Below, piece after piece: positions 1 to 64,000 of a stretch of 64,000 nt of DNA. The notes beneath the pieces are model-generated. The model ran no database searches and was not told where the DNA came from. It worked only from the letters and a program-made list of their open reading frames with translations. Location of the stretch: NCBI GenBank assembly GCA_013239625.1, contig MU053557.1:7063-71062 (forward strand). The letters are read 5' to 3'. Each line of letters opens with the position of its first letter. Within the stretch, counting starts at the first letter, position 1. The position numbers were made by a program, and so were the translations under genes. This DNA is from Lama guanicoe (taxonomy: Eukaryota).

Positions 1-89
1 GGGGAAGAGGGGAAGAGGGGAAGAGGGGAAGAGGGGAAGAGGGGAAGAGGGGAAGAGGGGAAGAGGGGAAGAGGGGAAGAGGGGAAGAG
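1..89 (+). repeat. (GGGGAAGA)n pure-purine tandem repeat, 11 perfect units, cut by the window edge
   Basis: Read directly: the 8-bp unit is repeated 11 times from position 1. Confidence 0.98.
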
Positions 90-1014
90 CTGTGACCATC
101 CAGGACGCCCCTTCCTCCCTCTCCTTCCCCTGCCGCCTGTCCTCGTGGATTCACGCATTAATAAAGGATTGTGTACGTGACCCGGCCCTCCGTCTGACTG
201 ACTCGTTTCTGTGCGTCCCCGGGCCACCCCCCCACAGCCCTCGGCTCTTCCCCCTCGCAATGTCCACTGTTGCGTTTTCGAATCCAAGGCCACCTCGAAA
301 CGTCCGTAAAAAAAATGGCACTGGACACGATACCTGGCCGAGGCCATGTTCACTTTTATTAGGTAGACTCCATGATGTTCGACCTGCACATGCACCTCAT
401 GTAAGTGCCATACAAACAATACACTGCAACGACACACGTGGGCACTCATCACGGGCTCTCAGATGGGATGAATGCTGTACCTCTTCAGACGTACATCACT
501 CTGTGTCACAGAAACAACCACAAAACAAATCCACGAAACTGCAGCAACCCAACCATCACAGATACTCAGCCATCACCTACATCAGAAAGGAAAACTTCTT
601 CATTCGTCGCACTGTTACTACCTTTCGGTCTGCACATCTAGGCCCTAGCAGACAGCACTTTGCTGGCTCTTTCCAGCCCAAGTCACTTCAAAGGACACTT
701 TTCAAGTCCATTCCGATGGCTGCACAAGTCCGTACACGTTCAGGGCTGAGGACCATTCCACACTACACAGACACCACGGCATCTTGATCCAGTCTACATA
801 CGATACCTTTGGATGTATGTTTCTATCAGTAATTCCTGCCACGTCACACTCCATGTCCGAGGGCGGCTCTCTTCCCCCACCAGCATCGTGTCCAGGAGAA
901 GTGACTTTACTGACCTTCCTCACACATTGGATCATCATCTATTCTGCAAAAGAATTGGAAGCAGCCGACATGGGTGATGTTGGGGACATGTTACACAGAC
1001 TAAGAGGGTCACCT

Positions 1015-1205
1015 CACCAATACTAGCACCTACCATGCAAGCTCCATTATTACACACGGTACCTACAAGGAGAACACTACTTTCACTACTTTGCACAAGT
1101 AAACACACTTACTGACAAAGGTGGACCTGCCCACAGGGACACAGTAGTTCACAACGCTGGGAATCAAACCCAGCTCTCCCTGACACCAAAATCAGGGTTC
1201 TACAC
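1015..1205 (-). mobile_element. MIR SINE fragment, highly diverged
   Basis: Matches the MIR core by eye: ggacctgcccacagggacacag...gggaatcaaacccagctctccctgacaccaaa. Ends are approximate. Confidence 0.55.
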
Positions 1206-1418
1206 CAGGACGCTCCCTCCCGTACTACAGGGCCAAGGCAGAACTAAGAGTCCACGGGACATCTAGGACTTCCCCTCCAATAATAACTCACTGCCTCCTA
1301 CTTGGCAAGCGGACGTTTGACACCTCAGGGATACACAGCAACGACGTGGCAGAGTCCCCAGGCCCACTTCTGCACATGATCTGCAAAAGAAACTTTCTGC
1401 CCTCACGAGGGTTACCTC

Positions 1419-1543
1419 GTTACCTCGAAAGTGAGCAGCACTCTGTATGTTCGACAACATTGTGAAATAACAGCAGGTCCCATGGATAAAGCAGTTACCT
1501 CGAAAGTGAGCAGCACTCTGTATGTTCGACAACATTGTGAAAT
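1419..1543. repeat. Two identical 50-bp direct repeats (1419-1468 and 1494-1543) with a 25-bp spacer
   Basis: gttacctcgaaagtgagcagcactctgtatgttcgacaacattgtgaaat occurs twice. Confidence 0.95.
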
Positions 1544-2394
1544 GCTGTCCAAACTAGGACCTATCTCATAGTCTACAATTAAACCACTACCTCAGTTTCT
1601 AAATTCCTACTATAACGTTTGCAAAAACATCACACCACCACACAACCACTGTGTCTAGACTCACATGCACATTACAGTACTGGAAGGAAGAAAACCCTCA
1701 TCACTCACCTGAACTTAAAGCCATACACTCCCATCCCTGCCCTCAGTGAAAAGCCAACACTGGATTCTTTGACTCTTAACTAACCAAAGACAGCAGTAAA
1801 CTTGTCCCTAGAAGAACAAGGAAGGAGTAAGAAAGTCATAACCTTTAGCTACAACTAAGCTACAACTTCACACTGTCTCCCCTTGTCTTCGAGGAACATG
1901 TGCACTGACAGCAGTGACATGAACATTTTCACACGGCAAAGCTTTCCATCAGGTGACACAAAACAGCCCCATGATACTACGGCTCAAACTGCATACCACT
2001 AGACTGATTTTTACCTCAACCACCCAAGCCCCAGGGCTACGGAATTTAATCTATGATCTCAAGGAATCCTTTCCACCACTCCATGTCACAAATGAGAATA
2101 TGGCTGTCAAGCCCAGTGTTGACCCAAACTCCCAGCACCATAATCTACGTGGGAATTCCATACTGCCTGACACCGTGGTCCGTGTTCCTGACACTCGTGG
2201 CTTCGCCGCCGAGAGGCACACCTGCAGGGCAATATCCACTCATCTTGATACAATTCTTCAAACACTGCACAAGGATCAAGAAGATACTCAGGAGGTCAAG
2301 ATACACATCATCAACAACGACTGGTCCTCCCCTCTTCTGACTATCCCTGCTATCCCAATTCAGGACAAATTGCCTATCACTAAAAGATACAAAC

Positions 2395-4860
2395 CACAGA
2401 AATAGAAAAGATCAGGGAGGAAATAAATAAACTAAACTATACAATCCAAAAACCCCAAAACACCGAGACCTGGTATCTTGAAAGAATAAACAACATCAAC
2501 AAACCTCTGGCCAGGCTCAGCAAGGAGACAAGACTCAACACAAACAGACAAAGGAAGAAAGGAAAATGTACAAATGACAACCAACACCACATAAATGCAA
2601 AATGTCATAAGACAATACAAGGAACAACCCTCTAGAAACAAACTGCACAAACTAAAAGGAACGGACAAGTTTTCTGGAAATGTACAGTCCATCAAGACTG
2701 AGTCACAAAGAAACAGGCCACGAGAACAAACCAGTCACTAGAAAGCAAATACAACTTTAGCACAAAAAAAAACCTCCTGGCAAACAAAAGTCCACGACCG
2801 CGTGGCTGCACTGGTGAATTCTACCAGACATACAAAGCAGCAGGCACACTGGCCCTCACCAAAATCTTCAAACAGGAGGGACTACTCCAAAACACATTCT
2901 AGGAGTCCACCGTCTCCCTGACACAATAACCCGACACACACACCACCAAAGAAGACACGCACAGACCAGGATCACTGATGAATATACATGCAACAAGTCT
3001 CAACAAAATATTCACAAATAGAATTCAACAGCACATAAAACACATCAGACACCACGACTGACTGGCGTTCATCCCACAGACACGAGAACGCTTCAGCAAA
3101 AACACATCACAACGTGATACACCACCTCCGCAAAAGAAAGGAAAATAACCACACAATCGTCTCCACAGGTGCAGGAACACCGTTGGATACAACTCCACAC
3201 CCATGTACAACAAAACTGCTCAGCAAAATAGGTATAGAGGGAACATATGTCCACAGAATACAACTTATTTCTGACAAACCCACAGCCAGCACAGAACTCG
3301 ACGGTAAAAAAGCAAAAGCCTCCTCAGTAGACTGAAGAACAAGACAAGCACGCCCACTCCCGGCACCTCGATGGAACACGCTTGGAAGTCCCAGCCACAG
3401 CCATCAGGCAACAGAGACAGACAAACAAGGGATCCGAACAGGACGACAAAAGGTGACACTGTCACTACGTGCCAATGACCTGACGCTATCTATACAGGCA
3501 AAACCCTCAAAGCTCCACACAAACACTACTAGACCTCAGAAAAGAATGCGGCAAGGGAGCAGGATACAAGATGGACATACAAAACTGAGCTAGACGCCTT
3601 GACACTAACAATGAATTAGCAGGAAAAGGAAACTAAAGAAATCATCCCTTTTAAATTCGTATCTAAAACAGTAAAATACTCAAAAATAAATCTCACCAAC
3701 AAACGGAAAGACTTGCACACGGAGAACAACGAAACACTGCTGAAGGAAACTGAACAATGACATAAACAAATGCACAGATATCCCATGATCCGGGATGGGG
3801 AGAATCCACATCGTTCCAATAGCCATACTGCCCAAGGCACTCTGCACATGGAATGCATTCCCTATCACATTGCCCAAGGACGTTTTTTTACACAACTACA
3901 ACAATCCTAGACTGCACATGGAATCACCAAAGGCCCAGAGGTACCAAAGCAATACACAAGCAACAACTAATTCTCCCAGACCGCACACAACGTGACACAG
4001 CAACAGTCATCAACACAGCATGCTACTGGCATCGAACCAGCCAGATGGATCCATGGAACAGGATAGGGAACCCAGAAATAAACTCACAAACTGAATGGTC
4101 AATGAATCTTCCCCAAAGCAGGCGAGACTAAACCCTGGAGAAAAGGCAGTCACCTGTAGCACGTGGTATTGAGAAAACTGGATGCCAGCACCCCAATCAA
4201 AGAACTTACAACACTACGTCACACTGTACACGACAATAAACTCAACATGGCTTACAGACTCAAATACTGGACAAGACACAATAAGTCTCCTAGAAGAAAA
4301 CACAGGCAAAACTTTCTCGGACATATGTCTCAGCAATATTCTCCTGAGGCACCCTATGAAAGCAATAAAAATGAAAGCAAAAATAAACAAATGGGACTGA
4401 ATGAAACGCACAAGCTTTTGCACAGCAAAGGAAATCATGAGCAAAACAAACCAAAAACCCATGGAATGGGAAGAAAAACCTCTACAACACGAGACTGACA
4501 AGGCCTTCGTTGCCCAACTATATAACCCTCTCATACAACTCTGTAAGGAAAAAACAAACAACCGGATCCAAAAATGAGCAACAGACCTAAACGATCAATT
4601 TTCCAAGGAAGACATACAAATAGGCCAACAGGCACATGAAAAAAGGCTCAATACTGCTTATGGTCAAAAAAATGGAAATCAAAAACCTACGAGGAGCTAG
4701 CACCTCACACCAGTCAGAAGGGCCACCGCGAAAAAGCCCACGGGAAACGCACGCCACAGAGGCTGTGGAGACAGGGGAGCCCTCCCACGCTGCTGGCAGG
4801 AATGCAGCACGCTGCAGCCACTCTGGGAACCAGGACGGAGACCCCTCAAAAAACGACAAG
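2395..4860 (+). mobile_element. LINE-1 ORF2 fragment (RT and C-terminal region), heavily degenerate, no 3' UTR
   Basis: Collinear with the L1 at about 19840-22300. ORF fragments include KIGIEGTY, GRIHIVPIAILPKAL, ACYWHRTSQMDPWNRI and KMKAKINKWD. Confidence 0.93.
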
Positions 4861-6016
4861 TACTTCAATATTACAGAGATGATAACGGGAAAATATTACA
4901 ACTACCCTCCCCCCCCCTTTTTTTTTAACAAAAACTAACCTCACATGATGCCCAAAGTCACAATTATCACAGAAACTGATTTCATACTATTCACAACACT
5001 CTTGCATTATCCATATACCACACCTTCTCCAGATACAGACTTTACAAAGCTTACTATATTTTAAAAATACATGTGACCTGCTCAAAAATTCAGCCCTTTA
5101 CAGACTTAAGATCTGTTGCTCAATGATACAATTTAACACCAGTCAAAACACAAGGAAACGACACCGTGCCATTATCATGCACACGTACTCTGACTTCAGG
5201 GGGCCCACAGACACATTCTCAACACAATTCCAGAAGTAACTGTGATAAGCAACAACCTATCATGTACGTTCACTTTGGCTACACTGAACAATAAAAACCA
5301 AGCAAGCTGTGGTTTCTTTCCCATAGTCCAAACAAGTGTAAATTACAACAGTTCAATGTCTAACCTTCACTAGAAGACTAATTTCTATTGCTTCTACTGC
5401 TGCATCTGCTAATGAAACTTGAAAAGCAAATGATGACAGGATTCTGACTTCAAAAAGTTTTGGGGATATCCCTCGCAAGGTACACATTTCAAGGGCACAG
5501 GCAACACTTTGGTAGAGAACACATCAAGGGTAAGTGGCGTGGACACTGGCCATCTGAAAGCTCTGAATCTGATATGCAACGACAATCAAATAACAGTACT
5601 TTTCCTAAAACAACTTGTAGAATATTTACACATACAACACTTTATGCCCACACACTTATCTTAAAAGCTCTCTCCAAGTTTGTGTCTTCACAAAACTATT
5701 ACAAAACCTGTCACTTTAACTGAACCAAGTCCCTTCCTTAAAAGCACATGAACAGGAGTGCCCAGCCGTTACAGACTGTTGTAAAATGCAGTTCGGATGT
5801 GGGCAGTCACTTCGATACGCGGGAGACAAACGTGGCCAAGGACCGGTGCACATTTGACACTTCCTGTCAAAGAATAGCCCCACAGTCGAAGAAAAATGCA
5901 GCTGCTGAAAACAAAGCCCTCCATTTCAAACACCAAAGTGTTTTTTACATGGGCTACTTTCAACCAACATCATCACTTCACACAATCTTCGTGAATTCAA
6001 CACAGTAACAAAAACA

Positions 6017-6500
6017 CAGGCAGGCCTCGTGTGACTGCGCTCCGCTTCACCGTGTTCTTCTGCAGATACTGTGGTTCTCATATATGGAACACTGCAGGCA
6101 AGCCTGTGTCAGCAAGTCTTTCGATGCCACTGTTCCAACAGCAGTTGCTCACCTTACTTCGCTCGGTCACATTTCACTAACTCCGGGAATACTTCAAACC
6201 TAACCTCTACTACCTGTATGATGGTAGCCTCAGATCAGTGATTTCTGATGTTACCACTGTCACTCGAGGAAGGCTGAGATGACGGTAAGCATTTTCTAGC
6301 TCTAAGGTATTACACAGTAACAGTATATATATACTTTTTAACACATAACACTATCACATATTGAACAGACTACCATATACTGTAAATAGAACTTTTACCT
6401 GCACTGTGAAACCAAAAAGGCTGTGTGACTCACATGACTGAAGTATTTGCTTGACCGGGGCAGTCTACAACCTAACTGCAGTATCTCTCCTGTGGGCCTG
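6017..6500 (+). mobile_element. Tigger1-derived internally deleted DNA transposon (Tigger1a-like, TcMar)
   Basis: The 5' end caggcaggcctcg and the 3' end gtgggcctg|ta match the Tigger1 termini. Internal matches include agcaagtctttcgatgcca, gaaggctgagatgac and gaaaccaaaaagg. Confidence 0.85.
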
Positions 6501-9029
6501 TACAGCTACAGAGAACAGAAAGGCTTTCAAGGGGGTGCGGAGGGAAGAGAAGGAACTGGGAAAACGACAACTTTTACAAAACGTTCATCCATACTTTAAA
6601 ACACAGCACAAAACATCTACTGTTATCCAAAACACGAATCACAAAATGATTATTTCAGGTAGAGCTTTCAGTGCTGATCCATGACTCCCTCAGATGAAGA
6701 CAGGAAGCAGACAAGTTTTTAGGACAGGAAAACAAGACATCACAAAGTGAATTCCTATCTAGGAGGTAGACACTCCACGCACGACGGGAGTTCAACCACG
6801 CTTAGATAACACAGTTGGGATACCCTGAGGGTTCCTGTTGCTTGTTTACTTCTCCATCCCTTTCATCAGGACTACAGACTAGATCATCACACCCAAACCA
6901 TAAAAAGGAAGAGTACTAAGAGCAAGAGGAAAAGACGAATCTTTCAAAATGACACTGGACATGGTGAGCCAACATTGGTCCAGCACTAGGAGGAAACTTA
7001 CTTCCTAACCAAACAAAGCTGCGAAAAGAGTGTAAATACTATCTAAGAACATTCCTGTTTGAATTTTTCCTTTTCTTCTCACTGCCCAGAAAGACTAACA
7101 TACAGGAAAAAAAAAAAGTGACTTCTCAAATATAGCACAAACCCTAAGCCTGAAAAGAATGAGGACCGGTGACAAAGGACATGGACACAATAGGGAACGG
7201 AAGGGCTCACCCTTGGTGGCTGCTGCACTGGGTAAAGTGACCGGACGACTCCACTTGCGGGCAACACGCTCTGGTTTGGAACAGAAAGCAAACTGCTTTT
7301 CTCCCCGCAAGCACAAATACACATCACATGCGGTGGAACGTTACCTGTTCCCGTGCTCAGGCCGGTCTACGAGTGGGCGTGCCTTACTTAGCACCCACCT
7401 GGGAAACGACAACAGAGTACACCACGATCCGTGCACGGAAGAACTTGTGACTCTGCCCATAAAAGGCCCAAACGGCTTTTCCCTAGTTCACGTCTTCATA
7501 TGCAATCCGTCATCGACTCCAAGATGACTGCTTTACATACACTGACAAATACACAACTAGATAGAATGAAACAGTGATTTGCCAAAGAAAGCTACATGGC
7601 AAGATACTTTTCCAATTATAAAAGTAGTAAGGATTTCGTTTAAACATTAGGGAAACATCCAAAAGTTTAAAAGTAGAAAAAAAGACAAACTTTCTGTCAG
7701 AGACAACCCAGCAAACACCTCTCTGTAAATCCTTAATCTGAGGAAAAAAAAAGAAAGCTATACACATAGCTTTCCGGGGTAACACTAGGGATGGCGGCTA
7801 CATCTCCAGCTCTTTACATGGGAGGCACTGATCGTTGGTTGCTCATGACTTCACAACATGTTGAAAAAACACTCTGAATGTCAACAGATCATCTTTTACA
7901 ACATGATACTTTGATGGTCCCCAAGTATTTGCTTTTCACTTAACCATTCTGTCACTGCTGGTCACTCATTGTTTTCGTTTTCTCACTGCTGTAAATACCA
8001 CCGCAGAAACCTTTACACAAATCTTGGACTGTATTTGTACTTCAAGTAAATTCCAAAAACGGCAAGGAAAGCCAACGGACAACGTCAGGGGCGCCTCCCA
8101 CGTGCGATGAAACTGCTGACCCGCCCTCATTCTGGCACGTCGGGCACAGGCACGGCCCTGCGTCCACTCCTCACGGGGAGCAAACCCGCCGAGCTGCCAA
8201 CGGACGACCCCAGCCTGCTTCTCCACAAGGGTGTCTTCTCTTGCTTTCCAAGCATGTTTTTGATAGTAAGCATTTCAACCCTCCGTCCACCGAGGACACG
8301 TCTACAAAGCCCTATCTTACATCACTTTAAAAATATTTCACGTCAAATGACAAAAGTCCGTCACCTGCAGAGCCAGCGCTGTTGCTCGCGTGATACTTCT
8401 CTTGGCCGTGATACTCTCTGAAGTACTATGTCCGCTTAACAGCAACTGACCGACCCAATACAGTTTTGGATCAAGATGTGACTTCTAACACAAGCTTTTA
8501 TTTCAGGGCTCTCTGCAGCCCAATAAAATGACAGGAATGATGTTTGTTTTAAAATGCATAACCCCCTAAGAATAAAGACAACGAGGGAAGCGGTATTTTG
8601 TCACTTATCCCACAACAACGCCGGGCAGCGGGGTGGGGACAGAAGAGACACCACAAGCGGCGTTTACCACGGGACCGGGCGTTCCGGGGCCGGCTGCAGG
8701 ACCAGCGGGGAAAGCTACAAACCGACCCGATGGACTCCACAGAACTTGCAAGAGTCTCAGACACTGGGGAAAGAGGTAAGGGTCCAAATCAGGACAATGG
8801 GCCCAAAGGCTGTGGAATACCACTTCAGGAAGACGGCAGGCCAGGTTATGGCGGCCAGTCTGCCCATCAGAGACAAAATGCTAGGTCAAAAACATTTACG
8901 GAAAACCTGGTTCAGAGCACCCGTCAGCTAACACGGCAACACAGGGCTGAGGCTGAAGTCTAAGGCTCAGCTCACTGGGCACCTGTGCTCTGCGAATATT
9001 TACAAATGTAGACAAACATGCGTTTCAAA

Positions 9030-9870
9030 CGAAAGGGCAGAAAACCCTCCAGAAAAACGGACAAAAACTCACAGGTACTTTATAAAACAGGAACTCCAAA
9101 TGGCCAATAAACACATAAAAAGTTTTAACAGCCTCACCGATCATCCAGGAAATGTAAATTGACACCACCAATAAACACCATGACAGACCCACCAGGCTGG
9201 CAAAAATTAAAACACTTGACAAAAAGGACAGACTATAAATAGTACATCACTTTTAAAGACTCTTCGGCATTACGCAGTAAAGATTTAGACGAGAATATCC
9301 TAAGATCCAGAAACTCCGCCACTTGCCCTGTATCAAGAAGTTAATCTGCGCACCCAGTAACACGTGGACCAACGCTGACAGCTCCATGTCCTGTGTTACA
9401 CCAGAACCGGACACAACTCCACTGTTCATAGTACTCATGGAATGGAAATAGATACACATGGCTGTAATTCTACACAAGGAACTGTAGTTATACATACTAC
9501 CACGGGGGGACTGTACAGTGTGAAAGCCAGCAGACACAACATAGCCCGTGTGGTATCAATCTATTCGTTACAGCGCAAAAACATGCAAACTCAGCTACAC
9601 CGCTTGAGGGTAGTCAGGGAGGAAGAAAAGCTCAAAGGTAACTACCGTGAAGTTTTAGGTGAGAGCTTCCCTCTAGGGAAGGGGAGCAAAATGGCACTGG
9701 AATCTCGCAAGGTCACAAGAAGATTTCCAACGTGTTGGCAGTATTCCTTTTCTTTCCCTGCTCAGTACTCACCTGAGAGCAAACTTCATAATTATTTATG
9801 ACTGTGGATATACACATGTCTTGTTTGTTCTTCTGTATGCTTCCTTTCACAGTAAACTTTTTCAAAAATT
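9030..9870 (+). mobile_element. Ancient L1M (L1MC/ME-like) ORF2 end and 3' UTR fragment
   Basis: Contains caaatggccaataaacacataaaaag, ggaaatgtaaatt and ggctggcaaaaattaaaa. Ends are approximate. Confidence 0.7.
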
Positions 9871-10379
9871 CTAACTACAATAAACGGACAGGAAAAGACA
9901 CAGGTCACCGAAGCCCTGTGCCATCTCTCCTACTTCAGTAGCAGACGATCTCTTCCCTCCTGATGTCCACCTTGCCTGCTCCTCTCCATTTCTCCCCTAC
10001 TTTCTGTCCCTCGGTCTTTTTGCTCTTCTTTCTACGCTAATCTCCCCATCTTCCATTGAGCTTTTCATTTACACTTTCACCTTTATAACTTCCAACACTC
10101 AGGTTTTACGTGCTCAATCGTCCCTCTTTTTAAAAACTCCTTATGCTTCAGTTATGAATGCACTATCTTCCCTCTCTCTCAGCGTATACAGAATAGGTTA
10201 CAGGGAAGCCCCTGCTCTCGGCATAGCTCCCGTCTCCTCTGAGGTGGACTCCTCTGTCGTCTTGATTTCTACTTTTGAGACTAGAAGCTATGATCCTTCC
10301 TTTCGCCCTGTCCATCCCCTCCTTCTGGACAGAAGACCAAAGTCCTTTCTTGGTAAACAGCAAAATAAAAGGGCTCTGG

Positions 10380-11020
10380 GATGAAGGATTCCCGACAGAG
10401 TTGAGCGCCGAGGTACTTGACAGAAAACAGGAGGATTAAGTGAACTGTTGCATACCCGATATCCGTGGAATTCATACGCTCTGAAGGACAGAGAGGAAAG
10501 AAACTGGTGAAAATTCAACGGCACCTCAGAGACCTGACACACAAGGTCACGTGGCCTAACGTACGTATAAGAGAAGTCCCGAAAAGAGACGACGCTGAAA
10601 GACGTCAGACAGAAATTCAAAGAAATACTTACCAGAAATCAGAATACATTACAGACATTGAGCAGGGTCAACAGGCACACTGTATAAACATTAAACCTCA
10701 GCCAAGATATTACAACGATTAAAAATGAAATGTACTCTAATTCTTTAATTAGAGCAGAACTAACACATCTACACACAAAATAAGAGCATAAATGGGGAAA
10801 ACAGGCAGAGCTCTAAAGGAACACTAGCAAACACGGAGGAAAGACACAAACGAGTATCTAACTAAACGGAAGGATAGAAAACATCAGTCACGTCTGCTCT
10901 CGCCACATTGATTTATAAACTCGATGCAAGACCAGTAATGATCCCAGCAGGCTTTCTGGACGTGTAGACATGCACAAGCGCATTCTCAACTATACGTGGA
11001 AATACAGAGACTGGGAAGAA
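10380..11020 (+). mobile_element. Ancient L1 ORF1-like fragment followed by an ORF2 fragment
   Basis: ORF 10465-10722 (IRSEGQRGKKLVKIQRHLRDLTHKVTWPNVRIREVP) resembles the L1 ORF1p motif LRDLWDNIKRPNIRIIGVP. Confidence 0.65.
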
Positions 11021-12409
11021 ACCCTGACCACGGTCCTGCCTTCTGGGGGAGTGTCAAATGCCTTCAAAGGGATCATTCATTTACCAAACAGCTTTCAGTA
11101 GCACCCACTAAATAACCATAATGAAGGCAGCGCATCTGTTCAAACTGAAACCGTTTTTCACTCTGCGGGCATACACAAAACTCTGCTTTCAGATGTTTTA
11201 TAAGCCTGTGTGGTTTCAAAATAATAAACCAGACTACTTGATTTAGTCAAAAGCATGAAAGAGATTAAACAAGTCACTGCTGCAAAAAAAGAATCGGCAA
11301 CCGGGTCATGGAATGTGAAAGGCAAACAAACCAACTCGAAGGAAAGTCCCTTTTGCCAAAGGATCGGATGAATACGTTCGCTCGGAATGACACTTGCTCT
11401 GTAACTCATGAGGTTCTCGTTTCAGTCCTTTAAAAAATTCACGTAAGGGATCCGGTGTTTGCCGCTCTGACGTAAAACGTCTCGATGTAAGCTCATGGAA
11501 TGTCTCGCTGTAACGTGCTGGTTGCTCTGCTGTTCCACTTCAGCAAAGTCATCAGAACAAGAGCGAGTTTGAGCAGAAGAGTGAAAACCACAAGTACATC
11601 CCTCAGCAACCAGAATGCCAACGAAAAGCGCCCGAAGAACAAAGAACCACATCCACCGTGGTCTTCTCAGGGATATTCGTATACACTGCTCACGGCTCTC
11701 CTGAGGAACAAGCCTTTCCGGTGTAAGAAGACAAGGCTTCCAACTGCCAAAACCCTTTTCACAGGACCTATGCTTCACATCCGTTCGTATTCATTTACTT
11801 ATTTTGAATTACAACTAGAAAGTTAAAACTGAAATGACATTAAATACTTAAAACGAATCTGTTCTTAAATACTGTTACATATTTACTCTTCTTTCATTAT
11901 TAACGGACAATCTCTTTGGGAAAGAAAAGATGGACTGCAAATAAATGGTGACTGACTGTAGGATGATTGAATTGCTAACACATAATACATGCAAATGCCC
12001 TCAAATTTCCATGATGACTTGACCTGAAATGTTCCTACTATGCTACGTTCGGGCTTGACGCGAACAGACTTTTGTGGCAAAGAAAACACAGAGAAGGAAG
12101 AGAGGAGAAATGAACGTCTTTCATCCCATCACGCCCTGGCTCACGGCCATCTGATGCTTCTCCGGGATGACATCACTCTTGGGACATAAGCTCTTCCACG
12201 GACGCCGTGTTCAAAATGACAAGCTGGTCTCTCTGACCTTCAACGGTAATCCAGTACAGCCACGGTCCAACAGTATGAATAGCCAAGTGGGGCCATGCAG
12301 GGGTTTCACAGGAAAAAAAACGCTCTGAAAAATTGTATGTTTCAACAGAATCTCTTTCCTTTCAGTTACCTCATGGAATCTGTTAAATAACTGACTGATT
12401 TAATCTACA

Positions 12410-12640
12410 ATTTATTGTCACTCATGTTCATTTAATACATGTTAGGCACTGTGCCACATGCAGTATAGGAATCATCTCTGTTATTTTCACGTCGGTGACG
12501 TCTATCACGATGGGTTCTACTACTACCTTCACTTTAAGAATGAGAAATAAGAACGGAGAATCAGGTCAAAGGGTCCGCCGTCCAAGGCCACCAAGGCGGC
12601 AGCTCTGTGAGAACCAGAATGCAGATTCTAAGACTGCCAG
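12410..12640 (-). mobile_element. MIR SINE
   Basis: atgttaggcactgtgc...cactttaagaatgagaaa...gtccaaggccacc matches the MIR layout. Confidence 0.6.
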
Positions 12641-13684
12641 CTGAGGACTATCTCTCCCAAGTTCTGCGGCTCCTCTCCATTTTGAGCACTTTCTCAGTAA
12701 CATTTCCTAGGGATACACATTGGAACAATCGACCGTAAGACATTAGAAAAGTTACCAAAAGGCACTAAGAGAAAATGGTAGCAAAACCAAGAGGAAGAGA
12801 TGCCCCCAACTGTTCTGGGACAGAATCAGAAACTCCTGAGCAATGGAGTCAGGACGATCAAGTTCCTAACCAGGAGTCAGGAGACAGAAAACGGGCTGTG
12901 TATGTAGCATGACAATGTCTTTTCATGAAGCTTCCACAGCCCCCTGTAGGGGACATACAAGGAAACGGGCAATTGTCATACACTGTGATTCTTGCTGCCG
13001 CAGAAGAATACGCACGGACATTTAGGTAGAGAGAGGTGTCAGCGACGTGCTCCTGGAAACAGTGGCATTGATGCCAACAGCTGCAAAGCTAAGGGGGGGA
13101 GGGAGGGAGGTCAGGACAAAGAAGATAACATGTGCAGAGGTCTCTTGATATACAGAGTAGGGCCTTTTTGGGGAAACTCAAAGTAAAGACAACAGAACAG
13201 TATCAAGATAACTACTAGAGAACAGCAGAAAACACTGCCTAGGCAGGGTCCAAAGAGATCTGGAAGTCAGGGGTGAAACCTCTTCAAGTGCTCATGCAAG
13301 ATGCCACCTAGGGAAAGGCGGGAAGACTGAAACCTTCCTGACGCAACGGGCACGGTGTATTTCCACCTTTACTATGGCACAGCATTCTGATGCAGAGGAC
13401 ACCCCCCTGAACAGGGCAACCAGAGAAATTCCAATTCCTACCACTAGCTCACGGGGCCACCATCTTTGGCATAGAACTCACTGAGCTTCCCTGGCACTTC
13501 AGGCTCCTTCTGGGACTCACAAATCAAGCCACTTCATCTTGCAGGGGGCAGGAGCTGGATCTCCCACTTGTCTCAGGATTCTTTTGGTTCTCATACGGTG
13601 ATCCTCCAGTGCAATGATGGCAAACAGCCAGAGATGGCAACAACAGAAACCCTATCTCGGTGAGAACCAGCAGCCATGGCTGTG

Positions 13685-13990
13685 CCTTGAGGACCAAGCA
13701 CTGTGTATCACCTCCACGTTGCTTATTCCGTCTTCCCCACAACCGTATGAGGTAGGTCCCGCTGTTATCCCCAAAGAAAACGCATACTCAGAGAACTCCC
13801 CTGCCCAAGGTCACGGACCTAGCCATCGGTGGGAACTCGACTTTCTCATCTCGACATGCATGATTTCTCAGCCCCATGTTACGGAAAAAGAAATGTAGGC
13901 TCAGAAAGACACTGTTCCCAGAGAAAGTGACACAACTAGAAAACGGTGGTATCTGGATCCCAAATGAGGTACACCGATCCAGATGCCAAG
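13685..13990 (-). mobile_element. Two adjacent MIR fragments
   Basis: cacaaccgtatgaggtagg...cctgcccaaggtcac, and ccccatgttacggaaaaagaaatgtaggctcaga. Confidence 0.6.
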
Positions 13991-16307
13991 CTCTTCGCCG
14001 CGGTACTGAACGTACACCATTACACCTCTACTAAGTGGCAGATTACTGCGAGGGATACGCTGCAGGCTGTCAGAATCCTAAATTTATGTGCTAAAACTCA
14101 ATGACTGAAAAGTTAGCAATAACTGGCAAGTGATGACGCCAAGATCCAGTGGGTTAAATGAGACACCAGCTGTGGGCAACCGAGAGGCCGCGTTGCGGTC
14201 CACCACTCCCTGTTTCTCCCTGTTTCTCCCTGCTTCTCCGTTTCCTCATGACAAGAATAGAATTCCAGGGCATCTGACATTCAGAATGGCAAAGCCTCCT
14301 CATTCGTTCCCACCTAGGTCCCACTGACCTCACATCTTTGATCGCTACAGAGGGGTCCCCCAAAGGAAAGAAGAAAGAGGACACATGAGGGAAATAGGTC
14401 TTGACCCAGCCACTTAATACAGTCAGCATGATTTCACTCTGACTTCAGTTTCTGATTTTCCCATGTATCATGCCATCAGTATTTTTAGATAATTGGGCAA
14501 GAGGCCTAGGGCCTTGAACAATATATAAAAAACTGGGTTTCTGTGCTTTTGTAATAAAATTATAAACCTAGAACATTAAAACTTTCCAAATTTGGACACT
14601 CAAGAATACAATGAAAAGAGTGCCACCCAGACAATTTTCAGATCCCCAGGAGTGGCTGACATGAAACATTCTTACCACAGGTTCCTAACATTAACCACAA
14701 ACACTGGAATGACTAAAAACTACACTATTTAACTACACTTTAAAAACTAACAATGGAGAAAGTAGTTTTTGACTTCAGAGAGACAAGAATTACGAGAATC
14801 AGAAAATCAACATTATTTTATATTTGAAGACTGCTTGGCAGAAGCATAGTAAACGTGAACAAGGTGCCTGAAAACTGCTTCTTCACGTTACCAAAGTAGC
14901 AGTAAGACGGTGACCTCACACTGGGCTGTTTCCTGTGTTTCATGATTTACAACATGAGCTTCAATAAGTTGCTCTATGAAGGACGTCCCTTTTCAGAGAA
15001 GCGCTTCTCTGTGAGAAGTCTCCCTCACCCCCTTCTCTCTTCCTGATACTTAAACGGAATGGTATATAAAACATACATTTGATACACAAAGGGCCAAACA
15101 TCCACATACCCATAAAGACACAATTCCTGGGCGATTATCTCAAATTGCAATGGATTCCCATTCTCCTTCATCAAAGTAGGAAGGACACAGACCAAACTAT
15201 CCTCCTCTATGACAACAGGAAATACGTGTAACATCGGTACACAAACCGATGGCAAAAAAAGAAACTGGAACAACTGCTGGCATTTCCCCCTTACTGACAT
15301 CAAAATCCATAGAGAAAAAAAAAATTTCTACACGTAAAAACTGTTATCTTAAGCTAGTGTCATGACTGCTAGGCCCCAACTCTTTATTACTTTTATAGGG
15401 TTATTGCATTATTACAGCACTAAGGGCCTTCTTCACTTATAAATCCCTCTTAAATTACATGACATTATCTGTTATAGGCATTAGAGGGCATGGACACTGC
15501 TTTTTTGGAATCCTACTTTACTACACATAGAACTGCAGGTTGCCAAGACCTTAACCAGGTATGAACTTTCGCTACCCAAGAATTGCAGCCTAAAAAAGCC
15601 ACCTCCTCCTACTACTCACAAATGTGCAATCACATTCCCACTGTAAAAACTTAGACCAAACTAGACACGGAGGAGTATCCGTGGGTGAAACGGCACTGAT
15701 GCTTTTGGGCAGGTAAGAGTTCTATCAAATATAGGTTCCAAAAAATCTTCTTTTATGCAGCCCCTCAAAAACTCATAGCTTTGTCTTGTGGAAGATAAAA
15801 TCCAGACTTCTTCAGGCAGCAAATACAGCTGCAACGGTCTGTACCCAGTCCGCCTGCTTCGGCCGTATTCTTGCTCCCTTTTAAGTACACGCTCCATGAC
15901 CAGCTTTCACTCTCTGTCCCCCTACCAACTTATCTCACTTCCTGTCCATTTGTACCTTCTTGGTCAGAGGCCTAGACCCTCAAAATATAGGTACCCTTAT
16001 AAGAGTTACCCTGCGCACGACTCTTGGTGACTCATTTCAGATCTCAGGGCTACCATGAAGGTTTGAAAATGTTTCCATCCAAGAGTCATCGTGGTACATG
16101 ACCTGCTGATTTTGCCTCACGGCATCCGCTCCCCTTTCTCGTAGCATGCTTGGGATCTTCAAAGCTTAAGATCTCAAATGTGACTTTCGATACGACGACT
16201 AAAATGGCCCATGGAAACTGAAACATTAAGTGACTAAAAATCACAGCAGGTCATAACAGATGTAATACTACTTTAAAAAACAGATTCAATGATTGGGTAA
16301 ACTGGTA

Positions 16308-16916
16308 GAGATGATTCTCATTATCTGCAAGTTCCCCTACTTGCTGAAATCTATTTGTTAACTCCAAAATCGATACTCAGTGTCTTCCTGGCCATCTGTG
16401 GAGAAGCACAGAATGGCAAAAAATTTGAATGCCTCGATGCACACATTCCCAGCTGAGGTCAAACAAAAGCACGCCATTAAACACTATTTTGTTTCAGCTC
16501 TCATACTGTGAATAAGTGTCCTTTTCCCAATATACCTAATGCCATATTTGTGCATTTTTGTACTTTTTATTGGCGATTTCCCTGTTTAAAATGGCTCAGT
16601 ATTCCTAAGCAAAAGAAAGCTGTGATGTACCTCAGGGAGGAAGCAAGTATATCCAAAAAGCTGTCATCGGGCGTGATTTACAGTTCTACTAGCCATAGGT
16701 TCCATGGAAATGAATCAGTGATATTTATTACATAAGCTGTCTTTAAATAGAAACACACATACAACAAGGTACATACTGATGGGTTGGGAAATTTATTGTG
16801 ACCAGAGGATCAAAAGGAACCTAACCCTGCATTTGCCCTAAGAGTAATGGACTCTCACTATTTGCTAATTCAATGTTCACTGAGACTATTTTGGAAACTA
16901 CAGTAAATAATGAGAA
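16308..16916. mobile_element. MER82 (TcMar-Tigger) non-autonomous DNA transposon
   Basis: Terminal inverted motifs attctcattat and ataatgagaa. Internal matches include cccagctgaggtcaaacaa, tttcagctctcatactgt and ggaacctaaccctg. Confidence 0.8.
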
Positions 16917-16971
16917 GACAATATAGCCATATGACGGATATCACACATGTATTAAAAAGTATGATTAAATG

Positions 16972-17135
16972 ATGGGCTGGAAACTTTTCTCTATAAAGAG
17001 CTAGATACTAAATATTCTACAGACCATGCATCACACATTTTTTGTTTGTTTTTTTACAATCCTTGAAATACGAAAAAACGATTCTCTGAAGGCTGGGTTT
17101 GGCCTGTGGGCTATTGACCTGCCAATCTCTGATGT
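16972..17135. mobile_element. MER58-like hAT-Charlie fragment
   Basis: aaacttttctctataaagagctagata...tttggcctgtgggctatt...gccaatctctg. Confidence 0.6.
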
Positions 17136-17389
17136 AGCTCTAGAGACATCATCCATCCCCATCCACTGGTCCATAAACACACTCATGTGTTTATCCACTG
17201 AATCCCTCCTTCATTCAACACATTATTATATGAATATACTTGTGGCAGAATACTAATTGACTTTCCTTTTTTAAAAAAAATCTAAGGGCTCAATTAAAAT
17301 TTTTTACATAAAGAAATCTCAACTGAATTGCTATTCTGATTCAACTTGCTCTTCTATTATTGATCATACACTGTTTTCAAACTTTTTTC

Positions 17390-20300
17390 TCCTCCCTTCT
17401 TATAAAATTCTCTTTCTTATTAAGTTTTCTTCCTGCATAGGCGTTAGATAGATAAATAAATAAACTCCATAAGGACCACAATAGATAACTGATACTCCAT
17501 AAGCCACAGTGCCAGACAGACAGGAGCGAGATGAAGAAGCAGAGGAACCACTCCCAATTCAAAGAGCAAGAGAAATCCCCTGACAGTACGATCAAGGAAA
17601 AAAACATCAATGGCCTACTAGATCAAGATTTCAAAAAAGGAGTGATCAAAGTACTGAACAAACTAAAAAAGATACTGTTGTGAAATATAAAATATTTCAA
17701 AAATAATATGGAAGCTATAAAGAATAGCCAATAGAATTGGTAAGCTCACTGGCTGAGATGACAGCTGATCTAAAGGCTGCACAAAGCAGGCTAGATAATG
17801 CAGAGGAACGAATAAGTGACCGAGAACACAGGACAACAGAAAGCAACCAATCAGAACAGCTGAGAGGAAAACAAGTAAAAAACAATGAAAACAACATAAG
17901 GAACCTATAGGATAATATAAAGCATGCCCATCTACACATAATGGGGGTCCCAGAAGGGGAAGAAAGAACCAAGGGGACTGAAAAGGTACTGGAAGACATG
18001 ATGCCTGAAAACTTCCAAACCTAAAGAAGGAATCAGATAACCGACTACCAGAGGCTCAGAGGGTCCCAAACTGGAAGAACCCAATAGACTCACACCAACA
18101 CATGTCATAATCAAGATGGCCAGGGTCAAGGATAAAGAAAGGATCCTAAAGGCACCAAGAGAAAACCAAAGAGTGAGTTACAAGGGAACCCCCATGACGC
18201 TCTCAGCTGATTTCTCTACACAAACACGACAGGCCGGAAGGGAGTGGCAAGATAAATTCAAAGTCCTGAAACAAAAAAAGATGCAGCCTAGGATACTTTA
18301 TCCAGCAAGGCTATCCTTTAGAAAAGGAGAGAGAAAGAATTTCACAGACAAGCAAAAACTAGAGTTAGCAACACTAAACCCATGCTAAAAGAAATACTGA
18401 CAGGTCTACTCCAAATAGAAAAGAAGCAGGATGCTACAAAAATGAGAAACTCGTAATTGGAAAGGTAAAACCTACCATGAATTACAAATAGAATACACAT
18501 GAAATTGCAAAAGAAGACATCTAAATCATTAAGAGTGGGAGAGGGAAACAAGCAAATATAGAGTATTTTTCTTCTTTCTTTTTTAAATGTTTCCTTCTTC
18601 GTAGGATGGGTTTGAGCTTATATTACTATCTGTTTAATACAAACAGTTATAGTAATGGTCTAATAGACTTACAAAAAAGGGCAACAGCAAGCCAAAATCT
18701 TACAAGGGAGTCACAAAAACTAAATAAAATCCAAGATAATACAAATGAAAATTATCACACCACAAAAAGAAGAAAGGAACAAAGAGGAAATACCAAATCC
18801 ACTGCAAAAATAAGTTCAAAAACGGCAATAAACACACATCGATCATTAATTACTGTAAATGTTAATGGACTAAATGCTCCAATCGAAAGACGTACAGTGG
18901 CAGACTGGATAATAAAGCAAGAACCTTCAAGATTCTACATACAAGACACCCACTTTAGGGAGAAGGACACATATAGATGGACAGTGAAAGGATGGAAAAG
19001 GATATTCCATACAAATGGAAGAGCCAAAAAAGCAGGGTTACCATCAGTAGTGATTTCAGACAAAACAGACTTTAAAACAAAGCCCATAAAGGAAGATAAA
19101 GAAGGACATCTAATAATAATTAAAGGAGTAATACAAGATGAGGATATTACACTCCTTAATATATATGCCCCCAATATAGGAACACCTAAGGACATAAAGC
19201 AATAACTAACAGAGATAAAGGGGGATATGGATGGGAATACAATCTCTTTCGGACACTGCAACACTGCATTAACATCACTAGACTGATCTCCCAGAAAGAA
19301 AACAAGTAAGGCAACAGAGAAATTAAATGATACAATAGACAAGTTAGATATGGTGGATATTTTCAGAGCATCACACACCCCCAAAACAAGATATACATTC
19401 TTTTCAAGTGTACATGGAACATTTTCCAGGATTGATTATGTACTTGGGCACAAAAGAAGCCTCAACAATTTTAAGGAGATAGAAATTATCTACAGCATCT
19501 TTACTGACGACAATTCCATGAAACTAGAAATCAACTACAGAGAAACAAAGGAGAAAAAAAGGAAAGCATGGAGATTAAACAACATGCTGCTAAAAAACCA
19601 ATACATCAATGATGCAATCCAAGTGGAAATCAAAAAATACCTTGAGACAAATGAGAATGAAAACACAACCATACAAAATTTATGGAACGCAGCACAGGCA
19701 TTGCTAGGAGGAAAGTTTATAGTGATACAGGCCTTCCTCAAAAAAGAAAAACAATCTCAAATAAACAATCTAACCCACGAGCTAAAAGAATTACAAAAAA
19801 AAGAGCAAAAAACCCCAAAGGGCAGCAGAAGGAAGTAAATAATAAAGATCAGACAGGAAATAAATAAAATAGAGACTAAAACCACCATAGAAACAATCAA
19901 TCAAACCAAAACCTAGTTTTTTGAAAGAATAAATAAAACTGACAAACTTCCAGCCAAACTCACCAAGAAGAAAAAAGAGAGAGCACAAATAAGCAAAATA
20001 AGAAAGGAAAATGGAGAAATTACAACCAATAACAGAAATACAGAATATCAGGCGAGAATATTATGAAAGACTATATACAACCAAAATGGGTAACCTAGAG
20101 GAAATGGACAACTTTCTGTAAGCATACAGTCGACCAGGAATAAATCAAGAAGAAACTGACCACTTGAACAAACTGATCACTAGAAATGAAATCGAATCAG
20201 CAATAAAAAAAAAACCCTCCCTATAAATAAAAATCCAAGATCAGATGGCTTCACCGGGGAATTCCACCAAACATACAAAGAAGAACTCATACCAGTCATT

Positions 20301-22975
20301 CTCAAACTCCTCCAGAAGATTGAAAAGGAGCGAATACTCCCAAACTCATTCTATGAAGCCACCATCACCCTGATACCAAAATCAGGCAAAGACACAACCA
20401 AAAAAGAGAATTACAGACCAATATCACTGATGAACACAGATGCAAAAATCCTTACCAAAACATTCACAAACAGAATCCAACAGCACATAAAAAAGATTAT
20501 ACATCATGACCAAGTAAGGTTCATCTCAGTGACACAAAGCTGCTTCAACATATGCAACTCAATCAATCTAATACATCACATCAACAAGAAAAAGGACAAA
20601 AACCACATGATCATCTCAATCGATGCAAAAAAAAGCATCTGATAAAATTCAACACCCATTTATGATAAAAACTCTCACCGAACTGGGTATAGACGGAATG
20701 TATCTCAACGTCACAAAAGCTATTTATGACAAACCTACAGCCAGCATAGTACTCAACGGTGAAAAACTCAAAAGCATCCCACTAAAATCTGGAGCAAGAC
20801 AATGCTGCCCACTCTCACCACTCCTATTCAACATTGTCTTGGAAGTCCTAGCCACAGCAATCAGGCAAGAGACAGACATAAAAGGGATCCAAATGGGAAA
20901 ACAAGAGGTAGAAGTGTCACTAGACACCAACAACATGTTACTGTATATAGAAAACCCTAAAAGGTCCACACACAAACTACTAGAGCTGATCGAAGAATTC
21001 AGCAAGGTAGCAGGTTACAAGATGAACGTTCAAAAATCTGTGGCATTTCTTTACACTAACGATGAATCAACAGAAAGTAAACAAACAGTCCTCTTTACAA
21101 TAGCACCCAAAGTAATAAAATACCCAGGGATAAATCTAACCAAGGAGGTGAAAGACTTATACATGGAAAACTATAAACCACTGATGAAGGAAATTAAAGA
21201 CTTAAAAAAATGGAAACATATTCCATGCTCCTGGATTGGAAGAATCAATACTGTTAAAATGGTCACACTGCCCAAGGCAATCACAGATTGAATGCAATCC
21301 TTATCAAATTACCCAAAACATATTTCACACACCTAGAACAAAACATAATAAAATTTATATGGAACCACCGAAGACCTAGAATTGCCAAAGCATTACGGAA
21401 GAAAAAGAAAGAGGCTGGACAAGTAACTCTACCAGACTTCAGACAATACTATAGAGCTACAGTCATCAAGACAGCATGGTATTGGTACAAAAACAGACCT
21501 ACAGACCAATGGAACAGAAAACAGAGCCCAGAAATGAACCCACAACCTTTTGGTCAACTCATCTTCGACAAAGGAGGCAAGAAAACACAATGGAATAAAG
21601 ACAGCCTCTTCAGCAAATGGTGTTGGGAAAACTGGACAGCACCATGTAAAGCAATGAAGCTAGAACACTCCCTTACACCACACACAAAAATCAACTCAAC
21701 ATGGATCAAACACTTACACATACCACAAGATACAATAAATCTAGAAGAAAACGTAGGCAAAACATTATCTCATGTACATCTCAAAAATGTTCTCCTAAGG
21801 CAGCCTGCCCAAGCAATAGAAATAAAAGCAAGAATAAGCAAATGGGGCCTACTGAAACTTACAACCTTCTGCACAGCAAAGAAAACCATAAGTAAGACAA
21901 AACGACAACTGACGGAATGGGAGGAAATCTTTGCAAACGATGAAACCAACAAAGGCTTGATCTCCAGGATATATAAGCAGCTCATATGACATGAGAAGAA
22001 GAAAACAAACAACCCAATCCAAAAATGAGCACAAAACCTAAACAAGCAATTCTCCAAGGAAGACATACACATGATCAATAGGCATGTGAAAAAATGCTCT
22101 ACATCGCTAATTACCAGAGAAATGCAAATCACAACTACAATGAGGGATCACCTCACACCAGCCAGAATGGCCGTCACTCAAAAGTCCACAAATGACAAAT
22201 GCTAGAGAGGCTGTGGCCAAAACGGAACCCTCCTACGCTGCTGGTGGGAATACAGGTTGGTGCGGCCACTGTGGAAAACAGTGTGGAGATCCCTCAAAAC
22301 ACTAGGAATAGACTTTCATATGACCCAGTCATCCCACTTCTGAGCATATATCCAGAAGGGACCCTACTTCAAAATGGTCCCTGCGTCCCAATGTGCATAG
22401 CATCACTATTTACAGTAGCCAAGACATGGAAACAGACTGAATGTCCATCGACAGATGGCTGGATAAAGAAGAGAAGGTCTATTTATACAATGGAATACTA
22501 TTCACCCATAAAAACGACAACATAACGCGATTTGCGGCAACATGGATATCCCTGGAGAATGTCATTCTAAGTGAAGTAAGCCAGAAAGAGAAAGAAAAAT
22601 ACCATATGAGATCGCTCCTATATGGAATCTTAATTTAAAAAAAAAGGAACATAAATACAAAAAAGAAACAGACTCATAGACATACAAGACAAACTTGTAG
22701 TTGCCCAGGGGGCAGGGGGTAGGAAGGGACAGACAGAGATTTCAAAATTTGTAGATACTCACAGGCATATGCAGAAACAAGATTATATGGTATAGCACAG
22801 GGAAATACATACAAAATCTTGTGGTAGCTCACAGGGAAAAAAAAGTGACAATGAACGTACGTATGTTCATGTATAACTGAAAAATTGTGCTCTACACTGG
22901 AATCTGACACAATGTTGTAAATTCACTATGAATCAATAAAAAAGTTAACATAAATCAATACAAAAATTTTTAATA
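17390..22975 (+). mobile_element. Near-full-length inactive LINE-1: partial 5' UTR, ORF1 (about 17531-18420), inter-ORF spacer, ORF2 (about 18822-22633), 3' UTR and decayed A-tail
   Basis: ORF1 motifs: MARVKDKERILKA and RILYPARLSF. EN domain: ITVNVNGLNAPIER, NIYAPN, FSRIDYVLGHK. RT domain: [18 protein letters not shown]. There are many stops and frameshifts, and YADD reads DTNN. The 5' boundary is approximate and no TSD was found. Confidence 0.96.
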
Positions 22976-23834
22976 TAAATACAGAAAGAGAATAGGTCTT
23001 ACTATATTTGTAAATATTTTCCCACAAATGCTCCTTGGATTACTGGCAGAGAAAAACATCCAAACAATTATTTTTCTCTCCAAGCATGACATCCTAGTGA
23101 AATTTTATACAAATTCCTAGTTATGACTGAGTAACGTGTGGTAACACTGAAGTGACGGAACGGTGGGGGTAGAAGCCTTTTACACTCAGAAGAACCTTTC
23201 TCTTCTTGGCCCTCCAAAGTCCCTGAGAAAGGGTCGCAGAGACTCAGAGTTGCTCGTACTGCCTTTGGTGGTGGTGGCGGCTATGCAATGGTCACACACT
23301 CCTCCTTAGCAGCATCGCTTTATGAAAACGTTTCCCGTCGACAACATTTTCCTTACGACACTGTCTGACGACGGCTACTCCTTTACTGTGCGCTCTGAGA
23401 ACTGAAAAGCCAGGGAGGGCGATCAGACATGATCCTCCGCTCTGCCCTGGCTGCTGCTTCACCACACCTCCGTTCTCCCTGAACGTGTGAGCTCTGCACG
23501 GGGAGGCGGCTCATCTTCCCAGCCCCGAACCCCTCCTGCTGTCACTTATCATCGTAGAGGACTCTATTCCTTCTTCGAAGTCTACTTGGGAGACTGGCTC
23601 TCTTTCTCTCCAACCCGTCACCTATGGGGACCCACTGTTTGAGGATTCGGCTCTCACTTACAGTAGCTCTAGAACACAGGACTTCCTGAACCAAACTCAA
23701 CTCCCCCTCCACCTTAACCGGCTCCTTCCTTCAGCTTTCAGAGTCTCTTTCCTTGCCTTTCAGCTTCCTCCCGCATCCTGCTCACTTTTTCATTGCTTCA
23801 TATTTATGTCTGCATAAATATTTTGAATATGTAT

Positions 23835-25110
23835 TTAATATTTATTGAGCACCTATCCTATTCCAACCACTGGGTATACCACAGTGAGAAACACAGGTAT
23901 TCTCCTCTACTCTCACAGAACTGTTAAGACTCGTACAGGGAAACAGGCACTTGTGACTCCGCGAGATAAATGCTCAGCTAGGGGCAACGCCTGGGACTGA
24001 CGAAGGACTCTAACCCCGATGTGGGGGATCACGGGACCGGGGGGGGGGCCTGCTTGACGATGTGATGTTTCAGCTATGTTGGGCTACTCAGCAGTAGCTG
24101 GCTAGCCACGTGAAAACGATGCAAGAATGAAAGGCGGGGGAAGCACAGGGAACAGCATTATGCAAAGGCACAGAGGCAAGAAAGGGGGAAACCAAAGCAA
24201 TTGGGAAAGGGTGCACGGTAACAAGCTTAGTACCCAGTCATACAAGGCCTGTGAAGCCATGGTAAACTGCTAGACTGTCCTGCAGCGGTGAAGACCCCGA
24301 GGTACCGTACACAGGGAAACGAGCAGATCGCTTTCTGCCCGTCTGACTGAATGCTCTAGCTGACTGAAGATGACAAGACAGCCAGCCGAGATGCTGTGAC
24401 AGAAATCCAGCTACGAGCTTACGGCAGCCTAACCTTACAGCAGAAGTGAAGATACTAAGAAGTACACAGGTTTGTGAAGTATTTAGTTAGATAAATCTAG
24501 GACGCTTGACAGGTGAAATACGGGGAGAGAAGGGAAAAGGTTAAGGGAGGGTTATGTCCAGATTTGTACATTGGGGAATGGAACTGACAAAGTGCGGTAC
24601 GTCTACCGAGCTAAGAAATACAGCAGTGAGAGGGAGCGTGGCTTGCAATAAATTGATGAAGTATTTTGGACATGCTGAGTTTGAGAGATCTTGATTCCAA
24701 GAGAAGATACTCAGTAGGTAGTGGGAAATAAGGGTCAGGAGGTTGAGAGAATCTGTCTTGAGCTGGAGGTACAGAAAATATGGGTGTGGGTGTCCTCAGC
24801 ATATGGACAGATGGTAACTGAGGCAACCAGAGAGGACAGCAGCACTCAGGCAGAGGCAGAGAGTACAACAAGGGCCTAGGACAGAGCTCTGAGGAACTCT
24901 ACAGGGAAGAGGAACTTGCAAAGAGGAGGGTCTGAGAGGTACAAGGAGGAAAACGAGGACTATTATTTTAAAAACCACAGGAAGAAGCCTTTACAAACAG
25001 GATCCTGTGGACCAGCACAGGGCCGGCACACAGGAGGTCACTGGGACGTGTCTGCTGCATTTAACAAGAAGGCAAGTGGTAACTTTGGAAAGATGTGAAT
25101 AGTGCCGGCA
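23835..25110 (-). mobile_element. LINE-2 fragments
   Basis: The L2 3' end reads atttattgagcaccta. Internal matches include ttttggacatgctgagtttgag and gagctggaggtacaga. Ends are approximate. Confidence 0.65.
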
Positions 25111-25299
25111 GAAACCGGTGACTCTCCGGGGTCAATGTGCTGCCTCGTCGTATCTTCCAAATGACTCTCAGGTCTGTCCATGTACCTCCTCCTCCAAAGC
25201 CACTGCTTCCGCTCATGCTTCACCACTACTTGAATGCTCTTTGTCAATGGCTCATAGACATCACCTTTCCAGAGTCTCTCTTCGACAACTTTCCTTTCC

Positions 25300-25450
25300 T
25301 CAAATAAAACAAAGCCATACATAACTCTTTCTACACAAGGCTGCCAGAGTAATTTTTCTAAGATACAGCTTAGAGCAAATCAGTCCTTGCTCAAAGACAA
25401 AATGGTTATCCACTGCCTTCAGAATAAAATGCGAACTCTGGGTCCAGTCC
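25300..25450 (+). mobile_element. LINE-2 fragment
   Basis: gctgccagagtaatttttctaa...ccttgctcaaa...ccactgccttcagaataaaat. Confidence 0.6.
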
Positions 25451-28400
25451 TTTTGCCCACACTCCAAAAAGCACACTCTCCACACACCTGACTTTGTTAA
25501 AAAAAAAAAAATTGCTGATCTCAAAAAAGTTCTTTAAACATTTAAAAAGTCAAGATTTAAATTATGAGCATCCTAGGTGAAAATACTTTCTTCCTTTCAT
25601 CACAAATAAAACGCAGGGGACTGGGTTCAGGGCTTTATTTCCCTATCACTGAACAAACAGCATCTGACAGAGCCAACAGCCACATAACACAGCTATTCCC
25701 TGCTGTGTCACTGCATGAAACAACACAGCTTGAGGGGGGGTGAGACAGTGTTTTTAACAAGTACTAACAGATTTTATAAACACTACACTGTTTACTGTAA
25801 ACATTTCCACCTTATTATGATCGGCTCACTCATTCTACTAAATAAAATGACAAGAGAAAGAAAAAAAAAGGAAATAATGGCTTTCCTTTTTAGGGTTTTC
25901 CCCTACCAATCTTGGAGAAGCTGTCCAATGGTTTCTAACTACAAGACAGCAGTCTGTACATACTGCACTAAACCAGCAAGTGTCATGACTTTCTAGTGAT
26001 TGCACATGCTTCTTAGGAAATACTTATATGGATCAAAAGCCATTTCACACGTTCAGATCAATTTGAATCCATACGGATCAGACAGGCCTGTGACACACCT
26101 AACAGGTCTATTAAAGACGACCTAGCAGATCAAGTGAATTTTGTTATGTAGTTTCAGGGATGGCTGAAACTCTCTCAACATTCCTAGTCCCTTAATTTTG
26201 TTTTTCTTTGTAGCTTTCTAAGATTCTGCACAATCACACACATGGGTAAACACACACACTGAATGCAGTGCAGTGAGGATCAACGATGCTTAGCAAAGCT
26301 GCTATCCCTGTATGATAGACTCTGCTCGCCTCGGTACTACATTATACGGTGAATGAATGTATGCAATTAAAAATACACATATACATGTTCACATATAGAG
26401 AGATACATGAAATGATCCCAGGATCCATCACAGAAGATTACTGTGCACTTTATAAATCCTATATCCCAAACAAATCCTATCTATGAAAAATTTTTCCTTT
26501 CTTAGATTGGCTCAGCAAAAATGATACTGAACTTAAAAGTTTGATGAACAGCACAAAGTTATTACCCTGTGCGTGTCTTCTTGGTTTACAGAGGAATGAC
26601 ACGCAGTCTGTTCCACTTCTGGAATTCTCATTTAGCATGTTCTCAATTACAGGAAAACACATGTTCATTCATGTGGCTGAAATCTCAACATTTTCCATTA
26701 TATATGGCTTTTATTTTTTTTTAATATGCTGGGCTTATTTTTCAGCCACAAAATACTAATATCTAAATATGACAGACGACTCCTGTAATCCTAGGCCACA
26801 GCCATTATTTCACTACTGGTTCTCAGAAGAATCTGAAGCATTTGAAGGGCTTTGTCAGCATACAGATAACCAACCCCAAGCCCCCCAATTCTTATTTAGT
26901 AACTATGGCGTGCAGCCTGAGCACGTCCCACGTGATGCCGATTCGGTGATGAGCTACTTTGTACCATTCATAGTCTCTGCCGCCGTTAGCAGTGACAGAA
27001 CATATAATTTATATGTTACATACTTGGGACACATATCAAAATAATTCCCGTTTGGGGCTTCTGTCACTGCTGATTGCTTAGCTTATTCAAATTAAGATGA
27101 ATGCCTTGACTTACAGTTTTTTGGGTAAACTGCCATGAATGCTTTTAAGAGACAACAGCCAATTTCTTAGTATTGTTTACATCATCAACTATCCAGATTT
27201 TCAGCTCACTGCTAGAATTCAAAGTAACTAAAGCATGATTGTTCAAAATGGCTAACACTCATCTCAGTTTCGACTTGCTTTTTTAGTTTTCAAGAGGAAA
27301 GGACTTTATTGGAGGTCCTTAAACATTGCTAACAATAGAGATGTTCAAACCACGTAGGCTTTATGAATGAGCTTTAGCTGGGTCTAAGACGTTTCTTGGT
27401 AACAAAGCGATAAAACATTGTTTAGTATGTGTGTTTCATGCATTTTTATTTGGGAGAAAGTAACTTTTATCAGATTCTCAAAGGGATTTATGGCCCAAGA
27501 GAGCTAAAAATTCTCATTCAGGGGAGAACTGAAACAGTTATTAAAGTGCATTGTACATTCCACTCTAAAAAAGCTGTTTTTACATTCTAACACTAAAAGA
27601 AGAGCAGGCGATCTAAATCAACGCTTCTTCTGTTTCCAGCTTGCCGTTTTATTAGTTTTACATGCACTGAAAGGACTGACAAGAATTTCAGTGATCTTAG
27701 AAAGAGAAACATATGCTAACTCAATAAATGTCTTTTTCACCCAAAGAAAAATTACTTGTTTTAATAATCAGGTATTACCTCATGCAGTTAAACCCCACCC
27801 TGAAAGACTTTCAGATATGAAAAAGATTTTAAAGAATTCAAGGGTGAAAGATATAAATACTATATTATTTTATTTTTAAACGATAATAAATGACTTTGTT
27901 AAAAAACACCTATTTTTCTTAGATTTTAATGCTTTAATTCTTTAAAATAGATTTTAATCTGGACAACATTTCCTTCTTCATACAGTTTTCAAGTAAATGA
28001 AATCCTCCAAAAGTCTTTCAGAAACCTTCAAGTTAGTCATCTGATCCCACAAAACGGCTCTAATTTTAGTAACAAAGTAAACACAAGCATTTCTTGGATT
28101 GTGGATACAATATACTAGAATATTCAACTACATCATTAGGTTTTGACGACTTTTCCAATAAACAGTTGTATGGAATTCAGCAGCCTCCACTTTTCATGCA
28201 GGATTGACACTCAGCTGCCTCAGGTGGTGAAAATGACTCACCAGCTGCAAACAATTGCTTTGGGCATAAAACATCTTTGGAGGAAAGGTAAGGTCTTTCC
28301 CCTTTTGCTAAGATGTTTTTGGACTTTCTCGTATCAAAGTACAAAAAACAAAAAAAAAAGAGAAAAACTCAGATTTCAATATCATGTAATGTTTTTCTCC

Positions 28401-31400
28401 CCAAAATAGTGCTGGAGAATCAATCGAACTCTTCAAACGTAGGTCAGAGAAACCCCCGAATATAATTCCAAATAGACAAGGTGAGGGCAAGCCAATTAAA
28501 AAAATCCTTAACGATTAAAACTGCCTTTTAAAACCTTGTCATTGTTAAGTGAGAGGTATTCAGATCCAGGGAAGCGGTACTAATAACTTCCGAGGAATTC
28601 CTAAAGACCTTATGAGGCACTTAATAAATCCGTACAGTTGTGCCTTTTTTCCATGTTGAAAAGCAGCGGAAATGAACAAGTTAAAAGGCATTTTCCTAAC
28701 CCTGACTGCAAATCACAAGCTTGCTGCTGCTGGAAGCCAGCTGGCTGAGTGCCCATTTACAGTAAGCTGTTTACTCCCTGTCTACCAATCACGCCACAGA
28801 GCATGAATGCCTACAGACACAGTCAGCGTGTCTTTTCAAGACAGAGCAGCAGAGTGAGAGGGGTTTATGAGCTTTATTAAATTCTCAGTGGTATTACTTG
28901 GAATACTGCTCCAAATTATTCTAATCTACTTTCCATAACCTCAGCATTTTAAAGTCAAATAACTGCCCTTCAATAGACAATATTTATGTACATAGACTAT
29001 TATAATTTGATATTGTTTTTAACCCCATTTACCACACTCGTGAATACTTCCTCATGTATTGTTCTTGCAACTGTTCATGTAAACATAGTATTCCATCGTC
29101 TGTGTTCCCATCAATGTTCAACAATCATTTTCTTTTTGCTGAACATTTACGTTTTCTATAAATTTTTACTCTTACAATTTATTACAGTTTGTCACACCTT
29201 TGCGGGCATCGTTGCTTAATTCTTTGATAGGAGTATTTTTGTTCTGTCTGTCTATGGTGATAAAGTTTATATATGAAATAGGGGTATGACTTTTATCATC
29301 ACCCAATTGAAACTTTATCACAAATGTATCGCACTATAAAAAATAGAATGCTTCTGAAAACAGATTGTGTGAAACCTTTGGATGATTCTGACAAAATTCC
29401 GGTCAAATTCTAAAGACTTTTGACTTCAAAAAAAATAGACAATCTTAAAATAGCTTATCACTGGAATGGGGGGGATGCCCTCTAATCATTTAAAGTAACT
29501 GTTTAATATCACTTTTAAAGGCTACAATATCCATCTTAAAATGGATTGAACTTAATTAAACTGAAACCTCTGAATAAGCAATTTTCAGCCTGAAGACTGA
29601 AAACAGTATAAGGAAAAAAGGCAAGAAAAGACATAGAATGCCCACAGAAGGAGTAGAAAACAGAAAAAACTGAATTCCCATTATCAGGAGAGAAGTGGGT
29701 AAGAGTAACACAATGATTCCCATAAGTGGCTCCTGCTCTGCCCCCAGAAAGCATGTCTACTGCTTGCCCTCTGAAGAGCCAGCTTTCCCCACCCACATTG
29801 GCTAGTTCAGGCAAAAGCAGGGAACAGATACCTTGTTTTTTGGACCCCTCGTCTGCTACAGCTGCGCGCTCAGTGTCTTCCCAAGGTTACATGCCATCAA
29901 TAATATCAACTGCCACTGAAAACCTCAGACCATAACTTGCACTCAGTGTGTTCAATAAATGCTAAAATGAGCGAAAGACATAGAGGGAATGCCTTGTCAA
30001 CATCGACTTCACCCGAGAATCAAGCCAACAAGCATTTGGAACAAACCCCAGCTCAGAAGGCCCTTGGAAGCAAAAGGACTTTGAAAGCCACGTATCTGTA
30101 GTCAAAAGGTGACCAACTACAGAAATGACAGATTCAACAGCCTCTGTGGAAAGAGCAAGAAGCTAGTAAGACCGCAGAAACATCCGAAGCTAGATATTAT
30201 AAAAGAGACAAAAGCATTACTCTGTAGGACTTGGCTTCTCTAGCTTCCTCCTTACATGCTTCTACAGCCAAGTTTTCAGTAGGTTGCAGAGATATCTTTT
30301 ACTAGGAGCGTACCCTAAACAAATCATCTCATGACAGCCGTTCTCTAGTTCCTCAGTAACTTCACCCCATCCCCAAGCCCAAATGGCAGAGTGAATCATT
30401 TCACTAAATAGAGCATTATTTAGGCTCTCAGAGCTAGACTGTTTCTTTTTTTTTTCTCCCTGTTTCAAGTCCATTTTCCCCAGCTAACTTTACAGTGTTA
30501 GTTCCTGCAACCTTTGGTCCTATAATAATAACTCTTCTGCCATGTCTTTCACTTTTCTGTATTTCTCGTAATTTTCGTCTCTTAAAAAAAAAACCATCAT
30601 GTGCAAATTCTATCCAATAACGTAACTTCCTAATTATCCTATACTACTTGGTAAGATTTCTTTTTTGCAGGGGAAGGGGGAGTTTAGTGTTAATGATCAT
30701 CACACTTGGGTTAAATTTCTCTCTTAGGAGCCCAAACAAGAAAAACATACACAGAGTACCAGGAGTGGTTGTAGGTCAGAGTGCTCATATTACTTCTAAG
30801 ACCTCACTAGAGTTTGAGGTTTAAAGTAGACTTCAATCAGTACTTAAATAAAATCAAATTATAGCTTTGGTATACAAGTTAATCCCTGGAAAGGTTCCAG
30901 ACGCATGGCCTTGAATATTATGTAGTTTTAAAAACAGGATCTCAAAATAATGCTGAGGCAGCAGTGGTATTTCCTCACTGCCTCACTCACTTCTAAACCC
31001 AAAGGCTAAAAATCACCAGCTATTCATTAAAAAGATTGAAAGTTTTACTTTATATATGTAATGTACTTCCTAGTGCATTTCCTACAGGACAGCAAGTGTT
31101 TGTTAATATGTGATAAATAGCTTGATACTAAGATTATGCACAGTACTGACAAAGAAAATTCAAATTTAATGGGTTGATAATTAAACACAGTTCTTGTAGA
31201 AATAGCTCCATTTCTCAGATTTGTAACCTCACTTTCCCTTTGAATTTTAACCAATGGGAAAAAAAAAAACCCAGAAACAAAAAACACTGTTCTGTTCGTT
31301 TAATAAAACAACTCTTCTGTATGACAACATGAGGAAGCTGAAACTGAAGAAAGTCAAAAGATGCTCATTTTGCCTATTAAGTGAAAACTAAAATCCTCAC

Positions 31401-31604
31401 CTTACAGCTGAACTAACAAAGAGGAATTCAGGCAGATACTATGAACTACAAACAGGGGAATGCGATGGATTTTTTCTCTCACCTTTCAGACTAGTACCTT
31501 CAAAACAGCATTTTAAACACAATGAAAAAGAAAACCCTGTGGTAATGAATTAGTTGTCCTCACTGAAAAATACATACCTTCATAATTATAATTGCTGCTC
31601 TTTG

Positions 31605-31607
<3 letters not shown>

Positions 31608-31636
<29 letters not shown>
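31608..31636. repeat. (TG)n microsatellite forming the tail of the adjacent SINE
   Basis: Read directly. Confidence 0.95.
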
Positions 31637-31638
<2 letters not shown>

Positions 31639-31716
31639 AACGGAGGTACTGCGCACCGAACCCAGGACCTGGTGCATGCCAAGCACGCCCTATACCACTA
31701 AGCTGTTACCCTCCCC
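31637..31716 (-). mobile_element. tRNA-derived camelid SINE (vic-1-like)
   Basis: The reverse complement reads ggggagggtaacagcttagtggtatagggcgtgcttggcatgcaccaggtcctgggttcggtgcgcagtacctcc, with A-box- and B-box-like motifs. The family call is from memory. Confidence 0.8.
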
Positions 31717-34155
31717 CGCAACCATTTCTTCTTTTAAGGTGCACATCTACTTCGTACAGTATCCTCTCATCTTCCCCGAAGCCTTCCCTTCCCTCATATA
31801 CTTGTGAACTAAGACTAGTTCTGAAATTCTGGTTAATAGCTAATCAAAAAACCTGAGGCAAACAAGAAAAAACTTAAGCAGATGTTTTCTTGACCAAGTA
31901 TCTATTCCAGCCAGACGAACATCACTTCCTTCACTTGAAAACAGCCCACTTAAGAGGTCTCGATCTTTAGGTTACCGCGTGCTCCTGCGTAGGAAGTTTA
32001 TTTTGCGTAAAGCATGTTAAAATTTGGCTGAGTGGGGCTGGACCACAAGGAAATGAAGGCAGACATCTCTTCATATCCTCTCTTACCAGCGGCTGTTCAC
32101 CACCCCATTCCATAAAACATTTTATGTAACTGTTGGGTTCTACTCTTTCTGCTTCTTTATTCACCTTTTCAAATACTTTGCTGCCATTTTCCAAAACACA
32201 TCACTATTTAACACTTAATTTACAGAGAACTGCCCATCAAAGACCCACGTCAGCTCAGCAGTGAACAGGTCACCGGAGCACCTAAGAACGCAAGGCATGC
32301 TCCAGGACGTCTACATTAACTGCAACTATTGCATACAAGTAAATGACTCAGTTTTGAAGAGGGAAATGCTTAATGACAATGAGATCATGAACCATGAATA
32401 TGACAGCATCCTTTGAACACTTAAGCCGTTACAACCGTCTAATATCTGGTACCATTAAATATTTATGAAAGGAATTCTATTGTGTAAATGTTAGCAAAGA
32501 AATCTGAACACAAGAGCCTCCTAACCATTCTCTTTGCCTTGGTTTTAACCTATTCTAATCCATCCTCTTAAAATATGAGTTTTCAAGTCCTTAGCAGCAA
32601 AATCCTTTCTTTTAAAAAACTAAACCTCTTGCACAACTCCCACTGCTTAAAACAGGTAAAAGTGACATTATACTCATACAGTATGTTGTATACATTCAAA
32701 TTTATAGCATTAATCCATATAGGAAACAGTCAGTGACATGATTGCTTCCTATATGGATTCTCATTGCTTCCTATATGATGAAGGAAACAATGAAATTGTC
32801 TTGCTAAAACCAGTAAAACTGAAATTGGAATCCAGGTTTACCATCAAACTTTATATTCAAACAGAGTTTGCAAACCACTGTCCTAAAACCTCACACTATA
32901 TGATCAGCTACAAATCTCATTTCCAAACCTCTATCAAACCTTCTCCTTATAAAAATAAAGCCCAAACTTTAACACAGCCCATTAAAATGTGGACTGTAAC
33001 ATCTCTCTCACCAATTTCTTACAGGAACTGTCTTCCAGTCAGTATGGGTTCTCATCGTCCCTCAACATGCCAGGTTCATTCATTCACTCACTCATTCAAT
33101 TAACATATATGTTCTGACGGCCTATAATCAGCCTCTAGATTTTTTCTTACTCTGCCCCCTTTTTTTCTGCCTTCAAATCTTCTTCAACTATCCTCAACAA
33201 AAGCTTTTTTCTCTCATTTCCCAAAGTACTCAGTGACCTCTGCCAGTCATGAATCCTGAAGCCTTTATTAATTAACAGACCACACAGTATATATATAGTC
33301 AAGGCTAACAGAGAAATGTAGCAAAGTGCACAACCGTTTCCTTAATCTGGATATTTTTAAAAAATCAAGCTTTTAATTCTATTGAAAAAAATAAGACCCA
33401 TTTCAGAATTTCAAAAAAGAGGGTCTGAGTTTCATGTACTTCACAGAAAAAGCACATACGAATGCATAATTTAAGTAGTGTCTGTGGTTTCAGCCTACCT
33501 TGTTGAGTAATTAAAATCTTAAAAGCCACAGTGTGGCACACTGAAAACCTATTACGTTGCAAAAGAAAAGCCAGATTTTTCATACACCTGATTAAAGCAC
33601 AATTATCCAAAGTATTTTTCATAGCACAATTTTTAATCAAAATTTTGAAAAATATTAAATGCATGATTTCTCATCTCTGCCACTATTTGTGCTTCTAGTG
33701 GCTTGTAAGTGATTCAGTTTTGAAACATGTTTTTTTCTCTGCAACTTTATCAAGCAATTTTTTATAAATTCATAAAATATGCCAGCCTTATTTCAGAAAG
33801 GACTTGAGTCAGCTTTAAAAGACATGCACAATGCAAGGTGGTAACTTTAAAGAGGTTGACGTCTTCAAGCTTTCTCAAGCTTACATTTCTATAGGAGTAG
33901 CGTACTAGACCACTGTTAAATTATTTAGAAACAAAATATTCAACCTACTCTTAGACTTTCAGCTGTCTTTGCTGATTAACTTTAGACTAATCTGAAATTT
34001 TCTACTGCCACATTAAAAGAACAACATCAGGATAAGAATAAAACATACAGGTGTTTAATCACATAGTTGCTAAAACTGGTACCAAGCTTGGTTTAACGTA
34101 TAACATTTAATCAAACATTAATGACATTGCTCCACCTACTGACGTTTCTTTTTCA

Positions 34156-34485
34156 AACTGATACAGACATCTGTGAAAAACCTACAGCTAACAACATACC
34201 TAAACCGCAAGTTTGTCCCCTGAGTTCAGTACCAACACCAGCATGCCCACTTTGACCACTGGTGTGCAGCATTACACTGCAGGTTCGAGCTAGGGCAATT
34301 CGGCAGGAAGCAGAAGTAAAAAGCACCCTGACTGGAAAGGAAAAAATAAAACTATCTCTCCTTGCAGATGACAAGATCTTATATACAGAAAATCTTAGGT
34401 AATCTATCCAAAAAAACCGATTAAAGCTAATAAACAAGTTCAGTTGCAGGATACAAAATAACACAAAAGTCTGTTGCATTACTCT
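34156..34485 (+). mobile_element. Older L1 ORF2 RT fragment (host element, left part)
   Basis: gaaaaacctacagctaacaacata and ctatctctccttgcagatgacaagatc (LADD). It ends at the QKSVAF-equivalent position. Confidence 0.85.
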
Positions 34486-35003
34486 ACAGCCTAAATGTCC
34501 ATTGACAGGTGACTGGATAAAGAAGAGGTGGTATATTTATACAATGGAATACTACTCAGCCATAAAAAACGACAACATAACGCCATTTGCGGCAACATGG
34601 ATGTCCCTGGACAATGTCATTCTAAGTGAAGTAAGCCAGAAAGAGAAAGAAAAATACCATATGAGATCGCACTCCTATGTGGAATCTAAAAAAAAAAGAA
34701 CATAAATATAAAACAGAAACAGACTCACAGACATAGAATACAAACTTGTGGTTGCCAGGGGAGAGGGGCGTTGGGAAGGGACTGACTGGGAGTTTGAAAT
34801 TTGTAGATGCTGACAGGCATATGTAGAATAGATAAATAAAATTATACTGTATAGCACAGGGAAATATATACAAGATCTTTCGCTCACAGCGAAAAAGAAT
34901 GTGACAATGAATATATGCATGTTCCTGAATAACTAAAAAATTGTGCTCTACACTGGAATTTGACACAACACTGTAAAACGACTATAACTCAGTTAAAAAA
35001 AAA
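34486..35003 (+). mobile_element. Younger L1 3' end with A-tail, nested in the older L1
   Basis: Highly similar to 22432-22945. The A-run is at 34995-35003. Confidence 0.92.
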
Positions 35004-36168
35004 TATGGTACTGGCATAAGATCTGACACACAGCCCGATGGAATAGAATTGAGACCCCTGAAATAAACCCACACATTTATGATTAATTGACTTCGACAAG
35101 GGTACTGAAATCATTCAGTGGAGAGAGAAGTCTTTTCAACAAATGGTCGTGGGCCAAGCGGATATTTATATGTAAAGATATACCTCACACCATGCATAAA
35201 AATTAACTGAAATTGGATCAAAGAGTTAAATGTAAGAACTAAGACCATAAAAACCTTACAAGGAAACATAGGTGAAAAGTCTGTGACCTTGGATTAGGCA
35301 CTTTTTAAAAAAGATGTGACACCAAAAACACAAGTAATCAAAGAAAAAAAAAACGGATAAACTGTACTCCATTAAAATAAAAAAACTTTTGTGACTTAAC
35401 ACTATCAAGAAAATGAAAAGACGACCCTCAGAATGGGAAAAAAATGTCTGCATATCATGTATCTGGTAAGGGTCTAATAGTATTCAGAATATATAAAGAA
35501 CTCTTAAAAACAACAATAAAAAGACAACCCAATTAAAAAAAAAAAGCAAAAGATTTGAACAGATCTTTTTCCGAAGATATACAAATGGCCAAGAAGCACA
35601 GGAAACGATGCTCAATCACATGAATCATGTGGGAAGCAAATCAGAACTACAGTGAGATAGCCACACCCACTCACATGGCTGTTATAAAAAAGACAGATGA
35701 TAACAAATATGGGCAATAATTCTAAGAAATCAGAATTCTGAAATGTTGCTTATGGGATTGGAAAATGGTGCAGCCACTGTGGAAAGCGGTTTGCCGATTC
35801 CTCAAAAGGTTAAGGTATCCATTTAGCACTTCTCCTAGGTGTCTACACACAAGACAGAAAACACATGTCCACGCCAAAACTTACACATGAATGTTCACAA
35901 CAGCGTTATTCATGATGACCAGAAAGTGGAAACAACCTAATGTCTCATCAGTTCAGTGAAGGAACAAAATGTGGTACAGTCACATGACGAGCATCATTTA
36001 GTCATACAAAGGAATGAACTACTGTTAAATGTGACAACACAGATGAACCTTGAAAACATACTAAATGAAGGAAGGCGGATACAAAAGTCACTTATTGCAT
36101 ACAATTTATATGAAACTTCCAGCACAGGCAAATACATAGCGGCAGAAAGTAAGATTAAGGATTGCCAA
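35004..36168 (+). mobile_element. Older L1 (L1MB-like) ORF2 end and 3' UTR (host element, right part)
   Basis: tatggtactggcataag (WYWHK), acaaatggccaagaagcac, ggtgcagccactgtggaaa and gatgaaccttgaaaacat. Confidence 0.85.
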
Positions 36169-36266
36169 GGATACTGGTAAACATCCTGCAATAAACGGAA
36201 CATCCCCCAACGACAAAGAATTACTCAGTTCAAAATGTAAATAGGGCTGAGGCGGAAAAGCCCTGT
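36169..36266 (+). mobile_element. MER20 (hAT-Charlie) 3' half
   Basis: ggatactggtaaacatcctgcaat...caaagaattac...aaaatgtaaatagggctgaggcggaaaagccctg. Confidence 0.75.
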
Positions 36267-37019
36267 CCTAAGGTGAAGTGGAATCTATTAAGTAGGAGAA
36301 GATAATCGATCATGCAAGATTACATTAATATCATTTCAAAATATAGTACTCCAAACTTACTAGAGTTCTTATTTTTCATTCATTTTGACAATATCAAATC
36401 ATATGCTGAAGGGGTGTTCACGTATCAGCTTCAACTTCAGAGTGTACCGTAAAGATCACCTATTTTAAGACATCGTGAAGATTCTGCAATTCAAGTAAGG
36501 TTCTTTTTTCTGATTAGAGTTCGACCATATTAGATACAAGGATTTTGGGAAATCTGAATGCCATCACAGTGTTTTTAGAACTTACTTTAGGGAGGTTTCA
36601 TTTGTGGAAATCCCCTTCCTATTGTATATTTACCTCCACTCGCTGGAGAAGATAAGATTATGACTTTGGGGATTGAGATCCAGGACTTCAAAACTGGCTA
36701 GGTGAAAGAAGGCCGTGTGTGCGTCCTGCTGTGGAGACTCTACATGATAACGTGTGTCGCTGCACGAGAGCTGTGAGCACACCGGTCCCTCTGTGTCTTT
36801 TCTACTCTCCTCCCTGGAACTGGAATCTGACCGGTCACTAGTTTTTTTTTACTCTTCCTTGAAAGATGAGATAAAAGGTGTTCACCTTTCAAAGGGAGCT
36901 CCTTTTGGATTAAAGTGTTTGAAAACCATGAACATGGGCATAAATGACTCAATTTGCAAAACAGATGCACTTCCGAATGAAAATTATGAGAAATAAATAA
37001 TTCTGTTTATAGTCCTGTG

Positions 37020-37140
37020 AGGCAGAAAGCACAGACCAGAAGTAATGACCTAGTTTCAAATCCTGGCTCTGCTGAGTTAACATCCAAGTCACTGAATCTC
37101 TCTGAACCTGTTTCCTTATTCCAAAAAACAAGGATAAATT
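37020..37140 (+). mobile_element. MIR fragment
   Basis: ttcaaatcctggctctgc...caagtcactgaatctctctgaacctgtttcctt. Confidence 0.7.
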
Positions 37141-39599
37141 TTAATATCCTCTAAGTACTTCTCCAGATTATGAAGATCAAACAGGAATACAGTTTGCAAA
37201 AGGTCTTAATATTAAGTAATCCCTTGCGTAGTAAGGAATGTATTTCAATGGAGGGTTTTTAAAAATGAACAAAGTTAAAAAATTAATGGAAAAGGAGATT
37301 AAAGTGGAATCTGGCTCTTTGGTTAAGATACTATTACAATATTCACTAACACAGCTCAAGGGATCTTCTTCATAGCGGTCCCTCCAAACCCTCTTCCCCC
37401 AGCTCTCCAAAGAGATGGCGTTTCTGGTAGGCGCTGAAACACAGCACTACCAAGTAGCTCTGAAACACGCTGCAGACACCACCAACTTACTAAGCTTACT
37501 TTCTCTAGCTGTCTTTATGTCATCTTGGGCTGGCAGCCAGAAGCCCATGACAAGGTGCTATCACTGGCACAGTCTCCAGGCTGAGGAAGCCCATTAACTT
37601 TCTTTTTAAAAGACCTACAAGATCTTAACTCTGAGGTGTGATGAGCATTATCCTCATCCTTTCCAAAAATTCTCTACTTATAAATATGTCATAATGATTT
37701 GGTCAACTTTACTTCAAATAAGGGGCGCTAAGTTAATTCTGAGAATCTCTCTTTCGGGAAAAAAAAGGACAATGAATTTCTTAAGCTGCGTATTTAGAGA
37801 AAGGAGCCCTAAGACAAGCAGCCAATACATTAAGGACACTGGCTACAGATCTGTATATCGCAACACACTGGTCCTCCCAGGTTTTAGCAATGATGGGCCG
37901 ATTTAGCTGACGTATACTGGTCTGACTCCAGGCAACTAGTTCTACCCCGACTCAAACACCTACTGACCTGAACAGCTTTATGATGAAAGCCTCAAAGTTC
38001 CCACTTGGAAGTTTTTGCTGACTCTCAAGAATTCAGGAAAATAGCAAGGGAAGAAAAAAAAAAACTCAAGGATAAAGAAAGTGAAATTAGATCTATAGAA
38101 AAGCAACTTATCAGGAACTGTAAGTGGCTGGAAGCTTAGTATCTGAAAGCAACACAGGCAGTCTGACACTAGAGATGTACAGGTTCAGAATAAAGCTGTT
38201 AAAATCTGTCCTTTAAATGTCCATGAATTCTTCAGACCACAGCCGAGTGAAAAAGTCACATGCAAAGCATATGGGGTTATTAATTAAAGTATAGAAATAC
38301 AGGAAACTAAAAGTTTACTGTGAGTCTTACTAAAGGAGTCCTTAATTGGCCAAAGACCAGAAAAGGAAAATCTTTCAGATTTGAGTATTGGTCTTTAAAA
38401 ATAAATATTTTTCTTTTACATTATATGTACATCCACCGTTAAATTACATGGCTACCAGAAGTTACCAAATGAGTAGCACCTTAAATACCAGAGTGAGAAG
38501 TGTTTTTCTTCAAAGAAAACTCAATTTGCATCTTGAAAATAAATTTAAATTCAATTCTCACACTTGTATTCCACTCTGGAAGGTCCAACTAAAGCTCATT
38601 TTTACTGCATAATCTAACATTTCATTAAAAATCATTTTGATTCTCTTCTTGTTTCATATCCGTCTTTTTTTTGGAGTTCTGTTAAGGCTGTAAGTTCCTG
38701 AGCAGGAATCTGGCTTTTCAGAGTCCTGACCAGAACATCAGAGTGCTCAGAAGGCAGAGATCAGTGCTTGATGGCACGTTATCCACAGCAGAAACAGCAG
38801 CTGTGTTGCTCGGGAGTCGGAAAAGCACGGAGCAAAGGACCTGTGGGCCTCGGAGGAAGAGCCCTGAGGACACACCACATCTCTGTCACTTACCAGATGG
38901 GTGTCTTTGGTCAACTTGTTTCACCTCTCTGATCTTTTTTCCTCTTTATCAATAAAGCACTGGTGAATGACATTTTTCTTTTAGCATTATCATTAAAGGA
39001 GATCAAAAATGGAAATGTGTGTATTTTAAGAGTTCTTTGCGATAACTTACCATTGTCCGTGCCACTGTTGCTCGGGTAAAATACTCATCGCATTGTTTCC
39101 TTTCCCAAAGAATCATCTTACCTACCCCCAAACTGCGGAACTGCGCCTCTCCTGCCTCTCCCCGGCCTCTCCTCCTCAGCCCTTAGTTAACACTTATTGG
39201 TAAATTTCAGATCTCCTGCGGCAGCGCCCTGTGTGTTCTAACCCAGCTAGTCACCATCATGCTCATCTAACAAGAGGCTTAAACCTCGCTGGAACTTTGA
39301 GCATGTGAAAGCTTGGGGAGGCTGACACTGACCCACGAGCATCCCCTGAACAGTCATTCAGAAATAGCTTGCTATCATTCTGCTCTGTAAGTACAGCTAT
39401 TGCTCGACTTCTGAACCACACATGCATAATTTAACATACCAGCTTTATTCAATGAGGCAGAGTAGCTCCAGAATACAAAAAAAATTTTCTTTTAGGCACT
39501 TTTGTAACCAATGTTTATTCCAAGTCCTAACCTCAATTTCTGTATTATAGTAAAACTCAAAAAACTGCCTTAATTTTTAAAATAGTTTTAAAAATCTAC

Positions 39600-39960
39600 T
39601 TGGATGGTACCATGAAAAAAACGAAACGTAAGTATTTCACATCCACCAAACTGGCACGAAAGTAAAAGGCTAGCACTACACACGCTGGTGAGAATGTGGG
39701 GCAAAAAGAACAGTATTAACAGCGCTTGGAAACAGCATGGCACAGTCCAGAACCTGTAGATGTGTACACCTGCTGACCTAGTTACTCCACTTCTGCACAT
39801 CGTTCCCAAAAAGCACTCTGACAGTATGTACACCAGGATACATTTTCACAGCAGCATCGTTCAAATTGGCATAAACCCGGGAAAAACCCAAATGTCCATT
39901 TACAGGAGGACAGATAAATGTACTACTTTCATTCAAAGGCATAACATAGCAGTAAACGAA
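39600..39960 (+). mobile_element. Ancient L1ME-like fragment
   Basis: gctggtgagaatgtggggcaa, gttactccacttctg and cccaaatgtccatt. Confidence 0.6.
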
Positions 39961-40518
39961 ATCAAAGGATTAAAAATGTGCGGTGAATCCAAAAGAGGGC
40001 CAGAAAAAGAGACATGAATTCTCCAGTCATGTTTTCATTTACTATCTAGATTGTGCTTCTTTTCCCAAGCTCCTTGGGTCTTCAACGTCCACCTATTTTC
40101 AGAGGCCCCCATCTTGTAACTTGGGATGGCTATCATGGAGCGATGGAAACCACAGATCTCAGTAACGGGATGCTGGCTTGCAGGCAGACGCTGGAGTCAA
40201 CACATTGCCTTGGCAGGCTTCAGGCTGACACCAGGTCAGCAACTATATTTGAATACACTTCTCTAAAATGCTTGTCAGGCCCTCACTCTTTCAGCTAAGG
40301 AAGTCTAGTCATCCCTCCTGCTCTTAAATTGAAGATTTCAGGCATTTTTTGCAGAATATATTGAAAACTGGCCGCACAGATGACACATAGTTTTTAAAGA
40401 AAAAGACAAAAATGCTATTTAATGCTTCTAATATTACTTAGGGCAATTTCAAAACTGTTCCTTTCAAAGACTTAAACCTATGGAAACACTTGGAAGAGCG
40501 AGGGGGAAATTTATGTAT

Positions 40519-40540
40519 ACACACACACACACACACACAC
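40519..40540. repeat. (AC)11 microsatellite
   Basis: Read directly. Confidence 0.95.
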
Positions 40541-40968
40541 GGATGCACACTGTGACAACAGAGTAGCAAAAAGTGAGTTAATCTAAATTCAATGGAAATC
40601 TGGTTAAATATAGTACATTCATTTCGCAGTTAGAAAGAGATTTACTTTGACATAGAAAGATGTCTGTAAAACATTTTTATGAGACATAATTTATATACAC
40701 ACACACATATTTTACAAATTAGAATTTTACTCAAATTTTAAAAAAATATTTTGAAGAGTTAAAGGTCATGCATTTTTATTAACAAGTAAACTGTCAACTT
40801 CTGGAAAGCACAAAAAATTTTAAACCTAGTCAAAAGATTAGCATCTGTTATACTACCATGCTGCCACTTTACAATTTCTGTCAGTCTGTTTCTCTGAGAA
40901 CTGACTATATCAGTTTGCATTATTCACTCAATTGATTTATGAAAGAGGAACAAAAGAGTTAAAAGTAT

Positions 40969-42059
40969 TTTGCACAGCAAAGGAAACCATAAGCAAAACA
41001 AAAAGACAACCTACCAAATGGGAGAAAATATTTACAAAAGATGAGACTGACAAGAGCTTAATTTCCAGAATATATAAACAGCTCATACGGCATAATAAGA
41101 AAAAAAAACCCATTCCAAAAATGGGCAGAGAACGTAAATAAGCAATTCTCCAAGGAAGAAATACAAATGGCCAACAGACGGCATGAAAAAAATGCTCAAT
41201 ATCACTAACTATCAGAGAAATGCAAATCAAAATTACAATGAGGCATCACCTCACACCAGCTAGAATGGCCATCATTCAAAAGTCCACAAATGACAAATGC
41301 TGGAGAGGCTGTGGACAAAAGAGAACCCTCCTACACTGTGGTGGGAATGCAGTTTGGTGCAGCCATTGTGAAAAATAGTATGGAGACTCCTCAAAAGACT
41401 CAAAATAGACTTACCCTATCAGAAGTCCCACTCCTTGGCATATATTTGGAGGGAGCCTTAATTCAAAAAGACACCTGCACACCAATGTACATAGCAGTAC
41501 TATATACAATAGCCAAGACATGGAAACAGCCTAAATGCCCATCGACAGATGACTGGATAAAAGAAGCTGTGATATATTTATACAATGGAATACTACTCAG
41601 CCATAAAAAATAATAAAACAATGCCTTTTGCAGCAACATGGATGGACCTGGAGAATGTCATTCTAAGTGAAGTAAGCCAGAAAGAGAAAGACAAATACCA
41701 TATGATATCACTTATACATGGAATCTAAAAAGAAAAAAAAAACCACAAACTTATTTACAAAACAAAAACCGAATCACAGACATAGAAAACAAACTTATGG
41801 TTACCCGGGGTGGGAATGAGGTGGCACGGAATAAATTGGGAGATCGAGATTTGCAGATACCAACTACTGTATATAAAATAGATAAATAAGTTTCTACTGT
41901 ATAGCGCGTGGAACTATATTCAGTATCTCATGGTAACTTATGGTGAAAAAGAATATAAAAACAAGTATTTATGCTCATGTATGACTGAAGCATTGTGCTG
42001 TACACCAGAAATGGACACAACACTGTAAACTGACTATACTTCAATATATACAGACACAA
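40969..42059 (+). mobile_element. 5'-truncated L1 (ORF2 C-terminus and 3' UTR) with a candidate 8-bp TSD AAAAGTAT
   Basis: ORF fragment [22 protein letters not shown]. aaaagtat occurs at 40961-40968 (preceded by tt, a TT|AAAA site) and at 42060-42067. Confidence 0.9.
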
Positions 42060-42880
42060 AAAAGTATACAGTGCTTTTTAAAAAAACAGAAAAAAATCCT
42101 TATTTCAAAAGAAATCATGTTAATTCCTTTACAGTCTCTGAATGAATATACAAGAGATGCAAAACACAGGGCAAGGACTGGTATTTTTCTTTTAAACTTT
42201 TGCCTACTTTTCCCCTTTTAAAGTAGGCACAACGCTCTACTACCGTATTTTCGGAAACCCTCAATGTTATGTGGCTTTCTAGTGAGGCTCCCTAAAATTA
42301 GGTCTGTGCCAATAAGAATTTTTCTACGGCAAAATGGGAAAAATTATTACCCATTAGGAGAAACAAAAAAGTAAACTTAGATGATTACAGGAAGCTGAAG
42401 AAGTTCTCATACTTGACACAGAAGAGCAGTGGGAGAAATAAACTGAAAAAGTTACAAGCAGAAGGGAGTTAGAGCATAGCCTTACTGTCTCACAACTGCA
42501 GTAACAATTATATTGTTCAGAGTGAGAAAGAACCTCAGGTAAGTTCTTAGATAAGGACTTGAAGCCCTACAGATGCAGGACCTTAAGGGAGCCTTTTCTT
42601 CCACAGGATTCTTTCCATCGCACCATTGCCTTTCTCCAGGTTGAGCTGCCTTTATCTGCCCACGTTCCCCTGGGCTCACGACATCTCAGGTAAAAAGCCC
42701 AGGCACAGGCAGCATGAAGAGCCAGCACCCACCCGCCCAGGTGCTTTTGACTTTATTCTTATGTAACTGGGGATGTGAACTATTTGGCTACTGTAAGCCT
42801 CTCGTTTTAGCAGGGTTCCACGTTCACAATCACGTCCTTGGCAGTAGAGTCTACTGGCATCTTTGTTGTCCTCCTTAGGG

Positions 42881-43070
42881 CAGTGGTTCCGACTGCTGGT
42901 GACCATCCAAAATTTCGGGGAAGTTTTTTAAAACGTTCCGATTCTTGGGGTCTGCCCCTGGAACTCTCAGACAGGGGTGAGGGTAGTAAGGAGAGGCAGA
43001 TACAGAAATCCATACTTCTCTTCCAGTATCCCAGAAAGAGCTCGCTACCACTAGTTTGGGACTGCTCTGC
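42881..43070. mobile_element. MER5-like hAT-Charlie element
   Basis: Termini read cagtggttcc and agtttgggactgctctg, with an internal ggggaagttttttaaaa. Confidence 0.5.
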
Positions 43071-44269
43071 TATCACGATCTCAGAGCATCAGTGTTTAAG
43101 CAAATGCACAGTGGGGGACTGGAGATGAGGAAGGACACGGGGAGGGATGAACACAAGGTAGACACTGCTCCCGGGGAAAGACAGGACTGGCTTCATCTGT
43201 CCACACAGGAGGTGCTGTGACTGAGGCACACAGGGAAGGCTCTTTTGCCCTAAATTATCTCACTAAAAAGAGTAAAATACCTCAAATGCCACCATTATGA
43301 TTCCATTCCTTCCTTAATTTTGTGTTGCTTGTTAAAATAGGAATATCTCTTGGTATTCAACTGTTAGTTTCACTGGTGCAGCTAAAATTCATTTGCTTCT
43401 TTTCAATAGGCCCCTGTTCTGGAGCAGAAGGAAGGGAGTGTCCCCAAAAAGGCCACAACTCAATATGGTGGATTTTGCAACTTGCCTCAGGCCAGCCTTA
43501 GGGCCACATCTCTGGAGCTGCTCGGTGCCTGGGATAAGACACGACCCGCAGGAAATGGGAATGCGCGTAATAAAGATGATGCATTGGACTGTCCCTTCTC
43601 CGACACTTGCTTTACCATGCTCTGACCCCCTGGAACGCTCTTCACTGCCTGCTACAGTTCACTGTCACTTAACTATTTCGTTTATCTACATCATGTGTCC
43701 CCAGCCAGACACAAGCTCCTTTGAGATCAGGAAGAACTTATGATTTCTTCACCTTCCCTTGAGCACAAAGTGCCACACTGAACAGGGGGAAGGTCCTCAG
43801 TAATACATTTCTGGACCCACATGATCAGAAGGGAGTAGTGGGGAGAAACACCCTTCCTCGGCCATCTCTTTATGACGGTCCACTTCTGAGCACTGAACTT
43901 TACTTGGCTGTCAAATTTTTCTTCTTTTCAAGTAACTGTTCTTCCAAACTAAGGTTGTTTCCTCAGTACAGTCTGTTTTTGTTGGTTTTGCAAATATGTA
44001 CTGATATGAAATTAGCATTGCTTGTTTTGGGAAAATATCCCAGGATCCTAAATATATTTGGGGAAGCTAAAGTTTCCCTTGGTTTATGGTCAAAAATGGT
44101 GTTTGTAGACAATGAAACTGTGAAATGCTGATCAAAAAAAAAAAGGCAAAAATTGAAATCCATAACCACTAATAGTTTATTTTTAGCCTTTAAAAAAATG
44201 AGTAAGGGCTTCTAAGCCAAACACTTTCATTGTCCACACTAAAGTATTTTATCTGTAGTCAAATAAGTA

Positions 44270-44498
44270 TATTTGACTCTTGAACAACATGCAGGTTAGG
44301 GGTACCGACCCCCATGCAGTCGAAAATCCGAGTATACCTTTACAGTCGGCCCTCCACATCACCTGTACCTTTGGTTCTGCATCCGCGCAGATCCAACCGA
44401 CGGTGGATTGTGTTATATGGTAGTATGTATTTCTTGAAAAAAATATGAGTATAAGCGAACCTTCAAGGTTCAAACCTATGTTGTTCAAGGGTCCACCG
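44270..44498. mobile_element. Tigger2-family MITE with terminal inverted repeats and TA target duplication
   Basis: ta|tatttgactcttgaacaaca ... tgttgttcaagggtccaccg|ta. Confidence 0.85.
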
Positions 44499-45672
44499 TA
44501 TACCTGAACTTTCTTTTCTTAGAATAATGTGTATTTATTAAACATGAACGGTAGCTAAGGTGCAGACAAGTCATCTGACTTGCTTGTGTTCACACACTTA
44601 GCTAATGCCAGAAGTGGTCAGTCTCAGTTTTCAGTTCTTCGATAACGCTTGCCTGGTACCTCTCCTAAAAGAGGCAATGAAACACTCCAGTTAACATTTC
44701 TGATTATCTGGATTCTAAAATATCTGGCTGTCTGTGTGAGTCAAGCTAATCCAGTTTTCCCATGTTATGTGTGTCTGTTTCTGTGCGTGACCTTTTCTGT
44801 TTCTCACTGGTAAGATGGACAGGGTTAAGTGTTTAGTTGCTACCCAATATCACAGCTGTTTTCAACACAAGAAAAAGAAATCCATGTGATTTTATGTCTA
44901 AGTGGCCCCCTTTAATTCTTTAAAAGCAGTCCACTTAAAACTGTACCTGCGGGTTGGTAATGTTCTTCTCCCTATCCCATGTAATACCTGCTTTAGCTGT
45001 GACAGTTCCCAAATCTTCTGTTAAGGCACCCAGTGTGTCTAAGAGGGACCAGAATACTTTTTTAAAATGTAGATTCAGATTGCGTCTAATGTTATAACTC
45101 TCAACGCATGAATCACAGTGAACCATACCCAAGGAGACCTATGGATTCTTCTCTTCTAACTACGGGTCTCGGCCATTCTTTTCTTATAGGAAAATAACCC
45201 AGTGAACAGTCACTTCATTTTGAGGCTATATTCATCAAATATTTCCTTCCCCTTCCCTAACCCACTTTCTCTTTCTTTTTATCCCAAGGAAGTAACTGAG
45301 CATTGCACCTTGACTGGAGTGTGGGAGCCACGAATAAAAGCAATTTTATTTGGAATGAATAACCACAATTATTTAAATAGTTGGCAGACACCTAACCCAG
45401 CCCTTTCTTTATAATAAATCACACAGGAAGAATGTGAAGTTCAGGCGAATCAACCATTACTAAGTGCCTACCAGGAAGGTCAAGTAACTTGTGCAGGACT
45501 GCAGAAGTCAGTGATGCGGCTGGAAATTGAACCTCAATCTCTAAATTCTAGGCTTTTTATCCTCTTGATTGCAAGGACTCTGCCTTTTAGCCCCGGGCAA
45601 GTTTCATAAGCAATTAGAGTATCACCAACTGAAGGATCGGAATTTCAAATGCATCCAATTCCTGTAACCACT

Positions 45673-46068
45673 GTGACAGATTTCAAAAAAGGACCCCTCC
45701 TTATAGTCCCGTCCTTTGCAGTGTAACTTTGCAGCTCCTCCATCTCCTGCCCGAATTCAGACCTGGCCTTATGACTTGCTTTGACCAACAGATCCCGGTG
45801 GAAATAAAAGTTGTTCTAAGTCTAGGTCTTAAGAAGCTTTGCGTGCTTCCACTGGTTCTTCTGGACCCCTGCTGGTACTCTATGAACAAGCTTTGGAGAG
45901 CCCGCTGGATAAGACATGGCTGAGCCTTCACTGCCACAGACACACTGAGTGAGCCCAGCTGAAATCAGCTGAACCTGGCCAGAACTGCCCAGCTGACCTA
46001 AAGACTCATGAGAAATCAGAAATGGTGGTTATTTTAAAGGTACTAAATTTGGGGGCAGTTTGATACAA
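45673..46068 (+). mobile_element. MLT1-family (ERVL-MaLR) solo LTR
   Basis: tgacttgctttgaccaacaga, agaactgcccagctga and tactaaatttgggggcagtttg. Confidence 0.8.
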
Positions 46069-46231
46069 CTATCAAACAAATCCACTTTAAGCCAACAGAG
46101 AAAGTGAAACAAAAAGTTGGCCCTAAAAGATGTCTTCAACATGGAAAAGCATGTTGATATTTAGTAAGTTCAGACATCAACATGAACAATCAGGTGTTTG
46201 AAAGTCTACATCCAGAAAGTAAAGTCCTTTT

Positions 46232-46425
46232 TTTTTTTAACATTTTTTATTGATTTATAATCATTTTACAATTTTGTGTCAAATTTTAGTTTAGAGCACA
46301 ACTTTTCAGTTTTATTTGAACATATATATATTCATTGTCACATTTTTTCTCTGTGAGCTACCATAAGATCTTGTGTATATTTATTTCCCTGTGCTATACA
46401 GTATAATCTTGTTTATCTATTCTAC
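46232..46425 (-). mobile_element. Short L1 3' end, sense to NR3C1, with a 10-bp TSD
   Basis: Reverse complement of the 3' UTR seen at about 22770-22945. aagtcctttt occurs at 46222-46231 and 46426-46435. Confidence 0.92.
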
Positions 46426-47044
46426 AAGTCCTTTTAATTGTGGGATTTAATTCACTCTGAATCATTTAAAAAAACCCTTTTAAAAAGTTCTTCTTTGAAG
46501 AGGTAGGAACTCTGGATTGTAATACGACTTTTAGAGAATTAACATTCTTTTTAAGAAGAAGCCAATGATGTATAAAGAGGTCAGATAACAGAAGGAAGGA
46601 ACCTACTTATAAAACCCTGAGAATCTGTCAGGACATGACAGAGCTGCTTTTCTCAGTTATCCTGATTTGCTTTCACCAGGCTCCTGAGAGGTTCAGGCAG
46701 CAGAAAAGTGACCGAGTGGAGGAGCACGGGGCGAGGCAGCACAGGGTGGGGAGAGAGCCAGGCGGAAGCACTCAGCACTCACTTTAACAAAACATTCATC
46801 ACATAGGCAGTTTTCAGTTCCTCTTCAACCTTACAGTCAAAAAATCTGATAATGGTACCCAAGGTTAAAGTCTCCATTACATAACTGTAATTACTTTGTA
46901 TGAAAGTTAGGATCATAATAAAGAAGCCAGTTTAAGAGCTCTCTTAATGAAAGAGGCTTATGAACAGCATGGTATGGCACACTGGGCAGAGTTCTCATCA
47001 GGAACCTTTGGCATTAAGGAGCTGTCTAATCTTAGTCACGTCAC

Positions 47045-47260
47045 TAAAAATAACAGCGAGCATCTCACGAGTGCTTTACAACTGCCAGATGTTCTGCTAT
47101 GAGGTTTACGCGTATTAGCTCATTGCGCCCATTTTAAAGGTCAGGGAACTGAGGTCTTGTAGGGTTACAAGAATTGCTCAGTGTCACCTGACTGTTAAAC
47201 AGATTCACACCCAGAGAATCTGAGTGCAGAATCCTGGTTCTGACCCTCAATACTGTGCTA
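47045..47260 (-). mobile_element. MIR SINE
   Basis: cccattttaaaggtcagggaactgaggtc...ttgctcagtgtcac...ttcacacccag. Confidence 0.7.
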
Positions 47261-48479
47261 ACTGTACTAGGCCTCCGTTTCCTCACGCGAAAGTGAAGAC
47301 TGGATAGCAAGACTGGCTTCGGTGGGAAAGGATGACAGGAGCGCACTCCCTGGTGGTGTGTGTTCGGGAAGTGACGGGGATTGGCACCTTTCCGGGAGAA
47401 GGAGCCCTTGGGAAATACGCCAGCGTTAACCACTCTATGTAACCCTCTGCTTCTATACACACACGGAGAAAAGGTGCAGCGGGGTTGGGAAACAAGTCGA
47501 CCACCACCAAGCAGTCACCCTGAGAAATTTGCCACCTCCCGCCAAAGCTCTGGCTGCCCTTGGGCTTTCTCTTCAGGGCCTGGCAGAGTTGGCACTAATG
47601 AATGTTGAATGAATAAATAAATATTCCACCGCCCCTGCTGCAAAGAGCCTGAAATTGGATACCACTGTTTTACCGTTTCCTACAAATCTTTCGCATGTTA
47701 ACATCCACAGACCATAAGCTCGGCAAGGCCAGAAACAACACCGGCCTTGCTCACCGCTGTATCCTTTGCACCTTGACCTGTGCCTAGCACACAGTAACTG
47801 CTGCACACAGTGCTGCTACTGTGAAAGCGGCTACTGGATTCTTACACTTCCAGTCTGACCGAAAAGGGGTAAAATACATGATTGAAGATAAAGCCGTATT
47901 ATTTGCTCTTCATCTCTGTGGCTTGTTGTTCAAATAGCCAACCTAAATTGAGCATCTTAAGTGCTAGGTGCTGTAAGTGAAAACATGCCCCGTCCTTAAG
48001 AATGGATCTAACTGGAGACATAAATGAGATATATATACACACAATATTTACGAATTGTGTGTGTATGCATGTGTGTGTGTATATATATTATATATAAAGC
48101 AATACTAATTCAACAAATATTTTTTGGGCACCTACTACGTGCTAAAGCACTGAGTGGAGTATAAAAACCTGTAGGGTTAGTGGTTGCCCGAGGATGCCGT
48201 CCGATGAGGGAAGAGGTGGCTATGGGCCGGGCGATATAAGGGAGAGTGTACAAGGGGAGTGTGCGTGGAACTGGTCTAGAAGGCTGCACAATGTTAAAAG
48301 CAGAGAGGAGGAGCCTGAATTCCAGACTGCACCAGTCCTCAGCTACATCCTATGGCACAAGTGATCATCAGCTACATCCTACAGCATATGTTATGGTCAA
48401 TTTTAGGGTCTGTGGCAAGGAATTTGTCAGTAATAACGACTTACATATTTTTATTATAAAGAAAGGTATAAATGCTGTC

Positions 48480-48960
48480 AGGTTAGACTGATTTGCTGTA
48501 ACCCTTGTGAAAAATAATTTGGAAATACCTGTTATAAATGGAAATATACATACCCTGACTCAGCAACCCTACTCTGGGGGAATCTATGTTTAGAAACACA
48601 GCTGCTACACGGAAAGATACATAGAAAAGGGTGTTTACTGGAGCCTTGTCTGTAGGCAAAAGTCATGAAACAACCTGGATGGAATATTATGTAACTATTT
48701 AAAAATATGAAACCCACATCAGTTGATCTGGAAGGATGTTTGGAGTGTACAGTTAGAAAAACAAGTTGCAGGGAAATCGGTATAAGATGACCCTATTCTT
48801 AATTAAAACCAAACAACCCAGGATGCCTTAAATATGTGTGAGTGTGCACGCTTACATAATTATACAGAAATGTGGAGGCTAAGAGAAGACAGGAAAGGAA
48901 GGAAGAGGAAAAGAGAGGCAATGACCAAAAGCTTATTAACTTCTCTTGGTATTATTTTGC
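48480..48960 (+). mobile_element. Ancient L1ME-like 3' fragment
   Basis: taccctgactcagcaaccctactctgggggaatctat and gaaacaacct. Confidence 0.6.
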
Positions 48961-49049
48961 TAAAGGGGATGGACACACTGTTTTGCAAATTTTGAAAAGG
49001 TTATTTATTTGTGAATATAATAATACGTAAAAACAATCAAAAGAGCCAA

Positions 49050-49198
49050 TCCCCTGTGCTATACAGCATAATCTTGTTCATCTATTCTGCATATGCCTGT
49101 CAGTATCTACACATTTAGAACTCCCAGTCTGTCCCTTCCCACTCCCCTCCTCACCGTGGCAACCACAGGTTTGTATTCTATGCCTATGAGTCTGTTTC
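49050..49198 (-). mobile_element. Internal L1 3' UTR fragment lacking the terminus and A-tail
   Basis: Reverse complement matches about 34715-34862 and 22665-22803. Confidence 0.88.
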
Positions 49199-50794
49199 AC
49201 AGATGGGATAGACCAGGATAGAGTGGCACGAACTGTGCATAACCCAGGTCCTCCAAGGGTTCTGGAGTATCCCTGTGGCAGCCATGTGGCATATGGGCTG
49301 TGGCGCAAAGAAGATGGAGAACCACTGTGCTATGAGCAACAGAACCACCATTTTTTTTATTGGAGAATAACAACGAAAGCAGTGTTGGAGGAAGATCAGT
49401 CTGGCAGTACAGTGCAGAATGGACAGAGAAAGGAGAGGGAAAAATCTAAGAAAACACTTAAGAGACTACTGAAGTGCCAAGAGTCTGAACTAGGGTATGG
49501 TCAGCTTTTTCCTGTTGTGCTGGCTGCCCAGGGAACAGAAGCTTAACTCCCTCTTGCTTTTCAGCCTTTGTCTCTTGCTCCTAAGCCAGTGCCAGGGTCT
49601 CTGTGGTCTCAGAGGTGTGTTTCTTATTATCCACTTTAACATTTTCCTGTAAATTTGAAAGACTGATTAGGCCCTCAAGCTTACGGTTTCTTTCTCTTTT
49701 CTTTTTAAATTATAAACTAACCACTATTAATGTTGTTGTTCCATGTAGGATTTCACTGATTGCTCTGGCTTTGACTTTTGAGAATGTTTACGTATTTTCA
49801 AGACCGATTTCAACAACAGTCCCTCTTATTTATGACAGTCTGTTTTCTCTCTCGCACCTTAGTTGACTTGACAGCGTAAACGACTCTCTCCGGCCCCAAT
49901 TTAAAACTGTTGTCTCCTAATTCTCCGGCTATTCATTCAGGATCTTTTGTGGCTGCTCTATTTGGATGCCTTCCAGAGCACTGTCCTTGGTCCTCTCCTG
50001 TCTTTTTCCTGAATACTAAAGCAGTTCATTCTTCAATGACCTCATCTGATTTTCTTGCTTTAGCTAATACCCACTTAGCTTACATCTCTTTTCTCTGACT
50101 GTCTTTACCACATTGGGCTGAACTCTCCTACAAGTCTCAGTAAAAGAGATAGCATGCTAACCTTGTGAATTGCTGTTAATACTATAGATAAAATAAGTTA
50201 AAGCTATAGCAGAAGTCAAATCTAAAATAGAAATAAGCTGAAGAAAGATAATTTAGAAATTCAGGAAAATAATATACTTCTCCTCTTCCAGAGTGTTCAG
50301 TCACTACTTCTCTGAAAAATGGGCAAATCAATTTCTTATAGATCAGTCAGCACAAATGTATACAGTACAAGTTTGCAAGGATAATGTCAATTTTTAAGCA
50401 AGTAAGAAACATCAAGATGAAAGCTACAAAAGGTTACTTTTTTGGGCAAGATAAATTAAACAAAGCCAAGCCTCAAATTCTTCATTCCCAAGCTTCAGTT
50501 ACCCTAATTTGTTCACTGCTAAATGTCCCAGAGTTGTTCCAAGACACTGTGAAAAGCAACCCATTTCAAAGTCTTAGAGCAAATTTAAAGACTGACAACA
50601 ATTAAAAATACATTTTATGTACTTTCCCTCTGCACACATCAGCACGTCTCCGTCTTTACACCTGTTTCCTACCTGGAGAAGATAACCTGGGCAGTCAGCG
50701 CTCTTCCTGATACTCATTGCCTTTCTCTGCCAGGACAGAAGTGCAATCCATCCCTACACGTCTTCTTGGTTTATAAGTCAAGCCTGTTGTTCAT

Positions 50795-51100
50795 AAATTC
50801 CACATGTATGTATTGAGGCTTCACTATGTGCTACACACTCTTCTGTTTGCTGGGATACAGGAGTACGCAAGGCAGATAATATCACTGCTCTAAAGGAACT
50901 TAGATACTAGCAGGTGAGCACATAAGATACAAACAATTATATATATCACGTTGAGAGAAATTAAGAGTAAGTGACAGATGCTACTATTTCAGATAGAACA
51001 GAGGTCTCTCTTAGGAGCTGACATTTAAGTGGAGGCCTAAGTAAAGCGGGAGAATGAGCCATGTAGACACCTGGGCAAAGAACATTCCCAGACGTAAAAT
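50795..51100 (-). mobile_element. LINE-2 3' fragment
   Basis: tattgaggcttcactatgtgc...ctgctctaaaggaactta...gacatttaag...gggcaaagaacattcc. Confidence 0.65.
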
Positions 51101-54100
51101 GCATCAGGCAACCTAAAAAGAGGGGTTATGCATCTTTTAGAGAATAAGGAGATATTCTTAAGTGACTAGAAAAAAAAAAAAAGGCTTACACCAAGGGTGC
51201 ATAACCTGAGGTTATGTGTCTTGTGTCACATAACACACAGGATGACAGTACGCACAGATTAGTTTCCTCCACAGGTGACTGCAGTCTCCTCTGGCTCGTG
51301 TCCTGACCACTCAGTCCTCACCTCATCAGCTCAGTCCATCGATATCAGTCTCCTTCTTGTTACCACCTTTTCATTCCAAAGAGCTGAATCAACTCCTGTT
51401 TCCCATTCCTCCACAGACTTTCCTCTCTGAAGTTTCAGTTATGCCTTCTGGGGAAAGTGGACATTTCAAAAAGTAAATTGGGGGTGGGGGCGGGGGCGGG
51501 GGGCTAGAGCTGGGGGTCAGGGTGGAACAGGTGTGAAGATCCCTGTAAGACCCCGGGACTCCTCTGTGAGGTTCGACGTGGGGGAATCTTCATGGTCTCC
51601 ATCTCCGCGCGCCCACTGCCTCGCTCAGTCAGTGTTTGCTGCTGCCAGTGCAGTCAGAAAGACCTCCGAGACGACGGAGTTAACCTCCCACTCCACCCGT
51701 CTCAAGAATTCCTCTCCTAGAACAGGCCTCTGTAGCTCTTCCACCCATTAACACATTGTAGCTGGCTGCTTATGCCGTTCCCGGTGTTCACACAGGAACA
51801 CGGAGGCAAAGAAAAATCAAATTTAACCAGACACTGGAACCGGAATTTAGAACAGTCACTTTCTTCTTCCATGGCTTTTTTAGTTCTGACTTTTCCTTCT
51901 GGTTTCACTTAGTTATTCTGTTTTCTCTTTTAAACATGTCTGAGGTACCACCAAAGCACCGTGCAGCCCTATTAAACGATATTATCAATTAAAGGGTCAT
52001 TCATGCCTCATACATTGATTTAGAGATTATTTTATCTCTTTTTCTCACCTCCCCTTTAAAAATATTTCTTCTTCTTAGATTATATTCAAAACCTAGTACC
52101 CAAAGACTGTGCCTGCACCAGCCCACTGCATGCACTTGTTGATCAGCGTTTTCTATTTAACAGAAAATCTACCAGCCTCCTAGCTAAAAGAATAAACTAG
52201 GAGAGTCCAGGCTAATAAGAGAGTAAAAAATAAAACCAAATGTAGTAATAAAGCGCATCTGCCATGCTTTAATGGCTCTTCTTCCCTTTCCCTGGCCACT
52301 AAAAACTTATAAACCATTTTGGGGGGAGAAAGAATACGTACTGGAGAAAACAGGTTGTTTTCAGCACAAACATAGGAAACCTACTAAAGTTCTTAAGCAG
52401 ACTACCCTCACAAAGAAATTCTCACAAAGAATTCCAGCACTAACAGAACGGTTACAAAAGGTATATCCAATTTTTAATGTCACTGCCTGTAGCGTCCTGA
52501 TTTCAAAGGCAGGAATTCATTCCAATCCTAGCATTTGATGAGTAACAAACATGACTAAATTTATAAATCGGTAGTCACAACCAAAATTTACTTAATTTTC
52601 TAGAGTACTTTCACTAAGAGTAGACAATTTCTTTTCAGGTTATGAGGAATACAAGCAGAAAACACATATAACTGTAACTCTCTGTTAAGCTGTTTTATGG
52701 GTATAAATAATTTCAGTGTGCTTGAGTTGTTCTTGTCGTAACGATCCGCAAATAGTTAATTCCCGGATACACTGAGGGCTGCAATGGGAAATAAACTGTT
52801 TTGGAGACTGCTGTGAGAATTAACATTTACTCTACATCTGCTATCATCAGATTCCCTTCAAGTTCAAGGCAAAGGCAGGTCCACCTTACTTGAACATAAA
52901 ATAAACACTTAAGAAAAAAATCAGGCTTAGAGGTGAATAAGCTCTACTTTTTTCCGTACTATGTCAAGAAAAGGGAATCTGTAAGTTGTTAATATAAAGC
53001 TCCCTGATAGCTTGAAGAAAACAAGTCAGAATTTAACCACTGAGAAATGTCCATTTCAGATGAGTTATCCTGGGAGGCTAGGCACTTCTCTCAGGGGTAT
53101 CCAACACAGCTTAAAACATCTTCCATAGAAATACCAACCTGGGGTCTTTTAAATAGCCTCAATGAAAACAAATGTTATAATCTGGAAGAAGATTAAATTT
53201 CCACATTTTTGGAACTACTCAAATCATCTGGAATCACATAAATAAGATATAAATGATCCAGCTAAGGAATAAATACATCTTCTGATTAAGCAAGAACATT
53301 TAGGTGTTACTACGGTATAATGAGTCCAGTTTCCTCTCAGGTTTACAAGGTGGTTTTGAAGGCAATTTCAAAAGAAATATATACATGGCCTCCCAAGGTG
53401 GAGGCTGAGAAAGACAACGTTCATTTTGGGTTTTCTGTTCTAAAAAAATCAATCTCACTGGTTTAGAATTACACCTTGCCCCTAATAAACTCAGCTGGAG
53501 TCCAAATGACAAATTTCATGTTAGGTTCTAATTGAATATTTTCAAAAGTTTCCCTATAAGAAAGCTGCCTACAGACTTCATGGGTCATTTTTTACATTGC
53601 TGTGTTGACCAACTTATATTGCCATTTAACTCGTTTTTGGACTTGACTCTTTGTTATCTAAAGAGACTTATAACTGGTTTAATCCACCAAATTTGTTTTT
53701 CTGAAGTTTTTTTTCCAGCCACTTTACTAACAAAGAAAAAAGTAAATACAGTCAAATGAGCTTCATAATTCTCCAAATTTATACACTTAGGGCAAATTTC
53801 GGTATTCATTATGGTCAGAAGCTCTTTTTCACACAGCTTTTGAAATTAAAGTTTCTTAATGACAAAGAATCTTTGCATACTTGATTTTATAAGAATACCA
53901 GACAATAAAACAGAAAGGGGATAGTCTAGCATTTATTAATAAAAAAGATTACAATGTGGTTGAAGTTACCAACATGGCGAGTAAATTCAGATGGCACCTA
54001 AAAGCTAACAAAAAAAACAAAACTGAAAAAAAAAACCTCAATGTAAAAAAAAAATGATCTTGGCACGTGGAAGCTTTAAATATGGTAGCCCTTATGAAAT

Positions 54101-54559
54101 TGGGACCCATGACCCTTCAGTGACTGTACACACTAGACACTGAAAAAGTCTTAGTGCTTGATAAATAGGAAATACCTACACAGGCACAGATGTCCCAGTG
54201 TACTTAAGCCAAGGAGGGTCATGCTGGTTTGAGCTCAGCACATTTGGCAGAGCTTTAAAAATTCCACCTTGAATTTTTATAGTACTTTTTAATTTTCATA
54301 GTAAACAACCATGCACAAAATCATGCAAGCAAGAATGCTGGGTGCTCTATTTTACAGACGCGAAAACTGTGCTAGAGAGCAGCAAGTGACTACACAAATA
54401 CACAAGAGAGCAGGGACGTTTGATCCCATGTCTCCTTTATACACTGTTTAAAAACCCACTGATGACAAATAAAAATTATTAAAGTTTCAAGAGGGATTTC
54501 TAATACAACGTTAAATATTTCCCTTCAGATCACTGTTTTCCTATTTTTCTTTTTCTCTT

Positions 54560-54735
54560 TAAATGTCCCATCTGTGAAATGAAAGTAAATAACAGCCGCA
54601 TTCTACACTACAAAGATAATCTAAAGAATCATAACAACATAGAAACTAGAATTAAAAACCTTCCTTGGGTTGTTAATAGGTTTAAATGAGATAAATGCTT
54701 ACGAAGTCCTGAGCACAGCGGTGCCACATAATTAG
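54560..54735 (+). mobile_element. MIR fragment
   Basis: ccatctgtgaaatg...ggttgttaataggtttaaatgagataa...gagcacagcggtgccacata. Confidence 0.7.
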
Positions 54736-57700
54736 GAAAAAACACATTAGGGAGTAAAAGGGTTAAATAATATATAGGAAAGAATATGGACAATGTATAT
54801 TTTTTAAAATCTACTAAAGTAGTTGATTTCATTAGTGACTCTTATAAAACACCTGACTAATCTGTACTACACTTCAGGGCTCTAGAACTAGAGGCCAGAT
54901 GTTAAGAGAAGCCTGCAGGGGAGCTTAGACTACTGACAACAGGATATTCAAAGTGGTAACACCGCTCACTAATTCTGTGATCTTTTTCTAGACACTTTCT
55001 ATAGGTCTCATTTCCTCATCTGAAACAAATGAGAGTGTGGGGAGCAGTGAGCTCTCAAGTCTCTTCACGCCCTAACCTAAAATCATTGTGTCTAACGTGT
55101 AAAGCAAGCTTTGAGAACCAAGAGACCCACTTTTCCGGCTCTGCCAACAGAGGTCGCATATTATTTTCTATATACCATCAACTACACCATTTTAAATTAT
55201 TATTTTATAATAATAATATATATTATAATAATATAGTAATTTTATAAAAATGCCAAATCTGGGTTCATTTTTGTCTCTTAGTTGATAACGTACAACAAAA
55301 AGGTCAAAGAATCAATTTCAGTATACCGCACTTGCCTCCTTCACGAAAGCTATAGGTTAAGAGGACCGCAGAGTTTTAGAAACAGAAACACATGCACACA
55401 CGTGTGTTGAAAATAATTCATATATAACAGTTTAAAAAGTCTGACTCCAAAACACCGAGGTATTCAAGGTCGTGGACTGGTCAGCTCAGCCTCAGAACTC
55501 AAGTCCTCTGATTTTCAGTCTAGTTCTTCCTACTATTTCTACTACTGGATAACTAAATTAAATTGGAAGGGATCTGAAAAATTTTTAAAAACCGCCAGAT
55601 TTGCGATTTACATCATCTTAAAATTAAGGAAGCACTAATAATCACAAAATAAAAGCACTAAAACGTTAAAACAACAACAAAGTAAAACAGTATCCATAAC
55701 AAATCAGTAGAGCTTTAAGGTTCAACATGTGACAAGCATAAGGTCATAAGTCACTGCCCTGACCCAACCAGCGTGATATAATAAATCTCGTACTAACTCA
55801 GATGTCATTTCACAACAGCTTTTAAAAACTGGCTATCAAATACACTTTCATAACAGCCACAGCTAAATTTTATCGACAATTATGAAATCAACCAGAATAA
55901 AGGTTAATTTTATTATGAAAAGAGAAGTTAACATTTATGGCAACAAACTATATGTCCTAAACACCGTATACTTAAGCTATACTCTCAGATTGTTAGTTAC
56001 AAAAAATAAAAATTCAATGTAAGGTAACATGCTAAACATCTACAACTACTCATATCATTAAATCTTTTTCTCCTCGTATATATTTTTTCTCCTCTTTTAT
56101 ATATTTGGTGCCCCACAGTGTGAATTTAAAAAATTCAAAGGTAAGATGTATTTTTACTAAATTGGTTGTATTACAGAAACTATTAATCTTGCTGAAATTT
56201 GCTCAAAAGAAAAAAATGTTAAAGCACTCAAAATTAATATTTGAGTTACTCTGCAATAGTATGTTTAAGCACGCAGCTCTACCAAGATAAGTCATTAATA
56301 TTTAAACTGGCCCAAAGATAACATTAGGGGATGACACACTTCCACTCAAAATAATTGGCTTTAAGGACTATATTGCAATATAAATACTTTAAATGGCTGT
56401 CTAGCAATTGCAAAATCCCATAATTTATTCTATATCTGAACCATTAAGTAACGACTTCTCTTCTCAATATTCCAGCAGAAAAATACACAATCCGTGGAAA
56501 TACATTACTAAAAAAGAGGATTACACTCCAGAGTCAGATGATCACCTATTTAAAAGTGCACTAGGAAACGGAAATAAATATGGTTGTATCAACATAAGAT
56601 ATCATTATTTCAACTATATCCCAGTAATTAGATTTTTATTGATTAAACAGAAGCCTAAATAAAAATGGGAAAAATACGAATTTGATTTTAGCTGAAATAA
56701 TCTAAATAATAATTTAGAAATAATTTAAGGGAATTAAAATGTCCATTCCGTCCTTTTTGTTTCCCCCGTAATAAAGTAAAGCAAAAAAAAAAAAAAAGGA
56801 CAACGTAACCCTATAAACGTTGAGGGTTATATTGCCACAATTAGCTTTAGAATTTTACTTCAAATGAAAAACTAAATTGTAATCCTGGTTAATGCACTCC
56901 CTCTGTACTTAAAAACTCAACCCCAGTTTTCTTTTTTAGCCCTCTGATTTCATGACAATTGACGCAAATTGTTGGTTTTCAGAACTGTTCTTGATATTTC
57001 TAAACTTACCCTGCAGGTTCCACACCTCTACTGCTCCTCCCTCTTGCCTCCCTTCCCCCAACAGTCGCTAATTCACAAGCTCCACTGGAAACCTGTATTT
57101 AAGGGACAGCCGTGAAGGTAGCGAGGAATAAAAAGGCAACCTGTCAAAATTAGGTGTTTCGGGGCTGACAACACTCTCTGCAACTAATTCTAAGTGGCTA
57201 TAAAATAGCTTATTTTCTAAAATATACCTTAGTGGGTAAAATCAAGACAAAAATCACCATCAAAATTAATCCAGTTTAGCATAAAAATGATCACGCACAA
57301 TTCAACAAGAAAGGGACACTTTGTGGGTCTTTTCTTTTTCTGTTGCTAAACGGAAATTCTACATAAGAATATTTTCATTTACTTGAGAAATAACAAAACC
57401 GAAGTAGTATGAACCAGAATAAAATGAGAGCAGCTGGCTCTCTGAAATTACAGAAGTAAGGAGGGCATGGGCTTTTAAACTCTTCCAAAAAGGTCAATAA
57501 GTAATTGATTTTTTTCAGTTATAGCTTAATATTTCTTGAAAATATTTCTTGAAAACTCTTTTGCAACACTATTTACCGATGTGTATCTTCCATGACTCAG
57601 AAATATGGAAGCAAGTGCCCATTAATTTGGCAGATACCTGTAAATACTGCATTACACAATTACCAGGATGTCCTCAGAAGGGTAAATGCTATTCAGCACA

Positions 57701-58696
57701 AATCTATTTTGCCTATACATTTGCTCACATAAATAGCAGTATATAATGAGAAATTATTGCTCATTAAAATTAGGTATGAACTTAAAAGTAGAAGAAATAT
57801 ATTTTAAGAGATATGCCAACTTATTTGAAACCCAATATAAATTAAGATTTCCTAACAACCAGGCTATTTCAATCACTTTCAGGCCAGAGTGGATGAAGCC
57901 TTATGTAACCAACCAGTTAATGCATACATTCTTTCACATCGGGCACTTACACTTAAATAAACCCTTTGATCCAATCTCTGCTTCACTACAATCTCAAAAG
58001 GCCCCTAAAGTGATATTCACCCACATATGAATTTTCCTGTTAATGCAATTTGCATTTAATCTACATTTCTGCAAGGTACATTTCAGAATAAGTCTATCAT
58101 AAAATTTATAAACAGTCAATAAATATTGAAAGTGGCCAGTTTAACTAAAGTATCTGTAACATCAACAGACCATCAAAACCACAAAATAATACAAATTATG
58201 TTATCAGGGATAAAAATAAAATGGAATAGACAAAGGAACATCACAACAAGTAATTTCAATAAAATCTGACCACATGCCAATCACACATTTCTGTACTGGA
58301 GTCATTCCACACTAAATTGACACACCTGAATACACAATGTGTTTTATCTTTTTTTTTTCTTTTACTAATAATATGGTCATAACAAAAAAGAACAGGGTTT
58401 AAAAGAAGGGAAAAGATTCTTATCATAAAGCTAAAAATAAATAACCAAAGGGAAATCTCTTTAAACATTCAGAAATAAATTTATACACATGAATATCAGA
58501 AATATTACGCTTGAAAGAAAAGATAATTAAACACTCACTGCCAGAACCTTTGGAGAGGGAAAAGGTAGAAAGTAAAGAAAGTAGCCATTAAAAAGGGAAT
58601 AAATCATAATTCAAAAAAAATCTCTTCCTTATGCCTCTTCTTTCTGAGAAAACATTCAACACAATGTTAACAAGAAAAACGAAAAAGGGAAAGATT

Positions 58697-58751
58697 CTGA
58701 AATTGACACAACACTGTAAACTGACTATACTTAAATAAAACATTTTTTTTT
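58697..58751 (+). mobile_element. About 55-bp L1 3' terminus with near-perfect TSD
   Basis: gaaattgacacaacactgtaaactgactatactt matches 42007-42041. It is flanked by aaaaagggaaagatt (58682-58696) and aaaaaggaaagatt (58752-58765). Confidence 0.85.
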
Positions 58752-61700
58752 AAAAAGGAAAGATTTTGCTTCACTCTTCCTGTAATTGTACAGGTCATTT
58801 TCATTATGTTAATAAAATTAGACACAGATGCAACTGATAATGAGAGATGTTAAACCTACATAAATTTTCATAGCTTCATAAATGTCAAACCGAGCCCTAA
58901 ACTCCACCTAAAATTGACTTTACAGATTGATCCTGCATCATTCTAATAATCTTACCCTTCAGAAAATATGAACTTAACACTAAACTTTCATCATCTCGTA
59001 AGAGCTCTAATTCCACCTGAAACCATTTCCACCTTTACCTCTTTTTCAACAGTTTTACCATTAGTACTGAAGTGAAACAATGTTGAAAATCAAATTATGC
59101 AGAAATGTGCCTTCACTAATGTTAAAAGTTTATACGAGATTTATTGAATTTCAGTATTTAAAAAGCATATTGCATTAGAATGGCTAATTCGTTTTACTCA
59201 GAGCATGTATCTCAGTATCAGTAAGGTTCTTCTTGTTTTACTATTAATGAGCTTAAACCTCAAATAAAAGACAATACTATGCTATTCATAAGTTTACTAT
59301 TTAATGTGATAACTAGATGTTGTGCTGGGTTGACACAACAGAAGGAATTGCCTTTCCCGGCAAAACAGTGTAAAGTGCTTTTTTTTTTTTAAAGCATTCT
59401 AAGAAAAAGTACTATTAAGTGACATCTTAAAAGTCAAATTATAATTTATGCTTTTAAAAATTTTAAATAGAATGCAAGTGAAGTTTTTAGTGGATTTAAT
59501 ATTCCTCTATCTAAAGTCAGAAAGTCAGGAATCAATACAGCTGTGGCCTCAACACGTTGATTTATTGGCCGATTACTCAGGGTCACTGGTCATAATGTTT
59601 GGCTAGAACCATGTAACAAGTAGAGAAGAGAAAGCAACCAATTTTAGTTGTATCAGGACTGTTGTTTGCAAACAATAGGCTAATTCAATGATGGTTAAAA
59701 AAAAACAGTTTCAATTTATTTGGAAGAAGCTTTGTTCTGGGTAAATCACAGTTCCCAATGTTAAGTTAATGCTGTAAGGTATAAAATGTTCAAACTTTCT
59801 CAAATGATCCTGTGTAAGTTATTATACGTTTTCATTAGGACACAAACTACTGATTCTAATTCCAAATCACACATAAGCATAAAAATAATCATTTCACTGT
59901 ATACCAAAAAACCTGGAAAGATCCAACCATCACTGCTGTGCCTGCCATCATACGGCTGTGATGAGGCTGACACACTTTCTAAATGTTATCAATTACGAGA
60001 AAAGGTATTAAAGCTATCTTTAATGACTTAAAGTATGTTCATCTAAGACTTACGCTCCAGATTCCAGATTATATAGGGTTTCCTGAAAGTTCATTGTGAA
60101 GGGAAAATAAGTTCTTCTTCCATCCCCTTTTTTTAGTAAGGAAAATGAAAACAATACTATGCTGATTATCAGAACAAAATGCATTAATAATCCCCAAGCA
60201 TTTCCTAAAATATATGATTTTTCTTTGTACAATTACATTTGTATAAATCAATGTAACAGTTTCCTACAGATCCCTTAATCAAATCAACTGTATGTATTCT
60301 TTTAAGACAACAGCATATTCAATCATGAATTCTACTGCCAAAAACGTGAGATTGAAAAATTTTAAAAACAGCATGTTTCTACATTTAAACATAACAGTTT
60401 ATGTTTTAGCATCTCAAATCTTCTTATTGAAAACATTTTAAACCTTCAATTCATAGTGACAACAATAAAAAGCTAAAGCAGTGTTCTTCTAAGCAAACGA
60501 TAATCATTATTTAAATAACGGATTAATAGTTTACATTACATTAAGACACACATGAACAAAGGATTTTTTCTTCTTTTGATAAGAAACATCTAAGCCTTTT
60601 AAAGGAACAGAGCACAGCCTGTATTTATCTAAGTCTAATTTTTTTCCCCCAACAAGAAAAGCTTCCTAGTTAGAGGAAAAGAGACACCTCAGTATAAGGC
60701 TATATCTTTAACAGAAAAAATATTTTAAAGAGTTTTAAATAAAATCTTCACTGACTAGTTAATGGGAACAGTGAATATCACTAAAATTTAAGAAAAAAAC
60801 TTGTAACACTTAGGTACAGATAAATCACTGTGTCTACTATGCACTTCCAAAAAAAGAAAAACCCCAAAAAACAAGAACCCCAAAAACCCAACAATCCACT
60901 GATTAATCAATCTTGTGTCTCTACAATTACATTATAAAGATGTAATTTTCCTTCACACCTAAAATGTGATACACATTCACCTGAATCGAGGATGAGGGTA
61001 TTGGATAGAGAACTTAACTCCTACCAACAGAGAGAAACATCGAAATTTAGAATTTTTCCCTGGTAATTTCACTTTGACAGACCTTTTTGAGGTCTACTGG
61101 AAATGGCAATGTTCTTATAAATGACTGAGAAAAAAGAAGACAGAGACAAGTCGCACACAGCTGAGACCGAAGCTTAACAGTGTTGGCCATCGGTTACACA
61201 TTTGAGAACCTGTGGGAACATTTGAAAGTAAAATCAAGCACCTTGTTGCCACCAATTCCTTCCTTAAAGAAACCAATCAGCAGACACAACCTCCCTACTT
61301 TAGGTCAGGAACCCTGTGGGCAAGTCCCAGGTCTAATACTCGGCTCAGGTACACTACTCACTGCATTACTTTAGCAACCTCAGAACTCAGATTCTTCAAC
61401 AGAACGTTCAGTTTAAAGAAAAGAGCTAACGGTTAGAGCTTCTAATTTTTAACCCTTTAATCCCCTCACTTCAAAATGTAAAAATACAGCACAGCTTTTG
61501 ATTATGTAAAACATTAAGAGTACTTTTCACTGTAATGTAAAGAGCATATTCTAAAACAGCTTAAATGAACACACACAATAAATACATTTCCAAACATTAT
61601 ACCCCCTCGAACATAGTTTTTACTGAAGATGCCTGTTAATGAGCAATATTATTTTAAATTTTGACATAAAATTTTCAACCACTGGCCAATGAGATATTGA

Positions 61701-61918
61701 ATACCATGATTTCAGGGGGGGAAAAAAACCACACCTTGAAATGGTTTGGCACAGATAAATCACTTAGGCTGTCTACCACGCCTGCTTCCAAAAGACCACT
61801 TAAACTTATTCACATGAAAAAGCACATGCATCACTGGAGAACACATACAAATAAACGAGTATTTAAATCTACTAATCTGTTTTAAATGTACCATTCTCAA
61901 GAAATAGAAAAGTAGTCA

Positions 61919-61927
61919 CCTTACCTT
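61919..61927 (-). promoter_or_regulatory. NR3C1: Splice donor of NR3C1 exon 2 (AAG|gtaagg)
   Basis: Canonical donor right after NGYS, at the position where mammalian exon 2 ends (phase 2). Confidence 0.93.
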
Positions 61928-63123
61928 GAGTAGCCATTAGAAAAAACCGATCGACCTGGGAAGTTCAAAGTCCCCAAGGAAGTCAAGTTATCATCTCCAG
62001 ATCCTTGGCATCTATTCCAATTTTCTGAACCAACAGGAATTGGTGGAATGACATTAAAAATAGGTTTCTGATCCTGCTGTTGAGAAAGGGATGCTGTATT
62101 CATGTCATAGTGGTACATCTGTCCCCCAGAGGTACTCACACCATGAACAGAAATGGCAGACATTTTATTACCAATTATATTTGCCCCAGAAAAGCTTGCC
62201 TGACAGTAAACTGGGCCCAGTTTCTCCTGCTTAATTACCCCAGGGGTGCAGAGTTCAATAAAATCTTCTTTTTCTGTTTTCACTTGCGGCACTGGCACAC
62301 TGGTGGGGCTTGATAAGATCAGATCTCCATTATCCTTAATTTTAGGTTTAGTGTCCGGTAAAACAAGAGGCTTATAGTCCTCATTTGAGCTTCCTTCCAA
62401 AAGGAATGGGTCATCCTCTCCTGCCAAAGGAGAAAGCAAACAGTTTTCATCTATCAAGAGGTCTGAGCTCCAAGGACTCTCACTTGTTTCTTTACCTGGG
62501 GACCCAGAAGGAAACTCCAAATCCTGGAGTTTTTTCCTCCAAACATCAAAGGTGCTTTGGTCTGTGGCATACAACTTCACATTACCCCCGTTGGTGCCAG
62601 TCTGGCCCTTCGAATGATGCTGTTCTGAAGACACGTCAGAGTGAGTCTTTTGAAATTCCCTCTCTGTGGGGGCAGCAGACACAGCAGCAGGTGCCGAGTT
62701 CTTGGGGTTCTCTGGAACACTGGTCGACTTATTGAGGTTCGCGATGCTTTCTTCCAGAAGCCGAAAGTCTGTCTCTCCAGAGGAAAGGCTGGTTTGGCCC
62801 TGCGGTGGGAATCCCAGGTCATTTCCCATCACTTTTGTTTCTGTCTCTCCCATATACAGTCCCATTGAGAGTGAAACTGCCTTGGACAGATCTGGCTGCT
62901 GCGCGTTGCTTCCTGAGCCTTTTGGAAAATCAACCAAAAGTCTCTGCTGCTTGGAGTCTGACTGTGAAGCGGCAGCCAGTGAGGGTGAAGATGCAGAAGC
63001 CTTCGCAGTAGCTCCTCCCCTTAGGGTTTTATAGAAGTCCACCACATTTCCCCTCTCCCGAACAAGCACACTGCTGGGGATCTCTTCTCTACTGGGGGTG
63101 CTTAAAGGTTCCTTGGGGTCCAT
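61925..63123 (-). CDS. NR3C1: Glucocorticoid receptor, coding part of exon 2 (N-terminal domain, AF1/tau1); 399 codons plus 2 nt
   Basis: The translation [14 protein letters not shown]...[18 protein letters not shown]...[20 protein letters not shown]...FSNGYS is clearly GR. The SP phosphosites equivalent to human S203/S211/S226 and the SUMO motifs VKTE and IKQE are intact. Confidence 0.99.
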
Positions 63124-63160
63124 CAGGGAATATTAGCTACAAAAAAAAAAAAAGGAGGGA
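63124..63160 (-). promoter_or_regulatory. NR3C1: Splice acceptor of exon 2 plus the 13-nt 5' UTR segment (63136-63124)
   Basis: The minus strand reads tccctcc(t)13gtag|CTAATATTCCCTG ATG. Confidence 0.92.
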
Positions 63161-64000
63161 ACATAATAAGCTAGAAAGTCACATTATCTCTGTGATCCGA
63201 TTAGTAAGAGCCTGTTAAATGAACCTTTTAGTTAGCTCCGAATAGAATTCAGAATAGTAGTCTATCTCCCAAAATAAAAAAAAAAAAGCTGCGTCCCCTA
63301 TTCCCATTCAATGTGCTGTGTCACATTTAAAAGTACAAGGCAGTCCATTTGCACAGCTGAGGACAAAACTGTATCAGCTGAGCTTCGCTATTCACCCGCC
63401 ACGCACAGAACTGTAACTCTGTTAATCACAGACATTATAACTCATTACATCTGATTATTCTAAAGGTGCAAGCTGATGTCAAAGTATTTAATTAAAAAAA
63501 AATAAAATTCCTGCCTCTTTTCAAGCAATCAAGGCTGTTTTGCTGTTCTTCGAATCATACACATAAAATCTGATAAAAATCATGCTAGAATTCTCTAATT
63601 ATTCTCAAATTCCCCTCCTACCAGCTGGTCACACGTTCAAATCTTTTAGTACAACCTACCGGTGCACATTTTATTTCAAAAATAAACAATGATGATTTGC
63701 TCATCTTCCAACAGGCTAGGAAAAGGCTCTTATTTTTAACCCACATTTCTTACTGAACGTACCTATCAGCTGCCTGCCTTCAAATTTTGGACATACGAAA
63801 TGAAATACACTGCATACAGGCTAACTAAAATTTAGATTTTAAAAAGCAGAATAGAATGTGTAGTAGATTCTCAGTGCAATTTTAACTTCTTTAAATACAA
63901 CGAATAATAAAACTCTCAAAACACAACTAAATCTCAATGAAGCCACTTATTTTTTTAAAACTGCTTAAGACCCTCAGTATGAAACACTGTATCTCTAAAT
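63137..64000 (-). other. NR3C1: 3' end of NR3C1 intron 1; the exon-1 CpG-island promoters lie beyond the window
   Basis: AT-rich sequence upstream of the acceptor. NR3C1 is known to have untranslated first exons. Confidence 0.85.

What the first reader, a model, noticed from the sequence alone, without database searches (positions are those of the whole stretch)
92..31716. Strand-asymmetric drift towards C on the NR3C1 template strand
Seen, comparing sister L1 copies inside the window: catacaagac (22681) vs catagaatac (34732); atgaacgtac (22851) vs atgaatatat (34907); gacacacacacc (about 2933) vs ggcaaagacac (about 20385); ctagacctca (about 3529) vs ctagagctga (about 20980). Seen, against remembered consensus sequences: Tigger1 ttttattgcgcttcgctttattg reads tgtgactgcgctccgcttcaccg, and its left TA target site reads CA (6015-6016). 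The L1 ORF2 start reads ACG (18822). The SINE motif ggggattgaacc reads gcgcaccgaacc (31651). T>C, G>C and A>C all appear in excess on +, which is A>G, C>G and T>G on the sense strand. Established: an A>G excess on the non-transcribed strand of germline-expressed genes is known, and REV1 inserts dCMP opposite abasic sites. GC-biased gene conversion is strand-symmetric and does not favour G>C. Inference: lesions persisting on the sense strand, bypassed by dC insertion, could explain a local germline mutator signature that looks stronger than ordinary transcription asymmetry. This rests on examples picked by eye, not counts.
Basis: partly seen in the sequence, partly recalled or inferred. Interest (0 to 1): 0.7.

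Follow-up and report, generated by a model that had tools for sequence, protein, structure and literature searches.

The report
Mirror-image mutation scar inside NR3C1
In the middle of a long intron of a mammal's glucocorticoid receptor gene, DNA has mutated about three times faster than usual, with a strand bias that reverses at one point, which looks like the long-term scar of repeated chromosome breaks at that spot rather than an effect of transcription.

Summary
The asymmetry is real, but it is not tied to NR3C1 transcription. Polarised with other repeat copies, window 1-23 kb shows G>C 44/544 vs C>G 13/644 on +; far controls show 48/1785 vs 38/1605. The L1 at 2.4-4.9 kb is 20% diverged vs 5-8% for six related copies. 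T>C excess is weaker (not significant after L1-orientation control), and A>C does not exceed T>G. The rest of NR3C1 lies on scaffold C55230, bridged by contig C5517. Still inside intron 2, beyond an assembly gap edged by (GGGGAAGA)n at window 1-89, the polarity reverses (G>C 2/152 vs C>G 18/153; left vs right p=1.5e-7). GC, CpG and weak-to-strong changes peak at that point and fade over tens of kb. A 516-bp piece from beside the centre sits as an ectopic insertion elsewhere. Best reading (0.55): a persistent germline break focus. Long resected single strands are damaged and bypassed by translesion synthesis (REV1-type C>G), and GC-biased conversion acts on top. It resembles human hotspot and maternal long-conversion mutagenesis, but is fixed at one site, about ten times wider, and old. 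Orthologues, read-level polymorphism and the gap sequence were not seen.

The parts
1..89 (+). (GGGGAAGA) x 11.1 polypurine, G-run repeat at the right edge of a 1,716-N assembly gap; marks the centre of symmetry
   Evidence: TRF; gap; largest C-G skew step of about 310 kb and minimum of the cumulative skew fall at the gap's left edge, C1176:5275-5295; five exact units were reported nowhere else in the assembly, a lower bound
90..23000 (.). Right arm of the hypermutated zone: G>N and T>N excess on +, weak-to-strong excess, raised GC and CpG
373..852 (-). Old antisense L1-like fragment, very diverged; donor of a 516-bp ectopic insertion into an L1 at C4389:1767231-1767746
2399..4854 (+). L1 fragment, 20.1% non-CpG divergence vs 5.3-8.2% in six related copies
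6017..6520 (+). Tigger-like DNA transposon (name recalled), 24.8% divergence vs 8.9-12.9% in five other copies; (G,T)>N 45/141 vs (C,A)>N 19/117
17546..22955 (+). Long L1 copy; G>C 16/289 vs C>G 2/326 polarised, 51/940 vs 11/903 against a young copy
61924..63132 (-). NR3C1 exon 2 reading frame; the window from 1 to 61.9 kb is intron 2
   Evidence: PF02155, E 1.9e-196

Best explanation
A fixed site in NR3C1 intron 2, at or inside the gap next to the (GGGGAAGA)n repeat, has broken again and again in the germline over a long time. Each break is resected 5' to 3' on both sides, sometimes for many kb, leaving the strand with the 3' end single-stranded: the top strand left of the centre, the bottom strand right of it. 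Cytosines and adenines on that exposed strand are damaged, and fill-in by translesion polymerases fixes C>G (REV1-type), C>T and A>N changes. Read on +, this gives G>N/T>N to the right and C>N/A>N to the left. Repair off the homologue adds GC-biased conversion, which favours A/T to G/C changes on both strands. Shown: the rate excess, the G/C asymmetry, its reversal inside one intron, the GC/CpG peak and the ectopic copy. Inferred: breaks, resection, the polymerases, gBGC as the cause of the W>S excess, and a causal role of the repeat.
For: Polarity flips: left G>C 2/152 vs C>G 18/153, right 44/544 vs 13/644, p=1.5e-7; far control symmetric. Both oppositely oriented halves of the left L1 agree (10/53 vs 0/50 and 5/78 vs 1/71). 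C-G skew is +0.26 just right and -0.11 to -0.20 just left of the gap; step 0.37 vs far SD 0.076 and far maximum 0.27 in absolute value; a sign-flip model lowers chi2 from 369 to 133 over 33 bins, decay length 26 +/- 11 kb. Orientation is fixed by C5517. The direction matches the single-stranded strand described by Hinch et al. (PMC7615360, section 4 and Fig. 1 legend, as I read them). Rate is up 3.1-fold in the L1 and about 2.2-fold in the Tigger. Equilibrium GC is 0.62-0.69 near the centre vs 0.35-0.43 farther out. A 516-bp copy of window 373-852 interrupts an L1 elsewhere, with no poly(A) tail or target duplication visible and a possible 4-bp microhomology; since copying, the window changed at 17 sites (14 of them G/T>N) vs 8 in the copy. 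Two versions of the left arm differ at 111 of 4,919 sites, ts/tv 59/52, 20 C/G, A/G 44 vs C/T 15 on one strand.
Against: Ordinary resection is 1-2 kb per side (PMC7615360); this footprint is about ten times wider. The direction of the >10 kb asymmetry that Hinch et al. ascribe to break-induced replication could not be seen (figures not held), and BIR would by my reasoning give the opposite polarity. The left-arm count rests mostly on one L1 (656 of 790 sites, 15 of 18 C>G events, 10 of them within 230 bp, so possibly clustered and not independent). T>C/A>G and T>G/A>C are not significant after orientation control. S>W changes are not clearly suppressed (folds 0.4-1.7) and W>S transversions rise much more than transitions (9-14x vs 3-4x), which gBGC alone does not predict. 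C>G context is not TpC-specific (TpC 32/298, ApC 15/102). The skew stays positive up to exon 2 and mostly negative down to exon 9, which also fits converging transcription. The flip model still fits poorly in absolute terms (chi2 133 on 33 bins). Ten other purine/pyrimidine tracts of 40 nt or more in the 261 kb show no comparable step, so such a tract is not sufficient. The centre itself is unsequenced.
Confidence: 0.55

Rival explanations
1. Converging germline transcription: NR3C1 sense transcripts from exon 1 and an antisense transcript from the 3' side both run towards the repeat and stall there; the non-template strand of each is exposed (R-loops) and mutates, as in oocyte transcription-associated C>G mutagenesis.
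For: Predicts the same polarity as resection (inference). Skew is step-like across the whole gene. [quoted passage not shown] An AATAAA lies at window 160.
Against: The reversed bias fades towards the 3' neighbour instead of growing (C55230 24-50 kb: G>C 11/469 vs C>G 17/455, p=0.25; skew near 0 beyond exon 9). It does not by itself explain the two-strand W>S excess, the threefold rate peak or the ectopic copy. No RNA data were seen.
Confidence: 0.17
2. Replication forks converge or stall at the G4/triplex-prone repeat; the lagging templates on both sides are exposed longer and mutate, without breaks being central.
For: A fixed terminus gives the same polarity (inference). The repeat matches a G4 pattern; purine mirror repeats form H-DNA and impede replication (PMC9171763, passages).
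Against: Replication asymmetry is usually a shallow plateau of tens of percent (recalled), not a fivefold bias with a threefold rate peak and GC gain. Fork collapse would merge this rival into the best explanation.
Confidence: 0.12
3. A past intronic inversion, or an error at the gap, put two segments of one polarity head to head.
For: The centre coincides with an unsequenced gap; an 82-bp inverted duplication flanks the nearby scaffold break.
Against: Exons 3-6 lie in the reversed zone and exon 2 in the forward zone, all in sense orientation; the window has no N; GC and CpG peak continuously at the gap and fade on both sides with no second junction seen.
Confidence: 0.06
4. One reading: lesions persist on the NR3C1 sense strand and are bypassed by dC insertion along the gene.
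For: Right-arm polarity is C>G and A>G on the sense strand; the unpolarised A/G 44 vs C/T 15 excess between the two left-arm versions is also on the sense strand. A small positive skew near exon 2 probably is transcriptional.
Against: Polarity reverses within intron 2 and the sense strand is C-rich over exons 3-6; the signal peaks mid-intron; A>C is not above T>G.
Confidence: 0.05
5. Plain gBGC hotspot plus chance or L1-specific bias.
For: Strong W>S excess on both strands; part of T>C/A>G is intrinsic to L1 orientation.
Against: G>C and C>G are neutral to gBGC yet differ 4- to 9-fold and flip; seen in L1s of both orientations, a DNA transposon, an ectopic copy (7/75 vs 1/121) and base composition.
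Confidence: 0.05

Closest known systems
Mutational footprint of human meiotic DSB hotspots (Hinch et al. 2023, PMC7615360; read: sections 4 and 8, passages, figure legends)
   Same: Strand asymmetry that is rotationally symmetric about a centre; C>N and A>N on the resected single strand; C>G ascribed to REV1-type translesion synthesis; a weaker >10 kb asymmetry in C>G and A>G.
   Different: There: rare variants averaged over 25,440 PRDM9 hotspots, mainly within 2 kb. Here: one locus, fixed differences up to 13 points above background, decay length about 26 kb, recorded in repeats of several ages.
Maternal extended non-crossovers and C>G-enriched regions (Palsson et al. 2025, PMC11922761; Goldmann et al., 10.1101/140111; passages)
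   Same: Long (7-9 kb) GC-biased conversion tracts, slightly stronger bias for transversions, C>N strand asymmetry around the event out to 100 kb, C>G excess.
   Different: Human events are spread over large regions on chromosomes 8, 9 and 16; here they appear pinned to one point. Parent of origin is unknown here.
Oocyte process 6/7 (Seplyarskiy et al. 2021, PMC9217108; passages)
   Same: Local C>G spikes in long genes with strong strand asymmetry.
   Different: Its asymmetry follows the direction of transcription, and the authors argue against a break model; here the asymmetry reverses inside one transcription unit.
Mouse pseudoautosomal region with mo-2 minisatellites (PMC13050634, passages; role of mo-2 in recruiting break machinery partly recalled)
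   Same: Repeat-associated, very fast, GC-biased evolution attributed to frequent breaks.
   Different: A subtelomeric sex-chromosome domain with large arrays; this site is interstitial (between 6.4-Mb and 36-Mb scaffolds), and no mirror asymmetry was seen in the passages read.
Ectopic insertion of hotspot fragments (Lukaszewicz et al., PMC13532658; passages)
   Same: A fragment from a break site inserted at a distant break; local inverted insertions.
   Different: Shown in mouse Atm and Mre11 mutants; here a single old natural event whose mechanism is inferred.

Membership tests
Meiotic DSB hotspot footprint | Asymmetry reverses at a centre | tested here: met
Meiotic DSB hotspot footprint | C>N and A>N on the strand left single-stranded by 5' to 3' resection | tested here: inconclusive
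   Met for C>G and, on the right arm, C>T; A>G and A>C not significant after orientation control, though the Tigger and the ectopic copy support A>G
Meiotic DSB hotspot footprint | Width of about 2 kb each side | tested here: not met
   Decay length 26 +/- 11 kb; bias still clear at 17.5-23 kb
Meiotic DSB hotspot footprint | SPO11/DMC1 signal, PRDM9 site or promoter-like default site | not testable with these tools
   No such data; the centre is in a gap. The gene's CpG island is about 64-68 kb away
Meiotic DSB hotspot footprint | AID/APOBEC-like context of C>G | tested here: inconclusive
   5' A/T 47/400 vs 5' C/G 15/297; 3' T 39/287 vs other 23/410; TpC not above ApC
GC-biased gene conversion | Weak-to-strong excess on both strands | tested here: met
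   T>C 4.2x, A>G 3.4x, T>G 14.4x, A>C 8.7x; equilibrium GC 0.62-0.69
GC-biased gene conversion | Strong-to-weak changes suppressed; GC-neutral changes unaffected and symmetric | tested here: not met
   C>T 1.0x, G>A 1.7x; G>C 8.3x, C>G 4.2x. gBGC can be only part of the process
GC-biased gene conversion | Derived W>S alleles segregate at higher frequency than S>W | not tested
   No allele-frequency data obtained
Transcription-associated asymmetry (TCR/TAM, process 6/7) | Constant polarity along the transcription unit | tested here: not met
Human maternal C>G regions / extended non-crossovers | C>G excess with strand asymmetry over tens of kb | tested here: met
Human maternal C>G regions / extended non-crossovers | Maternal origin, age dependence, clustering within one meiosis | not testable with these tools
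   Needs pedigrees
Minisatellite-nucleated break domain (mo-2 type) | Large repeat array at the centre | tested here: inconclusive
   89 bp seen; the adjoining 1,716-N gap may or may not be array

The most novel reading that the evidence does not exclude
A single interstitial purine-rich repeat has acted for tens of millions of years as a stable germline break focus that does not turn over like PRDM9 hotspots, with long-range resection. It has written a roughly 50-kb mirror-image translesion and gBGC footprint into an essential gene, raised present-day haplotype divergence above 2%, and exported a fragment to another locus. Such foci could be found genome-wide by their skew flip.
Probability: 0.3. 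Interest if true: 0.82.

Novelty: new variant of a known kind. Interest (0 to 1): 0.62.

Why it matters
Break-associated single-strand mutagenesis in the mammalian germline is known from averages over thousands of short-lived human hotspots and from diffuse maternal regions, whose cause (breaks vs transcription) is disputed. Here one locus separates the two, because the polarity flips inside a single intron. It offers a fixed address at which to test whether a DNA element can pin germline breaks over evolutionary time, which polymerases fill long resected tracts, and how gBGC and mutation combine. In practice, the zone splits NR3C1 across scaffolds and would mislead selection or divergence scans at this gene. 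No description of this locus turned up in two literature searches aimed at it (camelid/NR3C1 terms) or in five searches on the mechanism; the library lacks most subscription papers.

Tried and rejected
Comparing with one young L1 only confounds L1 lineage change with local change; replaced by column-wise polarisation and orientation-matched controls. The idea that C1176:1-5346 is mis-oriented was rejected by the bridging contig C5517. The second copy of a 126-bp tandem duplication was counted twice (left C>G 20/161) and dropped (18/153). A search with window 4900-17500 returned only copies of one 200-bp repeat at its end, so most of 4.9-17.5 kb has no polarised data except the Tigger. C55230 2.6-24 kb has none either; only composition speaks there. 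Only 7 of the 111 differences between the two left-arm versions could be polarised, and they show no trend. No read-level polymorphism was obtained. Controls were best hits, not random draws: 6 of 44 non-self rows, 5 of 39, 14 of 47; the 'far' set mixes repeat ages, so its divergence is not age-matched. A telomeric location was rejected (both flanking scaffolds are Mb-long). A divergent promoter at the centre was rejected because it predicts the opposite polarity (inference). Window 90-372 has no other copy. Exon GC3 (0.34-0.62) is uninformative without orthologous codons. Earlier scan findings: none matched. Papers seen only as search listings are not used as support; PMC11161765 and PMC6598621 were read as passages and say nothing about this locus. 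Supplements were not read; those of PMC7615360 may give the direction of the long-range asymmetry.
Full report
Setting. The window is G000:C1176:7063-71062 of a 2.05-Gb mammalian assembly; its L1 and SINE families look camelid, which is my recall and comes from no call. NR3C1 exon 2 lies at 61924-63132 on the minus strand, so the window is intron 2. It begins with (GGGGAAGA) x 11.1 at the edge of a 1,716-N gap. Exons 3-9 are at the start of another scaffold, C55230, on +; exon 5 matches human glucocorticoid receptor with E 9.8e-52 and 6 of 92 residues different. Contig C5517 overlaps both scaffold ends (positions 1-3568 reverse-match C1176:3578-1; 3744-5445 match C55230:1-1703). Gene order is therefore exon 2, window, gap, C1176:5346 to 1, C55230, exon 3.

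Observation. All quoted motifs are present. The sequence is shared by 20 of 24 listed runs at 0.78-0.95 of 31-mers. I polarised changes by column majority of other repeat copies, leaving out ancestral CpG. In window 1-23 kb (3,319 sites): G>C 44/544 vs C>G 13/644; T>C 67/634 vs A>G 89/1497; T>G 54/634 vs A>C 82/1497; G>A 49/544 vs C>T 31/644; T>A 16/634 vs A>T 17/1497; G>T 9/544 vs C>A 11/644. Beyond 64 kb (9,444 sites) every pair is symmetric. Because the window's L1s are all on +, I compared them with 30 control copies in the L1 frame. G>C/C>G survives (ratio of ratios 7.2, p=6.5e-7), as do G>A/C>T (2.1, p=0.005) and the pooled (G,T)>N vs (C,A)>N (1.64, p=5e-6); T>C/A>G and T>G/A>C do not. 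With only the six same-group copies no single class except T>A/A>T reached significance. The Tigger-like element gives an independent (G,T)>N 45/141 vs (C,A)>N 19/117, p=0.004.

Rate. The L1 at 2399-4854 differs from its group at 20.1% of sites vs 6.5% (range 5.3-8.2%) for six copies elsewhere. Folds: T>G 14.4, A>C 8.7, G>C 8.3, T>C 4.2, C>G 4.2, A>G 3.4, T>A 3.4, G>A 1.7, C>T 1.0, C>A 0.8, A>T 0.6, G>T 0.4. The Tigger is at 24.8% vs 8.9-12.9%. GC (0.49-0.52) and CpG o/e (0.5-0.7) are highest around the gap and fall on both sides. Background divergence of 5-8% implies tens of millions of years at a usual mammalian rate (rate recalled, inference).

The reversal. Left of the gap, in the same frame: G>C 2/152 vs C>G 18/153 (p=2.6e-4) and T>A 0/257 vs A>T 5/228; left vs right p=1.5e-7. 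The left L1 has an inverted 5' part, and both halves agree. Composition agrees in non-repeat DNA: C-G skew is +0.26 in the first bin right and -0.11, -0.20 in the first two bins left; ACA/TGT is 93/36 right and 34/78 left. The largest skew step in about 310 kb lies at the gap (0.37 vs far SD 0.076). The fitted decay length is 26 +/- 11 kb. Limits: the left count is mostly one L1 and partly clustered, and T>C/A>G on the left (19/257 vs 25/228) is not significant.

Other traces. Window 373-852 has an 83%-identical copy at C4389. That copy interrupts an L1, with no tail or target duplication visible and a possible 4-bp microhomology at one junction. It shares 108 differences from five relatives with the window, so the window region is the donor and much drift came first; some of the 108 may be subfamily differences. 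Afterwards the window changed at 17 sites (14 G/T>N) and the copy at 8. The two versions of the left arm differ at 111 of 4,919 sites with ts/tv near 1.1, 18% C/G, and A/G 44 vs C/T 15 on the sense strand (p=2e-4). I take C5517 to be a second haplotype, not a paralogue (inferred from its bridging position). These differences are unpolarised and fit either C>T on the predicted single strand or A>G on the sense strand.

Mechanism. Resection leaves single-stranded DNA on the forward strand left of a break and on the reverse strand right of it, and human hotspots show C>N and A>N on that strand, with REV1 proposed for C>G (PMC7615360). That is the polarity seen here. The width fits better with maternal extended non-crossovers, which are 7-9 kb long, GC-biased, and flanked by asymmetric C>N mutations within 100 kb (PMC11922761). 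I therefore favour a persistent break focus with long resection, translesion fill-in and gBGC (0.55). Whether the breaks are SPO11-made or arise from the G4/triplex-prone repeat is open. The repeat may also be a product of the instability, and other purine tracts in the 261 kb show no comparable step. Converging transcription (0.17) and fork convergence or stalling (0.12) predict the same polarity and are not excluded. One-way transcription-linked damage (0.05) and plain gBGC (0.05) are contradicted by the flip.

Comparison and novelty. It works like a DSB-hotspot or maternal conversion footprint. It fails the width test for an ordinary hotspot and the constant-polarity test for transcription-linked process 6/7 (PMC9217108), so I do not file it under either. 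I rate it a new variant of a known kind. No account of this locus was found in the searches named under 'why it matters'. Interest 0.62.

Noticed in passing
G000:C5517:1-5445 (L040, L055): Small contig that bridges the scaffold ends C1176 and C55230 and differs from them at 2.3% of sites; probably a divergent second haplotype that broke the assembly. NR3C1 is split over two scaffolds as a result.
   Followed up: yes
L002:1501-2016 (G000:C4389:1767231-1767746) and window 373-852: 516-bp copy of DNA from beside the centre inserted into an L1 elsewhere, without tail or target duplication; a time capsule of the earlier sequence.
   Followed up: yes
L008:264-344 and L029:599-680: 82-bp inverted duplication about 1 kb apart, flanking the scaffold break; could be a template-switch or fold-back product.
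   Followed up: partly
L008:5042-5340; window 1419-1543: Recent-looking local duplications near the centre: 126 bp at 96% next to the gap (may be an assembly effect) and 50 bp at 100% with 75-bp spacing. Not compared with a background rate.
   Followed up: no
window 90-372: Single-copy GC-rich stretch right after the repeat, with AATAAA at 160; looks like the end of a terminal repeat by eye, but no other copy was found.
   Followed up: partly
one search hits, e.g. L028: 25 of 39 young L1 hits have the same score and 11 more share another, suggesting collapsed or consensus-filled young L1s in this assembly.
   Followed up: no
L029:1449-2564: L1 with an inverted 5' part just before exon 3; ten G>C changes fall within about 230 bp of the inverted half, possibly one or a few clustered events.
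   Followed up: partly
L039 (G000:C55230:46000-50000): GC and CpG o/e rise again (CpG 0.48-0.58) about 20 kb past the end of NR3C1; cause not examined.
   Followed up: no
contig C1176:70001-75000 (window 63-68 kb): NR3C1 promoter CpG island (GC 0.58-0.63, CpG o/e 0.9); C-G skew falls to about zero upstream of it.
   Followed up: partly
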